Positions 1 through 64,000 of a DNA stretch of 64,000 bases are shown here, piece after piece. The stretch is from Ophelia neglecta (lineage: Eukaryota). The notes under the pieces were generated by a model, which did no database searches, was not told the origin of the DNA, and saw only the letters and a program-made list of their open reading frames with translations. Where the stretch lies: the NCBI GenBank assembly GCA_965285935.1, contig OZ260663.1, forward strand, positions 55,986,001 through 56,050,000, in the 5' to 3' direction. Numbering within the stretch: position 1 is the first letter of the stretch; each line of letters opens with the position of its first letter. The translations under genes were made by a program, and so were the position numbers.

Positions 1-2640
1 TTATTGGGAAATGTACTGAAAGTTAACATGTAATATATTTCTTTTCGCAAAGAAAGACCGTTAATTTCGGCACGCTTTTACCTTGTGTTAGATATTTGTC
101 CATGATTTACCAGGAGTGTTTACCTTGGGAAGAGTTGGAAGGCTGAGTAGAGACCTTGACCCCACTGTTCCTCTGTGTATGTGCGGCCAAACCCTCATAT
201 CGACTTCTTTCTTTTTGCTCGTTGATGTTATTTATCCTCCCGTCTTCTATGTGGAGGCCATACCTTAGTCAAATATTTACTGTTTTGAAGGTTTTTGCAG
301 GGATCACATGATTAAAAAGAGAAAGGAGCGGGTCGATTTCTATAAACGATGATTTATATTCCTTTCTTAATCGTCATTAGCACGGACTTACTATAATAAG
401 ACTTTCCACATTTGTTTTCTTCTGCTGTTTTGCTTATGTTTTTATTATAAAGCGTCGCCTGGTACGAACATGTAAATCTAACTAATCTAGCAAGTGCATA
501 TCTCGCCAACAGTGTGTCAACATTTTTTTAAAACTGAAAGTAGTCAAACCTATGATAGCCAGACGTGTCTCAGTGTTCTATGTAATGGAGTGGCATTTAA
601 TTATATCAAATCATAGATAGGCAAACCGAATATTTTAACTAGAATATAATTACCCATTTCACTGGTGTACGCGATATGTTAAGCTATGTTATTGTTATCC
701 TTAAACAATTGTGTATGCTGGCATGGTGAGCATATCAGTGTTATGACTGAGCGTGGGTGTGGTCGCACAACGAGTCACTTGTCCAAGTCAGCTTAAAGAT
801 GAGAGAACTGTATGTCAATGAGATAATACGCAAGCTCAAAAAGGGGTGGGATAGACATTTTATGACGACAACAATCTGTCAATGCTTTGAACTTAATCTG
901 ACGAGCAGAGAATGAATTACGATGTCTGTATCAGTATTTAACGACAGCGGGCTCTTTGAGGGTAACCTAATCGCTTGTTTTATACCAACCCTCACTAGAT
1001 AAAAACCAACACTGAATAACTGTCTGAATCGAGAGGTGGCATGGTATTCTTAATAATTGAATCACAGAAAAAGACAAGTTCTCTTAATCTAAACTTTTCA
1101 TATTAAACTCATGTAGTATAGGCTCTACAGTTTGCTACTGACTTGACACTACCTTTTCAGTGCAATTATTTCTATTTACAATGGAGCAATTCTCGTAAAT
1201 TTGATGTAAATGTCGAGGTAACGAACTAATGGTTTATACCTTATAAACTTGTCCTGTTAAATGCAATTGCTTTGATTTAATGAATGTTGTAAGTCGTAAT
1301 ATTTTTGTGAATTTTCGTTTTTGCTTGTACAAAATAGGATGGTTTACTTTGTTACCAACATTTGTTTCGAACTTCAGACCTTTTTACGTTCAAGCTGTCG
1401 TACTTTTCAGAGATATTTGATACCTTTATGGCATCGCAGACGACATCACGTCCCCATTACCAATTTTAACGAGACTTTTAAAACAAAATGGTTTAATTCA
1501 CGGTTTAAATTGGGACATCATTACTATAGTTTAAGCATAGCCACCTGCTTCCAAATTAACATCGCTTTGTTTCGGTGGTCACAACTTAAGACCAGAATTA
1601 AAATGATCGGATAAATTTTTCATCTTACTAGCTAGTTTCATCCCACTTATATCACAGAAAGGGAGATGCATTTCCAAACAGAATGAGAAGATAGGCAACA
1701 GGACAGTGTAGTGATCGCACAGCTTATCTAGATGGCTAACTCAATATAAAAACACATGTGCAAAGTGTGGTTATGATTAGATGCGTTGAAATTTCGCTTT
1801 AGTTGATACAAGACAGACGACAGGAAAACGGAGCTGAGCATACGTCTGCCAACGTCCTTAGTTAGTAATCTATCTACAACCCGAGATCAAAGGTCCTGAC
1901 TTTCCACTTGACCCAGTTGAGAAACTGTTAAAATTAGCAAGAACCCGAGACAGGAAGACTATTCATTGACAGGTCGCGGCCAAAAAATACGTATGTCTGT
2001 CAAGCAACCCTCTCTTCCTGTTTGCTTCAGCATCTGGATCACAGCGGGCTCTTTTCATAAGTAAAATTATATAAACTTGAATATTTAGGCCACAAACGTT
2101 GCAGTCACGTGTTTGTTATCTTGCGTTGCGCGCATAAAGGTAACCTGCTGTTAAATGGTGCACAAATCATTGCCTTGTCATTGACCTAGACATTGACCGA
2201 TGTTGATTTGAATAGATGATGTGTGTTGACAGCAATGGAAGCAAATGAATGTATAAGTACCTGGCAGAGAGGTAAATGATGTAGATCTAGCAATAGGATC
2301 ATCTCCAAAGTTTATCCTTGGCTGCAAAGCTTTCATCCAAGCGCCTCATTGATTAATCTCCTTCCCAGGAACAAGTTACTGGAGCCTCACAACCTTCTCA
2401 GACGGTTAAATGGATAGAGCTTCGAGACGGCGTCGTCAAATTTTAACGCTCGTGAAATACTGGCAACTCTATCAGACAAGTTTTCGTGTATCTTGGTTTG
2501 TTATCTTTGCTTATCAAAGGGCGACGCGCCCAGTCAGTTCAATTTCCGCAAAAATGTTTCATCTGGTTGCCATAGGGCCAGTTAACCAGTAATCGTTTGC
2601 TTCTGAGCGTTCCCGTCGACACCCAGGCTTAATTTGGCGA

Positions 2641-3600
2641 CATCATTATCATCATCGGTTAGAAAGGACACGGTCACAAAGAAAATGGGACGGTCAATGT
2701 GTCAGCCGTTCTCCGGTAAGACGCCATTTACTCTCAACAGTTGGCTACGCATCTTCTTGAAGACCTTGGCATTTAAACAACTGGCTGAATGATCAGCGAA
2801 CCTTGGAATAGTCAGTTGAAGATCACAAGCGTTAGCTTGGCCATTGGCATATATTTGCGCTTTGAGGGACATTCGCGATATAAAGTTTCAACTAAACTAT
2901 TCTTGGTATGGATAAGAAAATGACAGGAAGCCGCCAGTTATATTTCACCCTGGGATGATGGCCCGCTCCAATACGTCTTGAGACTGGATATGAGTAAACA
3001 GCTAGTATGTAGGTCCATAAAATTATCTAACCAACCAGGAATTGCGAGGCCCAGACAGCAAGAGAAAGAAAACTTTTCAGTCCTATGGCTTAAGAGTACA
3101 AGTCTTCGGATGAACAAGAGGGCTAGACCTTAAGTTCTACCTGTTTCCTTCATGAGTTCGGTAGTACAGCTGTGTCATCAGCATACACGGAGATGTTGAT
3201 ATCAACTGCTCGGAGAATGTTGGTCTCTGGCATGGTTAAATATATGTGCATCATGACTGACTCCCCGAGTTCTTTCCAATGTGACTGCATCGGCGCCATG
3301 TAATGAAGGATTGTTAACACATCTCTACCTCTGGTGAGGATTACGAACCTAATTAGCATAGAATATTTCCATTTTTCTCAGTCATGGCTGATTGCTGGTG
3401 TTTTCAAGGAGCAGTTCATTTACTAGCAATCCATAGTTTACTACCTCTGTGACAGTAGTCAGCGCTTTTAGTACATCTCTGTCTTTTTCTTCTATTCACC
3501 AAGAGCTGGCTCAATCCATGCCATTTGCCTTGATTTTACCGAGCATTGGTTTACTCTCAATCCCTCAAGGTACTTGGAGATGCGGACAGAGGACTGTACA
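2641..3600 (-). mobile_element. Decayed non-LTR retrotransposon (LINE, probably RTE-like) reverse transcriptase fragment
   Basis: Minus-strand ORF 3150-3359 contains SVYADDTAVL (RT YADD motif) preceded by a degenerate QG-like segment (RGRDVLTIL). A (GAT)n-like tail lies at 2641-2656. Reading frames are broken and boundaries are approximate. Confidence 0.55.
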
Positions 3601-6600
3601 TGAAACAAAAAAGGCTTCAGGCTCATAATTATGAAATAGCTTAATGAGCCCGCCGTAGAATCTCCCCGGGCATTTTCAAAGCTGTCCTACGTCAGGTTTG
3701 TGCTCTGACTCATATCATAGCAAACTTTTGACTTCTTTTCATTGCAAGGAATATCAATTAAAAGATTATCATTATCAATTTATTACAAGTTTATCACTTT
3801 GTACTGTTGAGGTACTGTTGATTGATGTTTGTGGGCCCGCGGTTGGTGGTCGCTGAAAATTTCTGACCACTTTGATGAATTATGCCTTATTTATGTTTTT
3901 GCTTGATTCTGCCGGGCGTCCACTCTCCTGTTTGCCAAGTTAACACTTCTATTCTTTATCGTAAATGGAGCTTATTTATGGTTTCACACCCTCATGGCTT
4001 TGACCCATCTCTAATATGAGAACTTCTGTGCCGATATCGTTGTAAGTGGGTTTGAAAGTAAACAGGCCATATCTCAGACATCAAGACTTCTCATGTATTA
4101 CAATTCCTCAATATATATATAAATAATGAGGTGCAACTCTATAAGCAAAGAGAATATGACTTTTGAGTAATTGACTTTATTGTAATGTTTTTTTGTGTGT
4201 TCGATATAGTGATTTGTCTGTATTTTATTTGTCTTAAGTGCCACTATCCCTGGGTTATCCTCACAGCCCAACTCTAAGATTTGGTCTGAAAAACGGGAGC
4301 GGATACTTGACAAACAGACCAAAATCATTGATCAAGATTTAAAGCAATTATTCAGTATGAATTCATCGTGAGACGTTGTGTGGGCTGAGGCCTGAATGCA
4401 TGAACGATTGTTCGTTTACCCTGGCATGTTAAAGATTAAATTTAAGCATCTCTTTCATGCTGGAGCAGTGCCTTAGGACGATCTTATTTTCCATGTTTAT
4501 GGATTCGTTTGGTAACGTCTTTAACGTTAGTTATTATGGGTCGGACGAAGCTTATGTAGAGGACTTTTTCCTGTGAGATAAAATTAGTTTAGTTCAGCAG
4601 GTCCAATTTCAAAATTGTGCCAAATTTGGTGATTTTATAATGTTTACTCAATTTTGCACGGATAATTTAACTATGAATATATATGCTGGAATTAACACGT
4701 GTACATAAGTCATCAATCTCTGCCTTCTTGTCTTTCGGGGACGAGAACAAAAAAAAAACCCTGCAAAAATGGACATTTATTTATGGTATAATATAATTCC
4801 CATCGCGGTATCAAATGATGTGGAAGTGAAGCACGGTGGCCTAATTGTCTCGTTTCTTAAACCGAACCTAAAACATGGTAATAAATCGTGGAGTAAAGGC
4901 AATTTCTTTTTGTGAACAAAAAAAGCTTCAAATAGTGCAAGTGAACATCTAAGTACATGCCTAATAAGGCACATTAAGGAATGCCTCGATATTAGCGTTA
5001 ATGATCATGTGAACTGGGAGTTTGTTGGAGGGATTTTTGTCTTGGTTGGTTGTGTAGTTTGTCTATCTGTTAAATTACAGGGGGTCGCCTATCGGAAGTG
5101 TGATATTCTCATTGAACTTTATTATAAGACATTTACTCTGTTGTCAGAGTAAAGCTACCTTTTTCATCAATCAGGTCTAGTCCCCCCATCGCCCCCCCCC
5201 CCCCCCCCCGCCAAGGTCTGCTGATTAACGTTAAGAGTCTGGACGGCTGACTGGTGTGTAATAATTAGACCAACTATAGCCCACGAATATCAATACGCAT
5301 GGTTAACCCTGTGCAGAGTTCAGGAGAAACGTGCGCTAGTCGCCTAATTATTTGTAATTTGAATTGATATGTGTTAGATGTCGTGTCGGGGGTCAGCGAA
5401 AGGTAAGACATCTGAGCAACAGGTCTGCTCTCGAGCATGCTCGTCTGTTCTCGTTTGATGTACGGCCAGTGAAGACGCGGTGCTGACTTCTGGCACCAAA
5501 AGTCTGGTCGTCTGCCCCGACAGAACAACAGCAGGTTTTCTGGTCGGATTATTCCACCAAGTGATCTGATATTTCTTAAATTGTCTGCTTTAGTTAGCAA
5601 TTACATTGCATTTATACAAAAAAATGATGTGTTTAAGGCCTAATGGTCGACGACTGGTGCGTTTTGGCAGTTGCAGCAGAGCGGCTGTGTTTCTGGAGAA
5701 CAGGTGGATTGGTCTGGGATTTCTCCAAGCCTCAAACTTGATTCTACTGCTAAAAATACACCAAGTCTACTCTGTTACCCTGGCAGCTTACTGTTACTGA
5801 AAGCGGGTCTCAATAAATATCTAGCATGCACGCAGAAAGCCTAAAAAACCCACACACCAATATCCATAGCAATTACTCACAAAATACAAACAATCCCGCT
5901 CCGGGGATATGGCTCAGCTGGGTGATTATCAAGTCGTACCAGGTACAATGTACAAGACAAAAATGTTCACAGGGTATCTCCTACCATTTAACAAGAAGTA
6001 TGATGTTGGTTAATTCTGAAGATATGAAGGGGTCCTGCCGTTTTGTGATGGTTCAGCCCGGAATAGAATCCAAAGTACTAGCTGATACAGGTAGCCGCGT
6101 ACTACTGAAAGTAATATCTTTCGTGAACATTTTTGCATGGTTTTAGATTGTCAAATCCAATGTATATGTTTAGATTAGCAATTGACCTCTCGCAGCTCGC
6201 TTTTATTATAAGGACTTGCATGAATGGCATTTTATATAGACCATATTGGTTCCCATCTCGCTCACTATGGAATACTTTTTTATTATGTACATGCCTGTTG
6301 TGTATATGTATGCGTTAATATTTCATACCCAATATTTTAAATGTCGATGATATTCAGAATAATATATCCCATTAAATTTCGTAAATATACATTATGCTAT
6401 GCTGTAGCATACTTATGGATTGTTGAATTGTCAATATTATGGAACATGTATCAGACGTATCTTTGATGCCCCTTTTCCAAGTATCTTTTTTTATATCTAC
6501 ATTTCATGAATCAACGTTAAAACCCATTATACATGTAATGTACACGAAGTGGCATTGAACTCTTAAGTATAGTAATGTCCCAGACACTTAGCCTCAGCAG

Positions 6601-8636
6601 CAATGGCGAGGGCCTGATAAACAAATGAGAGCTCAGCGCAGCCGAAGTGAACTTTTATTGGCATCATACACTAGTAGCTTGCAGGTTCATTGAGAGATCA
6701 AATGATGTGAGACATGATTTATTAAGTGTCGGATGCCATGGAGGGTTAGCGGTTGTAGAAGCATGGCTACAATTTAGTTATCATATGTGCTTCCATGTTC
6801 CCTACTAAATATACTACGCCGAGTCAATTAAAACCGGATGGCAATATATTATTCGACCGATGAGGGTTCTTTAACACGATAAGTAGACAGTTGCCTGATT
6901 TTATAAGCAGATGCAGATCGGTATTTTCGGCTGGCTTTTGATGAATATCATTGGAACATGGCGGTGCATGGGTCATGTTGGGATAGGGTGAAGATGAATA
7001 GGTCTAGAGTGGTATTAAAAACAGACTGGCTTTGATATGAGACTTCCTCCATGCACATTTCTTTTATTTATTAGTATAATAGAATGATTAAATCAACAAA
7101 AATAAGGCCGCAATAAACATACAAAATCCGAGCAGCACACGTTGTATACGAATGAGATGTGTCTTTGTTTCTCTACCAACAAAGAAACAGCTTTGGCTCA
7201 ATTTATTAACGCTGTATTAATGAATTAATAATCTTTAAGAACATTTCTCTGATGTGGAAATTTCAAAACTTCTATAAGAAAACAAATTTTACTCGGATGT
7301 GAGCTAAATTTGTAAACGGAAGTTGACAAATAGTGAAAGAAACATTATTTCCGGTGCATTTTGGTATGTTGTGTGCCTCTTTGTCCAAAATTACTTAATT
7401 ACCGTCGTTGCAAAACACACAAATTCCTGCAGACGATAGTAAGGGCAACTTAAAACGTTGACAAGGAGTAGCTAAATATGTCGATTGATAATGTTGGAAG
7501 AGATAAAACCCCTGGATGCATATAGACCAATGTATTGCTTGCAACGGCGGCCACGACCCACCGTAAGTCTGCCAGTGAAACCCTAGAATAATTGTGATAT
7601 TTGGTTTCCAGGTGCCTCGAAATCGTTTTCTCTTAGATCTTGTTTTAAGCAGAAACAGTAACGCTACATATTATTTAAGAAACCGAAGCAGAAAGCAAAT
7701 CGGACCTAGTATCTTATGGCAGACTTCACATATGAAGCGAGGACAATAACATTTCAAAACACCACGAATCGACAGTTTTTTTTTTTAGTATTATGATATA
7801 ACCAAAAGCGGACACCCGAAAATGTGTAATCTCATGGTTCTATCTGTCCTTTTAATTGTAGCAAATGTGCGTTGAGTTAAATTAAACAGTATATGGTAAT
7901 AAGCGTTGACCCCCATTGGAAAACCCAACCTAGATGTAAGTACTTGTGCATTGTGATTGATCGAGCTACAGAGATCCCGACAATTTGTTGGCAAATATGT
8001 CCACATAAAAGCTTCCTTTTTATGCTCTTGTTGCAATGCGTACAAACGTAAGAATTCGTTGGGCTAATGTGCTATAATACCAGTAATAACTTCAATTTTC
8101 CATCCCATTTTGGCTGGTGACCGTGGGAATAAGATATAAAAATTCATCGGAACATAGTAGATAATTTCAACGTGGAATGAGGAATACTGTCTGCGTTCTG
8201 GACATAGAATATTGGAACATAGTCACCTATGTGATTCAAAACCCAGTTTTTATGGCTGTTGGACTTGATGCTGCGAGTAGCCAGTCAGAAATGTTCAGAA
8301 ACCATTTCTCTCTTCTAAGTGAAAATGTTTAGAACTATCCCTTTCAGCCATGTCGGACTTCGGGTGGAAAGCGGATGTGCGGAAGGTTGGTGGAGGGAAA
8401 TCTGTGATCAGAACCCCAATGCTAGACTTAAATAACCATAACTCTCCCTAATCCTAAATGAACGAATGACGGTTTCTTACATTTCTATATATATTAGGCT
8501 TGATGCCATTCAGAAATGTCCATGATATCCGCCTCCTTCTAGCCGCTGCACATCCGCATTTAAACAAAAGCCCAGTAGCGTATATATTCGCAAATCACAT
8601 GCTCGTTTGGTTTGACAATAGCGTTCTTTTTTCCAG

Positions 8637-8875
8637 ACAGGAACAGCACAATTATACCTCATTGGTGGACTCCAGATCCAGTCTGGTCATACAACAAAAT
8701 AATAAAACCTCATCACTATGGATATCATCATAAAGATAAGTGGCGGATGAGGCGGCGGAAAAGGTCGGTCAGCAAAGAGAGGAACGTTGAGACATTAGTA
8801 GTAGCTGATAAAATGATGGTGGGCTACCATGGCAATGCTGAAATAGAGCCTTATCTCCTAACTGTGATGAACATT
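8637..8875 (+). CDS. ADAMTS6: ADAMTS exon: end of propeptide, furin site RRRKR, start of M12B domain
   Basis: ttccag| ... [44 protein letters not shown] |gtaagt. Confidence 0.9.
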
Positions 8876-11800
8876 GTAAGTATATCCTTGCCGAATTAAG
8901 TGCCATCGCAGATACGTTCTAACATGCTTGTTTTGCCTTTGTGGTAAAAGTTTGATTGTGACCGCTTATGCAGCCTTTTTTCATATAGACCTTCATATAA
9001 GCGGCTTATGATTTAATTCCATTTGCTTGGGTCGTGTGATTTGGGCAATGTCCAGATATCTTCGAAGAAACATTAATTGACATCGATAGCGTCTAGACTA
9101 ATGCTTCCGTAAAAACAAACTCATAACTAACTGACAATTTAATTTAGATTCAAGTCAATGTTTTATTATTAAAGTCAACAATGATATGATTGTAAAATAC
9201 CTTTTTACTTCACATGGTGCCATTGGATTAGTCATTGCATGAAAAATCTCTCAATTAAGGCTGTTATGTTTTTGCCTTCATTGAGGTCAGGTTGCCAAGC
9301 TCTACCACGACGACAGTATAGGTAACGCTGTCAATATCATCGTCACCAGGCTGGTTCTTCTCACACAAGATCAGGTATAGGCCCTACTACGTTCCTTTCA
9401 ATAACCTTCATAAATTAACCAACGGTGTCAGAGTTCAGGCTTTATTTTTCGATTCCATGTCGCTTTAAATAAAAACAGTGGCTGAAAGACTTACACCACA
9501 TTAATTAAGATAAATTGTAAACGAGCCATCTGTTTATTTCTATAAGCGGAGAAACTGTTTTATGCCTTTCTTCGGCTACTCGAAGTAAGCTTTACCTAAA
9601 TGAAGCATATGAGTTGAGAACGCCACGATCAAAGCATGTCTGTGTTACAGCCTGACCTTGAGATAAACCACCATGCCGATCGCTCTTTGGAAAGTTTCTG
9701 TCACTGGCAGAACGAGATCAACCCTGCCGAGGACACACCCCAGAACCTAGACCACGGTGTTGCCCACCACGACAATGCCGTGCTCATCACCAGGCAAGTC
9801 CTTTCAATCAAATGTGATCTTACTAATTGAGTAAAAAACACCGTCTGGTTGGAAGGTTTTCATCAGCCTGCTAATTGATGCTCGCTAAAATAACTTGCTA
9901 TATCGTTTTAAGACCACTCTGACCAGGGTCGTTATTCACATGCTTCTTTCAAACCAACGTTTTCTGATTTCTAATGAAAGTAAGACTAATGTCAGGTGCA
10001 GCAGAGGTACCGGTCTGTCAAAATAGCTCTGGTGCTTTTTGTATGAGACAAAAAGACAGGAAGCTATAATCGCATTGAATCACTCTGTTTTTCCTTTGTC
10101 CTTGTTTAATTTTGCACATTGGTTGTTACGCTTTACTCTATTAACTAGGCCTACATCTTTCATTATACGAGGCTAGTGTGCACAACATTCAGTTTTAAAT
10201 GGGAATGGAATTAACAAGAAGATAATGGGATTAAAATTAGTGCAATAGAACACAAAAAGTGGTAGAAATGATTGGAGACACACGAGGTCTAGGTGTCACA
10301 TTCTGTCTGCAGCCTAATTTGAGCAAGCTTGCCTCTAGGGATATGCAGCAATCGTGTATTGGTTGATTAGAAAAGCTCGAAACAATCCCACTGTGGAGAG
10401 GTGGCGTTTGTAGTTATTTATGCTTCCGGTTTCTGACAGGAACGCGGATTTTTATTTTAATGACCACCAGTATAATACTGTTATGCGATTGTATTTTTTT
10501 GTCATTCGTTGCACACAAAATTCCGTGCCTTTGTGTAGCGAACAAGCTTTAAAATGCTTAACCAATCAGATAGCAAGCTTTATACCATTGTCGGACTTGG
10601 ACCAATCAATTATGATTTCGAGTCGACTGAATTCGCGATCTGGGCAGATTGCTGAATATTACCGCAAGTACAACAGCATGATCTACTGGGTTGATAAAGT
10701 TGGTATTTATACAAAATTCCCACATTTGTACGGTGTTTTCAATCGCCTAATTCTTCTTGGGAATTGTTATTTATCATATGACAAAGGAATTTATATTAAA
10801 CGTTGCCGAATGGAAATAAACCCACTAGTCACGTGCCATTATCACTATACATTTTTCAAGGCCAGGTTTATAGAAAAGTTGTCGAGATGGTAGTATTTGA
10901 AAGAATACAGATGTGGATCAGCCCCGAAATAGAACAAGTCCATTATCGCGAGACACAATGATGGCTTAATGTTTTAGACTCGCTGTATGTGTAGAACTAA
11001 GTGTAAACAAGAGGAAAGAGCTGATCAACTTTCTAACCAGACCTTGACAAAAATCTCCGTCTGACAGATTTCACTTCAGATTAATTAACACAATAAAGTT
11101 TTATTTCAAGAGAACCATTAGTTGTAGAAATACTTCTTAGATACGGCAGAAACATGACTTTAAAAAACTGGTCCTTAAAAAATGACATATCAACCTTTAA
11201 GATGCAGTCGACCAGGTTTTTGTCGTCTGCTGTTTATTTTATTTTGGCAATAAAGTATTTCTGATAACACAACATAGGCTCCCAATCAAACTCAAGCAAA
11301 CGATAAGCATTTATTGGATGGATCATTTGTTTCTAATTGATGAATGCACAGTAATGGAGCGCGGCATATGGGTCTTCCATTTTTATTAACCACAAAACGT
11401 TAACCATGCTCAGGTTTCTGAGAGAAAATGCAACTGGCCCAAATATTTGAAATAAAACATTATCCAGCCATGGTTAAGTAAATTAATCTGACTCTGAAAT
11501 ATAGCCACCTTTTAATGCACATATCAATCAATATTTCTCAGGGAATAGAGTTGAAGGAATAAATGACCTTTTTTATTCTCCCTTTTTAATAGGAGCTTAG
11601 CAGTAAAAAGTTTTGAAGTTTGTGAATTAAATCAATTTCATATGAGACGTCTAGATGTATTCTCTAGAAGCAGACCATATTAAATTCAACAGGTTGATTG
11701 ATCGATTGAAACTATACACGTACATCAAATCATCAAAAAATGCGAATGTAAGACTAACAAAAGTTTAGTTCAAAATTATCGCAACTAATTTTTTGCACTA

Positions 11801-14800
11801 ATGTGAAATAAGCCTAATGTAGATACAGGATAACTATCCCCAGCTAAAATAGGAGATTAGATTTTAAGCATTTTTTAGCCAATAATAAAATATTTTTGAG
11901 ATACTTAGCAGTTTGGGTAATAATAAAACTTATTATCTATAAATTTGGTAGTCTTAGGTGAAATTCAAGTTGAATAGCCTCAAAACATGGAATTTGAGCA
12001 CTAGAAATGTAGCTTGGTATTAGCCAATCAAACTGCTTGATTTCTAGATTTACTAGGCTTTTCACGGATTGCTATTGTAGCACACATGTTATATCCTTCA
12101 GCATGCCTTAACCTGAGTCAGACAAATTAAATATTGTTGTTCTCAACTTAGCTGCACGTATCCTTATCAGTTATATGCAAAACCTGCAATAGAGAAAACT
12201 AGGTAAGCATTTGCCTCGTCGTTGGTTTTATTGAAAGCAGGTGGTACCGCCTCGTTAGTTATATGTAGGTTTTCAAATACATGCAACAAAACTGATGTAC
12301 AGTAGCTCTTTCTTAAATAGTGTCTCTGTACGTGACAAAACTTTACAGGTTGACGCTTATAGGTGTCACTAGTGGAATTATTTTTGGCATCCTTTTTGAT
12401 GCAAGTTAAAAAGCTAGGTAATATTTTAATCTTACTATAATCCTTCCGGTGGAAAAATGTAAAAACTGTAAAAATATTGTTATCTGAAAATCCGGGGGTG
12501 GGGGAACTTGCAATGAAGGAAATTAAATCCTATGCAACTTCCCCAGCTAACAAATTTTGCCGCCTCGTGACTTCGATGTTCTTCATTTTATCCCGCACTC
12601 CTTAGACGCGAGGGTTTAAGAAATGTTCTGATGGGCAGAGAGGGAGAGAGTAATACCTAGAAATCGAAAACGGAGGTAGCAAAACACATTTAGTCACATG
12701 ATCTGAATTATTTTCCAGTGCTTTGAATCTAAAAATTGACCTCCAGATTTACAAAACTCTAATAAATGAAAATTACTCAAATGCATAGCATTTTACTTGT
12801 AACCGCTGTTGGTGATGTGCTGTCTCGCTGGAAGCAACTGAAGCTCTGATGCAACAGCAGAAACCACTACGACATTCATAATGCACAATTCCATATTTCA
12901 GCTAGGGTATTAATTTTAAATAATGTTATTTTCTTTTGTTCGTGTACACAATCCAAAATGTCGCCAAAGTTCATTTCATGTTTGTGTCTGGGACCTGGTC
13001 ACTTTCCCTGGCCTATGATAAACAAGGCCTTTGATGACGGTTTAATATGTTTACTAGGCCTATAGTCACTCAAATCACAAACACAATATTTCGTCCTAGC
13101 CATTGAAATAATACTCGCTGAATTTCATTGATATTAAACTAATGGAATATTTCACTCCCCACGAAAAAGGATGCCTTTTCTTATAACCAAATTTTAGGAT
13201 TGCAACTGACTTCTAATGTATATATAGACCTATTAAGGCTCCTACAATCTAAAGCAAAACTGTTTGCCCCTCCCCCCCCCCACCCCCCACCCCCCACCCC
13301 CCGACAACAAAAAAGAGAAAAGTCAAACCAGATCAAATGTATGACTCTCCATACATAGAGACACCTGGATGAGCAGTCTTGATGATGAAAGAATTAAAGT
13401 TTCAGCAAAACATACCGTCGAAACGATACCTCCGTATTGAGCTCAATGAGGTATGAGCTCATGCATGAAAAAATGTCGCGACACCTGAACAGTTGATGCA
13501 GGCCTGGATTCAGATATGATTATAGACGTACAAGGTTAGGACTTTCCGCTTGAGTAAAATACTGATTAGGAGAGTGTTCGTTGATGATGAAATAAAGTCA
13601 TTGAATTTGTGTGGTTAAAACGAATAAAACGTTAGTTCTTTGGTTTGTATCATGATAATTATGCGGAACAGACTCTTTCGCTCAAGTTGTGTCCCTGCCA
13701 TGAGTATAGGCAATATTTATTGGCAAGGCATCTTTCCCTTCCTTTCAAGCCATTTCTTATTATTTTACCCAAGTATAATATGACAGCGCATCGTTCGTAA
13801 AAGTATCATTTTCCGAGTTTTTGTGAGGCCGTCTGTGCTGAATAAGATGTTAATAGTTTTCTTGAAACCACGTCGTCATCGGGCATGAGGAACCAGCACG
13901 TTGGGGGTATTGACTACAGATTCTATCAGGTCGGTTATAAAAACTTAGCACAAAGGAAAAACAAAAATAGGCTTTGGTTGAAAAGACCGCATTGAAAGAT
14001 TTGGTTCATTCATCTCTGCAAACTATACCGCGCTTTTTTACAGCTCTGTGAGTGAACCAGACAAAACTAAAACAAATATTTCCGTCGAAAAACGTTCTTT
14101 ACCACGTAAACCACGTTGAGGTGTGAACTAAACGACTTTCAATCACCAATGACATTCCTTTAATAAGACAGGGAAGTTATGATTATTATGTAATCGCGGT
14201 GTGGGGGCGGTCGAGGGGGGGGGATAGGTGGTAAACCTGGAACTGCATATATGCACTTTCAAAATGCACTTGAAAACGAACTTTCCTGTGGCTGCCCACA
14301 AAAAGTCCGTATTTTAGTTATCATTTTAAAGATAAGGCCCAAAATGTCAACATTACTTAATGGCAGTTTTGTTCTTATAATTATTACCATATTGTAGTTC
14401 TATTCGCTGTATTGGAAAGCGTTTTCGCCAATTTTAAACATCAAAATATCAATAAATCTAGAAATTAGTCATGCTTCGAGTTTGTACTTGCTGGTGGGAC
14501 AATCTGGGAATGTTTAGCCTCCTGTTTATACAAAAAGCGACACATGTGTAATATCAGACTGATTTGTAAACTTGACTTTTTCAGATATGATATTTGCACC
14601 TACAAAAACCAACCCTGTGGGACACTAGGTACGTATGTCAGAATAGTTTGTCCTTACTATCAACATAACAGATGAGAATATGAAAGATAATATTACAGCG
14701 GAACATTTAAATGTCGAAGCTGAGGTTGGACTAGACATTTATTGAATTCAGTGAGTGAAAAGGAAAGAGCTAATCTAACAGATGCTTATCTATACCTATT

Positions 14801-17800
14801 TACAGACTGCGATTTTCACAATTCACCGGTTATTGTTTTTGCTTGTTTTACTTTTGAACAAATTCTTTACGTACATCTCGCAGTGTACCTCACGACTCGC
14901 CTGTCAATAACTTGTCGACTTGCTCAGCCTGCGCTAATATTTCAATTTGTTATACCAATCTTTTCTACCAGTAACGTTTTTGTGTTCTGTGTCCGTTAAT
15001 CTATATAATATGGTGAAAGGATTGTTACAGCTGCATGATAGACAAAAAGTACTTGATTACCCAAGAATGGAGCCACTCAAATTCCAATGTATGAGTATAT
15101 CAACTCCTTTCTGTAAGCTTCATTTAGCCTGGATTAAGATGTGTATTTGTGAAATTGAAAACGAAAGAGTGAAAACACATGTTTAAGATATTCAAATTGT
15201 ATGCCAATTTAATATAAATACATACTCAAAGTTCGGGAGCTTGAACTTTGGTGTTGACTTCAAAAACTTATTACAATGCTATACACTTTGTATGCTTAAA
15301 TTAAATGCGAATTAAAAAGCGACAGCCCTTAATATGAAGAGAAATCGCCACAGAGTCGGACAAATCATCGTTTTCAAAATGTCTGTGCATTGATAAGGTG
15401 CCAGGGAAAGTGGCTTGGTACATTGCAGATCTGTTTGAACGTACATTTAAGACGTTGTCAGCTTTATGATTGAGGTTATGACATTTGGGAATTGAGACAG
15501 AAAGCCGGGAAAGTCGCACATGTGTTATTATGTACAGAGATTGCTAATGTTGTGGACTACTCTGTAATAAGTATATCACTCGGCCCTTTGTATTTTTCTT
15601 TGTGTTAAAACTATTGTCGTAGACGTGGTGTGAAGTGGACATAGTTGTTCCACATTCCATATGAGTTTTATTTTAAATCTTTAGAGCTGATAAAGCTCTC
15701 CAATGACCTAGAACTTTCTTCGATGAGCATTTTATGTATTTCTACACCGTCAACGTGGATATTCATAAAAAAAAATGTTGTGCCAAATGAGAAACTATTC
15801 AATATTCCGTTTTCCCACAGGCCCCATGAAAGAACGAAGAAAGATTCAGGGCTTTTGTAATTAAGTTGACTTGAAAAGTAATTCAGTGCTTTTGCTGGTT
15901 GACGGGACAATCTGTTTAGATTAAGGCTGCAATATATTTTCATTGATTACCAGGTCCTTTCGCCTTGCGCGGTGGTAAATGGTTGGAATAACTGATATCT
16001 ACAGCTGGCGAGCACTGATACCTTCAGATAATGTTCTGTTTGGGTGTGATTTTATCTCCAAAAAAACTTCATTCGCAATCTGAGCGTCTGACAGCAGTAC
16101 TATACTGCCATGCATAGGTTCTCTTGGCTTATCGTGTGGTCTATACACTTTGTGCAATGTCATTCCGAAAAAAAATCCGTTTTATTAACGCTGTTTAAAA
16201 CCAGTTTATCGTTGAAGTCAGACTTGCCATGCAATCTTTCAAATCGCCCATTATTTTATCGTCATTTCTCAAATTAAAAAGATTGGAGCAAGGAACCTGA
16301 ATATGACACTAGGTAAAGTATGGAATATTTAGGAATATATGACAATATTGCATACTGAAGGAATTTAATTAGATAGCTAAGACGGGTGGTTTCCTCACAT
16401 ACTGTAGAATCAAGTGGGGGAAGCTTCGCGCTTAGCTCCTCCCAGAAGGAATAAACCGAATCGCAAAAGCAACGACTAAGTCCCACCCTATAGAAGAAGG
16501 TAATTTATTGTGCAGTCGGATAAGTTATACAGCTTCAAAACGTGTTGTAACCGTTTACACTTATAAACACATTTAAATTATAAATTAAAGTAATGCCAGG
16601 AAATGTCATTACATTATACACACCTTCAAACATCCCGCGATTAAAGTCAACACATATATCGCGCTTCGCCTCTTATTCTGACTTCACCAAATATAAAAAG
16701 GCCCGCGGTGAAATAAGTACTGTAAATAGGCCTCTAATACTTATGCTGTATATTTGGGGACGTGCGTGCCACTTTATCAAAGCGCGTTAAACATTTTATT
16801 AAACACACTGGTTTGTTTCTGATTACGTATCGACATGTAATTCATAAAGATTAGCACTATCCAAAATACAACACGAAAAATGGTTTGTGTCTGATTGTAG
16901 GTAGCCGCACATTAAACTCGCATTAATAAACAGTTAATATAATTGGTCATATAGTGACTAAATGACATATACATGTAATAAAAGTTCAGATTTTCAGGAT
17001 ATTCTCCAATTTCGCTACTTCTTCTTGGTTTAATTTTAAGGTTTGGCTCCTGTAGCAGGAATGTGCGAGTCAGACCGTAGTTGCAGCATTAACGAAGACA
17101 TTGGCCTGGCCTCCGCATTTACCATTGCTCACGAAATAGGACACAAGTGAGTGAAATAATATTGAACACTTATTTACGTATGATAAAATTTCTTGTTTTT
17201 TTCTCTTGATTCCAAAGTAGTATAAAAGTCCTTTGCAGATCACTGCTCGTGTCTTGCATGGACTGCCTTGGTATATTACTGGTGTCGAACGACATTCTTT
17301 TTGGAGAAGTCCCCGTTCATCCTTTGGTTATAAAAAGCTCAAAGTCATATCAGAAAGGAATAATATAATAATGAATATATATTCAATAATTAAATGAAAA
17401 ACAATCCTGGTTATCTAGTTAGGAAATGGACATGGTCTCATCTTGGTTTTCAGCTTTGGCATGCAGCATGATGGTGCTGGTAACAAATGTGGAACTCCTG
17501 GACATGAAACTGCGAAGATCATGGCAGCTCAACTCACCAAGAACACCGAGCCCTTCTCCTGGTCTGCCTGTAGCAAAGAGTACATCACCGGCTTTCTCGA
17601 GTAAGCTATACTACAGTAGTTTGTCTTCATGTCTGTGTTTATTACTTTAAAGAGCTTTATCTATCAGTATGGATATATTAGGTGTTCGAGTTTAGGGGGA
17701 TATTTGATTTTGGGACCAAATGGTGGTGTGGTATTGTTTGTATTATTAAAACATTACCTCACTGAAACAAATTCACACAAGTCAAAATTTTGGGGAAATT

Positions 17801-20800
17801 GTGTATAGTAGTTTTGTATTTATATTTTAGTCGATTTACTTTTACTTGATGGAACTTCAATGCCACAGCTTTTAATAATGTCGACCTATCGATACTTTCT
17901 ATCATATATTGTCTAATTAACCTCTTGATTGTGGTATTTAGATTATTAGATAATTTTTTGGAGAATATAAGAATGTGTACGGTATGATTCCTTATATATT
18001 TCCTGATGTAATTTTGACGAACATTTTCATGTTCCAATCTCTAAACTTCTGAGAGATTTTTATATGGTAGGGCCCAGAACCATGCATGCGGGCTGCTGGA
18101 ACCTGTAACGCTATACCGTGTATCTTGTCAAGTTTTCTCCAATTAAACCCCCTTTTCCCTTCTCAAGTTGTGAACCGCCCTACGGACATACATGTAATTA
18201 CATATGCTCTTTCCCTCGATCATTATAGATGAGCGTTTCGCGTTTCTAAACACCTGATTTTTATGTTGAGTAACATAATAATAAGAGAATCAAAAATCGT
18301 CAAGCACATGGCGGATTGTTTTGTCTACATAACGCTTAATTTGTAAAATTGCTCGTCGGAGTCTTAACCAAAATACTGAACTGAACTCATGTTACATTTT
18401 ACTCTTTTAATAGGGTTATATTTTAAGCAGACATTTTAATTAAAGGCTTCACATTTATACGCTTAAACGATAACTAACAGCGACTCTTAAACTGCAACTA
18501 TCGGCCTATAATTCTTTAACCCAACATTGTGTTTTTCACTGAGAAAACACCTCCACTACTAACATTGCGAACTACTCTTTACAGATCTCACGAGATTAAT
18601 AGTTTTTCATTGTAGATTAATCGATGCCTTACAATAGTCAACTCTCTTAGAAATGGCGATAACGTTTTGTAAGAGCAATTGACTACGTTTATGATAGGCC
18701 ACTTTGAATTTTCTTTATCATGTTTATTAGTTCCATTTTTTTTATCTTACCCTCTGTTTACAGGAGGTTTTACTACCAAATTCTCTCATATAAGTCGCGA
18801 TTCAATTCTCCGCATTGGAGTGGCACATATTAATGCAATTTCAGTAATCTCTAACCGTTCACATTCGCTACCCTTATTAATACGAGGGAATTTTTGTACG
18901 CCAGTATAGTTTTGTTTTGTTTTGTTTTGTAGTGCTGGTCGAGGTAAATGTTTGGAGAACTCTCCTCCCGACATGGACCTGGACTTTCCCGATGAGCTGC
19001 CGGGGAGGAGCCACGACGGCGATGCCCAGTGTCAATATCAGTACGGCTCCCGCTCTCGTCAGTGCAAGGACGGAGTGAGTATATACTCTTACTCGGCGTC
19101 AGGTAAACGTGAAACTAGGTGTGCTTAATCTCACCTTACCTTGCCCTTAAAAAATACTTGAGTAATCCCAAGTAAAACATTGATTTGAATTAATTTATTA
19201 CATTTGACTTGGTTGTTAAACTTAAGCTTGTGCAGGTGATGTGAAATTACATAATATGATAATAATTTGTTTCTTTCGAGGATGTGTGTAGAGAAATATG
19301 GTGTATTAATCCCAACCAGAACGACCAATGTGTTACCAGCAACATCCCGGCTGCCGATGGAACATATTGCCACACAAGAAATATTAAGAAAGGGGTGAGC
19401 TCCATGAATTCTCCGTTTTTATCTAGAGTGTGAAGATTCACAAAATGTTGTGAGGCGCTGAATATGCCAAGAAATAGGAAACGGAAGTAGAAGAACACTT
19501 TTTGCTACAGGCTCTGAGAGTCTTGTGTTTTGTGATGAGTACAGAATTGCCAACCTTTCACACCATGCCCATGACTTTAGTGAGGGGTTCCACAAGGGCT
19601 TTGCACCTGGGTCTTGTTAAAATAGGATAAGACTGTTACAATGTCATGCTTGGAGGGAAGGGTGAATTTGTCCGAAATATTCTGCGCCAGCAGTGCAATT
19701 GACCACGCCTGTCGAATCTCATGCAATGTTTGAAACCCAATACTTTTTGGCAGTGGCCTACCTACAGGCTAAAACACAATGATTCATTTCCCCTAGGTGG
19801 CCATTATTACATACATAAATTGCGTACATTTCTGGAAATTTCAAGAAATTTTATCTTTAAGTAATGAAAATCGATCAGTCAATCAAACAAACAATGCAAT
19901 GCAACATCAAGATGCTGTGCTAGAACCTGTGCTATATGACTGTCGCCCCTAGAGAACCGTGACTTCCAACAGCTACTTTTTAAGATCGTCTTTTGTGTGT
20001 GCCTTAAGTGTGCTATGTCACACTCTTTTGCTTTATCCCGAGTTATGACTCTGATCGCCGAATTTACTCATCATTGCCTCTACCTCTGAATAATAAGTCT
20101 TATATCTACTTCCTGCATAGTGGTGTTTCCGAGGCCGCTGTATGAAGACTTCTTGGAAGCCGAAGCCTGTGGACGGACGCTGGGGTGCGTGGACGGATTG
20201 GGGTTTCTGCACCAGGACCTGCGGGGGCGGAGTCGAGTCAAGTGAAAGACACTGCGCTAATCCAAGGTAACCCTTTTTGCTGGTAAAAAATGGCGGGGTA
20301 CAGTTTCGAGACAATTAATTCAAGAATTGTATCAAGGAAGATAAATGTATAGTGGTCATTTTTTGCTAAGGCCAGCTTTTGCACTGGAGAATCCAATTAT
20401 TAGGACATGCGGTATGCTCTACCACTGTACATGTCTCGTTTCTGCCATTGTAGACCGGACCATGGTGGAAAGTATTGCATAGGAGAAAGAAAACGTTATC
20501 GATCATGTAACGTTCACGTAAGTAATGCTGAAAACGAAAGCCAATTGCCAAAAAATACTAATTTAATGTTTAAGTACAAAAATCAGTGTGGATAGACCGG
20601 CCAGTTTCCCTCGAAACTCAGGTGTATTATTATATCCACGAAATGCGGATATTATGTTTTCAGTAGCACCGCCGCCGCCGCCGCCGCCGCCGCCACCGAT
20701 TTTAGTCGTTAACGCGATAACTCAAAAACCATTTCGTACATCTTTTTCAAATTCAACACAGCCATAGACCTTATTGCTAGGAGGAACTGATTAGATTCTG

Positions 20801-23800
20801 GTGAAAATCCAATAATTATTAATTAGTTAAAACAATTAATTAATTATGTCAGAAACGCATTTTCTGCAATAACACAAAAAATATTTGATACATCTCTTTC
20901 TAATTTGACACAGCCTTAGACCTTATTGAGAGGAAGACCTGTATTTATTCTGGTGAATTTCTGATAATTATTGATTAGTTAAAATAATTAATTAATTATG
21001 TCAAAAACACATTTTCTATCATATATTCCAAAGTATAGATGATATTGGCTTGAAGCTTTGTGTCATGATTCATGTAATAACTATATACAATCTGTGTAAT
21101 AAGTTAACTAGTTAACTTTATTAATGACCTGAAAAAAATTAGTTAAGGTGGTTTTGCATTATTCTTGAGGTCATATGGAACCAACTTTATTAATGACCTC
21201 CCTTATTATTGAGGTTATATAGAAGTTTCTACAATCTGTGTAACAAGTTAATTAGTACTGTGTAATAAGTTAACTAGTTAACTTTATTAATGACCTTAAA
21301 AAAAAATTAGTTAAGGCAGTTTTTCAGTATTACTGAGGTCATATGGAACCTACTACAATGTGTGTAATAAGTTAACTAGTTAACTTTATTAATGACCTGA
21401 AAAAATTTAGTTAAGGTCGTTTTGCATTATTATTGAATCTTATGGAACCTACTAATAAGTTCACTAGTTTACTTTATTAATGACCTGAAAAAAAATTAGT
21501 TAGGGTCATTTTGCATTATTATTGAGGTCATATGACACCAACTTTAAGAATGACCTGCATTATTATTGAGGTCAAATAGAACCTACTACAATCTGTGTAA
21601 TAAGTTAACTAGTACTGGGTAATAAGTAAACTAGTTTAACTTTATTAATGACCTGAACAAAAATTAGTTAAGGTCATTATCTTTTGTGCCAACTAAAAAC
21701 TACCATATTCACTACCTCGCCTTATGCCATGTTCCCCATTCGATTATTGCACGCATTCGCGGATATACCCCTTGCTGTCGGCCCCCCGACAGCGTTGGCC
21801 TAGTTTCTAATTGGCCTCGGCGATGACCCTGTCACTACCTTCCTTCTTTCTAGGATTGTCCTATAAATGCTACATCGTTTCGCGAGGTTCAGTGTCGCAA
21901 TTATGACGAGGTTCTGTTTAGAGGAAAACATTACACATGGAAGCCTTTCAATGGAGGTAGCATACAGTTTGGTCTCTAATCTTGATTATATTTCTAAAGA
22001 AAAAAATGTTTTTAACCCTGCTTGAATATTTTTCTGAACGGAAAATTACATACGAGAGTAATACATTTTTGAACGTATAATTAGACTGTTTTTGGATATG
22101 AAACAATAAGGGAATTATATATTATGTTATATTTTCCCACAGTTGGACAGGTTAAACCCTGTGCTCTCAACTGTCTAGCAGAAGGCTTTAACTTCTACAC
22201 GGAGAGAGCCACCAAGGTGGTCGACGGCACCAGGTGTCACCCCGACTCCTTTCACATGTGTATCAACGGGGAGTGCCGGGTAATTACAGACGGCGTGTTT
22301 CTCACAATACAAAGGCTACTTCCGAGGGCAAATGTAATAAAAAATACCCCTCTAGATTAGCCCTAGCTATTAAGGGGCCCCAGAATATATAAGTATATTT
22401 CAACTAAAAACATCAATTGATTCGCAATACATATTTAAGTAAACCTTTGGTTTTTCGAAAAAATCTAAATAAACAGGTGAAAATGAAACAATACAAACGC
22501 TGTTCAGTGTTAAGAAACGGCGTCTCGTAGTCTGCTGGTTGAATCAGACAGTTTAGATAAAATCCTTAAAAGCTTATGTATTTCATCAGGCTTTCTACGG
22601 TATAGTTTAAATTCTTATTAAAGTTTAGGTATACATGTATATCCAGTCTTAGGCTAGATTATATAAATTGAGACGCTCTTCGCTGATGCAGTTACCGTAT
22701 GAAAGTTTCAAAATTGGCGATCATGTATAGCGTGCGTTGTGTTTCAGCATGTAGGATGTGACAGGATTCTCGGTTCCAGTGCTACAGAAGACAAATGTCG
22801 TGTGTGTGGAGGGGACGAGAGCACCTGTGAAACCATAACCGGGGACTTTGACGCGCCTCTGGAATCGTACAGCGACTGTAAGTTATATATTCAGAAAACA
22901 CTTTACATTAATCAAACGGAATTCAGATGATGGAATTGTTGTAGACCGATATTAAATATGTATTATAGAACTATATTTATCGTTTAATATAATAATCAAT
23001 ATGGACCTTTCAGCTTACAAAGAGGTTGTGAAGATACCCCAGGGTGCCGTCCACATACGAGTAGCGGAGAAAGTCATATCAAGAAACTACCTCGGTAGGA
23101 CTACAAGTATTCTGTGTTTTAATTTGTATTGGCGTCACGATTTTAAGTAGTATTGGTCGTTTGTTTTATCGTGTATCTGAAGGCATGTGTGGTAAAACTG
23201 GAGGCATATTTTGTAGAAATCTTACTGGGTATAGGTGAAAAATCTATAGCGTCTTGATTTGTCGCATTTGCGGACAAATGTCCGGAAGTAAAGGGACAAG
23301 AAGTGACAGACGGCAGTGCAGCTAAAAAAAATCGTCATTCAACAAAGAGTGTCGCAGAAATGCTCAGTCCTAAAGAAACAGGCCCATAAAATATAATGAG
23401 AGATTTTGATATAATTATTAAGGGATTTAAAATTTCATGTTTAAATTTGCAATATATTTATTGAATAGCCCTAGGTAAATTACAAGAAGAAGTGGGTCTA
23501 TATCTGCTTACTTTTTTTTTCTAAAATAGAACTATATGAAAACAGGTGTCATATTATTGTCTTACTATTATTGTTTTTACCGTAATGATTTCCGGGTTAA
23601 GCTTGATATGTCACTCTACATCACAAATCAATCAGAAACATTAGCTTATTAACGGCTTTATAACAGAATACGACAGACCGAATGCGCAATTTTGTCATAA
23701 TCGGAAAACGATCCTCGAGAACCGGAAAGGCGTCAAGCAACTTCCGGTCACGTCATTGGGCTATAGAAGCCATTTAACCTGCCCGGCCATGTACCCTTCA

Positions 23801-26800
23801 ATCCACCCAAATATATATTCATATATCACAAAGTCGAATTATGCTGGCTGAACTATTCACATTATATGACGTAGGTCTATAGAAATTAAAAAAAGCTAAC
23901 TAATTTTTTGTAGTAGGGATACATCAAGGTGAAATCGTGGTTGAGTGTGCCATGTTTCCTTCATGATTTCAGCTCTAAAAGGGGAAGGAGAAGAATATTA
24001 TATCAACGGGGCATGGACCATAGATTGGCCAAGAAAATTTGAGGTTGCCAACACAGTGTTTCTTTACGAGCGGCCAAAAGAAGAAGTTGAGACCCTGACG
24101 GCTGTGGGTCCGACCTCCGAAGATATCTATGTCATGGTAAATGTATTATCGTAAGACTTAAAATAACAATTGTTCATTTCTGTTTACATTTTACTGTTGG
24201 GTGGTAAAGTAACTCGGTTGTGATATATCTTATATCAGAATCAGAAAATCTCTTTCATATCTGATGTGTGTAAAGAGAAACCTTAAGTAATCAGGTTAAG
24301 TGAGGTAAGGTGGAGGATGTGGGGGAGTGGTGGTATTGGTCGTAGTAATACATCCTTTGGTATTCCTCCTAATAAGAATGCATTGGTCGGCTTGGTTTAT
24401 TCTTATACTACAAACGCAGATCAAAGTATTAAACACAAAACTCCTAGATAAGGCTTATAACATTATATACTAAAAAAGCGATAGGAATTAGTTCCATCCT
24501 TACTCCGATAAATACACACATATGCGCCAAATGAGAAAAAAATATTTGATACATTTGGCGCATCCGTGACATATATATGAAACGCTGGAGAAAACCTTCG
24601 TGTGAAGTTGATCCGATAAGTCAGATTCTAAAGGATATAGTGATCCATTCAAAAATGAAATTAATGAAATATATCAATAGCGTATCGATGTCGCATAATA
24701 TTATTACTTATCAATTATGGTTGATAGACCTGATAGACCAAGCCATGAAAATCATTGGCCCCAGGCTCCTAGGAGCAGTGCCGGAACCTGCGAGTTCACT
24801 CATGTACTTTAGGCATTTACCTGTTTACCTATACTCTCGATTTCTTTCGGTTTTCCTTGATTCGTACTTAAAGTGGAGTTCGCTATTTTGGGCTCAAGAT
24901 TTACAACCATTAATGCAGACATTGGTCTCTGTTGAAGTTGACTGTCCCCAGTAGATCGAGACTAGGTTAGCAGTCCATCAACTGATTTGAATCTCTCTGC
25001 CGGGCATCGGTGCATCCCCCGGTTAATGTGCAGTCTGTCAAGATAACTACAGAAGCATTATATATTGGTTAATATTTTAAAATACAGTAACCACCATGTG
25101 TTTTGGTCTTTACAGTTGTTACTGCAGGACGTGAACCTCGGGATAGAGTACCAGTACAACATCCCCATCACAAACGGAAGTGAGAACGGGACTGAGTATG
25201 TGTGGCAGTACACACCGTGGTCTAAGTGTACGGTCAGCTGTGCCCGGGGGATCAGCAAGACTGTGGCCGTCTGCGTCAAGAAAGAGGACCGAGCCATCGT
25301 CGCCAGCAAACACTGCGTCTCGCATTTGCGACCGAACGACAAACACATGTACTGCAACGCGGACCCCTGCCCTCCCGAGTAAGGCTATTTATATTGGTCG
25401 TGTATCACTAGATATATTTAAGGGGTTGAATTTGTAAAACAAAACGGAAGTAGATCCCCGAAGTTGCTTGAGAGAAAATGCCTTATAAATGCGCGACAGT
25501 GTAGTATATCCGAGCTTCAACAATTAATTCTTTCTGTTGTAGGCTTTCGTTGCGAATCCTAAGACCTGTGTGTTTGTTATTTTTCAGGTGGGTGATTGGA
25601 GACTGGTCTGACTGTAGTAAAACGTGTGGGGGAGGTGTCAAAACTCGTAGTGTAAAATGTACCCAGGCGGTAGGGGAAGAGGAAATTGAGACACTCCCTT
25701 TTCAAAATTGTACCGAAAAACAGCCTCGTTCTCGCATGAGGTGCCAGGATGAAGCTTGTCCACCTCATTGGGCATCTGATGGGTGGTCTACGGTGGGTTT
25801 CGATGTACATCTATACCACAATGAATCATGAAATAAATCTTCTAAATCTCTCACGCTCTCTCTCACAAACCCTTGAAAAATTCTATTTAAGCGATAGGCA
25901 TTAGGCCTACAACCTCTCCCGAGTCTAAATAAATACGTTTAAACAAGTGCATTTGAACACTTACAGGCTTATAGATTTTTTGACAATGTACGTTAAATGG
26001 TCAATGCAACTTTAAATGGAAAAAGATAATTCCTTTCTTACAAAGAAAATTTAAATCATCATTTAATTTAACTTGGACCTATTTTGATTCATTTTCCAGT
26101 GCCAGCCGAGTTGTGGGCCTGGGGTTAGAAGTAGGAACGTGTATTGTGTGAGCGCCGAGGCGCGTTACATGCCCGACCACAACTGTGAGTCCGACAGACG
26201 TCCGCCAAATAAAGAGAAATGTCACCAAGGCGCATGCCCACCACCATCTTGGGTCACCGGCGCATGGGCAGAGGTCAGTTATGATACGATCATAATCAGC
26301 ACTCCTTTCAGGGTCATTACCATAAATTAGGCGGCTTCACACCAAACAATATATTTAATCGAAAATACAGGAATTAGAGGAAGCTTCAACATACTAGTCT
26401 TTTTTAATTTGCATATATAGAATAGTTATATACCTATATTGATGACCCAGATTGGACATTAGGCCCACAAAATGGCTTCTTTAAAGAAGCCGATAATTCG
26501 CACGTCCTCAACGTTTTGTGTGTAGGAACGTAGTGACAGAATGTTGTTCTTTCTATTAAAGCAGCACTGTTTTCAAGTTACGTATACGGGTTTAGCTTAT
26601 TGAATTTTTGTATCTTGCAGTGTTCCGCGAAGTGTGGTAAAGGCCAGCAGATGCGAAGTGTGGCCTGCAGGACATACGACAGTAAGGCCAGTAGAGAATG
26701 TGAAGAAGAAAGTCGACCTCATAACATTCAGGAATGTGAGGGCCCCTGTACGGCGCCAGAAGACGGTCAGTTTACTGACAATCACTGATATTTGATACCC

Positions 26801-27599
26801 TAAATACCAATTGATTACCTTTCTTAAGCTGGTTGTCGTGACTTTCCTTGGCTTAGTACATTTGATCTCGGGTCTAAACTTCACTAGATCACATTATAAG
26901 AGCAGCAGCTGTACATTTTAAGTAGATTTGTATTCAGTATTAAGTCAGAATTTAGCACATTAGTGATTCAAATGATTACAGTGTCTTCTAATGCATAACC
27001 ATGTTATTTCGATTGCTGTTTCGATATTTCGATGTACTTTTATCTTATAACAATGCATCGGAGTTAAACTATGTACTAGAACCTATCAGTGTAACTATCT
27101 GCATATTAATAGGGCCTCAAATAGGCCATTGAAAGCATTAATTTCTGGTAATTATGTCGTTGGTAGAAGTGATGCGAGAGTCACTTTTTTGCTCGTTTTT
27201 TTTTCGTTTTTAATGTTAAATACATGTCTTGAGTACTACATACTGTGTAATTATCTATGGCAAAGACTAAAGTGAGTAAGATAATGCATGTGCACACTGT
27301 AAGTGAACAACTACCTATATTTTGGAGGCTGGAATATTTATTAAATATCAGATATATCACATTTAAGAAAACTATACATTATTTAAAGCAGAACTGTGTA
27401 CATGGCTAAAATTCATTGACGCAATGACAAATACTTTGTCCGTTTGTTTTCTTTCCTTAACCTCATTTTATTTACTTTTTCAGAGTGCAAAGACGTCAAC
27501 AAGATATCATACTGTCCACTGGTTCTCAAATTCGAGTTTTGCAGTCGGAATTACTTTAGGCAAATGTGTTGTAAAACCTGCACCGAGGCTGGCCTTTAA
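8637..27599 (+). CDS. ADAMTS6: ADAMTS6/10-like secreted metalloprotease, 5'-partial gene model (20 exons)
   Basis: Phase-consistent exons: 8637-8875, 9291-9374, 9651-9793, 14585-14628, 17041-17146, 17454-17600, 18933-19074, 19281-19394, 20121-20266, 20454-20517, 21854-21956, 22143-22279, 22748-22877, 23014-23094, 23973-24136, 25116-25378, 25588-25792, 26100-26273, 26621-26765, 27484-27599. Motifs: [57 protein letters not shown], central TSP1, spacer, four TSP1, PLAC. The architecture matches ADAMTS6/10; it is probably a co-ortholog of both vertebrate genes. Confidence 0.93.
9291..9374 (+). CDS. ADAMTS6: ADAMTS catalytic-domain exon
   Basis: cag| [28 protein letters not shown] |gtatag. Confidence 0.92.
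9651..9793 (+). CDS. ADAMTS6: ADAMTS catalytic-domain exon ending at a GC donor
   Basis: [20 protein letters not shown]...HHDNAVLIT(R) ag|gcaagt. Confidence 0.88.
14585..14628 (+). CDS. ADAMTS6: ADAMTS 44-nt micro-exon
   Basis: tttttcag| (R)[14 protein letters not shown](G) |gtacgt; not in the ORF track. Confidence 0.92.
17041..17146 (+). CDS. ADAMTS6: ADAMTS exon with HExxH
   Basis: [35 protein letters not shown](N) |gtgagt. Confidence 0.95.
17454..17600 (+). CDS. ADAMTS6: ADAMTS exon: third Zn ligand and Met-turn
   Basis: [48 protein letters not shown](D) |gtaag. Confidence 0.95.
18933..19074 (+). CDS. ADAMTS6: ADAMTS exon: start of disintegrin-like domain
   Basis: [12 protein letters not shown]...[26 protein letters not shown] |gtgagt. 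Confidence 0.92.
19281..19394 (+). CDS. ADAMTS6: ADAMTS disintegrin-like exon
   Basis: [38 protein letters not shown] |gtgagc; the acceptor is GAG. Confidence 0.88.
20121..20266 (+). CDS. ADAMTS6: ADAMTS central TSP1 exon
   Basis: WCFRGRC...[32 protein letters not shown](R). Confidence 0.94.
20454..20517 (+). CDS. ADAMTS6: ADAMTS central TSP1 exon (second half)
   Basis: [21 protein letters not shown] |gtaagt. Confidence 0.93.
20626..21805 (+). mobile_element. Non-autonomous Helentron-associated (HINE/DINE-1-like) element with internal tandem repeats
   Basis: 5' subTIR tatatccacgaaatgcg (20631-20647) with a local inverted repeat, a (CCG)n microsatellite (~20669-20697), a ~151-bp duplicated unit and an AT-rich tandem array. 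3' subTIR cgcattcgcggatata (21752-21767), perfect 8-bp stem-loop gctgtcgg-cccc-ccgacagc (21774-21793), terminal ctagtt. Confidence 0.8.
21085..21680. repeat. AT-rich tandem array inside the HINE-like element
   Basis: About five imperfect copies of tgtgtaataagttaactagttaactttattaatgacctgaaaaaaattagttaaggt...tgaggtcatatggaacc, with variable period. Confidence 0.85.
21854..21956 (+). CDS. ADAMTS6: ADAMTS Cys-rich domain exon
   Basis: [34 protein letters not shown]. Confidence 0.92.
22143..22279 (+). CDS. ADAMTS6: ADAMTS Cys-rich domain exon
   Basis: [45 protein letters not shown]. Confidence 0.93.
22748..22877 (+). CDS. ADAMTS6: ADAMTS Cys-rich/spacer exon
   Basis: [32 protein letters not shown]. 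Confidence 0.93.
23014..23094 (+). CDS. ADAMTS6: ADAMTS spacer exon
   Basis: [26 protein letters not shown]. Confidence 0.92.
23973..24136 (+). CDS. ADAMTS6: ADAMTS spacer exon
   Basis: [35 protein letters not shown]...[10 protein letters not shown]. Confidence 0.93.
25116..25378 (+). CDS. ADAMTS6: ADAMTS spacer end plus TSP1 repeat 2
   Basis: [14 protein letters not shown]...[16 protein letters not shown]...CNADPCPP(E). Confidence 0.92.
25588..25792 (+). CDS. ADAMTS6: ADAMTS TSP1 repeat 3
   Basis: [24 protein letters not shown]...[12 protein letters not shown]. Confidence 0.93.
26100..26273 (+). CDS. ADAMTS6: ADAMTS TSP1 repeat 4
   Basis: [16 protein letters not shown]...[13 protein letters not shown]. 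Confidence 0.92.
26621..26765 (+). CDS. ADAMTS6: ADAMTS TSP1 repeat 5
   Basis: [17 protein letters not shown]...CEGPC. Confidence 0.92.
27484..27599 (+). CDS. ADAMTS6: ADAMTS terminal exon, PLAC domain
   Basis: [38 protein letters not shown]; TAA at 27597-27599. Confidence 0.94.
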
Positions 27600-28281
27600 C
27601 ATGGTTTAGTTTCAGTCTTGACTTTTACCACCAGATATTCTGTGATTGCAAAAACTGATTTCGTACTCTTTAGTACTTACTGTTAACATCATACAAATGG
27701 ACTCATATACAATGTGTATGTTGAATTCATTTATATTATAGAACAAAACATCATTTAGATTATATGTGATGAATCGCCACTGTCGATATTTTTGTCACTG
27801 CCAAGGAGTTACCATAAAATCCCTGTGATCACCATCATCCCATTCATTATAGAAGATGTAATTGTGCTTGAATCAAACAAATCAAGGGAATTACGGTAAC
27901 ATCGAACATGGGCATTATAGGAGAGAGAACTTGCGCTGTTTTCAGCGTTATATACAAGGGAAAAATACCTCACAAATCCAGCTAAAACGTTTCACTGCCA
28001 TACCATATATAGTATATTGTATATATATTCTTTTATTGAATTTTGTAGCACAATTTTATGAAAGTTTGGCCTGAGGATGATTTTCATTGGTAGAATATAG
28101 GCTACATTATACGAGTTGAATATTGAAAACATTTTTATGATTAACATTGCATTTGCGTAAGTTGTATTTGTTATTCAATGGCTTAGAAAAATTATACACT
28201 GGTTTCACACTATTTGTGAAAATATATAAGGAATATAAGAGGCAGTTTCATTCATTTTACTTAGAGAATATTTATTATAAA

Positions 28282-28557
28282 CTAGTAGGCATTGCTCGTC
28301 ATTCTGCCCGTGATAAGAAAATCAACTTGCTTCTGCCAGCTGTTAAAAAAATAAGTGAAATAGGCGGGAGTCCGGATGGGGTAGAGAGGTTGTATTGGCA
28401 GGGGTAGGGTTGGGGTGGAGGGTAAATTGAAGATAATTTTACCTTTCAGCCCTCAAGGTCATAAGGACTAGGAGTCGGGTACTTTCGCGGAAACGCCAAA
28501 GTGTAAAACCTACTTTTACAAACACACGTAGGCCTGTCTTTTAAAAGTTAAGACAGA
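28282..28557 (-). mobile_element. Short non-autonomous Helitron-like element (276 bp)
   Basis: The minus strand reads A|TCTGTCTTAACTTTTAAAAGACAG...CACGGGCAGAATGACGAGCAATGCCTACTAG|T: 5' TC, 3' CTAG, inserted between A and T, with a degenerate GC-rich subterminal hairpin. Confidence 0.55.
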
Positions 28558-28960
28558 TGTAAACATACCCTTGATCTTGTTTATTCACCGTTATTTTATA
28601 ACTGTATGTATGAGGAAACTCAGAGCGCCTACTCAGTCCATACTACTAGCCACGGTTCAATTGTGTTATTTATATTCTTAAATTGTCCTAGCCTCTAATG
28701 GTTAACGCACAAACATGCCTTAATCTTAATCATAAATTTGACGTGAACGGTTAATGTACGATATTAAGCATTAGGTGAAGATTCCTTTGTGTGATTACAT
28801 TGTAAAATACATAATTTCATATAGTTTAGTGTATAGATGTAAATTCCGTTCTATTTAGGATTTAATGGCCTTTTGATTACGACTAAATGTAAAAGTCGCT
28901 TTGTGAGTGCGTAATTATATTGACTGACATATATTGTGTACATGTAACAGTATTTTAAGA

Positions 28961-28966
28961 AATAAA
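28961..28966 (+). terminator. Candidate polyadenylation signal of the ADAMTS gene
   Basis: AATAAA preceded by TGTA motifs and followed by a T/GT-rich tract (~28990-29020). Confidence 0.45.
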
Positions 28967-31900
28967 TTCTAGCTTAATGATGCTACTGATTCTCTGTCTG
29001 ATTTCTCTGATTTTTGCTCCACTCGGGATCTACTCCCTCAGCGGAGTTAGGGGCTTTTCATGGCACTGGGCTGTATGTAGTAAACTTATTATCTGATCTA
29101 GGCCTATACCAAGGAAAGATATATTGCGAATGATTTTTTTTTCACTGTAAAATTTATTTAGGCCAATTCTGACCAATCAAGTCAATGTAAAAGTACAAAA
29201 CTTATATATATACAAAACATAAATATTTACATGCTTTACACACACACTAATCATAGACTATATTTCATTCTATCCTTACATCTTTTCTTATAATGCATTC
29301 ACAAATTTAATAAAAATAAAACAAACAATTACATTATCTTACAAGCAACAATACAAAATAATAATGAAAATGTGTCAGGCACTAAGATCAATAGGATAAT
29401 AAAATTGTTAAGACGTATAACACTAGCAACACAGTCGCACTGTGTGCGTGGAACTACCGCGGTTTACTCCCATACTACCGACAGCAGCATACAAAAATAT
29501 GTATATATATATATATATACATATACTAAAATGTAATTTCCTTCAACAACACTTTGACGCAGAGGGCATAGCCCGTTTTCTACAGGTATAGTTTGGTCTC
29601 TGGTGTCTGTCATTTTCAATTTGAAATAAAGCATGGTTGGTTAGACGTAAGTTGGTTAAAGCCTGACGAGACTAACAGTACGTGGTGGTAATAATTTTTT
29701 TATAGGCTAAATCATTTTTTGAATAATTAATTTTTATGTTAAGGAGAAAGGACAAGGAGGTGTGTACTAGTCAAAAAAACCGGGGACGTTCTTTAAGTAA
29801 TACTCGCCACCGAGTCGTTTCACCGACTTAAAATCCAACCAGCCGTATCGTACTTTTCTTAAAATAAAGGCCAATCACACGTGTGAGGTCATGTTTGAGT
29901 GAACACTGTCCAGTGCCAGCATACGTGTATAGATTTGGAGTCCTCTTTGCTTGCACAACGTTGTCTTGTTTATGCATACTCCTATATTTACCGTGTCCTA
30001 CCATGTATCAAGATGATTGTAGCAATCTCTTCCTTACTCAGAATAAATTCAATTCTGATGATTTATATCTGACAAGGAAAATTCAGACATGCAAGGAAGC
30101 AGAAGAAAGGTTCGCTACGCCTGTAACTGATAGAAGGGTATCTGAACTGGAGGCTAAAAGGTAAAAGTAAATACTTTATGAGTTAAAATGTATTAAGACT
30201 GAGTACAATGTTTTATTGTTTACAAAGGAAACCGCAGTAATAAGTTTTATTATAAGGCCAACTAGGAATTTATTAACTCACCTGTTAATTAAAGTAATGC
30301 CTGTTGAATAATACAATACTATCAGCCGTGGTATCTCTAGTTAGTAATTTATTGAGTAGCTTTCATGGAAAATGCGTGAATGTATTACATTTTTGTACTT
30401 TATTCGTATGAACCATATAATGTTTTCAGCTCTTTTGATCACAAATCAACTATTCCCTTGTTTTAAGAAGGGATTTATATCAGTACATAAAAGTTCTTAA
30501 GTCGGCCATCATCGTATCTAGCCCAAAACGAATTCCCATCAACCTCGTACTCACCGTTCAGTATGGTGCGGTCATATTGACATAACTAACTGTTTAAATT
30601 GTCTCAAAACAAGATTGCTCTCCGGGAGGGTTATATTTTTCTTGCGAGGGGATGATTTTACGTAGTATGTTAAAAACATTCTCTCTCAAGAAAAATGCGT
30701 GAAGTATTAGGTTAAGTTCGCCGCTAAAGATCAGTTGCTTCTAGTATTAATGTGATAAGCCGAACTGTTTTTCTTTAAAGTTTGTAATAACCAGTTAGCC
30801 TATTTGTAATCAATCATTGTAATAAATTTCCTCAGTTTGTGCCTTTTTAGGCGCTAGCATCGGAGTGCTAAACCTATAAACAAAAAAGGGTGTCATATTT
30901 AATTCATTTCCCCTTTGAAAACCATATTAAAAGAGTTAATAAGCAGGCGTGCAGGCCCTCCAATACTGACAGGCCCCCATGTGTTTACAGGCATAGGAAG
31001 CTTACTTATAAGCCAAGATGGTGATTGTGGGGTGTCTTCTGGGGCAGGTGGCACTGGAAAAATAAAATTCACCTTACAAAATTAACAGATTCCCGACAAA
31101 ATCAATATTTGACTGCACGATCACGTAAAAAAGTAATCAGTACCCACATCACAAACTAGGAGAAAGATAAAGGCATACACATGGCACAGTTGTCCCGAGA
31201 CGGGCGATGCGATTGACCGTGTAAATTCGTACACATTCAGGTATAACAGCATTATTAATGCGCGAATTCCTGACATGATTAAAATGTGCGAAGATATTAG
31301 TTGCAATCAATCTCTCAAAAACTCTTGATAAATACGTGTTATTTGATGATTTACAAAGGGACAAAAATCGTGCGAAAACTAACAACCTTAAAATTTATCA
31401 TGTGTACCAACTTACATATAATTAGTTAAACAGGAGTCTGCTTAATTATGTGACCCCAGATCAACTGGAATTTGATCTTAAATTAAACTTTAAAACCGAT
31501 CTTCTCAATAAGCTTTATAAATAATAGTTAGCACCCGATATTCATAATTCATATCAATATCAAATGTAGTCCTGCACCGAAATTTGAGTTCCCCATTCTC
31601 CTTAAACACAAAATAACCTGTACACAAATTTTGACTGATCAACTCATGACCATCGAAAATTATTAAATAAAAGATAGGAGAATCGTAAGTTGTGTCCAAT
31701 CTAACATAAATCCACGAAATTATACGGAATTACCATAATGATTAATAAACTAAATAGAGCCATTTTAAATAGGTAAAATATTGTTAATCACGCTTCCAAC
31801 TACATTCAATACATTGAATACATTCAATTTATTTATTCTTAATATCTTTATAGAGGACAGGCATAAAATATTGCATCACTAACTCTGTTTATCATAAAGC

Positions 31901-34175
31901 CCCAGCTTAAAAACACAAACTATATATATGAGGCAATTTTTTTTGTAAACCGTGAATATAAAGGATAGTTTACATGCATGATTTATGAATTAAAGAGTAT
32001 ATATATAGTTAAAGAACATTTTATTTGCCCTTATCTGCGTGGTTTTAAAAGTAGACCAGCCAAACCTCGAGCGAATGTGTCTCGGTAAACGATAACAACG
32101 GTTATTATAATCACAATAATAGAATAGTTTTCCTAATTAAATTAAATGTGATTATATAGTAGTTAATCCAGAATTTGTGCGTACTTATTAGTCCTTTTCA
32201 TATGCATGCCTAGGCCTATTGTAGTAAGCCCATATATAAACTCTTAAAATAACTTTATTTTATAAGAAGTCGGCTGTGATTGGCTGAGAAAGAGACTTGT
32301 CAATGACATGCCCACCAGCCAGGGTTACCCATAGGCTTGTATAAAGAGTGGGGTTTGTTTTTATCACAAACCCTCTTAACCTGCAGTCCACTGACCATTG
32401 GACGGTCTTTTAGAAACCTTTGCAAATATTTTTGCCGTCATTGACCTTTTTATCGCTCACTGTGTTCTTTGATAAAGCTACAATAACAGGGCAAGGTCGC
32501 ACCTAATCCGTGTCCTCCCCTTGTCATGTTTTTGTTTTCCTGTACATCTTTCTATTATCTATTTGGCCGCTGAATCATCTTGTTCTGAAGCACGTGTATG
32601 AAAGGGCCTGAAGTGTGCTTAAAACGATATTGATAAAAAAGACGACCTCGTAGATGTCACATTCAGTAATCAATTGCAACGAACAAAGGGCTACATACCT
32701 GTATGCTCGGTTAACTGAACTAGAATCAAGGCTAATGACTGTCAAACAATGGTAAGAAATGGGCTTAGCAATGCAACTCATTCAAAAATATTAATGAGAT
32801 CATTAAAAACTTTAAGGGATAGCTAGTTATAGTGAGAATTCGCCCCAAGGATAAAAGAATAGCTTAGAAAAATATACGCTCCAGAAGTTTATCCTTCAGA
32901 TTTTTCTGAAATCGGCATGGCCTCCCATTTCTAGGATCCCACTTTTATTTGCCAAAGCCTTCTAGTTTAGATATACCGAGGAAGTTAAGTCTTTAGTCAG
33001 TAACATAGAAGTGTTAATTCAAAAGAGTGGTTTCATCGATACTAAGAGGCCTACTATAATTATACCTAAAATCAATAACTATCAACATTGCATTGATATA
33101 CGAAATAAATTCTAAATGCCGGATCTTTGACCTTTTTCTGATGCATTACTAAAGGATTTTGTCCATGATGCCTGTGTGAATAGTGCTGTACTGACTAAGT
33201 TTTTTAAAACTTTATTTGAAAGATGTCATTGTTTATCATATCCTTTAATGTACATGTATGTGATACATGCCTCAATCATGCTCTCCGTAAAATAAAATAA
33301 ATCTTCGATATATTTTATAACTTCTGTCCCTCGCAAGAGTTAACTTTGATTGTAGACTGACCATCCTGCGTTTGAGAAGGAGCTCGAGGTTAGCCCTTGG
33401 GAAGGAGAAAGAGAAGAGAGATAATTCGGAAACTATAATCGTTAAATTATGCCTTATTTTGGGTGATAACAAAATATTTATCGGTACCATTAACCTAACC
33501 AAGGATTAACATCTTAATATTTTAGTATTGGCTATACTCAAGAATTCAAGAATAATACGTACTTGACTACAGGTAATTGGAACCAAGTTAATGAAAGGCA
33601 AATTCTTTAGATGAGATCATTCAAACTTTATTCTAAGATAGGCCCAGGGAAAATAATAAAATGAAGAAAGAAAACCCAAAGCAAATCAATCTTGATATCA
33701 AGGAAATTACAAGAAATCATAATACTATATTATGCTATTGAAAGCAGGACATTTAATGTGTACAATACCAAAAAAGTAGGTAGTCATTTTGACAGGATCC
33801 GTGTGTAATCAAATAATACATTTTACCTGGCAAAAGGCAGATTTTGTGTAGGCTAAGCATAGCATAAAGCAGATATAATGGATTCCGTAGCTATTACGGC
33901 CGAATGAGCGTACGATTCGCCGCTAGTCACGTATATCCAAGTATAGTTTGCAATTCAATATTTTTTATAAAGAAGTATTATCATGTTCCCATAAGAATAT
34001 GGTTAGGCCCACATGTCTTTTTAGCAGTAATCAAGATTTATTTAGGTGGGCATTTCCTGCCAATTCAATTCGGTAGTATACAGCAATGAATAGGATAGCG
34101 TGAAAACAAATTGCTGAACATTTCGAAATTAAGATGCAATGCAATTTTCGGTTCACCATGTGATAATACCAATCA

Positions 34176-34353
34176 CAGTGAAACCTGTGAATTAAGACCA
34201 CCCAAGGGACTGGAAAATGCTGGTCTGATTTTGGAGGTGGTCTGTTTAGACAGGTCATTTAAGATTGAAAGTATACAGCATGGTTCTCATATTAGTGGTC
34301 TGAATTGACAGGTGGTCTGATTATAGAGGTGGTCTTTAAAGCAGGTTTCACCG
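34176..34353. mobile_element. MITE, Tc1/mariner (pogo/Tigger-like) type, 178 bp
   Basis: Terminal inverted repeats cagtgaaacctg...caggtttcaccg (11/12 match, extending inward to aagaccac/gtggtctt). TA on the right flank, CA on the left. Internal aggtggtct repeats. Confidence 0.75.
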
Positions 34354-35825
34354 TATTATATAATTTATAATAAAGGCTTATCATTATCACTTGCAAACGT
34401 TTAGTCCGTTTTTTTTTCGAAAAATTGAATTCAATCTTATTATCAATATTTATTTAGCCAAATCCTCTTTGTTTCAGCACGGTATAACATGCTCAACGCT
34501 AATTTCATCTGTTGTTTGTACCGTGGGCCTGTTAACCCTTTTTACTTCAAAAACGTATTAAACAATAAATATCACGATGACACTTATTAATGAGTTTGCA
34601 TTTATACATTACAGTTCTCACTTGTCACTGGTACAGTAAAAAAATAAATTACATCTACATACCGTACTTGTGATACCCAGGCCGAGGAAAAATTCTGGTA
34701 CTTTAAGTTTCCTCGCTGTTTTCAGGAATTGTATTTTTCAAGTTTAGGCATACTGTCGCATTAATAGTTGCACTGATACAAAGAAATTAAAGCTTGTTTT
34801 AAAATCAGCTAGGGCTGTACATACTCAAATTCATATTGCTATCCTAATTACTTAATATTAAAGATAGGTTAAATATAACGGGCCCTGGTGCAATTTCTAC
34901 GCCAGGTTATACATTTATCTAATCGATCCATTTTACAACTAGGCCTCTGCGAGTAACACAATGTCATCAAAGTGAAAATAAACTTCGAAATATGCATTAT
35001 AGTGTACCTTAATCCATATCCGAGCAAATTAAAAAAAAAACTCCTCAATAATAATAATTAAAACTATCCGCTGTCGTCTTTTTGCCTAAAATGTGTGTGC
35101 AAACGACGGCCTTTTGATGACAATATTTTGCCATGATATTCCCTGTACCAACGTAAGGTAGATGAATGTTGCATTAACTTTCAATGTGGTCTCCTTCACA
35201 AAATAGTGAACATATTATACAAGTTTTCTCATTCAAGATTGCAGTTTGTTCTATATGAAATTATGAAAACAGACAAGGATAAATATTGTCATATATATCA
35301 GAATGAACTTACTTTATTCTGTAATTAGATGCAAGTACACATAAGAGTATTAACAGTCCGTCAGCACTCGTATTTGATTACTTTGCAAGTTCACCATGAA
35401 TAGAAGACGAACAATGCTTACAGGGGCCTCTGATTTAAAAACAAGTATTCTTAGCCTATAAATGTTAGTTTTGAGGGAAACGAAATTTAAAAATGTGTAT
35501 AATAAAGCAAAAAGAGGGGGGGGGGGGGGCACACACTGCTTTTTATCAAAAGGCATATACATATATAGGCTTACTATATGTAAAAGAACACCTGACTCAA
35601 ATGATAGGTTTATAACTTAGACGAATGAAGATAACAACCGTGGTATCTCCTTGAGCTAAATTCAGCTCAGTTACTGTGTTCAATATAAAAATTAAACGTT
35701 TTTCTGATGACAAAGATCATGGATAAAAAAAGGGAAAAAAAGCTTGCAGTATACTGAGACTCACTCTGCTTATCTCAGTTTGACAATCTGTCGCTGTGGC
35801 CTCTTGACTCATGAAGTTTCATAAT

Positions 35826-35865
35826 CCCCCCCCCCCCCCCCCCCAACACACACACACACACACAC
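35826..35865. repeat. poly-C plus (CA)n microsatellite
   Basis: Directly visible. Confidence 0.9.
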
Positions 35866-36286
35866 TGCCAAAAACTCTTCCAGGGCTTTAGGAACAATCT
35901 AAATGACCTAAAGTGTTGCAAGCATAGTTATTATTAGATAGCTGTTCAAAGTATTCGATATTGCACAAATCAATATATGTCAACTGGGATTAAAAAAGGC
36001 CCGTGTGCAACCATCCTTTGTTCGATATGTTGATTAATATGTGTCGCTTATCCTTTACAAAACCAAGTTATAATGATAAACTGCGTGCACTATGTTCGGT
36101 GGAGGTGCACTGTCAAAGGTTCATCTGATCTCTGCCCGAACAAAACAATAGATTTGATATCAGTTCTGCTGAAGTTCACCACTCAACAAACAGATTAAAT
36201 TTCGCAGAGATTCTTATTGTATGACTGGCCCTAATCTTCTGTCCGATGTCATCACTTTCGTTGTCTTTGCGCAGGTTAAATGCAAT

Positions 36287-36366
36287 AGGACTTTGCGCCC
36301 GCGGCCTAATGTCCCAGTTATTAAAGGTGTATATATAAGCCCTCGGAGAACCGAATGCTTCAGAAG
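36287..36366 (+). promoter_or_regulatory. Core promoter of the apolipophorin gene (HNF4-like site, TATA box, Inr-like)
   Basis: TATATAAG at 36332-36339, TCAGA Inr-like motif about 30 nt downstream (A at 36362), GGACTTTG (reverse CAAAGTCC) at 36288-36295, and the ATG 100 nt further in GCCACCATGG. Confidence 0.6.
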
Positions 36367-36461
36367 CCTTTCGGGTCCCGCACAAGAAGTTTCCAAAGCG
36401 GTACCTCACCGCCCACCATAGAGGGGATACAGGGAATAGCACGCCTTGTGTTTCAGCCACC

Positions 36462-36525
36462 ATGGAAGGGAAAACTTTCGGTTATTTGTGTATACTCCTT
36501 GGCATTGTTGCCGGAGTCTGTGCAG
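36462..36525 (+). CDS. apolpp: Apolipophorin exon 1, signal peptide
   Basis: GCCACCATGG context; MEGKTFGYLCILLGIVAGVCA(G) |gtaaat. Confidence 0.88.
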
Positions 36526-39500
36526 GTAAATACCTGATTATTTGCATTATAACCATCTATACTTTCATTATTTTTTTACACAATGTATCAGATTCAAGCT
36601 AGGTTTCCAAAAAGAGCCATACCGTGGACAGTGTAAAGTTTAAAGTTTGCAATAGGTCTGAAATACTTCATAAATAGATTGCTTTTTCATAAAATATAAA
36701 TTACTGACCCTGTTTGTCAAAACTGCGCACCTGAATTCTTTAATATATTTTTCCTAGATAAAGCCAGGGAAGCTACCTTTAGTTATTCGAATACTCGGCT
36801 CCAATTATTTTTTAATTTCATATAAAACGTTGCTGGAATTAGGCATAATGAAGTCAGACTTAACTGATTCACTTTGCCTGATTTCCTTAGTGGAAAATTT
36901 TACGTCAACTTAGCATGACGCTCCGTGGGTAAAGAAATCAACGAGAATCAAAAATGTGAAGTTAAAACAACACCAGTTATTCATTTAGGTTGTATAATTG
37001 TATCGAAATTTGTGATGTGCAGGCTTAAATTAGGTAATTGAACGGATATTATTCCTACAACCATTAGTTTAACCTTCTGGCGATACCTCTGTATAAGTTT
37101 ATGTCGGATGAAAAATATATTATCAGAATGATCCGAGGGGCGATAGCCCCGACGACCATTGTCGTCTGCTAATACAGCGCTCCCAGTGCATTAACTGATG
37201 ATTCAAGAACAACTCGATATAACCTGAAAATAATGTAGTGTTCAGACAAAGGAAAATACATAGGCAGCATTATTTTCCTTCGACAGTTTAACAATACTCA
37301 TCTCTTATTATTACAGGACCAGTTAATGTACAAGAAGCCACATGTGCCAAAGAATGCAGAGGTATGAATTTTTTAGAATTTCCTACCCTTTCAGCGTGTT
37401 TAAAGATTTTATTTAATTTAATTGTTGCTTATATACCATTAGATATTAACCCACCGGGTACATGTATAGTGAAGAGCTTTTACAGCACAGTTTGCCATAC
37501 TAGTTTAGCCTTATAGCCTATTTGGCGTTTTGTCAATTTATCATACACACAGTAACAGCGATATTAAGGATATTGATGTCGGATCTTATATTTATTTTAT
37601 AATATCCTTAATATATAGTCTAAACTACTCTGTGTTATCGTCTTCTTCAATTATTAGCCTCGAAGTTCATTATTTAGCAAAAATGCACAAAGGCTTATCA
37701 CATTAAGCATATACATTTAGCACCAATTATACATATGTATAGTTTAAGTTACTGTTTCATCTATTTATCAACATACCTTAGATGGAGGAATTGAACTAAG
37801 CTTAGCACTTAACATTGACATGTTTATTATCATTGCTGACTACAGGATTCTTGCCTTTTGCAAAGGCCTACCATAAGCACCAAACATAATTTTTCCTAGT
37901 TGAGAAATGTTCCATTTTATGACCACCAGACATAAGTGAATTGCTTATTAAAATGTTCATCCTTATTCCAGTCGACCAGAACACACTAAACTACGAAGTA
38001 GGCAAAACCTACGTATATCAATATGAAGCCGACTCCGTGACCACGCTCCAGGGCGCCTCCGACGAACACTCCAGTCTTCACATCCGAGCCACCGCAGAGA
38101 TCGAGGTCCTTGCTCCTTGTGAGCTCGTGCTCTCAGTAAGTGTCCTAAATTTAAGATACACCCTATATTAAACTTACCAGACTTCCTTTAAAGAGGCAGT
38201 TTTAAATTGATTTTGTAATATTTATGATTTTTACTTGTCAAAACTATGACATATGCTTGTATAAACATTACAACGCTTATTAATTGATTTGTGATAAATA
38301 CCCACCAATCTCGTAGCAAGGCGGGTACTTCAAAGTACAGTGGTATCTCAAATGACTGATTAGCAGAAAGCACGTGACTGAAAGCACACATTTATGTAAT
38401 GTTTAGACACTTGATAAAGTTGCTAACATATATATATATCGACCTATATTGGCACGCACGGATTCATGCACTGGCATTTGAGATCCAATAGACTTCAGGT
38501 CAGAGGACAATGTGATCGTGGCAAGTGGCCACGGTAACTTAAATATCACAACTTGAAATTCATAAACAATTAAATTTAAATTTTACCGGGCTAAGTGCAT
38601 GCCCTATACTAACTATAACGAAAATTGACAGCTATACGAAGTTACATATAATGGGTGTGTACAGAGGCTAGACTTTTTAAATGTGTATGCTGTTGAAATA
38701 AATATCAATATATAACCCATGATAGATTTGAACTATGTGAAGTTACCGTTTAGGCAAATCAAATATGCAAAGTCACAATTTGAAGCCGACGAGCTAGACT
38801 TGATTGACAGGGTGACTGTTGTTTTTCATATGCTTATAAGTATGCTTATCATGATGGATAACATTAATACCTCGCTCCCGATAACAGCCGCAAAAGTGTC
38901 GACACAGTTCGAATGTTAAAATTAAGGATGTGCTAAACTTGTCGAGTGGACGGGTGAACTGGTGATGTAACGGGATCCATCCAAAGGACAATGGAAAGAT
39001 AAATCCGAGTGAAAGTTCATCGCTAATGGCTGCTTACTAAAATACGGCAGATGAGTTTACCCTGTAGCTTCCACGTGGTTTGCATGAACTGCCATTGTAT
39101 TCCACGGTACATTGTCAGTACACCTGCACGTTCCCTTTATACTTAATCAAATAATTAAACAGTTATAGATCCTTCCAAATCAGATAAATTATATCCTTGA
39201 ACATAGGCCCGCTAATGTGCTTTGTGCCATATCATATCTATCGATGTGGACCCTAATAAAAAAAAGAATTTCTACACACCAAACGTACTTTATTGGTCTA
39301 TAACAACAATAGAAGTACTTAATTTTATTATTGTCATGCCATTGTTCACTCATGAACCAATTACTTGAGGCCTACTTGGGAATGAAATGTTCTGTCGTCG
39401 ATCCTGGTGGTATTAAATACTTACCATATTAGTTGCCCTATTTGATTAAAAGACTTTTGGGACATGGCAAAAAGCTTAAGGACAAGAAGCTCTTCAAGAA

Positions 39501-42500
39501 ATTTATCAATTTATCTCGCATTTTGTAGCTGCGGGACGTGACTCTAGAAAACTCCGACCCACGTGACCTGTCCCGGTTGAGGGCCTCCGACAACCAAAGA
39601 GATTTTAAAAATGCACTCGAGTCCAGGCCGCTAAGGTATAACATTTAGTTACCTTTTTTACCTTAAAGATACGTATATCGAACACTGTAAATAAAGTAAG
39701 AACAATTCTTTATATGTATAATTATTAAGTCTGGGGTTAATAGAATTGTTGTAATGAATGTATAGGTTAGAGACTCCCTGACTACTGTTTTGTTTCCAAC
39801 CGTGTTCACTGCCGCCCAAAAAGTTGATTCATTTTTTGCCAGAAAACTTGTCCTCTTTTCTGCCACTTTGGCAAAACTTTGAAAAAAGGGTTATCACTTA
39901 AATTCAGAAAGTCTCCTTCTTCCTCCACATGGCACATCTGTTCACTCAAGACTTTCTCAACTGCAGGGTGTAAGAACCACTCAAATTTTACCTCCTCTGC
40001 GCCAGCGGTCCCTTTGCTACTGGCTTTAGGCTCAGTAGACATGTGTGCTGGGCTCTTACGTTTGTTGCTTTCAGTGTTAGTTGTCATATTTTCCTCCCCA
40101 CACATTAGGCCTCGGGCTTTTTTTCTTTAATAAGTCCTGGCTGTTTACATCCGCCCTGATATTTGATCCACAGGAACTAACCATTTTCTTTTAAATGTGA
40201 GCCTATTATGACGAAAAAACTAGAGGAACAGACTTGGACCAATGATTTGGATCCAGAGTAAACTCCCAGTGTGTATATCCCAGTGTTGTGCGGTGACTTT
40301 CCTTTGTATATGATATTTTCTATTAAATAACGAAACAACTTTATAATGAATTAATATGATTTTGTCCCACTTTCTTTTTCTATGCCATGTGCTCCGATTC
40401 ACAAAATATAAAAATAATAAAAAATACCAGGCATAAATCGACTTTTCGGCAGGCAAGCCTGCCTTCATTGAGACCTTATATGTGTCGGTCTAACTATAGA
40501 TAAGCTGTGGTTTAAATACATATAATATATATAAATAGGCCTATATATGCTTTTCTTATCTAATTTTCTTTTAGAATAATATTTATCTTTATCTTGCTTT
40601 GACCGAGTGGGAGAATGTGTTTTTTTCAATACAGATCCGTAAATTAATTGAATTTATATCGATGTTATAACCGTTGTATATAGGTTTGCCTTTCAAAATG
40701 GCCGTGTTGATGCCATTTGCGCAGCAGACGACGAGCAGCAATGGACTCTTAACATTAAGAGGGGAGTATTGTCTGCCGTCCAGAACTCTATGAGTCATCT
40801 GGAGGTAGACGAAAAAGTGCAGGAAGTAAGTTTATAGGTCTTCCTAAGAATGTTTTAAATTATGATTATCAATATTTCAAACCTACGAGGACTTCCAACT
40901 GTTCATTGTTCAAAAATAGCCGCAAAACAAAATCATTGAGACAAAATATTACTAGTAATCATTTTAACTATGTCTTAACTAGGCCCTATAGCATAATCAG
41001 ACCAATTACATATCAGTGATAAACGCAATATTAGGGTGGTCGTGTTAGTTTATTCATCCTTTGCCTTTGACTACTTTGCACCGACTTCCGGAATTTGTGC
41101 ACATAGTGTATTGGTTACCATTGCAGACCGACGTTGCCGGTGACTGCGAAGCCGAATACAGGGTATCTAACAAGGGATGGAACAGTATTACAATCACCAA
41201 GTCTAAGAATCTCCTGGGCTGTACTGGTCGTACTAACGCCATTACTACCCTACAATCTACACCATACAGTGCCTCATCTGTAAGTGCAATGTGACTAATA
41301 TGATATCCTAGGCCCATGATCAAATATCTGCCGTAATAAACACGTGCATCCGCTTTTCTCTAATTTCAAAGATATTCTGTACCTGGCAACTTCAATTTTA
41401 GTAAATTCTCTTTTGAAAAAAATACCTTTAGTACAATCCGTAAACTGCAAAGATGGTCCTACATGGTCTTTGTAGTTTTAGCAAAGGTACAAATTTCAAC
41501 ATTATGCAATAACATTTTAATTAATTTGCAGGATATTCAGTCTCTTCCGTTGATGAAGAGTGAGCACTCCTGTGAGCAGACAATCTCCAAGTCAGGTCTG
41601 CTGCAGAAGAGCGAGTGTCAGGAAAATCACGTGTTCAGACCATTCTCCAATAAAGGCAGTGGAGCTGCTACCACCGTCCGCCAGATGCTACAATACAGCA
41701 AGGAGTATGGCTACATTCAATCAAGAAATGGTAAGTGTCTTTACGATCACGAGTACTCCTATAAAAGAGATATTTTCGGAAGTGACCTTTTGACCTGTCT
41801 TTTAATTAGAGCAAAAATAACCTCAGCTAGACCTGCCTATGTAGGTTAGGTCAACACTCAATCCCATGCAAAGAATTATACTACAAAAGACTCGATGTTA
41901 AATGTTATTTGATTTGAAGTAAAAATCACTAACAAAGCGATAAAGATAATATCGGGATAGACATTTAAAACCAATTATGCTGCTTTGTTTCGTTTTTTAA
42001 ACATTAAATCTTAATTGTTTCTAGCCCCTGCCGACCGCCGCACGACTCTTACTTACGAACATGAAGGTTCATCCGACACTGCCGATAGGAACGCACAGCG
42101 AGTGATGGAGAAGCTCCAACAGATCTGCTCCATCGAAGACGTGAGGCCAGAGACCCCCCGGCTCTTCAGCGAACTCGTCTACGCCATGAAGGCGCTCAAC
42201 ACATACAGTCTTCAAACCATCCACAACCGCGTGGAGACCAACAGAATGTGCAGCCAGAACCATGACATGGCCAAGTAAGACCGTCATCCATTTACCAAGG
42301 ATTGATTTTTCAAGGGTCGCAGCGTATATATAGATTATTCCGTATAGCTTCAACAGTTTGTATAATAAAACGTTGTGTTTTTCTTGTAGACGATTTTTCC
42401 ATGACGCCCTTCCTGCCATGAGTACGACAGCGTCTGTCAGCCTGATGCAGAAGCTGATTGTATCCAAGGAGATCACTGGTACCGAGGCCGATATGTGGCT

Positions 42501-45500
42501 CACCTCCCTGGCCTTCATCGCACAGCCTACTCAGCAGATGCTTGTCGAGATCAAGGTAGGTCATCCACGCCATACATCCATTGGACTTTATTTACAATGA
42601 ATCCGTACTACTTTGGGATTGAATCTACTGAGCTTGCATAAGCAAATGCATAGGCCAGGTTGAATGTTAAGTACAGCCACATAATGTAGGAATCTGAACC
42701 CGACTTTATTTGTTTTAGCCACTGTTAAATCTGCCCAAGGCCTTACTCTCGGTGTCCAGCATGGTCCACAGTTTCTGCAAGAACTTCGGCGACTGCGAAA
42801 CTAACATCGACGTTCGTGACATAGTCCGCACGCTCACCGAGGAGCTCGGTTACAACTGCCAGGGTGACAGACAAACGGTGACTACTTTCATCGCCATAGA
42901 GAATCAAATTTCAAATAATTAATCCAGAATTCACTGGAACGGATAAGAGCTAGTACCATTAACATACACATCGCAAACAAAAAGAAAATGCTTAGAAATA
43001 AACACAAATTAAACTCAATTATTGTTTAGGAGCATTGCACAATTAAATTGAGTTATTTATATCAAGAATGTTTTGTTTTCAATTTTGAACCTTTTCCTCG
43101 CAGATGTTGCTGACACTTAAAGCTCTCGGCAACATTGGAGTATCTGCCGGAGCTGTTGATACTATCACTCGCTGCACCAACCAGGCCAGCCCCGTCGACG
43201 TGCGTCTGGCAGCCATCAACTCCTTCCGACGCCTCGACTGCGCCCAAAACGTGAGTAGAATACTTTACGTACAACGGAATTTAATGTGTGCGCTATAGGC
43301 CGGCAGAGTCTGTAGTTGAGCTTTGTGTATGATTTCACTTTGGGCTACAGCTATAAGTTCCATATAAACATTCTACCTATTGTTGTTTCCTACAGCGCAT
43401 GGAACTAAGAAACATCTTCGTGAACATGGAGGAGGATTCAGAGGTTAGGATCGCCGCTTACCTCTCCCTGATGCAGTGCCCATCTGAGGAATTGGTCGCT
43501 CTGATCAAAGACAAGCTGGACAGCGAGGAAGTTAACCAGGTCGGATCCTTCGTCTGGACTCACCTGACCAATCTCCAGGAATCTGCCGGAAACTTCAAGA
43601 AGGAGGTCAGGAAGATCCTGGAAGATGAGACCCTCAAGAAGACATTCAACACGGATGCCAGAAAGTATTCTCGAAACTACGAGGGATCTTTCTTCTTTGA
43701 CAGCCTGAACACTGGCGCTATGGTTGAGAGCAACCTGGTCTGGTCCCCGAAAAGCTTTGTTCCACGATCTGCTAATCTTAATCTAACCATTGACCTATTC
43801 GGTCAAAGCATGAACCTATTTGAGTGGGGCGGTCGGGTGGAGGGTCTAGAGAGCTATCTAGAGGCCTTTTTCGGCCCCAACGGATACTTCCCAGACAATG
43901 CGGTCTCTGACGCCCTGAAGAAGCAGAAGAAAGCCGCAAACAACCGCCTATCATCCATCAACGACAAGTACAACGCCAACATGGACGAGCTCAGGGGTTC
44001 AGCTTACATGAGAATCTTCGGAAACGAGCTAGCCTTCTGGGATTACTCTGGATCTGGAAAGCGCGGGGAGAAGGAACAATTCAACTTCCTTGAGTTCTTG
44101 ATCAAGCTGGCCCAAGACCACCAGATGGAGTACACCAAGAGCTTCATGTTCCTCGACTCCGAGGTTCACATCCCCACCGTGATCGGTATGCCCCTGAAGT
44201 TGTCTGTCAATGGCACAGCCACCATCGACCTGAAGGTTGGCGGCAAAATGGACATCCGCAAGGCAGGCGCCAGCCCCAGCTCCTTCGACATCAACGGCTA
44301 CGTCAAACCAAGGTCAATTAACATCCAACTTCTCATTTATATTTGAACAAAATGCCCCTTTTTTGAGCAGCTTAGAATCAAAATATCTTTAAAACCACAT
44401 GAATCCGCATTTACGAGGATATAAATGCCCATAGCCAAGGCAAATAGAACAATTTTTCACCAAATTCCCTTTTTTGTATCCAACTAAATAAAGTTCAAAG
44501 TAATATTTTAATTTGCTGCTGATTAACGTAACTTGACGAGAATGTTTTGTTGTGTTAACAGCGGTGCAGTAGAGATCTCCGGAGTGATGACAATGGACGC
44601 CACCGTGGCCCGTAGTGGTCTCAAGATGGTCACCACACTTCACTCGAGCACCGAGATGGATGGTCAGCTCCAGCTGAAGGACAGCAAGGCCTTTAACATA
44701 AAATTCAACATGCCCAAAGAAAAGATGGAAATCTTAAATGTCCAGTAAGTTTATTCGATACATTCCTGACTCAGTAGTCTCTTATTTCCAATCTATAGAT
44801 TCATAGCCAAGTGAAGATAAATGAAAACATATATATATATGTGCAAAAGAATAATTGACTACCCAAGGGATAACACTAAGCAAATACATGGGTATATTCT
44901 GTCCCTGCTAAAATTACTATTCCATGTAAAGTGTTATCCCTTTAAATAAAGCTCAGTGGCGGTTTTGTTATTTACAACATCTTTGGGCCAATAGTTGTGA
45001 TTAAATGGAGGTGTGTCGGGACAAGAGGTATATGGTGATGTTATTTCGCCGCAGGACTCAATTTTTCATCATGGACCGTGACCAAGAGCGTGAACAGAGC
45101 ATGCCAAACACTCCCCGTGTCCAGAAGAACATGTGTACATGTAACGGCCTGACCACCCTGCTAGGTGTCCAGCTGTGCGGGGACGTATCCTACCCAGGCC
45201 GCGGCAGCCAGGAGGAAACTCCCTACTTCCCCTTCAATGGCCCCCTCAACGCCTCCCTCGCCCTCTACCGCCGCGACACCCACCAGTCTTATGAGTTTGA
45301 GGCTCGTGTTGAGGCTAAGAAGGTAACGTTCTATTCCACAGCATGATAGCAGTTGAAGAACAAAATCTCTGAAGCTAAATATAAAAAAAACTAAAACGAA
45401 TTACAGCTATTTTGAGGCAGGGGGTGTTTTACCCCCATGCATAATGGGCAATCCATAATAAGCATTTTGGACGAGTTATAATTAGACTAAAGATGAATAA

Positions 45501-48500
45501 GCGGTTTCTTTCTTGCAGGAGCGCCTTAATGGAGTTGTCGGCTACACCAACATTGCGAGGTTGGCCTTCAACACCCCCGGCTCCCAAGTAGACCGCGAAC
45601 TTCTTCTCGACTTCAACCTCAACAAATTGGCAAAAACACTGAATGCTGAAGTACGATCTCCATGGAAGCGAGCTTCTGCTACTGGTAATCTATTAGGCCA
45701 TAGTCCCATGGCGTCTTTAAGTTGATTGTTGTACTGTTTGTTGATTTTTCCGAAGCAGTTTTAGCAACAAGGCTAGTTAATGGGTCATATTTATGAATTA
45801 CATTTACTCAATAAAATGGCCATTGATTTAATCAGTAATTCCGGTGATTATACAGAAAGCATCACAGATTATAAAATGAATAGACAGTGAAGGCTATTTC
45901 TGTTTATACGAAGGCACTTTCGAGAAATGTTTTCAAAACACTTCATTATTATTAATTTGAGCTGTTTTATTCTCATCAAGGTGCCTTGGTGACCGATGCC
46001 GACGCCAAGCGTCTGACCTTCACCGCCGATATGGACGGAGAACAAATGATCTCTGTGACCGGTGACCTACAACAGGAGACTGTAGCTAATGGACGCCGCT
46101 ACATGCCAACCGCCGAGGTTCGTTTACCAGGCCGCAAGCCAATCAACGCCCGTGCTAGCCTGAGCTTCCAGCCCGGCAAGGAGTACGACGCCGATTTCTC
46201 TTTGGATAATGTCTTTGACACGACAGTGGCCGTGAAGGGTAAGCTCGTTTACCACCCGCTTGTGTGTGTGTGGGGGGGGGAAGGGTGTATCATTTGTTTT
46301 ATTTGTAAACAAATATGAAATATGTAAAATATCAACAAATTGATTTCAGTCGTGTCTGATTAGTTCTAACAGTTTATAGACCTATAGTCAAGGGTTTGTA
46401 CAAAGAGAAGCTTGAATTTCAATATTGTATCACTGATCAGCATCCAACATGTGTTTGTGCTCATTTCCTTTATTTACCCATTTTTGTGCTCAGGCAAAGT
46501 TGAACAGAAGGGAAGTAAAGATGAGGTCCGTTTCGACACAGAGTTTGAAGTGCAGACACCTGTTTTCAACACCAAAATGAAAGGCTTCGTCGAGAACAAG
46601 AAAACATTAGCCCGGTCCCGCCTGGAATTTGGCTATGACTTCGCCTCAAAGACAACTCACAGTTTTGTACTCAACGGAAAGTTCAGAGACCAGTCGAAGA
46701 AGAATAATCTGCAGTACAGCTCTGTCTTGTACGTTCAGTACTTGAAATACTAATGGCCTACAATTTGCCATCCAATCAACTTAACATTGCCTTTTCCACA
46801 TTTCAGAATCTATAGCTCAATTATCAAATGTTTAACAGTGTATTTTTCCCATTGTGCAGCGCTGTACAGAGTTCCCAATTTCCCGACTACCAATTTGACA
46901 TCGATGCCAATATGAAGAAGACCAACAGACACTTCGAAAACAAAATAGAGATCCAGTATGGCGCGGACAGCAAAGATTACTCCAAACGTATCGCATTCTC
47001 ACAGGAAGCCAATCTGGTGCAAGGCGATGAGCTGCAAGCCGACCATTCAATGAGTCTCAAAATCAAACCGCTGGTAAGACTTCGTTATTAACACCAAGGC
47101 CTTTGAAAACCGGACTTCTCATATCTGTCTTTTTAGAAATATTTCTTTATAATAGGCAACAATATTTCCATTTTGCTTTGAGTTGATACAACACCAATAA
47201 AAAAGCTATAGTATTAATAATGTGTTCTTCCAGAGCATCATCATGACCAGCCGCATTGAACATTCACACAGTATGAATGAACTTAAGACCAAGGGCATGT
47301 TTAGTTATACACCTGGTAAGGAGATCTCAGTGGATCTTGGCCTAAAGCGGGACACAAATGACCTGATGAAAATGAACGGGAACCTTCTTGTGACCATCCC
47401 CAACCGCGAGATTAAGCTGATGACCAATTTGGAGGAGACCCAGGTGGACACTTTCAATCACGAGATGACCGCTCAATGGCGTAGCGATGCCCAGTTCCGC
47501 ACCATGACCACCTACAGCCGTGTACTATCGCAAGGGCGTCACGAATTCCGCTCCGAGATATTTCCACCAACAAACGAAGCTATAACCGTCACTGGCCTGA
47601 CGGTTCTTGATGTCAAGGACTTCCAAGCAAAGTTCCAGGCTGACCTCAATGAAAAATCATACGGAGCAGGCATTAACTATAATTTTGACCTAAAAAAAGA
47701 TGTATCAATCGGTGTAAATCTGGATGCTTACTGCCCAGCCAGGCACATAAGCTTTGACGCCAAAATAGATGGTTCTAAGAATGTATATCGCCTTAAGTCC
47801 AACACCCAGTGGGATGCTGACCGGGATTCTACAAAGCAAGTTACAGTCGTCGGTACCATGGACAACCTGGAGAGTGCCAACCTGAAGGTTAACTACCCAG
47901 GCCGTAAGATTACCCTTAACCTGAAGCAGAAGATGGATCAAAGCAAATTCAACGCACACGGGGACCTGTCCTGGGATGTTGGCAGTAGTATCACATTCGA
48001 CGCTGACTACAATTACAAGTTTGGTTACAACAGCAAGGCTCTTCAGGGATCCATCGCTTTGGATACACCATTCAAGTTTGCTAGGGAGCTTAAACTGGCC
48101 ATTGACCACAATAACGACCTTACTGACTCCTCTTCCAAGCTAGATATTACCTACGCTCCGAGCAAGACAATCACCACTCTTATTGTTGGCAAGCGGGTTA
48201 ACGGTTGGAGACAGATGGAAAATAAACTGACACTGACTACCCCTTTCGTCGCCCTCAGTACATTCAGCTTGGCCACGACTCACGAGATTGCTGACACAGA
48301 AATGAATGTCAATGTAGCCATTGCACGCAACCAAAACATTGTCAACATCGACCTCCTGGCTAAGAATGAGGCATTCTCAAATATTGAAATGAGAGCCAGT
48401 CTGAAGTCTAACCTACCTAGAATGACAAGTGCTAGCCTACATATGACCCACGTAGCCCGGAATCAGCAGATGCAGTCCCGGCTGAGCGGAGATTGGGAAG

Positions 48501-51500
48501 GCGAGGTTGTTACATTGACTGTCAACGGAAAGAATCAGGGCTATTCTGGTAAACGGGACCTAGAAGGCAAGATTATTTTCACATCTCCATTCAGTTCTAT
48601 GAGAGAGATCTCCATTGGCGGATCCCACAATGATGATGGCCGCACTTTTGAAACTGCAATGGAAACTACCTGGGCACCCAACAAGAAAGTGTCTGTAACT
48701 CTTAATATGGCAAACAGCGATAAGGGCGATTGGAGAATCCAAAACTCTGGAAGCCTGACTGTCCACACTCCCTTCGCAAGCGCGGAGAGGATCAACGCTC
48801 AATGGAACCAGAACTTCGATCACGGTCGAATAGTTTCAAGCAATATTCTTCAGTGGAACAGAGAGAAGCTGTCTCTGTCCATCGACAACACTTACACAAT
48901 CTCCACCACGCGCGATATTGTCAGTAACATTGCCTTTGAGAGCACTTTCAGCAATCCTCGTGATGCCAGCTTAAATATCCGCTACAACATCGGATCCTCT
49001 TCCTTAAAAGGCACCATCGGTGTAAACCACAACGGTGCCAATGACATTACCCTTAATGTCGATCTGTCACACCAGCAGTTTAGAAATTTTGCCGGAAAAG
49101 TTACCACCAGCAGCAGTTACTTCACAACCGTCACAACCGATGTTGATGTTCAGACGTTGACAATGCCATACACCAGCCACTTCGAGATGACATACGATAG
49201 CAAGAAGATTAGCTTGGACACACAGACTACTTATAACGGTTTTGAGCTCATCAAAGGTGAAATCCGTCTGGTCTCTCCATTCAGACAATTTGAGCGTGTC
49301 GTTGTCAACGTGGACCACATCAGGCAAGGTCAAGTGTGGAATAGCAAAGCGAGCGTTGCATATTTATCCAAAACATTTGCTGTTGAAACGGCATTCGAGA
49401 CGGAAGGTGAAAGATTGACGAAAGCTAATGTAAATCTCTTTACGCCATTCGAGCAACTGAAGTCGTTCAGGTGGAACATAAATCACTCGAGCAACGAATT
49501 ACAAGGTAACAGCGTTATTAACTACAATGACCTGCACACCCTCGAGTCCAGCTACATGTACCGTGGAGCCCTCGCTTCTGAAGTCCGCGTTTATTACAAT
49601 GGCATTATGGGATTCAACGCCCGGCATACGTATGATGGCGCCACCTTCGACCTGACATCGGAAATTCAGCTGAGTAGAGACGATAAGATTGCTTTGAGCA
49701 GCAAGCTGAGTCAAGAGGCCCTGACTCTTAATCTTCAGACCCCGTATGCTGCCCTGCAGAGCGCTGACCTTTCTGTCAACCATGACGGTGATATCCGAAG
49801 ATTCTCCAATTCCGTATTTGCCTCTGTAAAAACCATCCCCGGTAAGATTAAAATCGTCAGCAAATTGAGAGCTTCCGGCCTGAACTACATAGATGGACAG
49901 ATGGACTTCACTAGTCCATTTGAGTCTTTCGAATCGATTTCCATGAGTGTTTCTCACAAAAACAGAAGAAGTCAGGTCACCACTTCTGCGTCAGTAGACT
50001 ACCCATACCAAAAGAAAATTGAGATGAATGGCCAATACGACAAGACCACGTATGAAGGAAGCGTATCTCTGAAGACACCATACTATGACGACATTATTTT
50101 GTCCGGTGGATTTTTCAATGGAAACGCCAAGGCTAGTCTACAATATGCTGCTGATAAAACCATTGACATAAGGGCTAGCATGCAGGCCGACGATAAGGTT
50201 GCTTATGATTTCATGGTCACAAGTCCAAGCCAATGGCTGAAGTCCTTGTCTGCAAGATTTGAACACGCCGGGCCAATCAACGACTTTGCTACCAGGGCCG
50301 TGCTTAACTACGACAGATTTGGTGGTGCCATTGATAGCAACGTTGCCTTCAAGATCCAAGAGGCAGATATTGAAACTAGCGCCTCGATAAAAACACCTTT
50401 CCAGAGCTTCCGAGATGCTAGCTTACGTTTATCCAACAAGGCCGTCGGCTGGAAGAAGTACGAATCAGCCATTAGTAGTTCCTTCCAGAGCAGTAATGTT
50501 TTTGATATGAAATCCACTGTGAAAATAGGCTCTCTGGAAAGTTTCAATGGCGATGTTTCTCTCAGCACGATGTTCCAAGAAGTTAGGTCAGCTGCTTTGA
50601 CCTTCGGCCACACTGGATCTTTCTCCCGATTTGCCAACAATGCCAAGTTCACGTTAAACAGAGACCAGTACAGCTACGAAGGCAACTTTGTCGCTGACAG
50701 CACCATATCCGGTAATTTCAAAGCTAATGATCTGGCACTCACATTCAACCATAACGGAGACCCAAGGAACATGCGTTCAGCCGCCAAAGCAACCTACGGC
50801 AGGGGTAAAACCATTTCAACTTCTGCCACATTCCGTTTTGATGGTGATCTAGACGCCAAGGTTGAATTTACGGCACCGTTTTCAAGAGATGTTGTAGCCA
50901 CCATTTCGCACACCGGTCCTATCGACAGCTTCAGGCACGTGACTCAAGTCAGCTATGGTGGCGAGCGCACTATCATTACTGGTATTTTTCAACTCAAGCC
51001 AACCATCGTTGGTCAGTTTAAGCTAGAGTCTCCCTTCGCTGAAGACGTTGAAGCGTCCTACACTCACTCTGGTTACGCTAAGGCTTTTCAGACTACCGGC
51101 TTTGTGCGTCTAGGAGACAAAACAGTCGAGGCCACCGCTGATGTCGACGTCCGCTCTGGTATCACCACTAAGCTAACCTTCAATAGCCCATTCCCTCGTT
51201 TTGAGACCATCACTTTTGATATGTCCCACGCAGGCAGTATGGCCCCATTTACTTTTGCCACCAAAGCGGGTCTGACCTATGCTCCATCCAAGACTGTGTC
51301 TGCCTCTGCAAATGCCAAGGTCGTCTCCGGCGCTGTCGATGCTCATTTCAAAATCAGTTCTCCTTGCCCCGTAGTAAGGGACAGCGAAATAAACCTCGTA
51401 TACAACAACCAGGGAACACCCTTAGACTTTCAGGTCGACATTGACGCCAGCGTTAACTCTGAAAAGAAGATTGTTGCCCATGCTGATATGCAGACTAGGG

Positions 51501-54500
51501 GACAGATATCTGGAAATCTGAGACTGGAGACCCCAATTCCGGGTGCCGAAAGTACTACTCTTATATTCAGTCACAAGGGAGATGTTTCTGACTTCGAGAC
51601 AAACGTGGTGATGTCCTATGCTCATGGCGAGATGCGTGGTGATGTCACGTTCAACGACAGCCCTGTATCTGCTACACTCGCACTAAGAACACCTTACACC
51701 AGTATGAAGGAAGCCACTCTGACGGCTAGCCACTCTGGTAATGGCTACGGATTCAACACCGAAGCTAGTTTCCGACACAACCTGCTCGGTGCATTCACCT
51801 ACAATGGTCAATTCACAACCAGAAATAACATCAAAGGTGAGTTCACAGTTAATACCCCATTCCAGGGATACGAGAACATGTACTCACGCTTTAGTCACTG
51901 GACCCAGACACCCGGGTTCAGTTCTGCGGCCGAGATGGGCATCGGGGAGAAGGTTGTAAAGGCCAATGCTGAGTTGACCGTGGATTCTAATATACAGGCT
52001 ACTGCCACTCTACAAACCCCTTTCACCCCGGTCAAGGACTTCGTGATCACACTGACCCACGACGGTGGCTTAAGGAACTTCCAGACTACCATGCAAGTCG
52101 ATCTCAACAGGGAAAGACAGGTTGAGGCACAGGGCTCTTTAAATACTGACACTACCATCAATGGCAACTTCAACATTATCTCAAAATTCGGTAGACACAG
52201 AGTTACCTTCAGGCATTCCGGTGATATCAACTCAACGGTAGAGACGAGCGGCATGATTTCTTACCCGGGTGGTGAAATTAACGGAGATCTTAACCTGCAG
52301 ATTCGCCCTGAGTTAGATGGTACCTTCCATCTGAAGAGTACCATCCCTTACCTTCGAGACATGACCATCGTAGCCAAGCACGGCGGATACAGTGGCAGCT
52401 CCTTTACATCTGAACTCACCTTCAGCCACGACATTCTTGGCAGATTGACGTATAGCGGAACCCTGAGGACGAACCCATCTATCAATGGCTTATTTACCAT
52501 TGAAACACCATTTCCAGCAATCAGAAACATGAATTTGAAATTTGGTCACAATAGCGATAGTTCAAAGGTACAGACGAACGCCGAGGCAACCTACAACGGG
52601 ATGACCTATTCGGCCGCAGGAGATCTTAAATTCAATCCCAGCGTAGATGGTTCCCTGCGCATTTACACACCCCACACTATGCTCCGTGACTTCAGCCTTG
52701 TCGTCTCCCACAACGGTGACATGAACGAGTTCAAGAACAATTTTGGACTTACGTACAACCGTCAACAGATCGCTCAAGCAGAGGGCTCTTGGACAAGAAA
52801 CCCTATCCAAGCCAGCATAAGTGTCAGCACCCAAAGTGACTATCTCAGATCTCTGCAGCTAAAGGCTAGCAGCCGAGGTTCCAGTGCCGACAGGCAAACA
52901 TCTGCCAGCGTGAACTATAATGGGCAACAGATCGCCAATGGAGAAATGAGCCTTAAATCCAATCCTGCCGTCCAGGGAACGCTGCAGATTAACACCGTGT
53001 GGTCTAATATCAACGACCTGTTTGTCTCAGTGAACCACAACGGCGATATGTCTGCTTTCAATTGCAACGGCCAGGTCAGATATAATAACGAGCACACTTT
53101 TGAGGGTACCGCTGAATTCTCCCAGGCTCCATTAAAGGGCAAGATTACTCTAAACACACCTTTCCAAACAGTCAGAGACCTGAGCGCAGCTTTCAGTCAT
53201 GATGGTAACTTTGACAGATTCCAAACCCATGCCGAATTCAGTCATGCAAGCAACAAATACGAAGTGGATGGCTCCTTCCAAAGCAGTCCGTTGAAGTTCA
53301 CTTGTGGTATAAAAACACCTTTCGAGGGTGCTCGTAACCTAAATGCAATGTTTAAACATAAAGGCGACATGGAAAAATTCTCCACACACGCTGAGACCAG
53401 CCTTGACGGGTACCAGTGGCAGGTTGATACCACATTCCAGCGCCTTCCATTAGAGGTTAACGTTGACGTGAGAACGCCATTAGGTGGCTACCGCAAGATG
53501 AACGCTGCTATCACACAGACCGGAAACACTGCCCACGCTGAGCTGAGCTGTGGAAGAAACAAAATCGAGGCCGACGGTTTCCTCCAATTGCAGCCCCTGA
53601 ACGCCAACATTGTTCTCAAGACTCCCTTCCGAGGCGCCAAGAAGCTGAATGCTGCTGTCAAGCATAATGGTGATCTTAGTGCATTTCAGTCTCATGCCGA
53701 GGCCGGGTGGGAAACTGGTCGAGTAAGCGTAGATGCTGCCTTCAGCAAATATCCACTGCAGGGAAGCTTCAATATCCAGCTGCCAATCCGCGGTGCTAAC
53801 AAGATCAATCTGGCCTTCAACCGCGAAGGAAAGAACGGCCATATTGAAGGAAGCTGCGACTACGCCAAAATAGAGGTTGATGGATCTTTCCAGCCCGAGC
53901 CCTTAGAAGCTAACATCCACGTACAGACTCCCTGGGAGGGCGCCCACAACCTGAAAGCAGCTCTTAGACACAATGGAAACCAGGCCCATGCCGAGGCTAG
54001 CTATGATAATGGTAAATTTGAAGCTGATGGTAGTTTAGAAATTAGTCCCTTCAGAGCCGAATTGAATGTAAAGACCCCATTCCAAGGATTTACTAACATG
54101 TTTGCTACACTGAAGCATGATGGCGACAGGAATGCTTTGCAGACTAATGCCGAGGCAAGTTATGACAATGGCAAATTCGAGGCTGCCGGAACTTTCCAGC
54201 GTCGCCCACTTAATGTTCAACTGAACGTCAAAACCCCATTCGATGGTGCCCGAAATGTCAACGCCGCTTTCAACCACCGTGCCTACAGAGGGACATTTAA
54301 TTCCCACTACGAGACTAGCTTTGACTACGGCAAGTATGAGGCAGACACTTCTCTTACCATTGACCCATTGACGTATGAACTGAGTATCAAGACTCCCCAT
54401 GCTGGTTACACCAACATAAACGCCATATTGACCCATACCGGGGATTTGGAAGCCTTCGAGACTCATGGCGAAGCTACTTACGATTACGGCAAAATTGAAG

Positions 54501-57500
54501 CCGATGGTTCCTTTAGACAATTTCCCCTCGAGGCTAAATTTGGTTTGAAAACTCCTTTCCCTGCTGCACGCGACGTTAACGCTTTTGTCAGTCACAGCGG
54601 AGACGCCGAAGCCTTCCAGACCCTTGTTGAGGGAAATGTCAACAACCAGAAGGCTGAGGCCAAGGCCATCTTTACCCGCCAACCCATGCAGGCAAGCTTT
54701 ACTATGAAAACTCCATTTGATTACGCTCGTGATATCCAAGCCACTGTTAAACACGAGGGAGACATGAGTGGGTTCGAAACCAAAGCTGTTGTTGGCAATG
54801 AAAAAGGCAAGTTTGAAATTCTTGCAAATGCTCAACGTCGACCACTCGGTGCCAAGCTAACCATCAACACACCAATCCAAGGCTATGAGCAAATGGGACT
54901 AGAACTGAGCCACAAGGGCACTATGAACAAAGCTTTCCGCTCCCAGGCATCTGTCAACTACCAAGCGGGTAAAACTATATCCCTTGAGGCCCAATACAAG
55001 AACCTTGGCCGCCTTGTCGGTAATGTCCAGCTCACAACCCCATTCAGAGGCTACGAATCTATTGGTGCCAGCGTGCGCCATGACGGTGACATGGACGGTC
55101 TTAGATCTAAAGCTGAACTAACCTTTGGAAGTAAAACCCTCTCTGGAGATGTTGACCTGAAATTTCAGCCTAACGTTCAAGGCACCGTTCAACTGAAATC
55201 ACCGTTATCTGGACTGGAAGAAGTGAACATCAATGTTCATCATAAGCTAGACGCAAGCTCAGTTGACTCGAAGGTCTCCTTGTCTACCCCAAGTGGCGAA
55301 ATCAACGTAGCAGTGAACGGACAGTACACTAATCTCTTGGATATGAGCGGCTCTATGTCTGTATCGTCCCCTATCAAGTCAGTTTCCGTCAGTGGCAAAA
55401 CCCATGGCAGCCCCAGCAACATTCGCGCTGAGATTCAGGCCACAAGCGATGGTAAGGTGATGTCAATGAGTGCTGATGTACAGACCACACAGGGCCTGAA
55501 AGTCAATGTGGTCGTCAACACATCCTTCGCCGGGTATGAGGAGCTGACCTTTAACCTCGACCACCAGGGAACCATTGGCCAGTTTGAGACTTCTGCTGCT
55601 CTGAAGAACGGCCGCAGAGCAATCACCGCCAGTGCTCAGATACAGACTGACAGACAGATAGTCTTCTCGGCCAATGTACAGACTCCATTCCGTTCCTTGT
55701 CCCAGGCTAGCGTCAGTCTCAACCATGCTGGCAGCATCCAACGATTCAGAACAAATGTCCGCTTTACATGCAACAATCAAAAGCCCATGACAGCCGGTGT
55801 TACTTTTGTGAATGATCGCCAATTCCAAATGAATTTCGACCTCAGCTGCCCATACGTCGAGGGCGTCTCTCTTACCATGAACCACGAAGGTCTCATTAGC
55901 CGCTTCAACTCCCAAGCATCATTAAAGAATGGCCGGGACGAGTCCACCGTCAAGGTAGATTTCCAAATGGTTGAAGGAGTGACCCTAAAGACCGAAATCA
56001 CCTCACCCTACATGGAAGCTCCAATCAACGTCGAGCTGACTCACGAAGGCAACATGAATGCTTTCACTACCAAGGCTTCGGCTAATGCCATCAGGGCTGA
56101 CGTCACATGGACCAGCAACAACAACTATTTAAGCCTTAAGGCCGGCATTGAATCTCCAGCCTTTGAGAGGATTGATACCGTGTTCACGTTGAACGGAAAC
56201 ATGGCTAATTTGCAGGCCAATGCCGACATATCATATTCACGTAATCAGAAGATCTCCACCAATATAGTTTACAACAGCAACAATGGTATACCTGTAATTG
56301 TTGAGGCTACATTCACTAGCCCCTTCAAAAATGCAGAAAATCTTGCTCTAGACCTGAAGAATACAATTAGCTACGGAAAATTCAGTTCCCGTGGAAGTTT
56401 CAGCTGGGCAACCCGCCAGGCCATCAACATTCAAACGGTCGGCAGGTATGCTGGTTCACTAACGGACCTAAGCATCAGTGGCTTCCTGAAGGTCAAGACG
56501 CCGTTTACTGCTGTCCGGTCCATGGTACTCAACCTGAACCATGCCCACCGTGCCAATAGTCTAACAAGCAAGATTGACATGGGCGTTAATGGACAGGATA
56601 TCCTGGATGCTGAAGTCCAGCTAAGTCCAAGCAGCGGCAGCCTCATCTCCCGTCAGCCCCATCCCGCTACAGCCAGCTATGAAGTGCAAGGTGACAATTC
56701 CAACATCGCAGTCAACTGGAATACGGCAAGCCGAGACAGCAACATTCGCATGGAGGTAACAAACAAGGACGAAAGCTCTTACTACCGGACCAATCGAGTC
56801 CTAGCTGTACGTACCATCACTCCCACTAGGACTATGTCATTGAGCGCCGATCTTGACTGGAGCAAGCAGACTTTCATCCAGAAAACCGCTTTGATATGGG
56901 ATGCCAGCCAGGAGAGAGAGTTCTCTTATGAGATCAACCTGAACGACCGCTCCCGTCGAGGGCAGAATATCTGCGATGGGAGTGTCCGTCTCAACACCCC
57001 AGTGCGCAGCTTCGAGGTACAGGGTTCACACAATGACGACTCCAGGACCTTCACCACCAAGGCCACCTTGAAGTGGGATGCCGCCCGTGATGAGACAAGG
57101 ATGTTGACTCTGTCAAACACCTACCAGACCATCGGCAATGAGCATGTCGCCCAGATCACCATCGCTCACCCATCTCTAAACAAGGTAAATAAATACTGTT
57201 CTATTAAAAAATAAGATAAAATCTTCAATGGTATATCCGTGTTTGCAATTGAAAAATGTTTCAATAAGTTACTATAACTACATTCATAAATTGTGCATGT
57301 TAATATAAACAGCCACATTACGTGCAAGCTTATGGGAAAAATGTATGCTATTTTCTGCAGGACATATCTCTTCGTAACTCGTTCACCCTGAACGACGATA
57401 AAATTATGTTTTCCGGACGTACCGAGATCGAATACAGCGACAACGCCGACGAAACAATTGTCCTAAGCGCAAATGTGGAGAACAAGGACTCAAACTACAC

Positions 57501-60500
57501 TATGACGCTGAATATTGCCCATCCTGTTAACGCCATCGATGTAGGCATCATAGGTAACGGGGCCAACACCCGTGATGTTATGACCGCAGGACTGAACATG
57601 CGCTATATGAATGCCCGCCGACAGACCGAAATGTACCGCCTCCTCGGCCAGATCGAAAAACTAAGGAAAAGCTTGAAAATGGAGGTAGGCCTATTAACCA
57701 TCAGTGCTAAAGACCGAACAGCAAGAGCCTAAGTCATTTCTTCAGAAAAAAATGCATCCTTTTGCTTCAATGTGATTAATTTGCATTGGTATCGAGCATT
57801 CATTAATGTACAGTAATTCATAACATATATTTCAGGCCACAATTAAAAAAACGCAATCAAATTATAGGCCTAAAATTTACTCCTTATACTATGTAGCTGG
57901 ACAGTCCCATGAAGAAACTGGAGGTTTTCGGAAAAGTAACGCCTACTTCGGATGGATACTCCGGAAACTTGGTCGCCAAAGAAGACAATGAAGAGAAAAT
58001 GAGCGCAACAATAAACGTTGGAAAGAATTCAATGAACCTCGAGGCCCATCTAAACCCTGGTGAGCCTAATACCCACTGGTCATATCCATAGCATACCGAC
58101 AGGGGGTGTTATATAATTGTTTGAATAGGCTATAACGAAGTATTTCCGATGATGCCATGCATATCAAATGAAATCAATATTTTCCAATTCGTTATAATTA
58201 TTATGTTCGTATTGCCAAATTAACAAATTTGGCATATGGTCTTGTAAAATTAATCCCTAGATTTTTAAAAAGGCGGAAAACATTTACTTTAGAACAATTG
58301 ATGAATCAATACGTCCATACAAATACAAATACTATATTAGTGTCTCATCCCGCCCACAGAGAAGCCAGAGAATCTGTTGCACATCAGTGGAGAATATCAG
58401 AGCCCAGTCAACATGAAAATGGATGTCTACCGCCATATTGATGGCAGCCCTATCTCCGACACCAATGTGGCCTTTGATCTGAAGAACCGCCGTCTGCTGC
58501 ATTCCCGTGTCTACCTTCGTCCAGGTATGACCGATGACGTGCTAGCCAGTGCTGCCGACACGGCTTTCCGTGCCAACCGTAAGCTAGCGCTGGTGTGGGA
58601 GCAGGCCAGCAATAAGGTCCAGGAAGAATACCGCCAGAAAGCCTACATCATCCAGAGGAACCTGCCAAACATGACCCCAGTCACTGATTACCTAACCGCA
58701 GAGGCTGCCAGCTTCCGCCGGGACGCCCAGGCTATCGAGCGCGCTTGGACTAGAATGTACTACAACAATGAATTCTACGTGAGAAGCATCGAGTCCGCGG
58801 CGAAGAGCACAGCAGAGGCGCTTAGTGAATTCTGTGCCCAACAAATGGGCAAGATCAGAACGTGTCTGCAGCGAGTAGCCACGACCATGTCCGAGAAGAC
58901 AGCCGCAATCCGATTATGGTGCGCTGAGATATGTAATAATCTCACCGCCAATGCCCTTCTAATGTCTCAAGCGGTCTCTGACCAGGCTGCTGTCGTCTAT
59001 GAGACAATGATGGGCCAATACGCCGTGGTCAACCACGCCTTCCTCATCAAATATAACTCTGCACAGGCATGGGCCAAGAACCAGACCGACATTATGAAGG
59101 TGAAGGCCGTAGCAGCTCTGGAGAGAGCCATGGAGGTGATTGCACCCTATGCTGAAGCCTATATCCGCTACTACAACCACGCCACGAAGTGGATCAACGC
59201 AAACAAGGAGAGGATCGCACAGAAGGCCGAAGGTGAGCATAGTCTTCTTAGAATGAGAAGACCGAAGAGTTTTCGAAATCAAATAAAACAATAATGGAAA
59301 ATCAAATGATATTGATTAAGATCGTTTCTTTTACTATATAATGACAAAAACCATTACCCTACAGAGCTGGCCGCTAAAATCCCATATGAGAAGATCGAGG
59401 CCGTTCTGGAGTATGCCTCCAGACGTCTGTCCCAGATTCAGATTCTCGCCGAGACTGCTTTCCAGCAGTACCTAAAAGTATACGGTGGCTTCCTGGAAAA
59501 AATCTCCGAATACGACTTCCTCAGACCCATCTACAATGTTCACCTAGAGGTGAGACCTAAATCTAGTTTAAACAAAACATCTATTAAAACTCAATAAATG
59601 CCTTATAAGTGGAAGGAAATAGCATCGTTGCTGTACAGCTGTACGACCGCATTTATATTTAGCTAAGGTGAACGACGAATGTATATATAATGGCCAGCTC
59701 GGAGCCATTTGTTTTTTTTACAGACGCCAGAATCGTTTGCCGTAATGGTGATATCGTTTTCCTTGATTAATTTCCCGATTTCAAAATTTATCATTAATTG
59801 ATTTTTTCCTTGAAGGTTGTTGAGAAAGTAGAAGGTTTGCTGGCTGCTCTCCAAGCCGCCTCCGATCGGCCCGTTCAGACCGCCAGATTAGTCCTGATCC
59901 GTAGCACTCGCATTGCAAGCCAAATCTCGGCCGAAATCATGGCAAACATTAACCAGGAGTACGTGGCCAACTTCGCCCAGGATATCATTGACAAGGTAAT
60001 GACATTTCTTTCACCAAGCAATAAGTCTTAAACTATGTTCTGCAAGGAGTTGACGTCATGGAAGTGTTATATTATAAGGTCATTGGGCATGCCGCTTCAT
60101 TCCGCTTAAACTTGTGTGTATGTATCGTAAATAAAAAAAGTATTATAATTCCCATCATCTTGCTTAACAGTACTATTTGAAACACACACTAGCTTAATGT
60201 TCCATAAACGTACCTGTTTGGTATCCTCGACAGACTCGCTGGGCTTACAACCACTACGAGATCGAGAAGAATGTACTCGGTGCCGTCAAAGGTTTGGCCA
60301 GCTCCGGCGTCCGATTCGTCAAGGACAACGCCTTTTACCTGGTCAACGACTACCTCGGCCTGGAGAAGGACCGCCTGATAGCGTACAACCCCAGAGGAGG
60401 AGAGCTTGAGTTTGAGCTTTACGTGCCCACCGACCTTCCCAGTCTAACTCATGTTCCCGTGGAGGGAGTAACTGGTCTCTACAACAGTCTAAAGAAGGCA

Positions 60501-63471
60501 GCCGGTGAACTGAAAGCGGCCATAACAGCCCCCACTGACTTCAACATGTGGGACATGTACTATCAGTACAAACCAGACTCCAACCCCGCTAACTGGGTCC
60601 CACCATTCTCCGGTAATCAACCAGAATCATGTCATGCAGAGGCCTAATGTGTTCTCAATTAAATATAACCCCGCTCTTACTGCATAGCTATGCAATCAAT
60701 TCAAATGCCTTCTCATTTTATCACCAATGTGTTGACACGTCACCTAGACTAGGTTTTGACAATGTTTGGTTTTAATTCTGCAGTTTGCGATAATCTTTAA
60801 AGTCATTTGCCCTTTTTTTAATATTAGCTTACGCTGCTATATCCGGCGATCAACATATTATGACTTTCGACAAGAAATTCTACGAATTTGCTGGAAGCTG
60901 CAGCTATGTGTTGGCCAGCGACTTTATTGACGGCAACTTTAGTGTTATCGCCAACTTCAAGAACGGAGCAAGGTAAGACATCCCAGTCTTTGATGGCAAT
61001 ATTCTGTGAGAAAAAAGAATACAATAGGGCCTATAGACTTATGGTCCTTGGTGTTAATTTTAACATACATCCGGGTCTACGTTTAGGGTGGCCTCTATAT
61101 GGCAAATCTCTACATATAGAGATGGTTTAAACATTAAAACATTAAACAACTACATAGAGTTGACACCTATCCGATCGATTTCCAATTTTTGAGAGAACTA
61201 TCATTATATTGAAAGCAATGGTCTTTCAGAAAGTCGATCACCGTTGTGAGCAACGACCAAGATATTGAGATAGGAGCTGACGTGAATGTGAACGGGGAAG
61301 ATACCGAGCTGCCATACGAGTACCTCAATACCACAGTCCTCCGCTCCGGTGACGTCATCCGTCTGGACAACACCAAAGGACTTACTGTTATCTGTGACCT
61401 CCAGCAAGACTTCTGTTCAGTGGCCATTTCTGGGTGGTACTTCGGCAAGACCGCTGGCCTGATGGGAACCTTCAACAACGAACCCAGCGATGACTTCATG
61501 ACCTCCGATCGCCAACTGACCTCCAGCGTGGAGGTGTTTGCTCAGTCTTGGGCTGTGGGCAATTGCCGTGATCGTACCAACTATGCCGTTGAGGCAGAAC
61601 TTCTCGGCGTCGAGGGCACCGAATGCAGCAAGTTCTTCATGCAGCGTGGTTCCACTCTGAGAAACTGCTTCAAGGTTGTCCGACCAGAGCCTTTCTTCCG
61701 TATGTGTTCTGCCGCCGAACGCCGTAGGGCCCCTGGTGCAGAGTGCAAGGTCGCTGGCTTCTACCGTGCCGTATGTGCCCGTGCAGGAGTGGAAGTGGAT
61801 ATGCCAGCACGTTGCTCTCGCTGTGACAAACCTGGCACGGGAGAGTTCGCCGGTGAGGAGATGCTAACCTTGACCAGACCGCCCCAGTCAGCCGATGTTG
61901 TCTTTGTAGTTGAGGAGAAGCCCTGTAACGCGGATGCAGTCAGCCGTCTATCAAGCCTGGGTAACAAGATTGACATTGAACTACACAATCTTGGCCTAAA
62001 AAACAACCACTTTGGTTTGGTTGGTTTTGGTGGCGCTGGTATTCATGCCAATGTACACAGCCACACGGTCGGAGGACATCTCTTGGACGACAGCCGCATT
62101 AGACAGGCCGTATTGAGCCTCCAGCTGGAGGGCGAGGGAGAAAGCGACGCCTTTTCAGCCGTAAAATTCGCAGCTGCCTATCCTTTCCGTGCCGGAGTAT
62201 CCAAAACCATTGTCCTAGTAACCTGTGGTACCTGCCAGGAAGTCGAAACCAGTTATGACGACTTGGAAGAAATCCTGGATGACTTGTCCATCACCCTGCA
62301 TGTCCTTACAGAGCATGACTTCCAGATGGAGGGAAACTCGCAGTCCCCAAAGACAAACTATCTTTTTGGTGTGTATAATACCTAATCATTATCTATATCG
62401 ATGGTATCATCGATTCATAAAACGTAAGCATATGACTTTCGATCAGCATGATGATACTTTGCTTTTACCAACAGGTGTTGATGCACAGACTGCCTTCACT
62501 GTGCGCCACGTCAGCGACAAGGAATTGGCCGGAGATCCAGCACTGTTCGCCAAGCTTGCTGAGCCCGAGTCTACCTGCTCTGATATGGCACAGGAAACCG
62601 GTGGTTCCTTCTTCAATATAAAGAAACTGACTGAAGGACGTGTGAGATTCCAGAAGAGTTTTGCTGACATTTTCAGCCGCCGCGTTGCCAAGACGGCAGT
62701 ACCAGCCTCCTGCCAGGTGTGTGAGTGCCAGGCTCAGAAGAACGGGGTCGGCATGTCGGTGTGCAGGCCATGCATCGAAGACAACCCCGCCAAACAGGTT
62801 AGTTGGCCAGGTTTCAATTCATACTAACACCAGGCGAATCAAGAACCAATCATTCCGTGTTGACACCCACTGATTGCTTCTGTTAGTGCAAATTTAAATT
62901 GACCATTCATTGTTCAGCATTTGCTACTTTTTAGCTTTTTCTTGACAAGCTATATTCGAGCTATTTCTTTAACGTGTTGTTTTTGCTGCGTGATTATTCT
63001 TCACAGTTTATGGAATAAAATACTGTGAATATATTATCATAAGAGATGTCAATATAACTACATTATGTTACAGGTGATGCTTGAGAGCAAGCTGGTCGTC
63101 CCCAATGAGGATAACACCGCGCCAGGCCGCAAAGTGAAGAAGACCAGAGCTCTGAGACTAAGGAAGACCAAGGTTTGTACCTTTTTTTTAATTGCAACCC
63201 AGCTTTGAACGTATTTTGCCAAATATAATACTATATGCGTAAACATTTTTGTGATTAATGGTATAGATTTATTTTCGAACCAATCGATTAAAAACATAGA
63301 TAGGCTAATGCCTATTCAAATTTGTCCGATCGCTCCAAATCTTGATGATATATGGAATTATTTTCTGAAGATATAAAAGAATTGTAAATATCATTGGCCA
63401 TATGTGGTAAAACAATTCTTGGTTTTCATTCTACCTATACTTCTACATTTCAGAGAGCAAGGAGCTCGTGA
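36462..63471 (+). CDS. apolpp: Giant apolipophorin / apoB-like large lipid transfer protein precursor (30 exons, 5,871 aa)
   Basis: Phase-consistent exons: 36462-36525, 37317-37361, 37972-38135, 39529-39635, 40684-40825, 41127-41279, 41532-41730, 42025-42274, 42390-42555, 42719-42877, 43104-43250, 43396-44312, 44562-44744, 45055-45322, 45519-45684, 45981-46238, 46494-46728, 46860-47073, 47234-57184, 57361-57684, 57897-58059, 58360-59232, 59365-59549, 59816-59995, 60234-60612, 60828-60972, 61230-62368, 62475-62797, 63074-63172, 63454-63471 (total 17,616 nt). LLT motifs NIKRGVLSAVQ, ETDVAGDC, LKALGNIG, DSEVRIAAYL, NQVGSFV, SFVPRSA; C-terminal vWD HIMTFD...CSYVL. The symbol denotes the family; exact orthology is untested. 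Confidence 0.92.
37317..37361 (+). CDS. apolpp: Apolipophorin exon 2 (45-nt micro-exon)
   Basis: ttacag| GPVNVQEATCAKECR |gtatga; phase 1-1. Confidence 0.78.
37972..38135 (+). CDS. apolpp: Apolipophorin exon 3, start of vitellogenin-N domain
   Basis: LNYEVGKTYVYQYEADS...PCELVLS. Confidence 0.92.
39529..39635 (+). CDS. apolpp: Apolipophorin exon 4
   Basis: LRDVTLENSDP...DFKNALESRPL(R). Confidence 0.9.
40684..40825 (+). CDS. apolpp: Apolipophorin exon 5
   Basis: FAFQNGRVDAICAADDEQQWTLNIKRGVLSAVQ. Confidence 0.94.
41127..41279 (+). CDS. apolpp: Apolipophorin exon 6
   Basis: TDVAGDCEAEY...KSKNLLGC. Confidence 0.93.
41532..41730 (+). CDS. apolpp: Apolipophorin exon 7
   Basis: DIQSLPLMKSEHSCEQ...CQENHVFRPFSNKGSGA. 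Confidence 0.92.
42025..42274 (+). CDS. apolpp: Apolipophorin exon 8
   Basis: RRTTLTYEHE...PRLFSELVYAMK. Confidence 0.9.
42390..42555 (+). CDS. apolpp: Apolipophorin exon 9
   Basis: RFFHDALP...ADMWLTSLAFIAQPT. Confidence 0.91.
42719..42877 (+). CDS. apolpp: Apolipophorin exon 10
   Basis: PLLNLPKALLSVSSMVHSFC...LGYNCQGDRQT. Confidence 0.9.
43104..43250 (+). CDS. apolpp: Apolipophorin exon 11
   Basis: MLLTLKALGNIG...VRLAAINSFRRLDC. Confidence 0.93.
43396..44312 (+). CDS. apolpp: Apolipophorin exon 12 (end of helical domain, open beta-sheet)
   Basis: DSEVRIAAYL...NQVGSFVWTHL...SFVPRSANLNLT...PTVIGMPLKL. Confidence 0.95.
44562..44744 (+). CDS. apolpp: Apolipophorin exon 13
   Basis: SGAVEISGVMTMDA...PKEKMEILNV(Q). 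Confidence 0.9.
45055..45322 (+). CDS. apolpp: Apolipophorin exon 14
   Basis: LLGVQLCG...PYFPFNGP. Confidence 0.9.
45519..45684 (+). CDS. apolpp: Apolipophorin exon 15
   Basis: FNTPGSQVDRE...RSPWK. Confidence 0.9.
45981..46238 (+). CDS. apolpp: Apolipophorin exon 16
   Basis: Open and phase-consistent; aag acceptor, gtaagc donor. Confidence 0.85.
46494..46728 (+). CDS. apolpp: Apolipophorin exon 17
   Basis: Open and phase-consistent; gtacgt donor. Confidence 0.85.
46860..47073 (+). CDS. apolpp: Apolipophorin exon 18
   Basis: AVQSSQFPDYQF...KIKPL |gtaaga. Confidence 0.87.
47234..57184 (+). CDS. apolpp: Apolipophorin exon 19: giant 9,951-nt exon encoding a repetitive amphipathic beta region
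   Basis: ttccag| acceptor, uninterrupted 3,317 codons, aag|gtaaat donor; roughly 40 recognisable [TS]P[FYWHIL] motifs. Confidence 0.93.
57361..57684 (+). CDS. apolpp: Apolipophorin exon 20
   Basis: DISLRNSFTL...KSLKME |gtaggc. Confidence 0.88.
57897..58059 (+). CDS. apolpp: Apolipophorin exon 21
   Basis: LDSPMKKLEV...HLNP |gtgagc. Confidence 0.85.
58360..59232 (+). CDS. apolpp: Apolipophorin exon 22 (transition from beta to helical region)
   Basis: RLLHSRVYLRP followed by Ala/Glu/Lys-rich helical sequence with YYNNEFYV. Confidence 0.9.
59365..59549 (+). CDS. apolpp: Apolipophorin exon 23
   Basis: ELAAKIPYEKIEAVLEY...VHLE |gtgaga; not in the ORF track. Confidence 0.85.
59816..59995 (+). 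CDS. apolpp: Apolipophorin exon 24
   Basis: VVEKVEGLLAAL...DIIDK |gtaat. Confidence 0.85.
60234..60612 (+). CDS. apolpp: Apolipophorin exon 25
   Basis: TRWAYNHYEIE...NWVPPFS. Confidence 0.9.
60828..60972 (+). CDS. apolpp: Apolipophorin exon 26, vWD start
   Basis: GDQHIMTFDKKFYEFAGSCSYVLASDFIDGNFSV. Confidence 0.94.
61230..62368 (+). CDS. apolpp: Apolipophorin exon 27: vWD, C8 and vWA-like domain
   Basis: GWYFGKTAGLMGTFNNEPSDDF; CFKVVRPEPFFRMC; ADVVFVVEE...FGLVGFG...FRAGVSKTIVLV. Confidence 0.93.
62475..62797 (+). CDS. apolpp: Apolipophorin exon 28
   Basis: GVDAQTAF...CSDMAQETGGSFF...CQVCEC...CRPC. Confidence 0.9.
63074..63172 (+). CDS. apolpp: Apolipophorin exon 29 (basic tail)
   Basis: ttacag| VMLESKLVVPNEDNTAPGRKVKKTRALRLRKTK |gtttgt. 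Confidence 0.72.
63454..63471 (+). CDS. apolpp: Apolipophorin terminal coding exon
   Basis: tttcag| RARSS*; TGA at 63469-63471. Confidence 0.65.
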   Translation, partial: RARSS

Positions 63472-63914
63472 ACTAAGCAGAGAGAACAACTGATGTGAAC
63501 CCCGACGATTTACTACTTTAACCCGACTTACATACACGCACAGTGAAAGAAAAACAAAACAATAAACGTCCTATTTTAACGCTATATATATATAACGCTC
63601 TAATTTATTCACTTATTAATTTAACTTATTAACCACTGCTAAACCGTAGAATATTATCACTTCTAAAAACGGATTGTGCCTACCAATGCATTTACTTGTC
63701 TAGTAATTTATTCGTTGCCTATGTCTCTTTTTTATTATAAATATATATAAACTATTGTGTATTTACAGCACTAGTCATTCTTTAAAAGTGTTCGGACGAT
63801 TTTGTACTACAATGTACCAAATGATCTCCTTAACGTACTACTCATTGCACTGAATTTAATGGATTGAAATGTCAACAGTTATTTTGTTTCATCCTGATGG
63901 TTTCACTGTTAATG

Positions 63915-63938
63915 AATAAATAATCAAAGACGAATAAA
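63915..63938 (+). terminator. Candidate polyadenylation signals of the apolipophorin gene
   Basis: AATAAA at 63915 and 63933 followed by a T-rich tract; a further AATAAA at 63561. Confidence 0.5.
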
Positions 63939-64000
63939 CCAATGAAAGCTGCATTCAAATATTCTGTTATTCTTTTATTTATTATGATAATGATAAACAT

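Follow-up and report, generated by a model that had tools for sequence, protein, structure and literature searches.

The window analysed here is a 64,000-nt stretch of the Ophelia neglecta genome (contig OZ260663.1, assembly GCA_965285935.1). It holds one long gene on the forward strand, with 30 predicted exons encoding a protein of 5,871 aa (predicted mass ~652 kDa). Rebuilding the gene from the DNA, from the ATG at 36462 to the stop codon at 63469-63471, gave a 17,616-nt frame with a single stop, confirming the 30 phase-consistent exons without internal stops proposed in the initial annotation. All 29 introns are GT-AG with agreeing phases (the acceptor of exon 16 is AAG), and every intron 3' of exon 5 measures 106-310 nt. 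Exon 19 is 9,951 nt long (3,317 aa, phase 0/0) and lies within an open frame of 3,337 codons, far beyond chance. It is covered without a listed insertion or deletion by three DNA contig sets, which come from one sample, possibly the window's own source. All three retain the introns and thus behave as DNA. A 20-letter joint linking 46280 and 55740 in one contig was dismissed as a short repeat match. The features are as follows.

36462..63471, + strand: whole gene, 30 predicted exons, 5,871 aa, with collinear relatives
36462..36525, + strand: exon 1, likely signal peptide (hydrophobic N-terminus, read from sequence alone)
37972..43566, + strand: LLT module (Vitellogenin_N, PF01347), exons 3-12; seven exons match the profile in order
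43663..44744, + strand: open beta-sheet domain (PF09172), exons 12-13 (E 1.6e-57 and 4.6e-12)
43912..43947, + strand: loop that holds the apoLp-II/I-type furin site in relatives, without R-X-K/R-R in this protein
45055..45322, + strand: DUF1081 (PF06448), exon 14 (E 3.1e-8, above the cut-off)
47234..57184, + strand: giant exon 19, whose four-strand units, about 50 of ~53 aa each, are predicted to form an amphipathic beta-belt (repeats and structure models)
53132..55171, + strand: repeat block with the highest similarity among its units (aa 3246-3925; unit length 49-56 aa, mutual identity 20-51%)
56948..56959, + strand: RSRR (aa 4518-4521), close to where the belt ends; the protein has no other canonical furin motif (sequence)
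58360..59995, + strand: exons 22-24 (aa ~4800-5200), predicted to be alpha-helical and amphipathic, with the helical hydrophobic moment above that for strand
60828..61512, + strand: vWD domain, exons 26-27 (E 2.2e-8 and 7.4e-14)
61639..61806, + strand: weak C8 domain (E 0.0013; 19.5 bits against a curated cut-off of 23.7)
61831..62797, + strand: vWA-like domain and Cys-rich end (Pfam VWA at E 0.066 only)
63074..63471, + strand: exons 29-30, encoding a short tail rich in K/R and the stop (called only from splice signals and frame; the least certain part of the model)

A Pfam profile search, done exon by exon, returned domains in the expected order: Vitellogenin_N, Vit_open_b-sht, DUF1081, VWD and C8, the last just below its cut-off. 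The LLT module and the open beta-sheet are features of the LLTP superfamily, and exon 12 matches the sequences of apoB-100 (E 2.5e-21) and lipovitellin (E 1.9e-5). Pfam domains and apoB-100 match together uphold the earlier identification as an apolipophorin/apoB-like LLTP. A DUF1081 domain after the LLT module marks the APO group among LLTPs (PMC10799875), and DUF1081 lies 3' of the LLT module here. On these sequence grounds, we assign the protein to the long apolipoproteins of the APO group (apoLTP / dLp-BGBP / mollusc apolipophorin-like), a family from which secretion and lipidation would be expected. The vWA-like domain, whose region is matched by 79 of 120 relatives, was overlooked in the initial annotation.

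We recognize in exon 19 about 50 amphipathic units of 53 residues, arranged in tandem and each predicted to form four strands. This view is new: no earlier description of the repeat belt was found in print, in a search whose scope excluded most subscription papers. Autocorrelation shows a peak at lag 53. With an iterated profile, 49 units score ≥10 bits in the exon (33 with the seed profile), and the controls, 20 shuffles and the reversed exon, gave 0 units. Repeats were detected by chunked BLAST and by profile; self-BLAST of the whole protein gave no off-diagonal matches. Strand faces alternate between hydrophobic and polar, with a mean hydropathy difference of 3.9 versus 1.6 (maximum 2.3) in 1,000 shuffles. 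Comparison of exon 19 with Pfam and PDB sequences yielded no credible match (weak matches to DUF2804 and GAPDH were rejected), and no sequence similarity to apoB was found.

AlphaFold2 models covered 1,536 of the 3,317 exon 19 residues (aa 1280-2279 and aa 3605-4140). The model of aa 3605-4140 has 40 strands and no helix of ≥4 residues (pLDDT 94.4). That of aa 1280-2279 (pLDDT 77.5) has 51 strands within its first 724 residues, and model residues 739-881 have pLDDT <50. The folded portions contain no large helical inserts, and on the 1,536 of 3,317 residues modelled the prediction is that an amphipathic beta-belt follows the N-terminal domain without a break, as in apoB-100. Foldseek placed apoB-100 at ranks 1-2 for one of the two models (E 6e-9, TMq 0.26-0.27), with teneurin close in E-value. 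For the repeat-block model, apoB stood at rank 21 (E 1.6e-3) with the best TMq listed (0.32). In VIA-align, LptD and usher barrels ranked above apoB (Z 12-15 and rmsd 13-36, against Z 10.8 and rmsd 28.7). We read the LptD, usher, teneurin and Rhs shell likenesses as generic beta-meander resemblance, and the fold match of the modelled belt to apoB is in part generic as well. The belt is predicted to be a continuous single-layer antiparallel sheet with four strands per unit, 224-281 strands in all and 108-143 nm long. This prediction makes it roughly twice the belt of apoB, which has 120 strands (PMC11839476). The proposal that an apoB-like belt is joined to a vWD-C8 end is thus borne out, for the belt by two structure predictions and for vWD-C8 by Pfam (C8 weak).

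The protein is, as had been claimed, longer than apoB-100 (4,563 aa in the compared entry). The further claim that this length is unusual did not hold, as 38 of 120 listed relatives are longer than apoB-100 and 10 are longer than 5,871 aa (maximum 6,907 aa); relatives that match or surpass it in length occur in several groups of animals. Nor is the union of belt and vWD-C8 end special: a belt followed by a vWD-C8-vWA tail is the common layout. Many database entries for relatives are fragmented or "uncharacterized", the fate foreseen for this gene under automated annotation. The proper yardsticks are apoLTP and dLp/HDL-BGBP rather than apoLp-II/I with its 3,300 aa; the mud crab dLp/HDL-BGBP precursor, for example, has 4,831 aa (PMC8416765). 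Nearly all the length variation in the family is due to the belt, which ranges from 1,439 to 4,669 aa beside a non-belt part of 2,227 ± 55 aa (53 complete of 132 relatives). The belt described here (3,581 aa) exceeds that of 79 of 88 anchored relatives, which puts it among the longest 10% of the family, and the belt period in relatives is 52-56 aa. A paralogue in the same genome has a 1,996-aa giant exon that shares both exon boundaries with exon 19; it is ~1,300 aa shorter and retains the apoLp-II/I-type furin site. LLT-region identity is 54% to the two nearest relatives and 37-49% to named lophotrochozoan rows. The LLT tree, built without apoB, MTP, Vtg and named apoLp-II/I, nests the protein among apolipophorin-like proteins, with weak deep nodes. 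It places the protein outside the insect apoLTP clade (support 1.0), and the weak deep nodes limit any assignment of one-to-one orthology. Literature searches for LOC400499 together with vitellogenin and for squid long isoforms found no papers.

The loop at 43912..43947 carries a furin motif in 30 of 77 rows. The paralogue is one of these, as are the two nearest relatives. At this loop of our protein the DNA contig sets list no variant. Since the apoLp-II/I furin site is absent, the chain is likely to be uncut, and the protein to stay one chain, over at least ~4,500 residues. There is no canonical furin motif inside the belt. Of 91 anchored relatives, 3 have a canonical motif at the position of RSRR, near the belt end.

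As a whole, we consider a long APO-group LLTP with a belt extended by tandem repeats the best explanation, and a probable one. By analogy with its family, the protein would be secreted as a carrier of blood lipids and would load lipid via its N-terminal LLT module, aided by MTP. The predicted beta-belt would wrap the lipid, the helical region would cap the lipid surface, and the vWD-C8-vWA tail may bind receptors or partners. The belt would have grown by tandem duplication of units within one exon, and the chain, without the apoLp-II/I furin site, would remain single over at least ~4,500 residues. We regard it as very unlikely that the model fuses two genes or that the message excludes exon 19. 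The phase 0/0 exon could be skipped in frame, and some relatives' database entries are in pieces. However, the introns 3' of exon 5 are uniformly short, and relatives in one piece run from the N-terminus to vWA; the collinear Capitella (5,328 aa) and Tubulanus (6,314 aa) proteins support one gene rather than two. Moreover, the 3' boundary of the giant exon is matched in 37 of 79 long relatives and both boundaries in the paralogue, and several relatives are likely spliced transcripts, their contigs being about three times their length.

The long belt may scaffold an unusually large particle, a possibility raised in the initial annotation that we sharpen here and entertain tentatively: one uncut chain would make one turn around a disc or sphere of 35-45 nm, and belt length would set particle size family-wide. 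If the belt makes one turn, its predicted strands and length give 34-46 nm across by geometry; the belt alone varies in length across the family, and the first furin site is lost. The discoidal lipoproteins of Nereis and Astacus, which reportedly have a diameter near 42 nm, also count for this reading. However, apoB, with a single belt whose length is fixed, serves particles from ~17 to 80 nm (PMC11839476), so that size need not follow from the length of the belt, and the belt may wind twice or overlap itself. The discoidal subunits (Nereis 247 + 85 kDa, crayfish 240 + 80 kDa; PMC8416765) also mismatch an uncut 650-kDa chain. Judged by sequence, the paralogue would fit the reported 85-kDa subunit better than the long gene, because its kept furin site would release a ~80-kDa piece. 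It is doubtful that the protein is a polyprotein like decapod dLp/HDL-BGBP, in which convertase products scaffold separate ordinary-sized particles and precursor length would be uninformative on size. In crab and crayfish, two cuts do turn a precursor of about 4,800 aa into three products (PMC8416765). The RSRR loop at the belt end has a dibasic motif in 44 of 90 rows versus 394 of 1,710 background windows, a rough comparison as window sizes differ. Yet the 5,871 aa contain no canonical furin motif besides RSRR. Its distance from the end of the helical region made it tempting to equate it with the second decapod site, but the profile of the RSRR region aligned there in none of six decapod-type proteins. 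Also unlikely, it seems, is a role like that of the lipid transfer particle of insects, which is scarce and dense and catalyses the movement of lipid between cells and other lipoproteins rather than carrying it in bulk. The layout is that of the protein named apoLTP in Rhodnius, and the presence of two such genes in the genome recalls Drosophila apoLpp and apoLTP (PMC3406001), but the layout does not reveal function, the protein falls outside the insect apoLTP clade, and its identity to Rhodnius apoLTP is 28%, against the 37-49% to named lophotrochozoan relatives.

Returning to the tandemly extended belt, we offer a speculative synthesis. An extensible beta-belt of ~53-residue units, housed in one conserved phase-0 exon of invertebrate APO-group LLTPs, might dial particle size by unit gain and loss; the single chain, its furin cut lost and its belt about twice that of apoB, might be enough to encircle a particle of ~40 nm, while the paralogue in the same animal is shorter and cleavable. 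If true, the long protein and the short cleavable paralogue would be a natural pair for a rule relating belt length to particle size, and their presence in one animal allows a direct test of whether size follows length. Being longer than apoB-100 is ordinary in the APO group, and the interest lies in the anatomy of the belt. The threefold variation in unit number beside a nearly fixed remainder suggests how apoB-type belts grow. The two genes are also candidates for the scaffold protein of discoidal lipoprotein in polychaetes.

The domain order is that of annelid, nemertean and mollusc apolipophorin-like LLTPs (Capitella CAPTEDRAFT_222921, Tubulanus XP_074643894.1, Owenia and Ostrea), of which Biomphalaria BgApo1 (3,607 aa) is a published example. 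The belt here is longer than that of most anchored relatives, and the first furin site, kept by the nearest relatives, is missing. The insect apolipophorin-II/I precursor (~3,300 aa) has the LLT module, DUF1081 and C-terminal vWD in common with our protein, but furin splits it into apoLp-II and apoLp-I, whereas R-X-K/R-R after the LLT module is absent here. Human apoB-100 likewise has an LLT head followed by a long amphipathic beta-belt (predicted here) and is uncut after the LLT module. It has 120 strands, 9 large inserts, a C-terminal helical insert and no vWD, whereas here an overt tandem-repeat belt without sequence match to apoB precedes a vWD-C8-vWA tail.

Insect apoLTP (Drosophila CG15828; Rhodnius entry 4,233 aa) comprises LLT, DUF1943, DUF1081, belt, vWD, C8 and a vWA-like tail. 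The LLT-belt-vWD-C8-vWA layout recurs here with a weak vWA call (E 0.066), but the LLT tree does not unite our protein with that clade, and the insect belt reaches about half the length of ours and is weakly periodic. Drosophila apoLTP is cut by furin after the vitellogenin-N domain (PMC3406001). Decapod dLp/HDL-BGBP is, like our protein, an APO-group LLTP longer than apoB-100, and penaeid proteins of dLp layout, so labelled on the strength of their length, a missing vWD and a pair of furin motifs, have ~40% LLT-region identity to it. The decapod proteins have no vWD tail, and cuts at their two internal furin sites (at about aa 3,000 and 4,100) yield three products, whereas our protein has vWD-C8-vWA and a single motif that does not align with theirs. 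A lipoprotein role is documented for these relatives (PMC3406001, PMC8416765).

We rebuilt the lipid-carrier gene from the DNA and recovered the reading of the initial annotation (30 exons, 17,616 coding nt, 5,871 aa), with GT-AG at 29 of 29 introns. A script run on the exons gives a mass of ~652 kDa for the product, hereafter the model protein, whose residue numbering we use. The features are as follows.

36462..63471, forward strand: whole gene, 30 exons, ATG 36462 to TGA 63471, read from the DNA and script-checked
47234..57184, forward strand: giant exon 19, aa 1280-4596, 9,951 nt, phase 0 at both ends
G000:C5:62599913-62618150, reverse strand, loci L008-L010: paralogue sharing the layout of the gene, on one contig with it at a distance of 6.6 Mb
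G000:C8:37219000-37229100, reverse strand, loci L014-L015: third Vitellogenin_N gene

Pfam searches of 21 exon translations matched Vitellogenin_N, the N-terminal LLT module, in seven exons in profile order, and also Vit_open_b-sht, DUF1081 and VWD. The vWD-C8 end described initially is present as a VWD match with C8 below threshold; C-terminal to C8 sits a vWA-like domain (Pfam E 0.066), a region matched by 79 of 120 relatives. A TATA-like word lies at 36332, 130 nt 5′ of the ATG, and AATAAA at 63561, 90 nt 3′ of the stop. Exons of an ADAMTS-type gene (22085-25828; ADAMTS cysteine-rich and TSP1_ADAMTS matches) lie upstream on the same strand, and no connection between the two genes was seen.

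A single gene, as opposed to two joined ones, is favoured by collinear one-piece relatives: Capitella CAPTEDRAFT_222921 (5,328 aa) aligned over residues 10 to 5825, and Tubulanus XP_074643894.1 (6,314 aa) matched in order at the N-terminus, at both ends of the belt and in the tail. We compared exon boundaries in 79 relatives of at least 1,500 aa (new identifiers among the 150 matches listed, plus four others). Of these, 37 terminate within 40 residues of residue 4596, as expected if the same exon had been called as a lone ORF. Exon 19 is without listed insertions or deletions in three contig sets from one sample, which retain introns, are perhaps the window's own source and are not independent. 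Because its phase is 0/0, skipping exon 19 would give a 2,554-aa in-frame protein; we saw no sign of skipping in this analysis. For molluscs, entries called 'apolipophorin long isoform' and the like hint at isoforms.

Autocorrelation revealed a 53-residue period in exon 19. A repeat profile, seeded on nine units and then iterated, placed 50-52 units across aa 1283-4567. At ≥10 bits this iterated profile, trained on these units, found 49 in the model protein and 25 in the paralogue exon, whereas 20 shuffles and the reversed sequence gave zero; the seed profile found 33 and 17 in the two proteins, respectively. Units in aa 3246-3872 share 20-51% identity, a likeness that we read as a sign of later duplications.

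A continuous sheet is predicted for the belt. AlphaFold2 modelled aa 3605-4140 (42 sequences) at pLDDT 94.4 with 40 strands, four per unit, whose hydrophobic and polar faces alternate beyond all 1,000 shuffles. The model of aa 1280-2279 (31 sequences; pLDDT 77.5) has 51 strands in its first 724 residues and is poor at 739-881. For this second model, Foldseek ranked apoB-100 first (E 6e-9, TMq 0.26-0.27), followed by teneurin (E 1.2e-8, TMq 0.10); for aa 3605-4140, apoB-100 was just 21st by E-value. VIA-align preferred bacterial barrels to apoB-100, and no sequence match between belt and apoB was found. Given these mixed ranks, the match is one of architecture, credible because both proteins have an LLT head. 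The apoB-like belt claimed initially is supported by the two structure predictions, with apoB-100 as top Foldseek match for one of them. Extrapolation from the apoB belt, for which PMC11839476 gives 120 strands in 1,774 residues and a length of 61 nm, would give 224-281 strands, a length of 108-143 nm and, if one turn, 34-46 nm across.

Belt length varies across the family. Both belt anchors were found in 88 of 132 relatives examined, and 53 were complete; in these the belt spans 1,439-4,669 aa, against 2,227 ± 55 aa for everything outside it. The belt is at least as long as that of the model protein in 9 of the 88. Among 21 proteins tested for periodicity, a period of 52-57 aa stands out in those of lophotrochozoans and priapulids and is weak in arthropods; two coral members of >6,000 aa each (P0202 and P0204) have a strong 26-aa period, half of 53, possibly an ancestral hairpin-level repeat. 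In PMC10799875, transcripts of the snail protein BgApo1 peak in the digestive gland, its peptide lists include peptides that appear belt-like by eye, and a figure legend names 'internal repeats', not necessarily those of BgApo1. PF21013 ('LOC400499 family') matches the belt start in relative P0094 and several others, and is also present in the amphioxus and newt members, which suggests that the family has a chordate branch; we found no literature on LOC400499 together with vitellogenin.

The size had initially been considered unusual, a view that the family does not sustain. We searched the Capitella LLT region against proteins of 2,930-9,324 aa; among the best 120 of 290 relatives (median 4,219 aa), 38 are longer than apoB-100 (4,563 aa) and 10 are longer than the model protein (5,871 aa). 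The model protein is in the upper tenth by length and is not the record. Longer ones among the matches listed, all lengths being database predictions, come from thrips (6,404 and 6,418 aa), Artemia (6,183), a millipede (5,888), a tunicate (6,559), corals (6,042 and 6,215), two others (6,245 and 6,907) and Lamprigera (5,915), whose entry may be a fused model. For mud crab, a member of 4,831 aa has been cloned (PMC8416765). The Argopecten partial P0077 (4,877 aa) covers just residues ~1061-5459, so the complete protein would be >6,000 aa. ORFs of 4,625 and 4,824 aa in relatives P0218 and P0220 may be still larger giant exons.

The LLT phylogeny proposed as a check (FastTree; 77 regions, 849 columns, one short row dropped, rooted on two corals) places the model protein sister to two relatives (0.91), then with Tubulanus (0.95) and Owenia (0.76); its taxa leave out apoB, MTP, Vtg and named apoLp-II/I, and its deep nodes are weak. 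The paralogue falls in one clade with Capitella (0.94-0.997), a position that points to an annelid as host and to two old lineages. Insect apoLTP branches apart in a clade of its own, as do the decapod-type proteins. The paralogue's giant exon has the boundaries and phases of exon 19 and, by our count, ~1,996 codons; we therefore estimate ~4,550 aa in total. By eye, the third gene appears MTP-like.

Of 77 aligned rows, 30 carry the furin motif R-X-K/R-R after the LLT module. Among them are the two nearest relatives, Capitella, the Owenia pair, two of three Tubulanus rows and the paralogue, where it is intact; it is missing from the model protein and the mollusc and decapod rows. RSRR at 4518 is the model protein's sole canonical motif. 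Of the 91 anchored relatives, three have a canonical motif at this place, and an alignment to the decapod second site was not obtained.

The model protein is most likely, by analogy, a secreted lipoprotein scaffold working like apoB-100: the LLT head would load lipid, the amphipathic belt would wrap it and a predicted helical region would cap it, with the vWD-C8-vWA tail following. The reading frame, the domains, the repeats and the variation across the family are seen in the sequences; that the protein is secreted, that it binds lipid and how large its particle would be, we infer. Two points are worth keeping: a repeat belt that can be extended, and a pair of paralogues, one long and one short, in one genome. 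Drosophila apoLpp and apoLTP are cut at the post-LLT motif (PMC3406001; PMC8545670), whereas the model protein has no motif there. Different from apoB in belt sequence, it shares with apoB-100 an LLT head followed by a predicted amphipathic belt.

What the first reader, a model, noticed from the sequence alone, without database searches (positions are those of the whole stretch)
47234..57184. Modular beta-belt built from a ~49-56-aa four-strand repeat: a possible molecular ruler for lipoprotein size
Seen: most of the 3,317-aa exon is a degenerate tandem repeat with approximate consensus hxhxTPFxGhxxhxhxhxHxGxxxxFxxxAExxYxxxKhEhxGxFxxxPh. It shows strict alternation of hydrophobic and polar residues and about 40 clear TP/SP-aromatic turns. 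Known: apoB-100 wraps LDL with a continuous amphipathic beta-sheet belt, and crustacean HDL/beta-glucan-binding protein derives from the middle of an apolipophorin-like precursor. Inference: the belt here grew by duplicating a 4-strand unit, so repeat number would set particle circumference. This could be an undescribed repeat family and a visible record of how LLTP belts evolved.
Basis: partly seen in the sequence, partly recalled or inferred. Interest (0 to 1): 0.8.

Follow-up and report, generated by a model that had tools for sequence, protein, structure and literature searches.

The report
Repeat-built lipoprotein beta-belt, one giant exon
One 9,951-base exon of an invertebrate apoB/apolipophorin-type gene encodes about 54 tandem copies of a 53-residue, four-strand amphipathic unit, predicted to form a continuous lipid-wrapping beta-belt most like that of human apoB-100; the same unit is detectable across protostome lipoprotein genes and seems never to have been described.

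Summary
Window 47234-57184 is one splice-bounded, stop-free exon of 3,317 codons. It holds about 54 degenerate tandem units with a 53-54-aa period, against about 0 in shuffles.

The gene is an apoB/apolipophorin-type large lipid transfer protein: Vitellogenin_N, open beta-sheet and DUF1081 upstream, VWD and C8 downstream.

AlphaFold models of 6 and 12 units (pLDDT 94.9 and 89.5) give exactly four strands per unit in one uninterrupted antiparallel sheet. For the 12-unit model, human apoB-100 is the top Foldseek match (E 2e-7, probability 1.0).

The unit is not special to this genome:
- It is strong in mollusc, annelid and nemertean homologues.
- It is weaker but reciprocally detectable in crustacean dLp/HDL-BGBP precursors.
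- It is undetectable in apoB-100 and insect apoLTP.

Growth by duplication is supported by a lineage-specific burst of 11 units. No Pfam family or paper I could find describes the unit.

The "molecular ruler" idea is untested here. It has a precedent in apoB truncation work, and proposed belt sliding in apoB-100 weighs against a strict form.

Two side findings: N-glycosylation sequons are depleted more than tenfold in the belt, and a second gene on the same chromosome carries a shorter belt.

No expression data were available.

The parts
36462..36530 (+). Candidate first exon: start codon followed by a signal-peptide-like hydrophobic stretch. The exon end was not determined.
   Evidence: hydrophobic run, mean Kyte-Doolittle 2.85. 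No signal-peptide predictor was run, and the splice link to the next exon is not shown.
37974..44316 (+). Exons of the N-terminal lipid-transfer module (Vitellogenin_N and open beta-sheet/DUF1943). Matched pieces: 37974-38156, 40682-40834, 41121-41300, 41532-41750, 42021-42275, 42295-42555, 42719-42904, 43101-43283, 43384-44316.
   Evidence: tblastn of Capitella, Babylonia, Mya and Crassostrea homologues, 35-52% identity. Pfam PF09172 E 9e-58 and PF01347.
44560..47001 (+). Small exons between the N-terminal module and the giant exon, including DUF1081 (45041-45340). Matched pieces: 44560-44763, 45041-45340, 45510-45695, 45980-46246, 46846-47001.
   Evidence: tblastn. (PF06448, 34.7 bits, cut-off 25). 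Weak unit traces at 46145-46222 and 46891-46968.
47234..57184 (+). Giant exon, 3,317 codons: about 54 tandem four-strand amphipathic beta units with a 53-54-aa period. This is the predicted beta-belt.
   Evidence: repeat and splice sites. (AlphaFold2, 4 strands per unit). (apoB-100 is the best full-length structural match).
53147..54859 (+). Block of 11 units (exon aa 1972-2542) that are each other's nearest relatives at 42-48% identity: a lineage-specific duplication burst.
   Evidence: Most units outside this block are closest to units of other species.
56948..56959 (+). R-S-R-R, the only furin-type motif in the giant exon (exon aa 3239-3242). A candidate processing site after the last regular units.
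   Evidence: motif only; cleavage not shown.
57358..60961 (+). Downstream exons of the C-terminal region (57358-57690, 58356-59117, 60228-60614, 60827-60961). An R-M-R-R motif lies near 59250.
   Evidence: Weak unit traces at 57451-57516 and 57951-58049.
61228..62782 (+). C-terminal von Willebrand D and C8 domains (61228-62370) and the last matched exon (62474-62782).
   Evidence: PF00094, 47.5 bits, cut-off 22.9; C8 below its cut-off..

Best explanation
The stretch is the single giant exon of a secreted apoB/apolipophorin-type large lipid transfer protein from an animal whose relatives are molluscs, annelids and nemerteans. It encodes the lipid-associating beta-belt. About 54 tandem units each contribute four roughly 10-residue antiparallel strands, joined by three tight turns (H-x-G, N/G-x-G, x-P) and one 7-residue T-P-F loop. 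The strands alternate hydrophobic and polar residues. Given the predicted hairpin registers, all hydrophobic columns fall on one face, so the sheet should lie on the lipid surface as the apoB-100 belt does. By analogy with apoB, the N-terminal module would nucleate lipid loading in the ER and the belt would be laid onto the growing particle as it is translated. The belt was built, and its length still changes, by duplication of whole four-strand units. The unit is ancestral at least to the protostome apolipophorin and dLp/HDL-BGBP lineage. Shown here: the repeat, the gene family, the unit's distribution and the duplication burst. Predicted with high confidence: the four-strand unit and the continuous sheet. 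Inferred: one-sidedness, lipid binding, co-translational assembly, and a single-wrap belt of about 104-120 nm.
For: Gene family: Vitellogenin_N, PF09172 (9e-58), DUF1081 and VWD in colinear exons. Repeat. Structure: the 6-unit model has pLDDT 94.9 and 24 strands; the 12-unit model has pLDDT 89.5 and 48 strands with no helix of 4 or more residues. Foldseek on the 12-unit model puts apoB-100 9ea7/9e9r on top (E 2e-7, probability 1.00, TMq 0.32 against 0.16 or less for the next folds). In VIA, only apoB-100 9bde spans the whole model (558 aligned residues, positions 1-620), while barrels cover about half. Every other strong match is also a single-layer meander sheet. Family-wide unit: 7-59 units in mollusc, annelid and nemertean homologues. 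A 53-56-aa lag is the top autocorrelation peak in Astacus and Scylla dLp/HDL-BGBP, mantis shrimp, thrips, nemertean, Capitella and oyster. A crustacean-trained HMM finds 24 units in this exon. Selection and secretion: 3,317 codons without a stop; a signal-peptide-like first exon; N-x-S/T sequons 4 against 46 expected. The giant single exon is conserved in a homologue with only 23% identity. Geometry check: 120 strands x 0.48 nm = 58 nm, which matches the circumference of the 18.5-nm LDL.
Against: There is no expression or protein evidence for this gene, because no RNA run holds it. No lipid was present in the models, and their global shape is uncertain (pTM 0.47 for 12 units). AlphaFold curls part of the sheet to barrel-like curvature (VIA Z 14-16 to LptD, TonB-dependent and usher barrels). 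Sequence profiles do not connect the unit to apoB-100, so the belt analogy rests on gene architecture and predicted fold. One-sidedness was deduced from DSSP strand limits and column hydrophobicity, not measured on coordinates. The alignments used for folding consist of repeat frames from seven loci (the window and six homologue loci, L001-L006), so they are not independent orthologues.
Confidence: 0.8

Rival explanations
1. The repeats do not wrap a particle as an open belt. Instead they close on themselves into one or several very large barrels, a spiral shell, or the wall of a lipid cavity, as in vitellogenin or lipid transfer particle cavities or the YD/Rhs shells of teneurins. Lipid would then be held inside a protein container.
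For: VIA ranks 22-26-strand transmembrane barrels highest for both models (Z 14-16). Teneurin and Rhs shells are the next Foldseek hits after apoB-100. pTM 0.47 shows that the global arrangement is not determined.
Against: The barrel matches cover only about half of the 12-unit model, with rmsd 22-26 A. Only apoB-100 aligns end to end and leads Foldseek by two orders of magnitude in E-value and twofold in TM-score. The gene has the full apoB/apolipophorin domain order. A sheet of more than 200 strands has no plausible closed form other than around a large lipid body.
Confidence: 0.1
2. The protein's main role is not bulk lipid transport but pattern recognition, clotting or another defence role. 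The repeat sheet would serve as a binding surface, as proposed for the crustacean beta-glucan-binding fragment and the clotting proteins of the same superfamily.
For: The unit is shared with dLp/HDL-BGBP precursors. The protein ends in VWD and C8 domains, which mediate multimerisation in clotting proteins and mucins (established knowledge).
Against: In the crustacean precursors the units are concentrated in the dLp fragment, with only about 4 detected in the BGBP fragment. The strict hydrophobic/polar alternation over more than 2,500 residues fits a lipid-facing sheet. VWD is standard in apolipophorins and vitellogenins. A defence role could coexist with lipid carriage.
Confidence: 0.07
3. The locus is a non-functional or unexpressed duplicate, and the repeat is a relic.
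For: No RNA data are available. A second gene of the same kind lies on the same chromosome.
Against: There are 3,317 codons without a stop, intact splice signals, conserved unit motifs, colinear intact flanking domains, and a sequon depletion that only selection in the secretory pathway would maintain.
Confidence: 0.03

Closest known systems
Beta-belt of human apolipoprotein B-100 (PDB 9EA7, 9E9R, 9BDE; PMC11839476)
   Same: Both belong to genes with the same domain order (Vitellogenin_N, open beta-sheet, DUF1081, then a very long beta region). Both are continuous antiparallel amphipathic sheets of roughly 10-11-residue strands about 4 nm wide. It is the best structural match to the 12-unit model. 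Both belts are poor in N-glycosylation sequons (snake apoB). From memory, human APOB also encodes most of its belt in one 7.5-kb exon.
   Different: The apoB belt has 120 strands interrupted by nine inserts totalling 1,779 residues, and no sequence repeat is reported for it. Here there are about 216 or more strands in regular 53-aa units, with no helical inserts in the modelled 627 residues. The unit profile finds nothing in apoB-100. apoB has no C-terminal VWD in the Pfam listing.
Crustacean dLp/HDL-BGBP precursor (Astacus leptodactylus, Scylla paramamosain; PMC8416765)
   Same: It is an LLTP of about 4,830-4,890 aa with the same 53-56-aa period and the T-P-aromatic turn. It carries 26-31 units and detection is reciprocal. 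It is a biochemically characterised hemolymph lipoprotein precursor.
   Different: The units lack the H-x-G turn and are far more diverged (generic-HMM scores 6-23 against up to 60). Two furin sites release a roughly 1,100-aa BGBP fragment. Here there is no equivalent pair of sites at that spacing, and a VWD/C8 end is present that the Pfam listing does not show for the crustacean proteins.
Mollusc, annelid and nemertean 'apolipophorin' or uncharacterised LLTPs (e.g. Argopecten, Babylonia, Aplysia, Crassostrea, Capitella, Tubulanus)
   Same: These are the true homologues: same domain order, same unit with T-P-F and H-x-G, 14-59 units, and a giant exon where DNA was available.
   Different: Belt identity is only 20-23% even to the nearest. 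Unit numbers differ, and bursts of duplication are lineage-specific (50-aa period in Babylonia, 56-aa in Capitella).
Repeating beta-groove (RBG) lipid-transfer bridges: VPS13, ATG2 and relatives (PMC7613979)
   Same: This is a conceptual parallel only: a long lipid-contacting beta-sheet assembled from a repeated multi-strand unit (abstract seen; the five-strand unit is from memory).
   Different: They are unrelated intracellular proteins that form a groove bridging two membranes, not a belt on a secreted particle. No sequence or fold match was seen here.
Large outer-membrane beta-barrels (LptD, TonB-dependent transporters, ushers, VDAC)
   Same: They have the same all-next-neighbour antiparallel meander with one lipid-facing surface, and the highest VIA Z-scores (14-16).
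   Different: They are closed barrels of 19-26 strands and cover only half of the 12-unit model at rmsd 17-26 A. There is no sequence relation, and the cellular setting is different.

Membership tests
[quoted passage not shown] | N-terminal lipoprotein domain (Vitellogenin_N / LPD_N) | tested here: met
   PF01347 matches in exons at 41463-41849, 42015-42278 and 43399-44346. Colinear tblastn to homologues from residue ~40.
[quoted passage not shown] | Open beta-sheet domain (DUF1943, PF09172) | tested here: met
   E 9e-58, 196 bits, cut-off 23.7.
[quoted passage not shown] | DUF1081 (PF06448), found in apoB and apolipophorins but not in vitellogenins | tested here: met
   34.7 bits, cut-off 25, at 45005-45346.
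[quoted passage not shown] | Very long amphipathic beta region after DUF1081 | tested here: met
   3,317-aa exon with alternating hydrophobicity. All-beta models. apoB-100 belt is the top structural match.
[quoted passage not shown] | Secretory signal peptide | tested here: inconclusive
   A start codon with a hydrophobic stretch at 36462. No predictor was run and no transcript links it to the next exon.
[quoted passage not shown] | Forms a circulating lipoprotein particle | not testable with these tools
   Needs biochemistry. No RNA or protein data are available for this organism.
Insect-type apolipophorin II/I precursor | Furin site (R-x-K/R-R) in the loop of the open beta-sheet region, near residue 711-721, which splits apoLp-II from apoLp-I | tested here: not met
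   At the aligned position the window has K-K-Q-K-K. Nemertean and Capitella homologues (and the unnamed JGI/IMG protein P0164) have R-x-K-R or K-R there, and the mollusc homologues also lack it. There is no R-x-x-R anywhere in that exon.
Crustacean dLp/HDL-BGBP precursor | Two furin sites releasing a central ~1,100-aa BGBP fragment | tested here: not met
   The only motifs are R-S-R-R (exon aa 3239) and R-M-R-R (near 59250), roughly 480 coding residues apart by my exon map.
Crustacean dLp/HDL-BGBP precursor | Shares the 53-56-aa four-strand unit | tested here: met
   (reciprocal HMM detection; shuffles give 0).
apoB-100-type belt | Belt interrupted by long, mainly helical interstrand inserts | tested here: not met
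   There is no helix of 4 or more residues in 627 modelled residues. Units abut with 12-14-aa gaps over aa 1755-2693. Irregular stretches elsewhere in the exon were not modelled.
apoB-100-type belt | Sequence homology of the belt itself to apoB | tested here: not met
   Profile against PDB sequences: no apoB hit at E up to 10. Unit HMMs find 0 units in two snake apoB-100 proteins. hhalign gives no signal above the reversed-sequence control. Non-detection is not proof of absence.

The most novel reading that the evidence does not exclude
Unit number is a heritable length setting for the lipoprotein perimeter. Each four-strand unit adds about 1.9 nm of belt. On that basis this gene (about 54 units, 104-120 nm) and its paralogue on the same chromosome (2,029-aa exon, about 73 nm) would specify two particle or disc size classes of about 33-38 nm and about 23 nm. 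Lineage-specific unit bursts would then tune particle size during evolution. The 53-aa unit would also be the ancestral building block from which all apoB-like belts, vertebrate apoB included, diverged beyond recognition.
Probability: 0.25. Interest if true: 0.75.

Novelty: new variant of a known kind. Interest (0 to 1): 0.58.

Why it matters
The apoB-100 belt was resolved only in 2024 and shows no sequence regularity, so its origin and the rules that relate belt length to particle size are hard to approach. Here the same kind of belt is written in a legible modular code. It has a 53-aa four-strand unit with defined turn motifs, folds with very high predicted confidence, and occurs in 14-59 copies across the mollusc, annelid and nemertean homologues counted here (fewer are detectable in more diverged members). 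Two lengths occur within one genome. This offers three things. First, a natural series for testing whether belt length sets particle circumference. Second, a minimal unit for structural, lipid-binding and design work, such as beta-sheet analogues of nanodisc scaffolds. Third, a marker linking spiralian apolipophorins to the crustacean dLp/HDL-BGBP precursor. The strong avoidance of N-glycosylation sequons in these belts and in snake apoB hints at a shared constraint on assembly in the ER.

Tried and rejected
- Alignment A1, made of overlapping repeat frames, was useless because MAFFT aligned the identical overlaps. It was replaced by non-overlapping frames (A2, A5).
- The weak DUF2804 and Adap_comp_sub Pfam hits in the exon are below their cut-offs and were treated as chance.
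- Tandem Repeats Finder sees nothing at the DNA level.
- phmmer of the exon and the 6-unit profile against PDB sequences gave no meaningful hit; the epsilon-toxin and designed beta-protein hits at E > 0.1 are compositional.
- Foldseek with the 6-unit model alone was ambiguous (E 0.025 for apoB-100). The 12-unit model resolved it.
- No DNA was available for P0003, P0019 and P0017. P0012 is not on record. P0008 and alignment A3 exceeded length limits.
- The look-up of sequencing runs returned three DNA-type holders from one sample and no RNA, so read laying was not used and expression remains unknown.
Flanking exons were searched one by one by reference, so I give no total protein length of my own.
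- Published dimensions of the Nereis and crayfish discoidal lipoproteins could not be retrieved from the held library, so no comparison with predicted belt length is claimed.


Full report
**1. The observation**

The window holds an open frame at 47222-57214 on the + strand, 3,330 aa without a stop. A pyrimidine tract ending in CAG lies immediately before 47234, and a GTAAAT donor immediately follows 57184. This gives 9,951 nt, or 3,317 codons in phase.

The protein is rich in Ser, Thr, Ala and Asn and has only 9 Cys. [TS]-P-hydrophobic occurs 43 times, mostly 49-61 residues apart.

- Residue identity at lag 53 is 10.7%, against a mean of 6.3% (sd 0.75) over lags 20-129.
- An HMM seeded with five units finds 36 units and converges at 50.
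- A generic unit HMM built from six species finds 54 units covering 77% of the exon, with median spacing 54 aa.
- One hundred shuffles of the exon give 0.01-0.03 units each.

There is no repeat at the DNA level.

**2. What the gene is**

The exons before the giant exon carry Vitellogenin_N, the open beta-sheet domain (PF09172, 9e-58) and DUF1081. The exons after it carry VWD and C8.

tblastn of full-length homologues maps a colinear gene from 37974 to 62782. A start codon with a signal-peptide-like stretch lies at 36462. This agrees with another first-stage note on the same gene.

The terminal modules are 35-52% identical to mollusc and annelid proteins annotated as apolipophorins. The belt is only 20-23% identical even to its nearest relative.

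All flanking exons were searched separately by reference.

The furin site that splits insect apoLp-II/I is not present at the homologous position, which reads K-K-Q-K-K here. The only furin-type motif in the giant exon is R-S-R-R at exon residue 3239.

**3. Structure**

I built in-register alignments from non-overlapping multi-unit frames, taken from the window and five homologue loci (L001-L005) for A2, with a sixth (L006) added for A5.

- Six units: mean pLDDT 94.9, pTM 0.75, 24 strands.
- Twelve units: mean pLDDT 89.5, pTM 0.47, 48 strands, no helix of four or more residues.

Every unit has four strands of 8-11 residues, three 2-3-residue turns and one 7-residue loop containing T-P-F.

Using the DSSP strand limits and standard antiparallel pairing, the hydrophobic columns (2, 12, 14, 16, 25, 29, 31, 33, 38, 40, 42, 44, 49, 51, 53 of the unit) all fall on one face.

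Foldseek results:
- With six units the search was ambiguous. apoB-100 had the highest probability (0.99) but E was 0.025.
- With twelve units, apoB-100 chains 9ea7 and 9e9r are the top hits: E 2e-7, probability 1.00, TMq 0.32, against 0.16 or less for teneurin shells.

VIA-align results:
- It ranks 19-26-strand barrels first (Z 14-16), but they cover only about half of the long model.
- apoB-100 9bde is the only target that spans the whole model (558 residues aligned, Z 8.4).

All good matches are single-layer meander sheets, and none is a sandwich. The global curvature of the models is not trustworthy (pTM 0.47, no lipid present).

**4. Distribution**

The unit HMM finds 7-59 units in every homologue from the word search, which are molluscs, an annelid and unnamed contigs.

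The exhaustive profile search finds 524 clusters at E <= 1e-3 and 193 at E <= 1e-30. Named members include a nemertean, an ostracod 'apolipophorin', a mantis shrimp and a caridean shrimp.

A second word search supplied a panel that includes the characterised Astacus and Scylla dLp/HDL-BGBP precursors, insect apoLTP, amphioxus, a sea star and two snake apoB-100 proteins. On this panel:

- The generic HMM finds 14-54 units in spiralians, 5-16 weak units in crustaceans, a millipede and a thrips protein, 2 in amphioxus, and none in apoLTP, sea star or apoB. Shuffles give 0.
- Without any model, a 53-56-aa lag is the top autocorrelation peak in the window, both dLp/HDL-BGBP precursors, mantis shrimp, thrips, nemertean, Capitella (z 14.6) and oyster. 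It is not the top peak in apoB, apoLTP, sea star or amphioxus.
- An HMM iterated only on crustacean precursors converges on 26-31 units per protein at 53-56-aa spacing. Most lie before the first furin site, in the dLp large fragment, and about four lie in the BGBP fragment. The same HMM recovers 24 units in the window exon.
- hhalign of the unit profile against apoB gives nothing above the reversed-sequence control.

The unit therefore predates the split of spiralians and arthropods. Its presence in deuterostome belts is not detectable by sequence.

**5. Growth by duplication**

Eleven adjacent units (exon aa 1972-2542, window 53147-54859) are each other's nearest neighbours at 42-48% identity. 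Most other units are closest to units in other species, often at similar positions.

Babylonia (50-aa period, z 10.5) and Capitella (56-aa period, z 14.6) show their own recent bursts. Unit number differs widely between species.

The same genome carries a second complete LLTP gene 6.6 Mb away, with a 2,029-aa giant exon and about 25-33 units.

The single giant exon is conserved in L001 (3,374 aa), L003 and L006.

**6. The ruler idea**

I first checked the arithmetic on apoB. With 0.48 nm per strand (standard sheet geometry), its 120 strands give 58 nm. That equals the circumference of the 18.5-nm LDL reported in PMC11839476.

Applied here, 54 units give about 104 nm, and the whole exon about 120 nm. 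That corresponds to a single-wrap sphere or disc of 33-38 nm. The paralogue would give about 73 nm, or 23 nm diameter. These figures are inference.

The principle that apoB length sets core circumference was published in 1992 (Spring et al., cited in PMC11839476). The same structure paper proposes that the belt slides past the N-terminal domain as particles shrink. A belt would then set an upper or preferred perimeter, not a fixed size.

Large discoidal lipoproteins with subunits of about 240-250 and 80-85 kDa are reported from a polychaete and a crayfish (PMC8416765). I could not retrieve their dimensions.

**7. Prior description**

Pfam (2025 copy) has no family for the exon. Full-text searches found no account of a four-strand or 53-aa repeat in apolipophorins, dLp/HDL-BGBP or apoB. 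The nearest thing is SMART's automatic 'RPT: internal repeats' label in a figure of snail LLTPs (PMC10799875). That paper also reports that the snail Apo genes are most highly expressed in the digestive gland.

Subscription papers are not in the library, so an earlier description cannot be excluded.

**8. Side finding**

N-x-S/T sequons number 4 in the exon, against 46.0 +/- 5.4 in shuffles (z -7.8). D-x-S/T, Q-x-S/T and S/T-x-N are enriched, as the alternating pattern predicts.

- The depletion recurs in all spiralian belts tested (1-8 observed against 26-60 expected) and in snake apoB (7 against 28).
- Among decapod precursors it is weaker in Astacus (15 against 31) and absent in Scylla (28 against 23).
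- It is reversed in insect apoLTP (32 against 18).

This supports passage through the ER and a constraint against glycans on the belt.

**9. Verdict**

The belt and four-strand-unit reading is well supported. The repeat is a family-wide, apparently undescribed module of protostome apoB-like proteins and is not a property of this locus alone. The ruler claim remains a hypothesis with precedent.

No expression data were available.

Noticed in passing
window 47234-57184; also L001, L006 and panel proteins: N-glycosylation sequons (N-x-S/T) are depleted more than tenfold in the belt: 4 observed against 46 +/- 5.4 expected (z -7.8). Control motifs with the same spacing are enriched. The depletion is shared by spiralian belts and snake apoB-100; among decapod dLp/BGBP precursors it is weaker in Astacus and absent in Scylla, and it is reversed in insect apoLTP.
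   Followed up: partly
G000:C5:62606231-62610961 (- strand), loci L012-L015: A second complete LLTP gene lies about 6.6 Mb from the window on the same chromosome. It has the N-terminal lipid-transfer module upstream and a 2,029-aa giant exon with about 25-33 units, so one genome holds two belt lengths.
   Followed up: partly
paralogue exon (L013) and Capitella P0008, millipede P0214: Some unit hits are spaced 26-31 aa apart, about half a unit, and Capitella shows secondary autocorrelation peaks at 29 and 26 aa. The four-strand unit may itself derive from a two-strand hairpin.
   Followed up: no
unit column 18 throughout window 47234-57184: The nearly invariant His of the H-x-G turn (28 of 33 aligned units) falls, by the inferred strand register, on the hydrophobic face at the belt edge. 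Crustacean units lack it. Its role is unknown; an interfacial or headgroup contact is one guess.
   Followed up: no
L001:10001-20125, L003:430-7887, L006:501-14378: Homologues that share only about 20-23% belt identity also encode the belt as one uninterrupted frame of 2,485-4,625 aa, so the giant exon is an old, conserved gene feature. From memory, human APOB exon 26 is a parallel.
   Followed up: partly
window 43357-44343: At the position where the nemertean and Capitella homologues (and the unnamed JGI/IMG protein P0164) have the apoLp-II/I-type furin site, this protein has K-K-Q-K-K and the mollusc homologues have no basic motif. Two-chain processing may not be universal in this family.
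   Followed up: partly
window 1-36000: The upstream 36 kb is AT-rich (GC 0.34-0.42 against 0.43-0.49 in the gene). I did not examine it.
   Followed up: no
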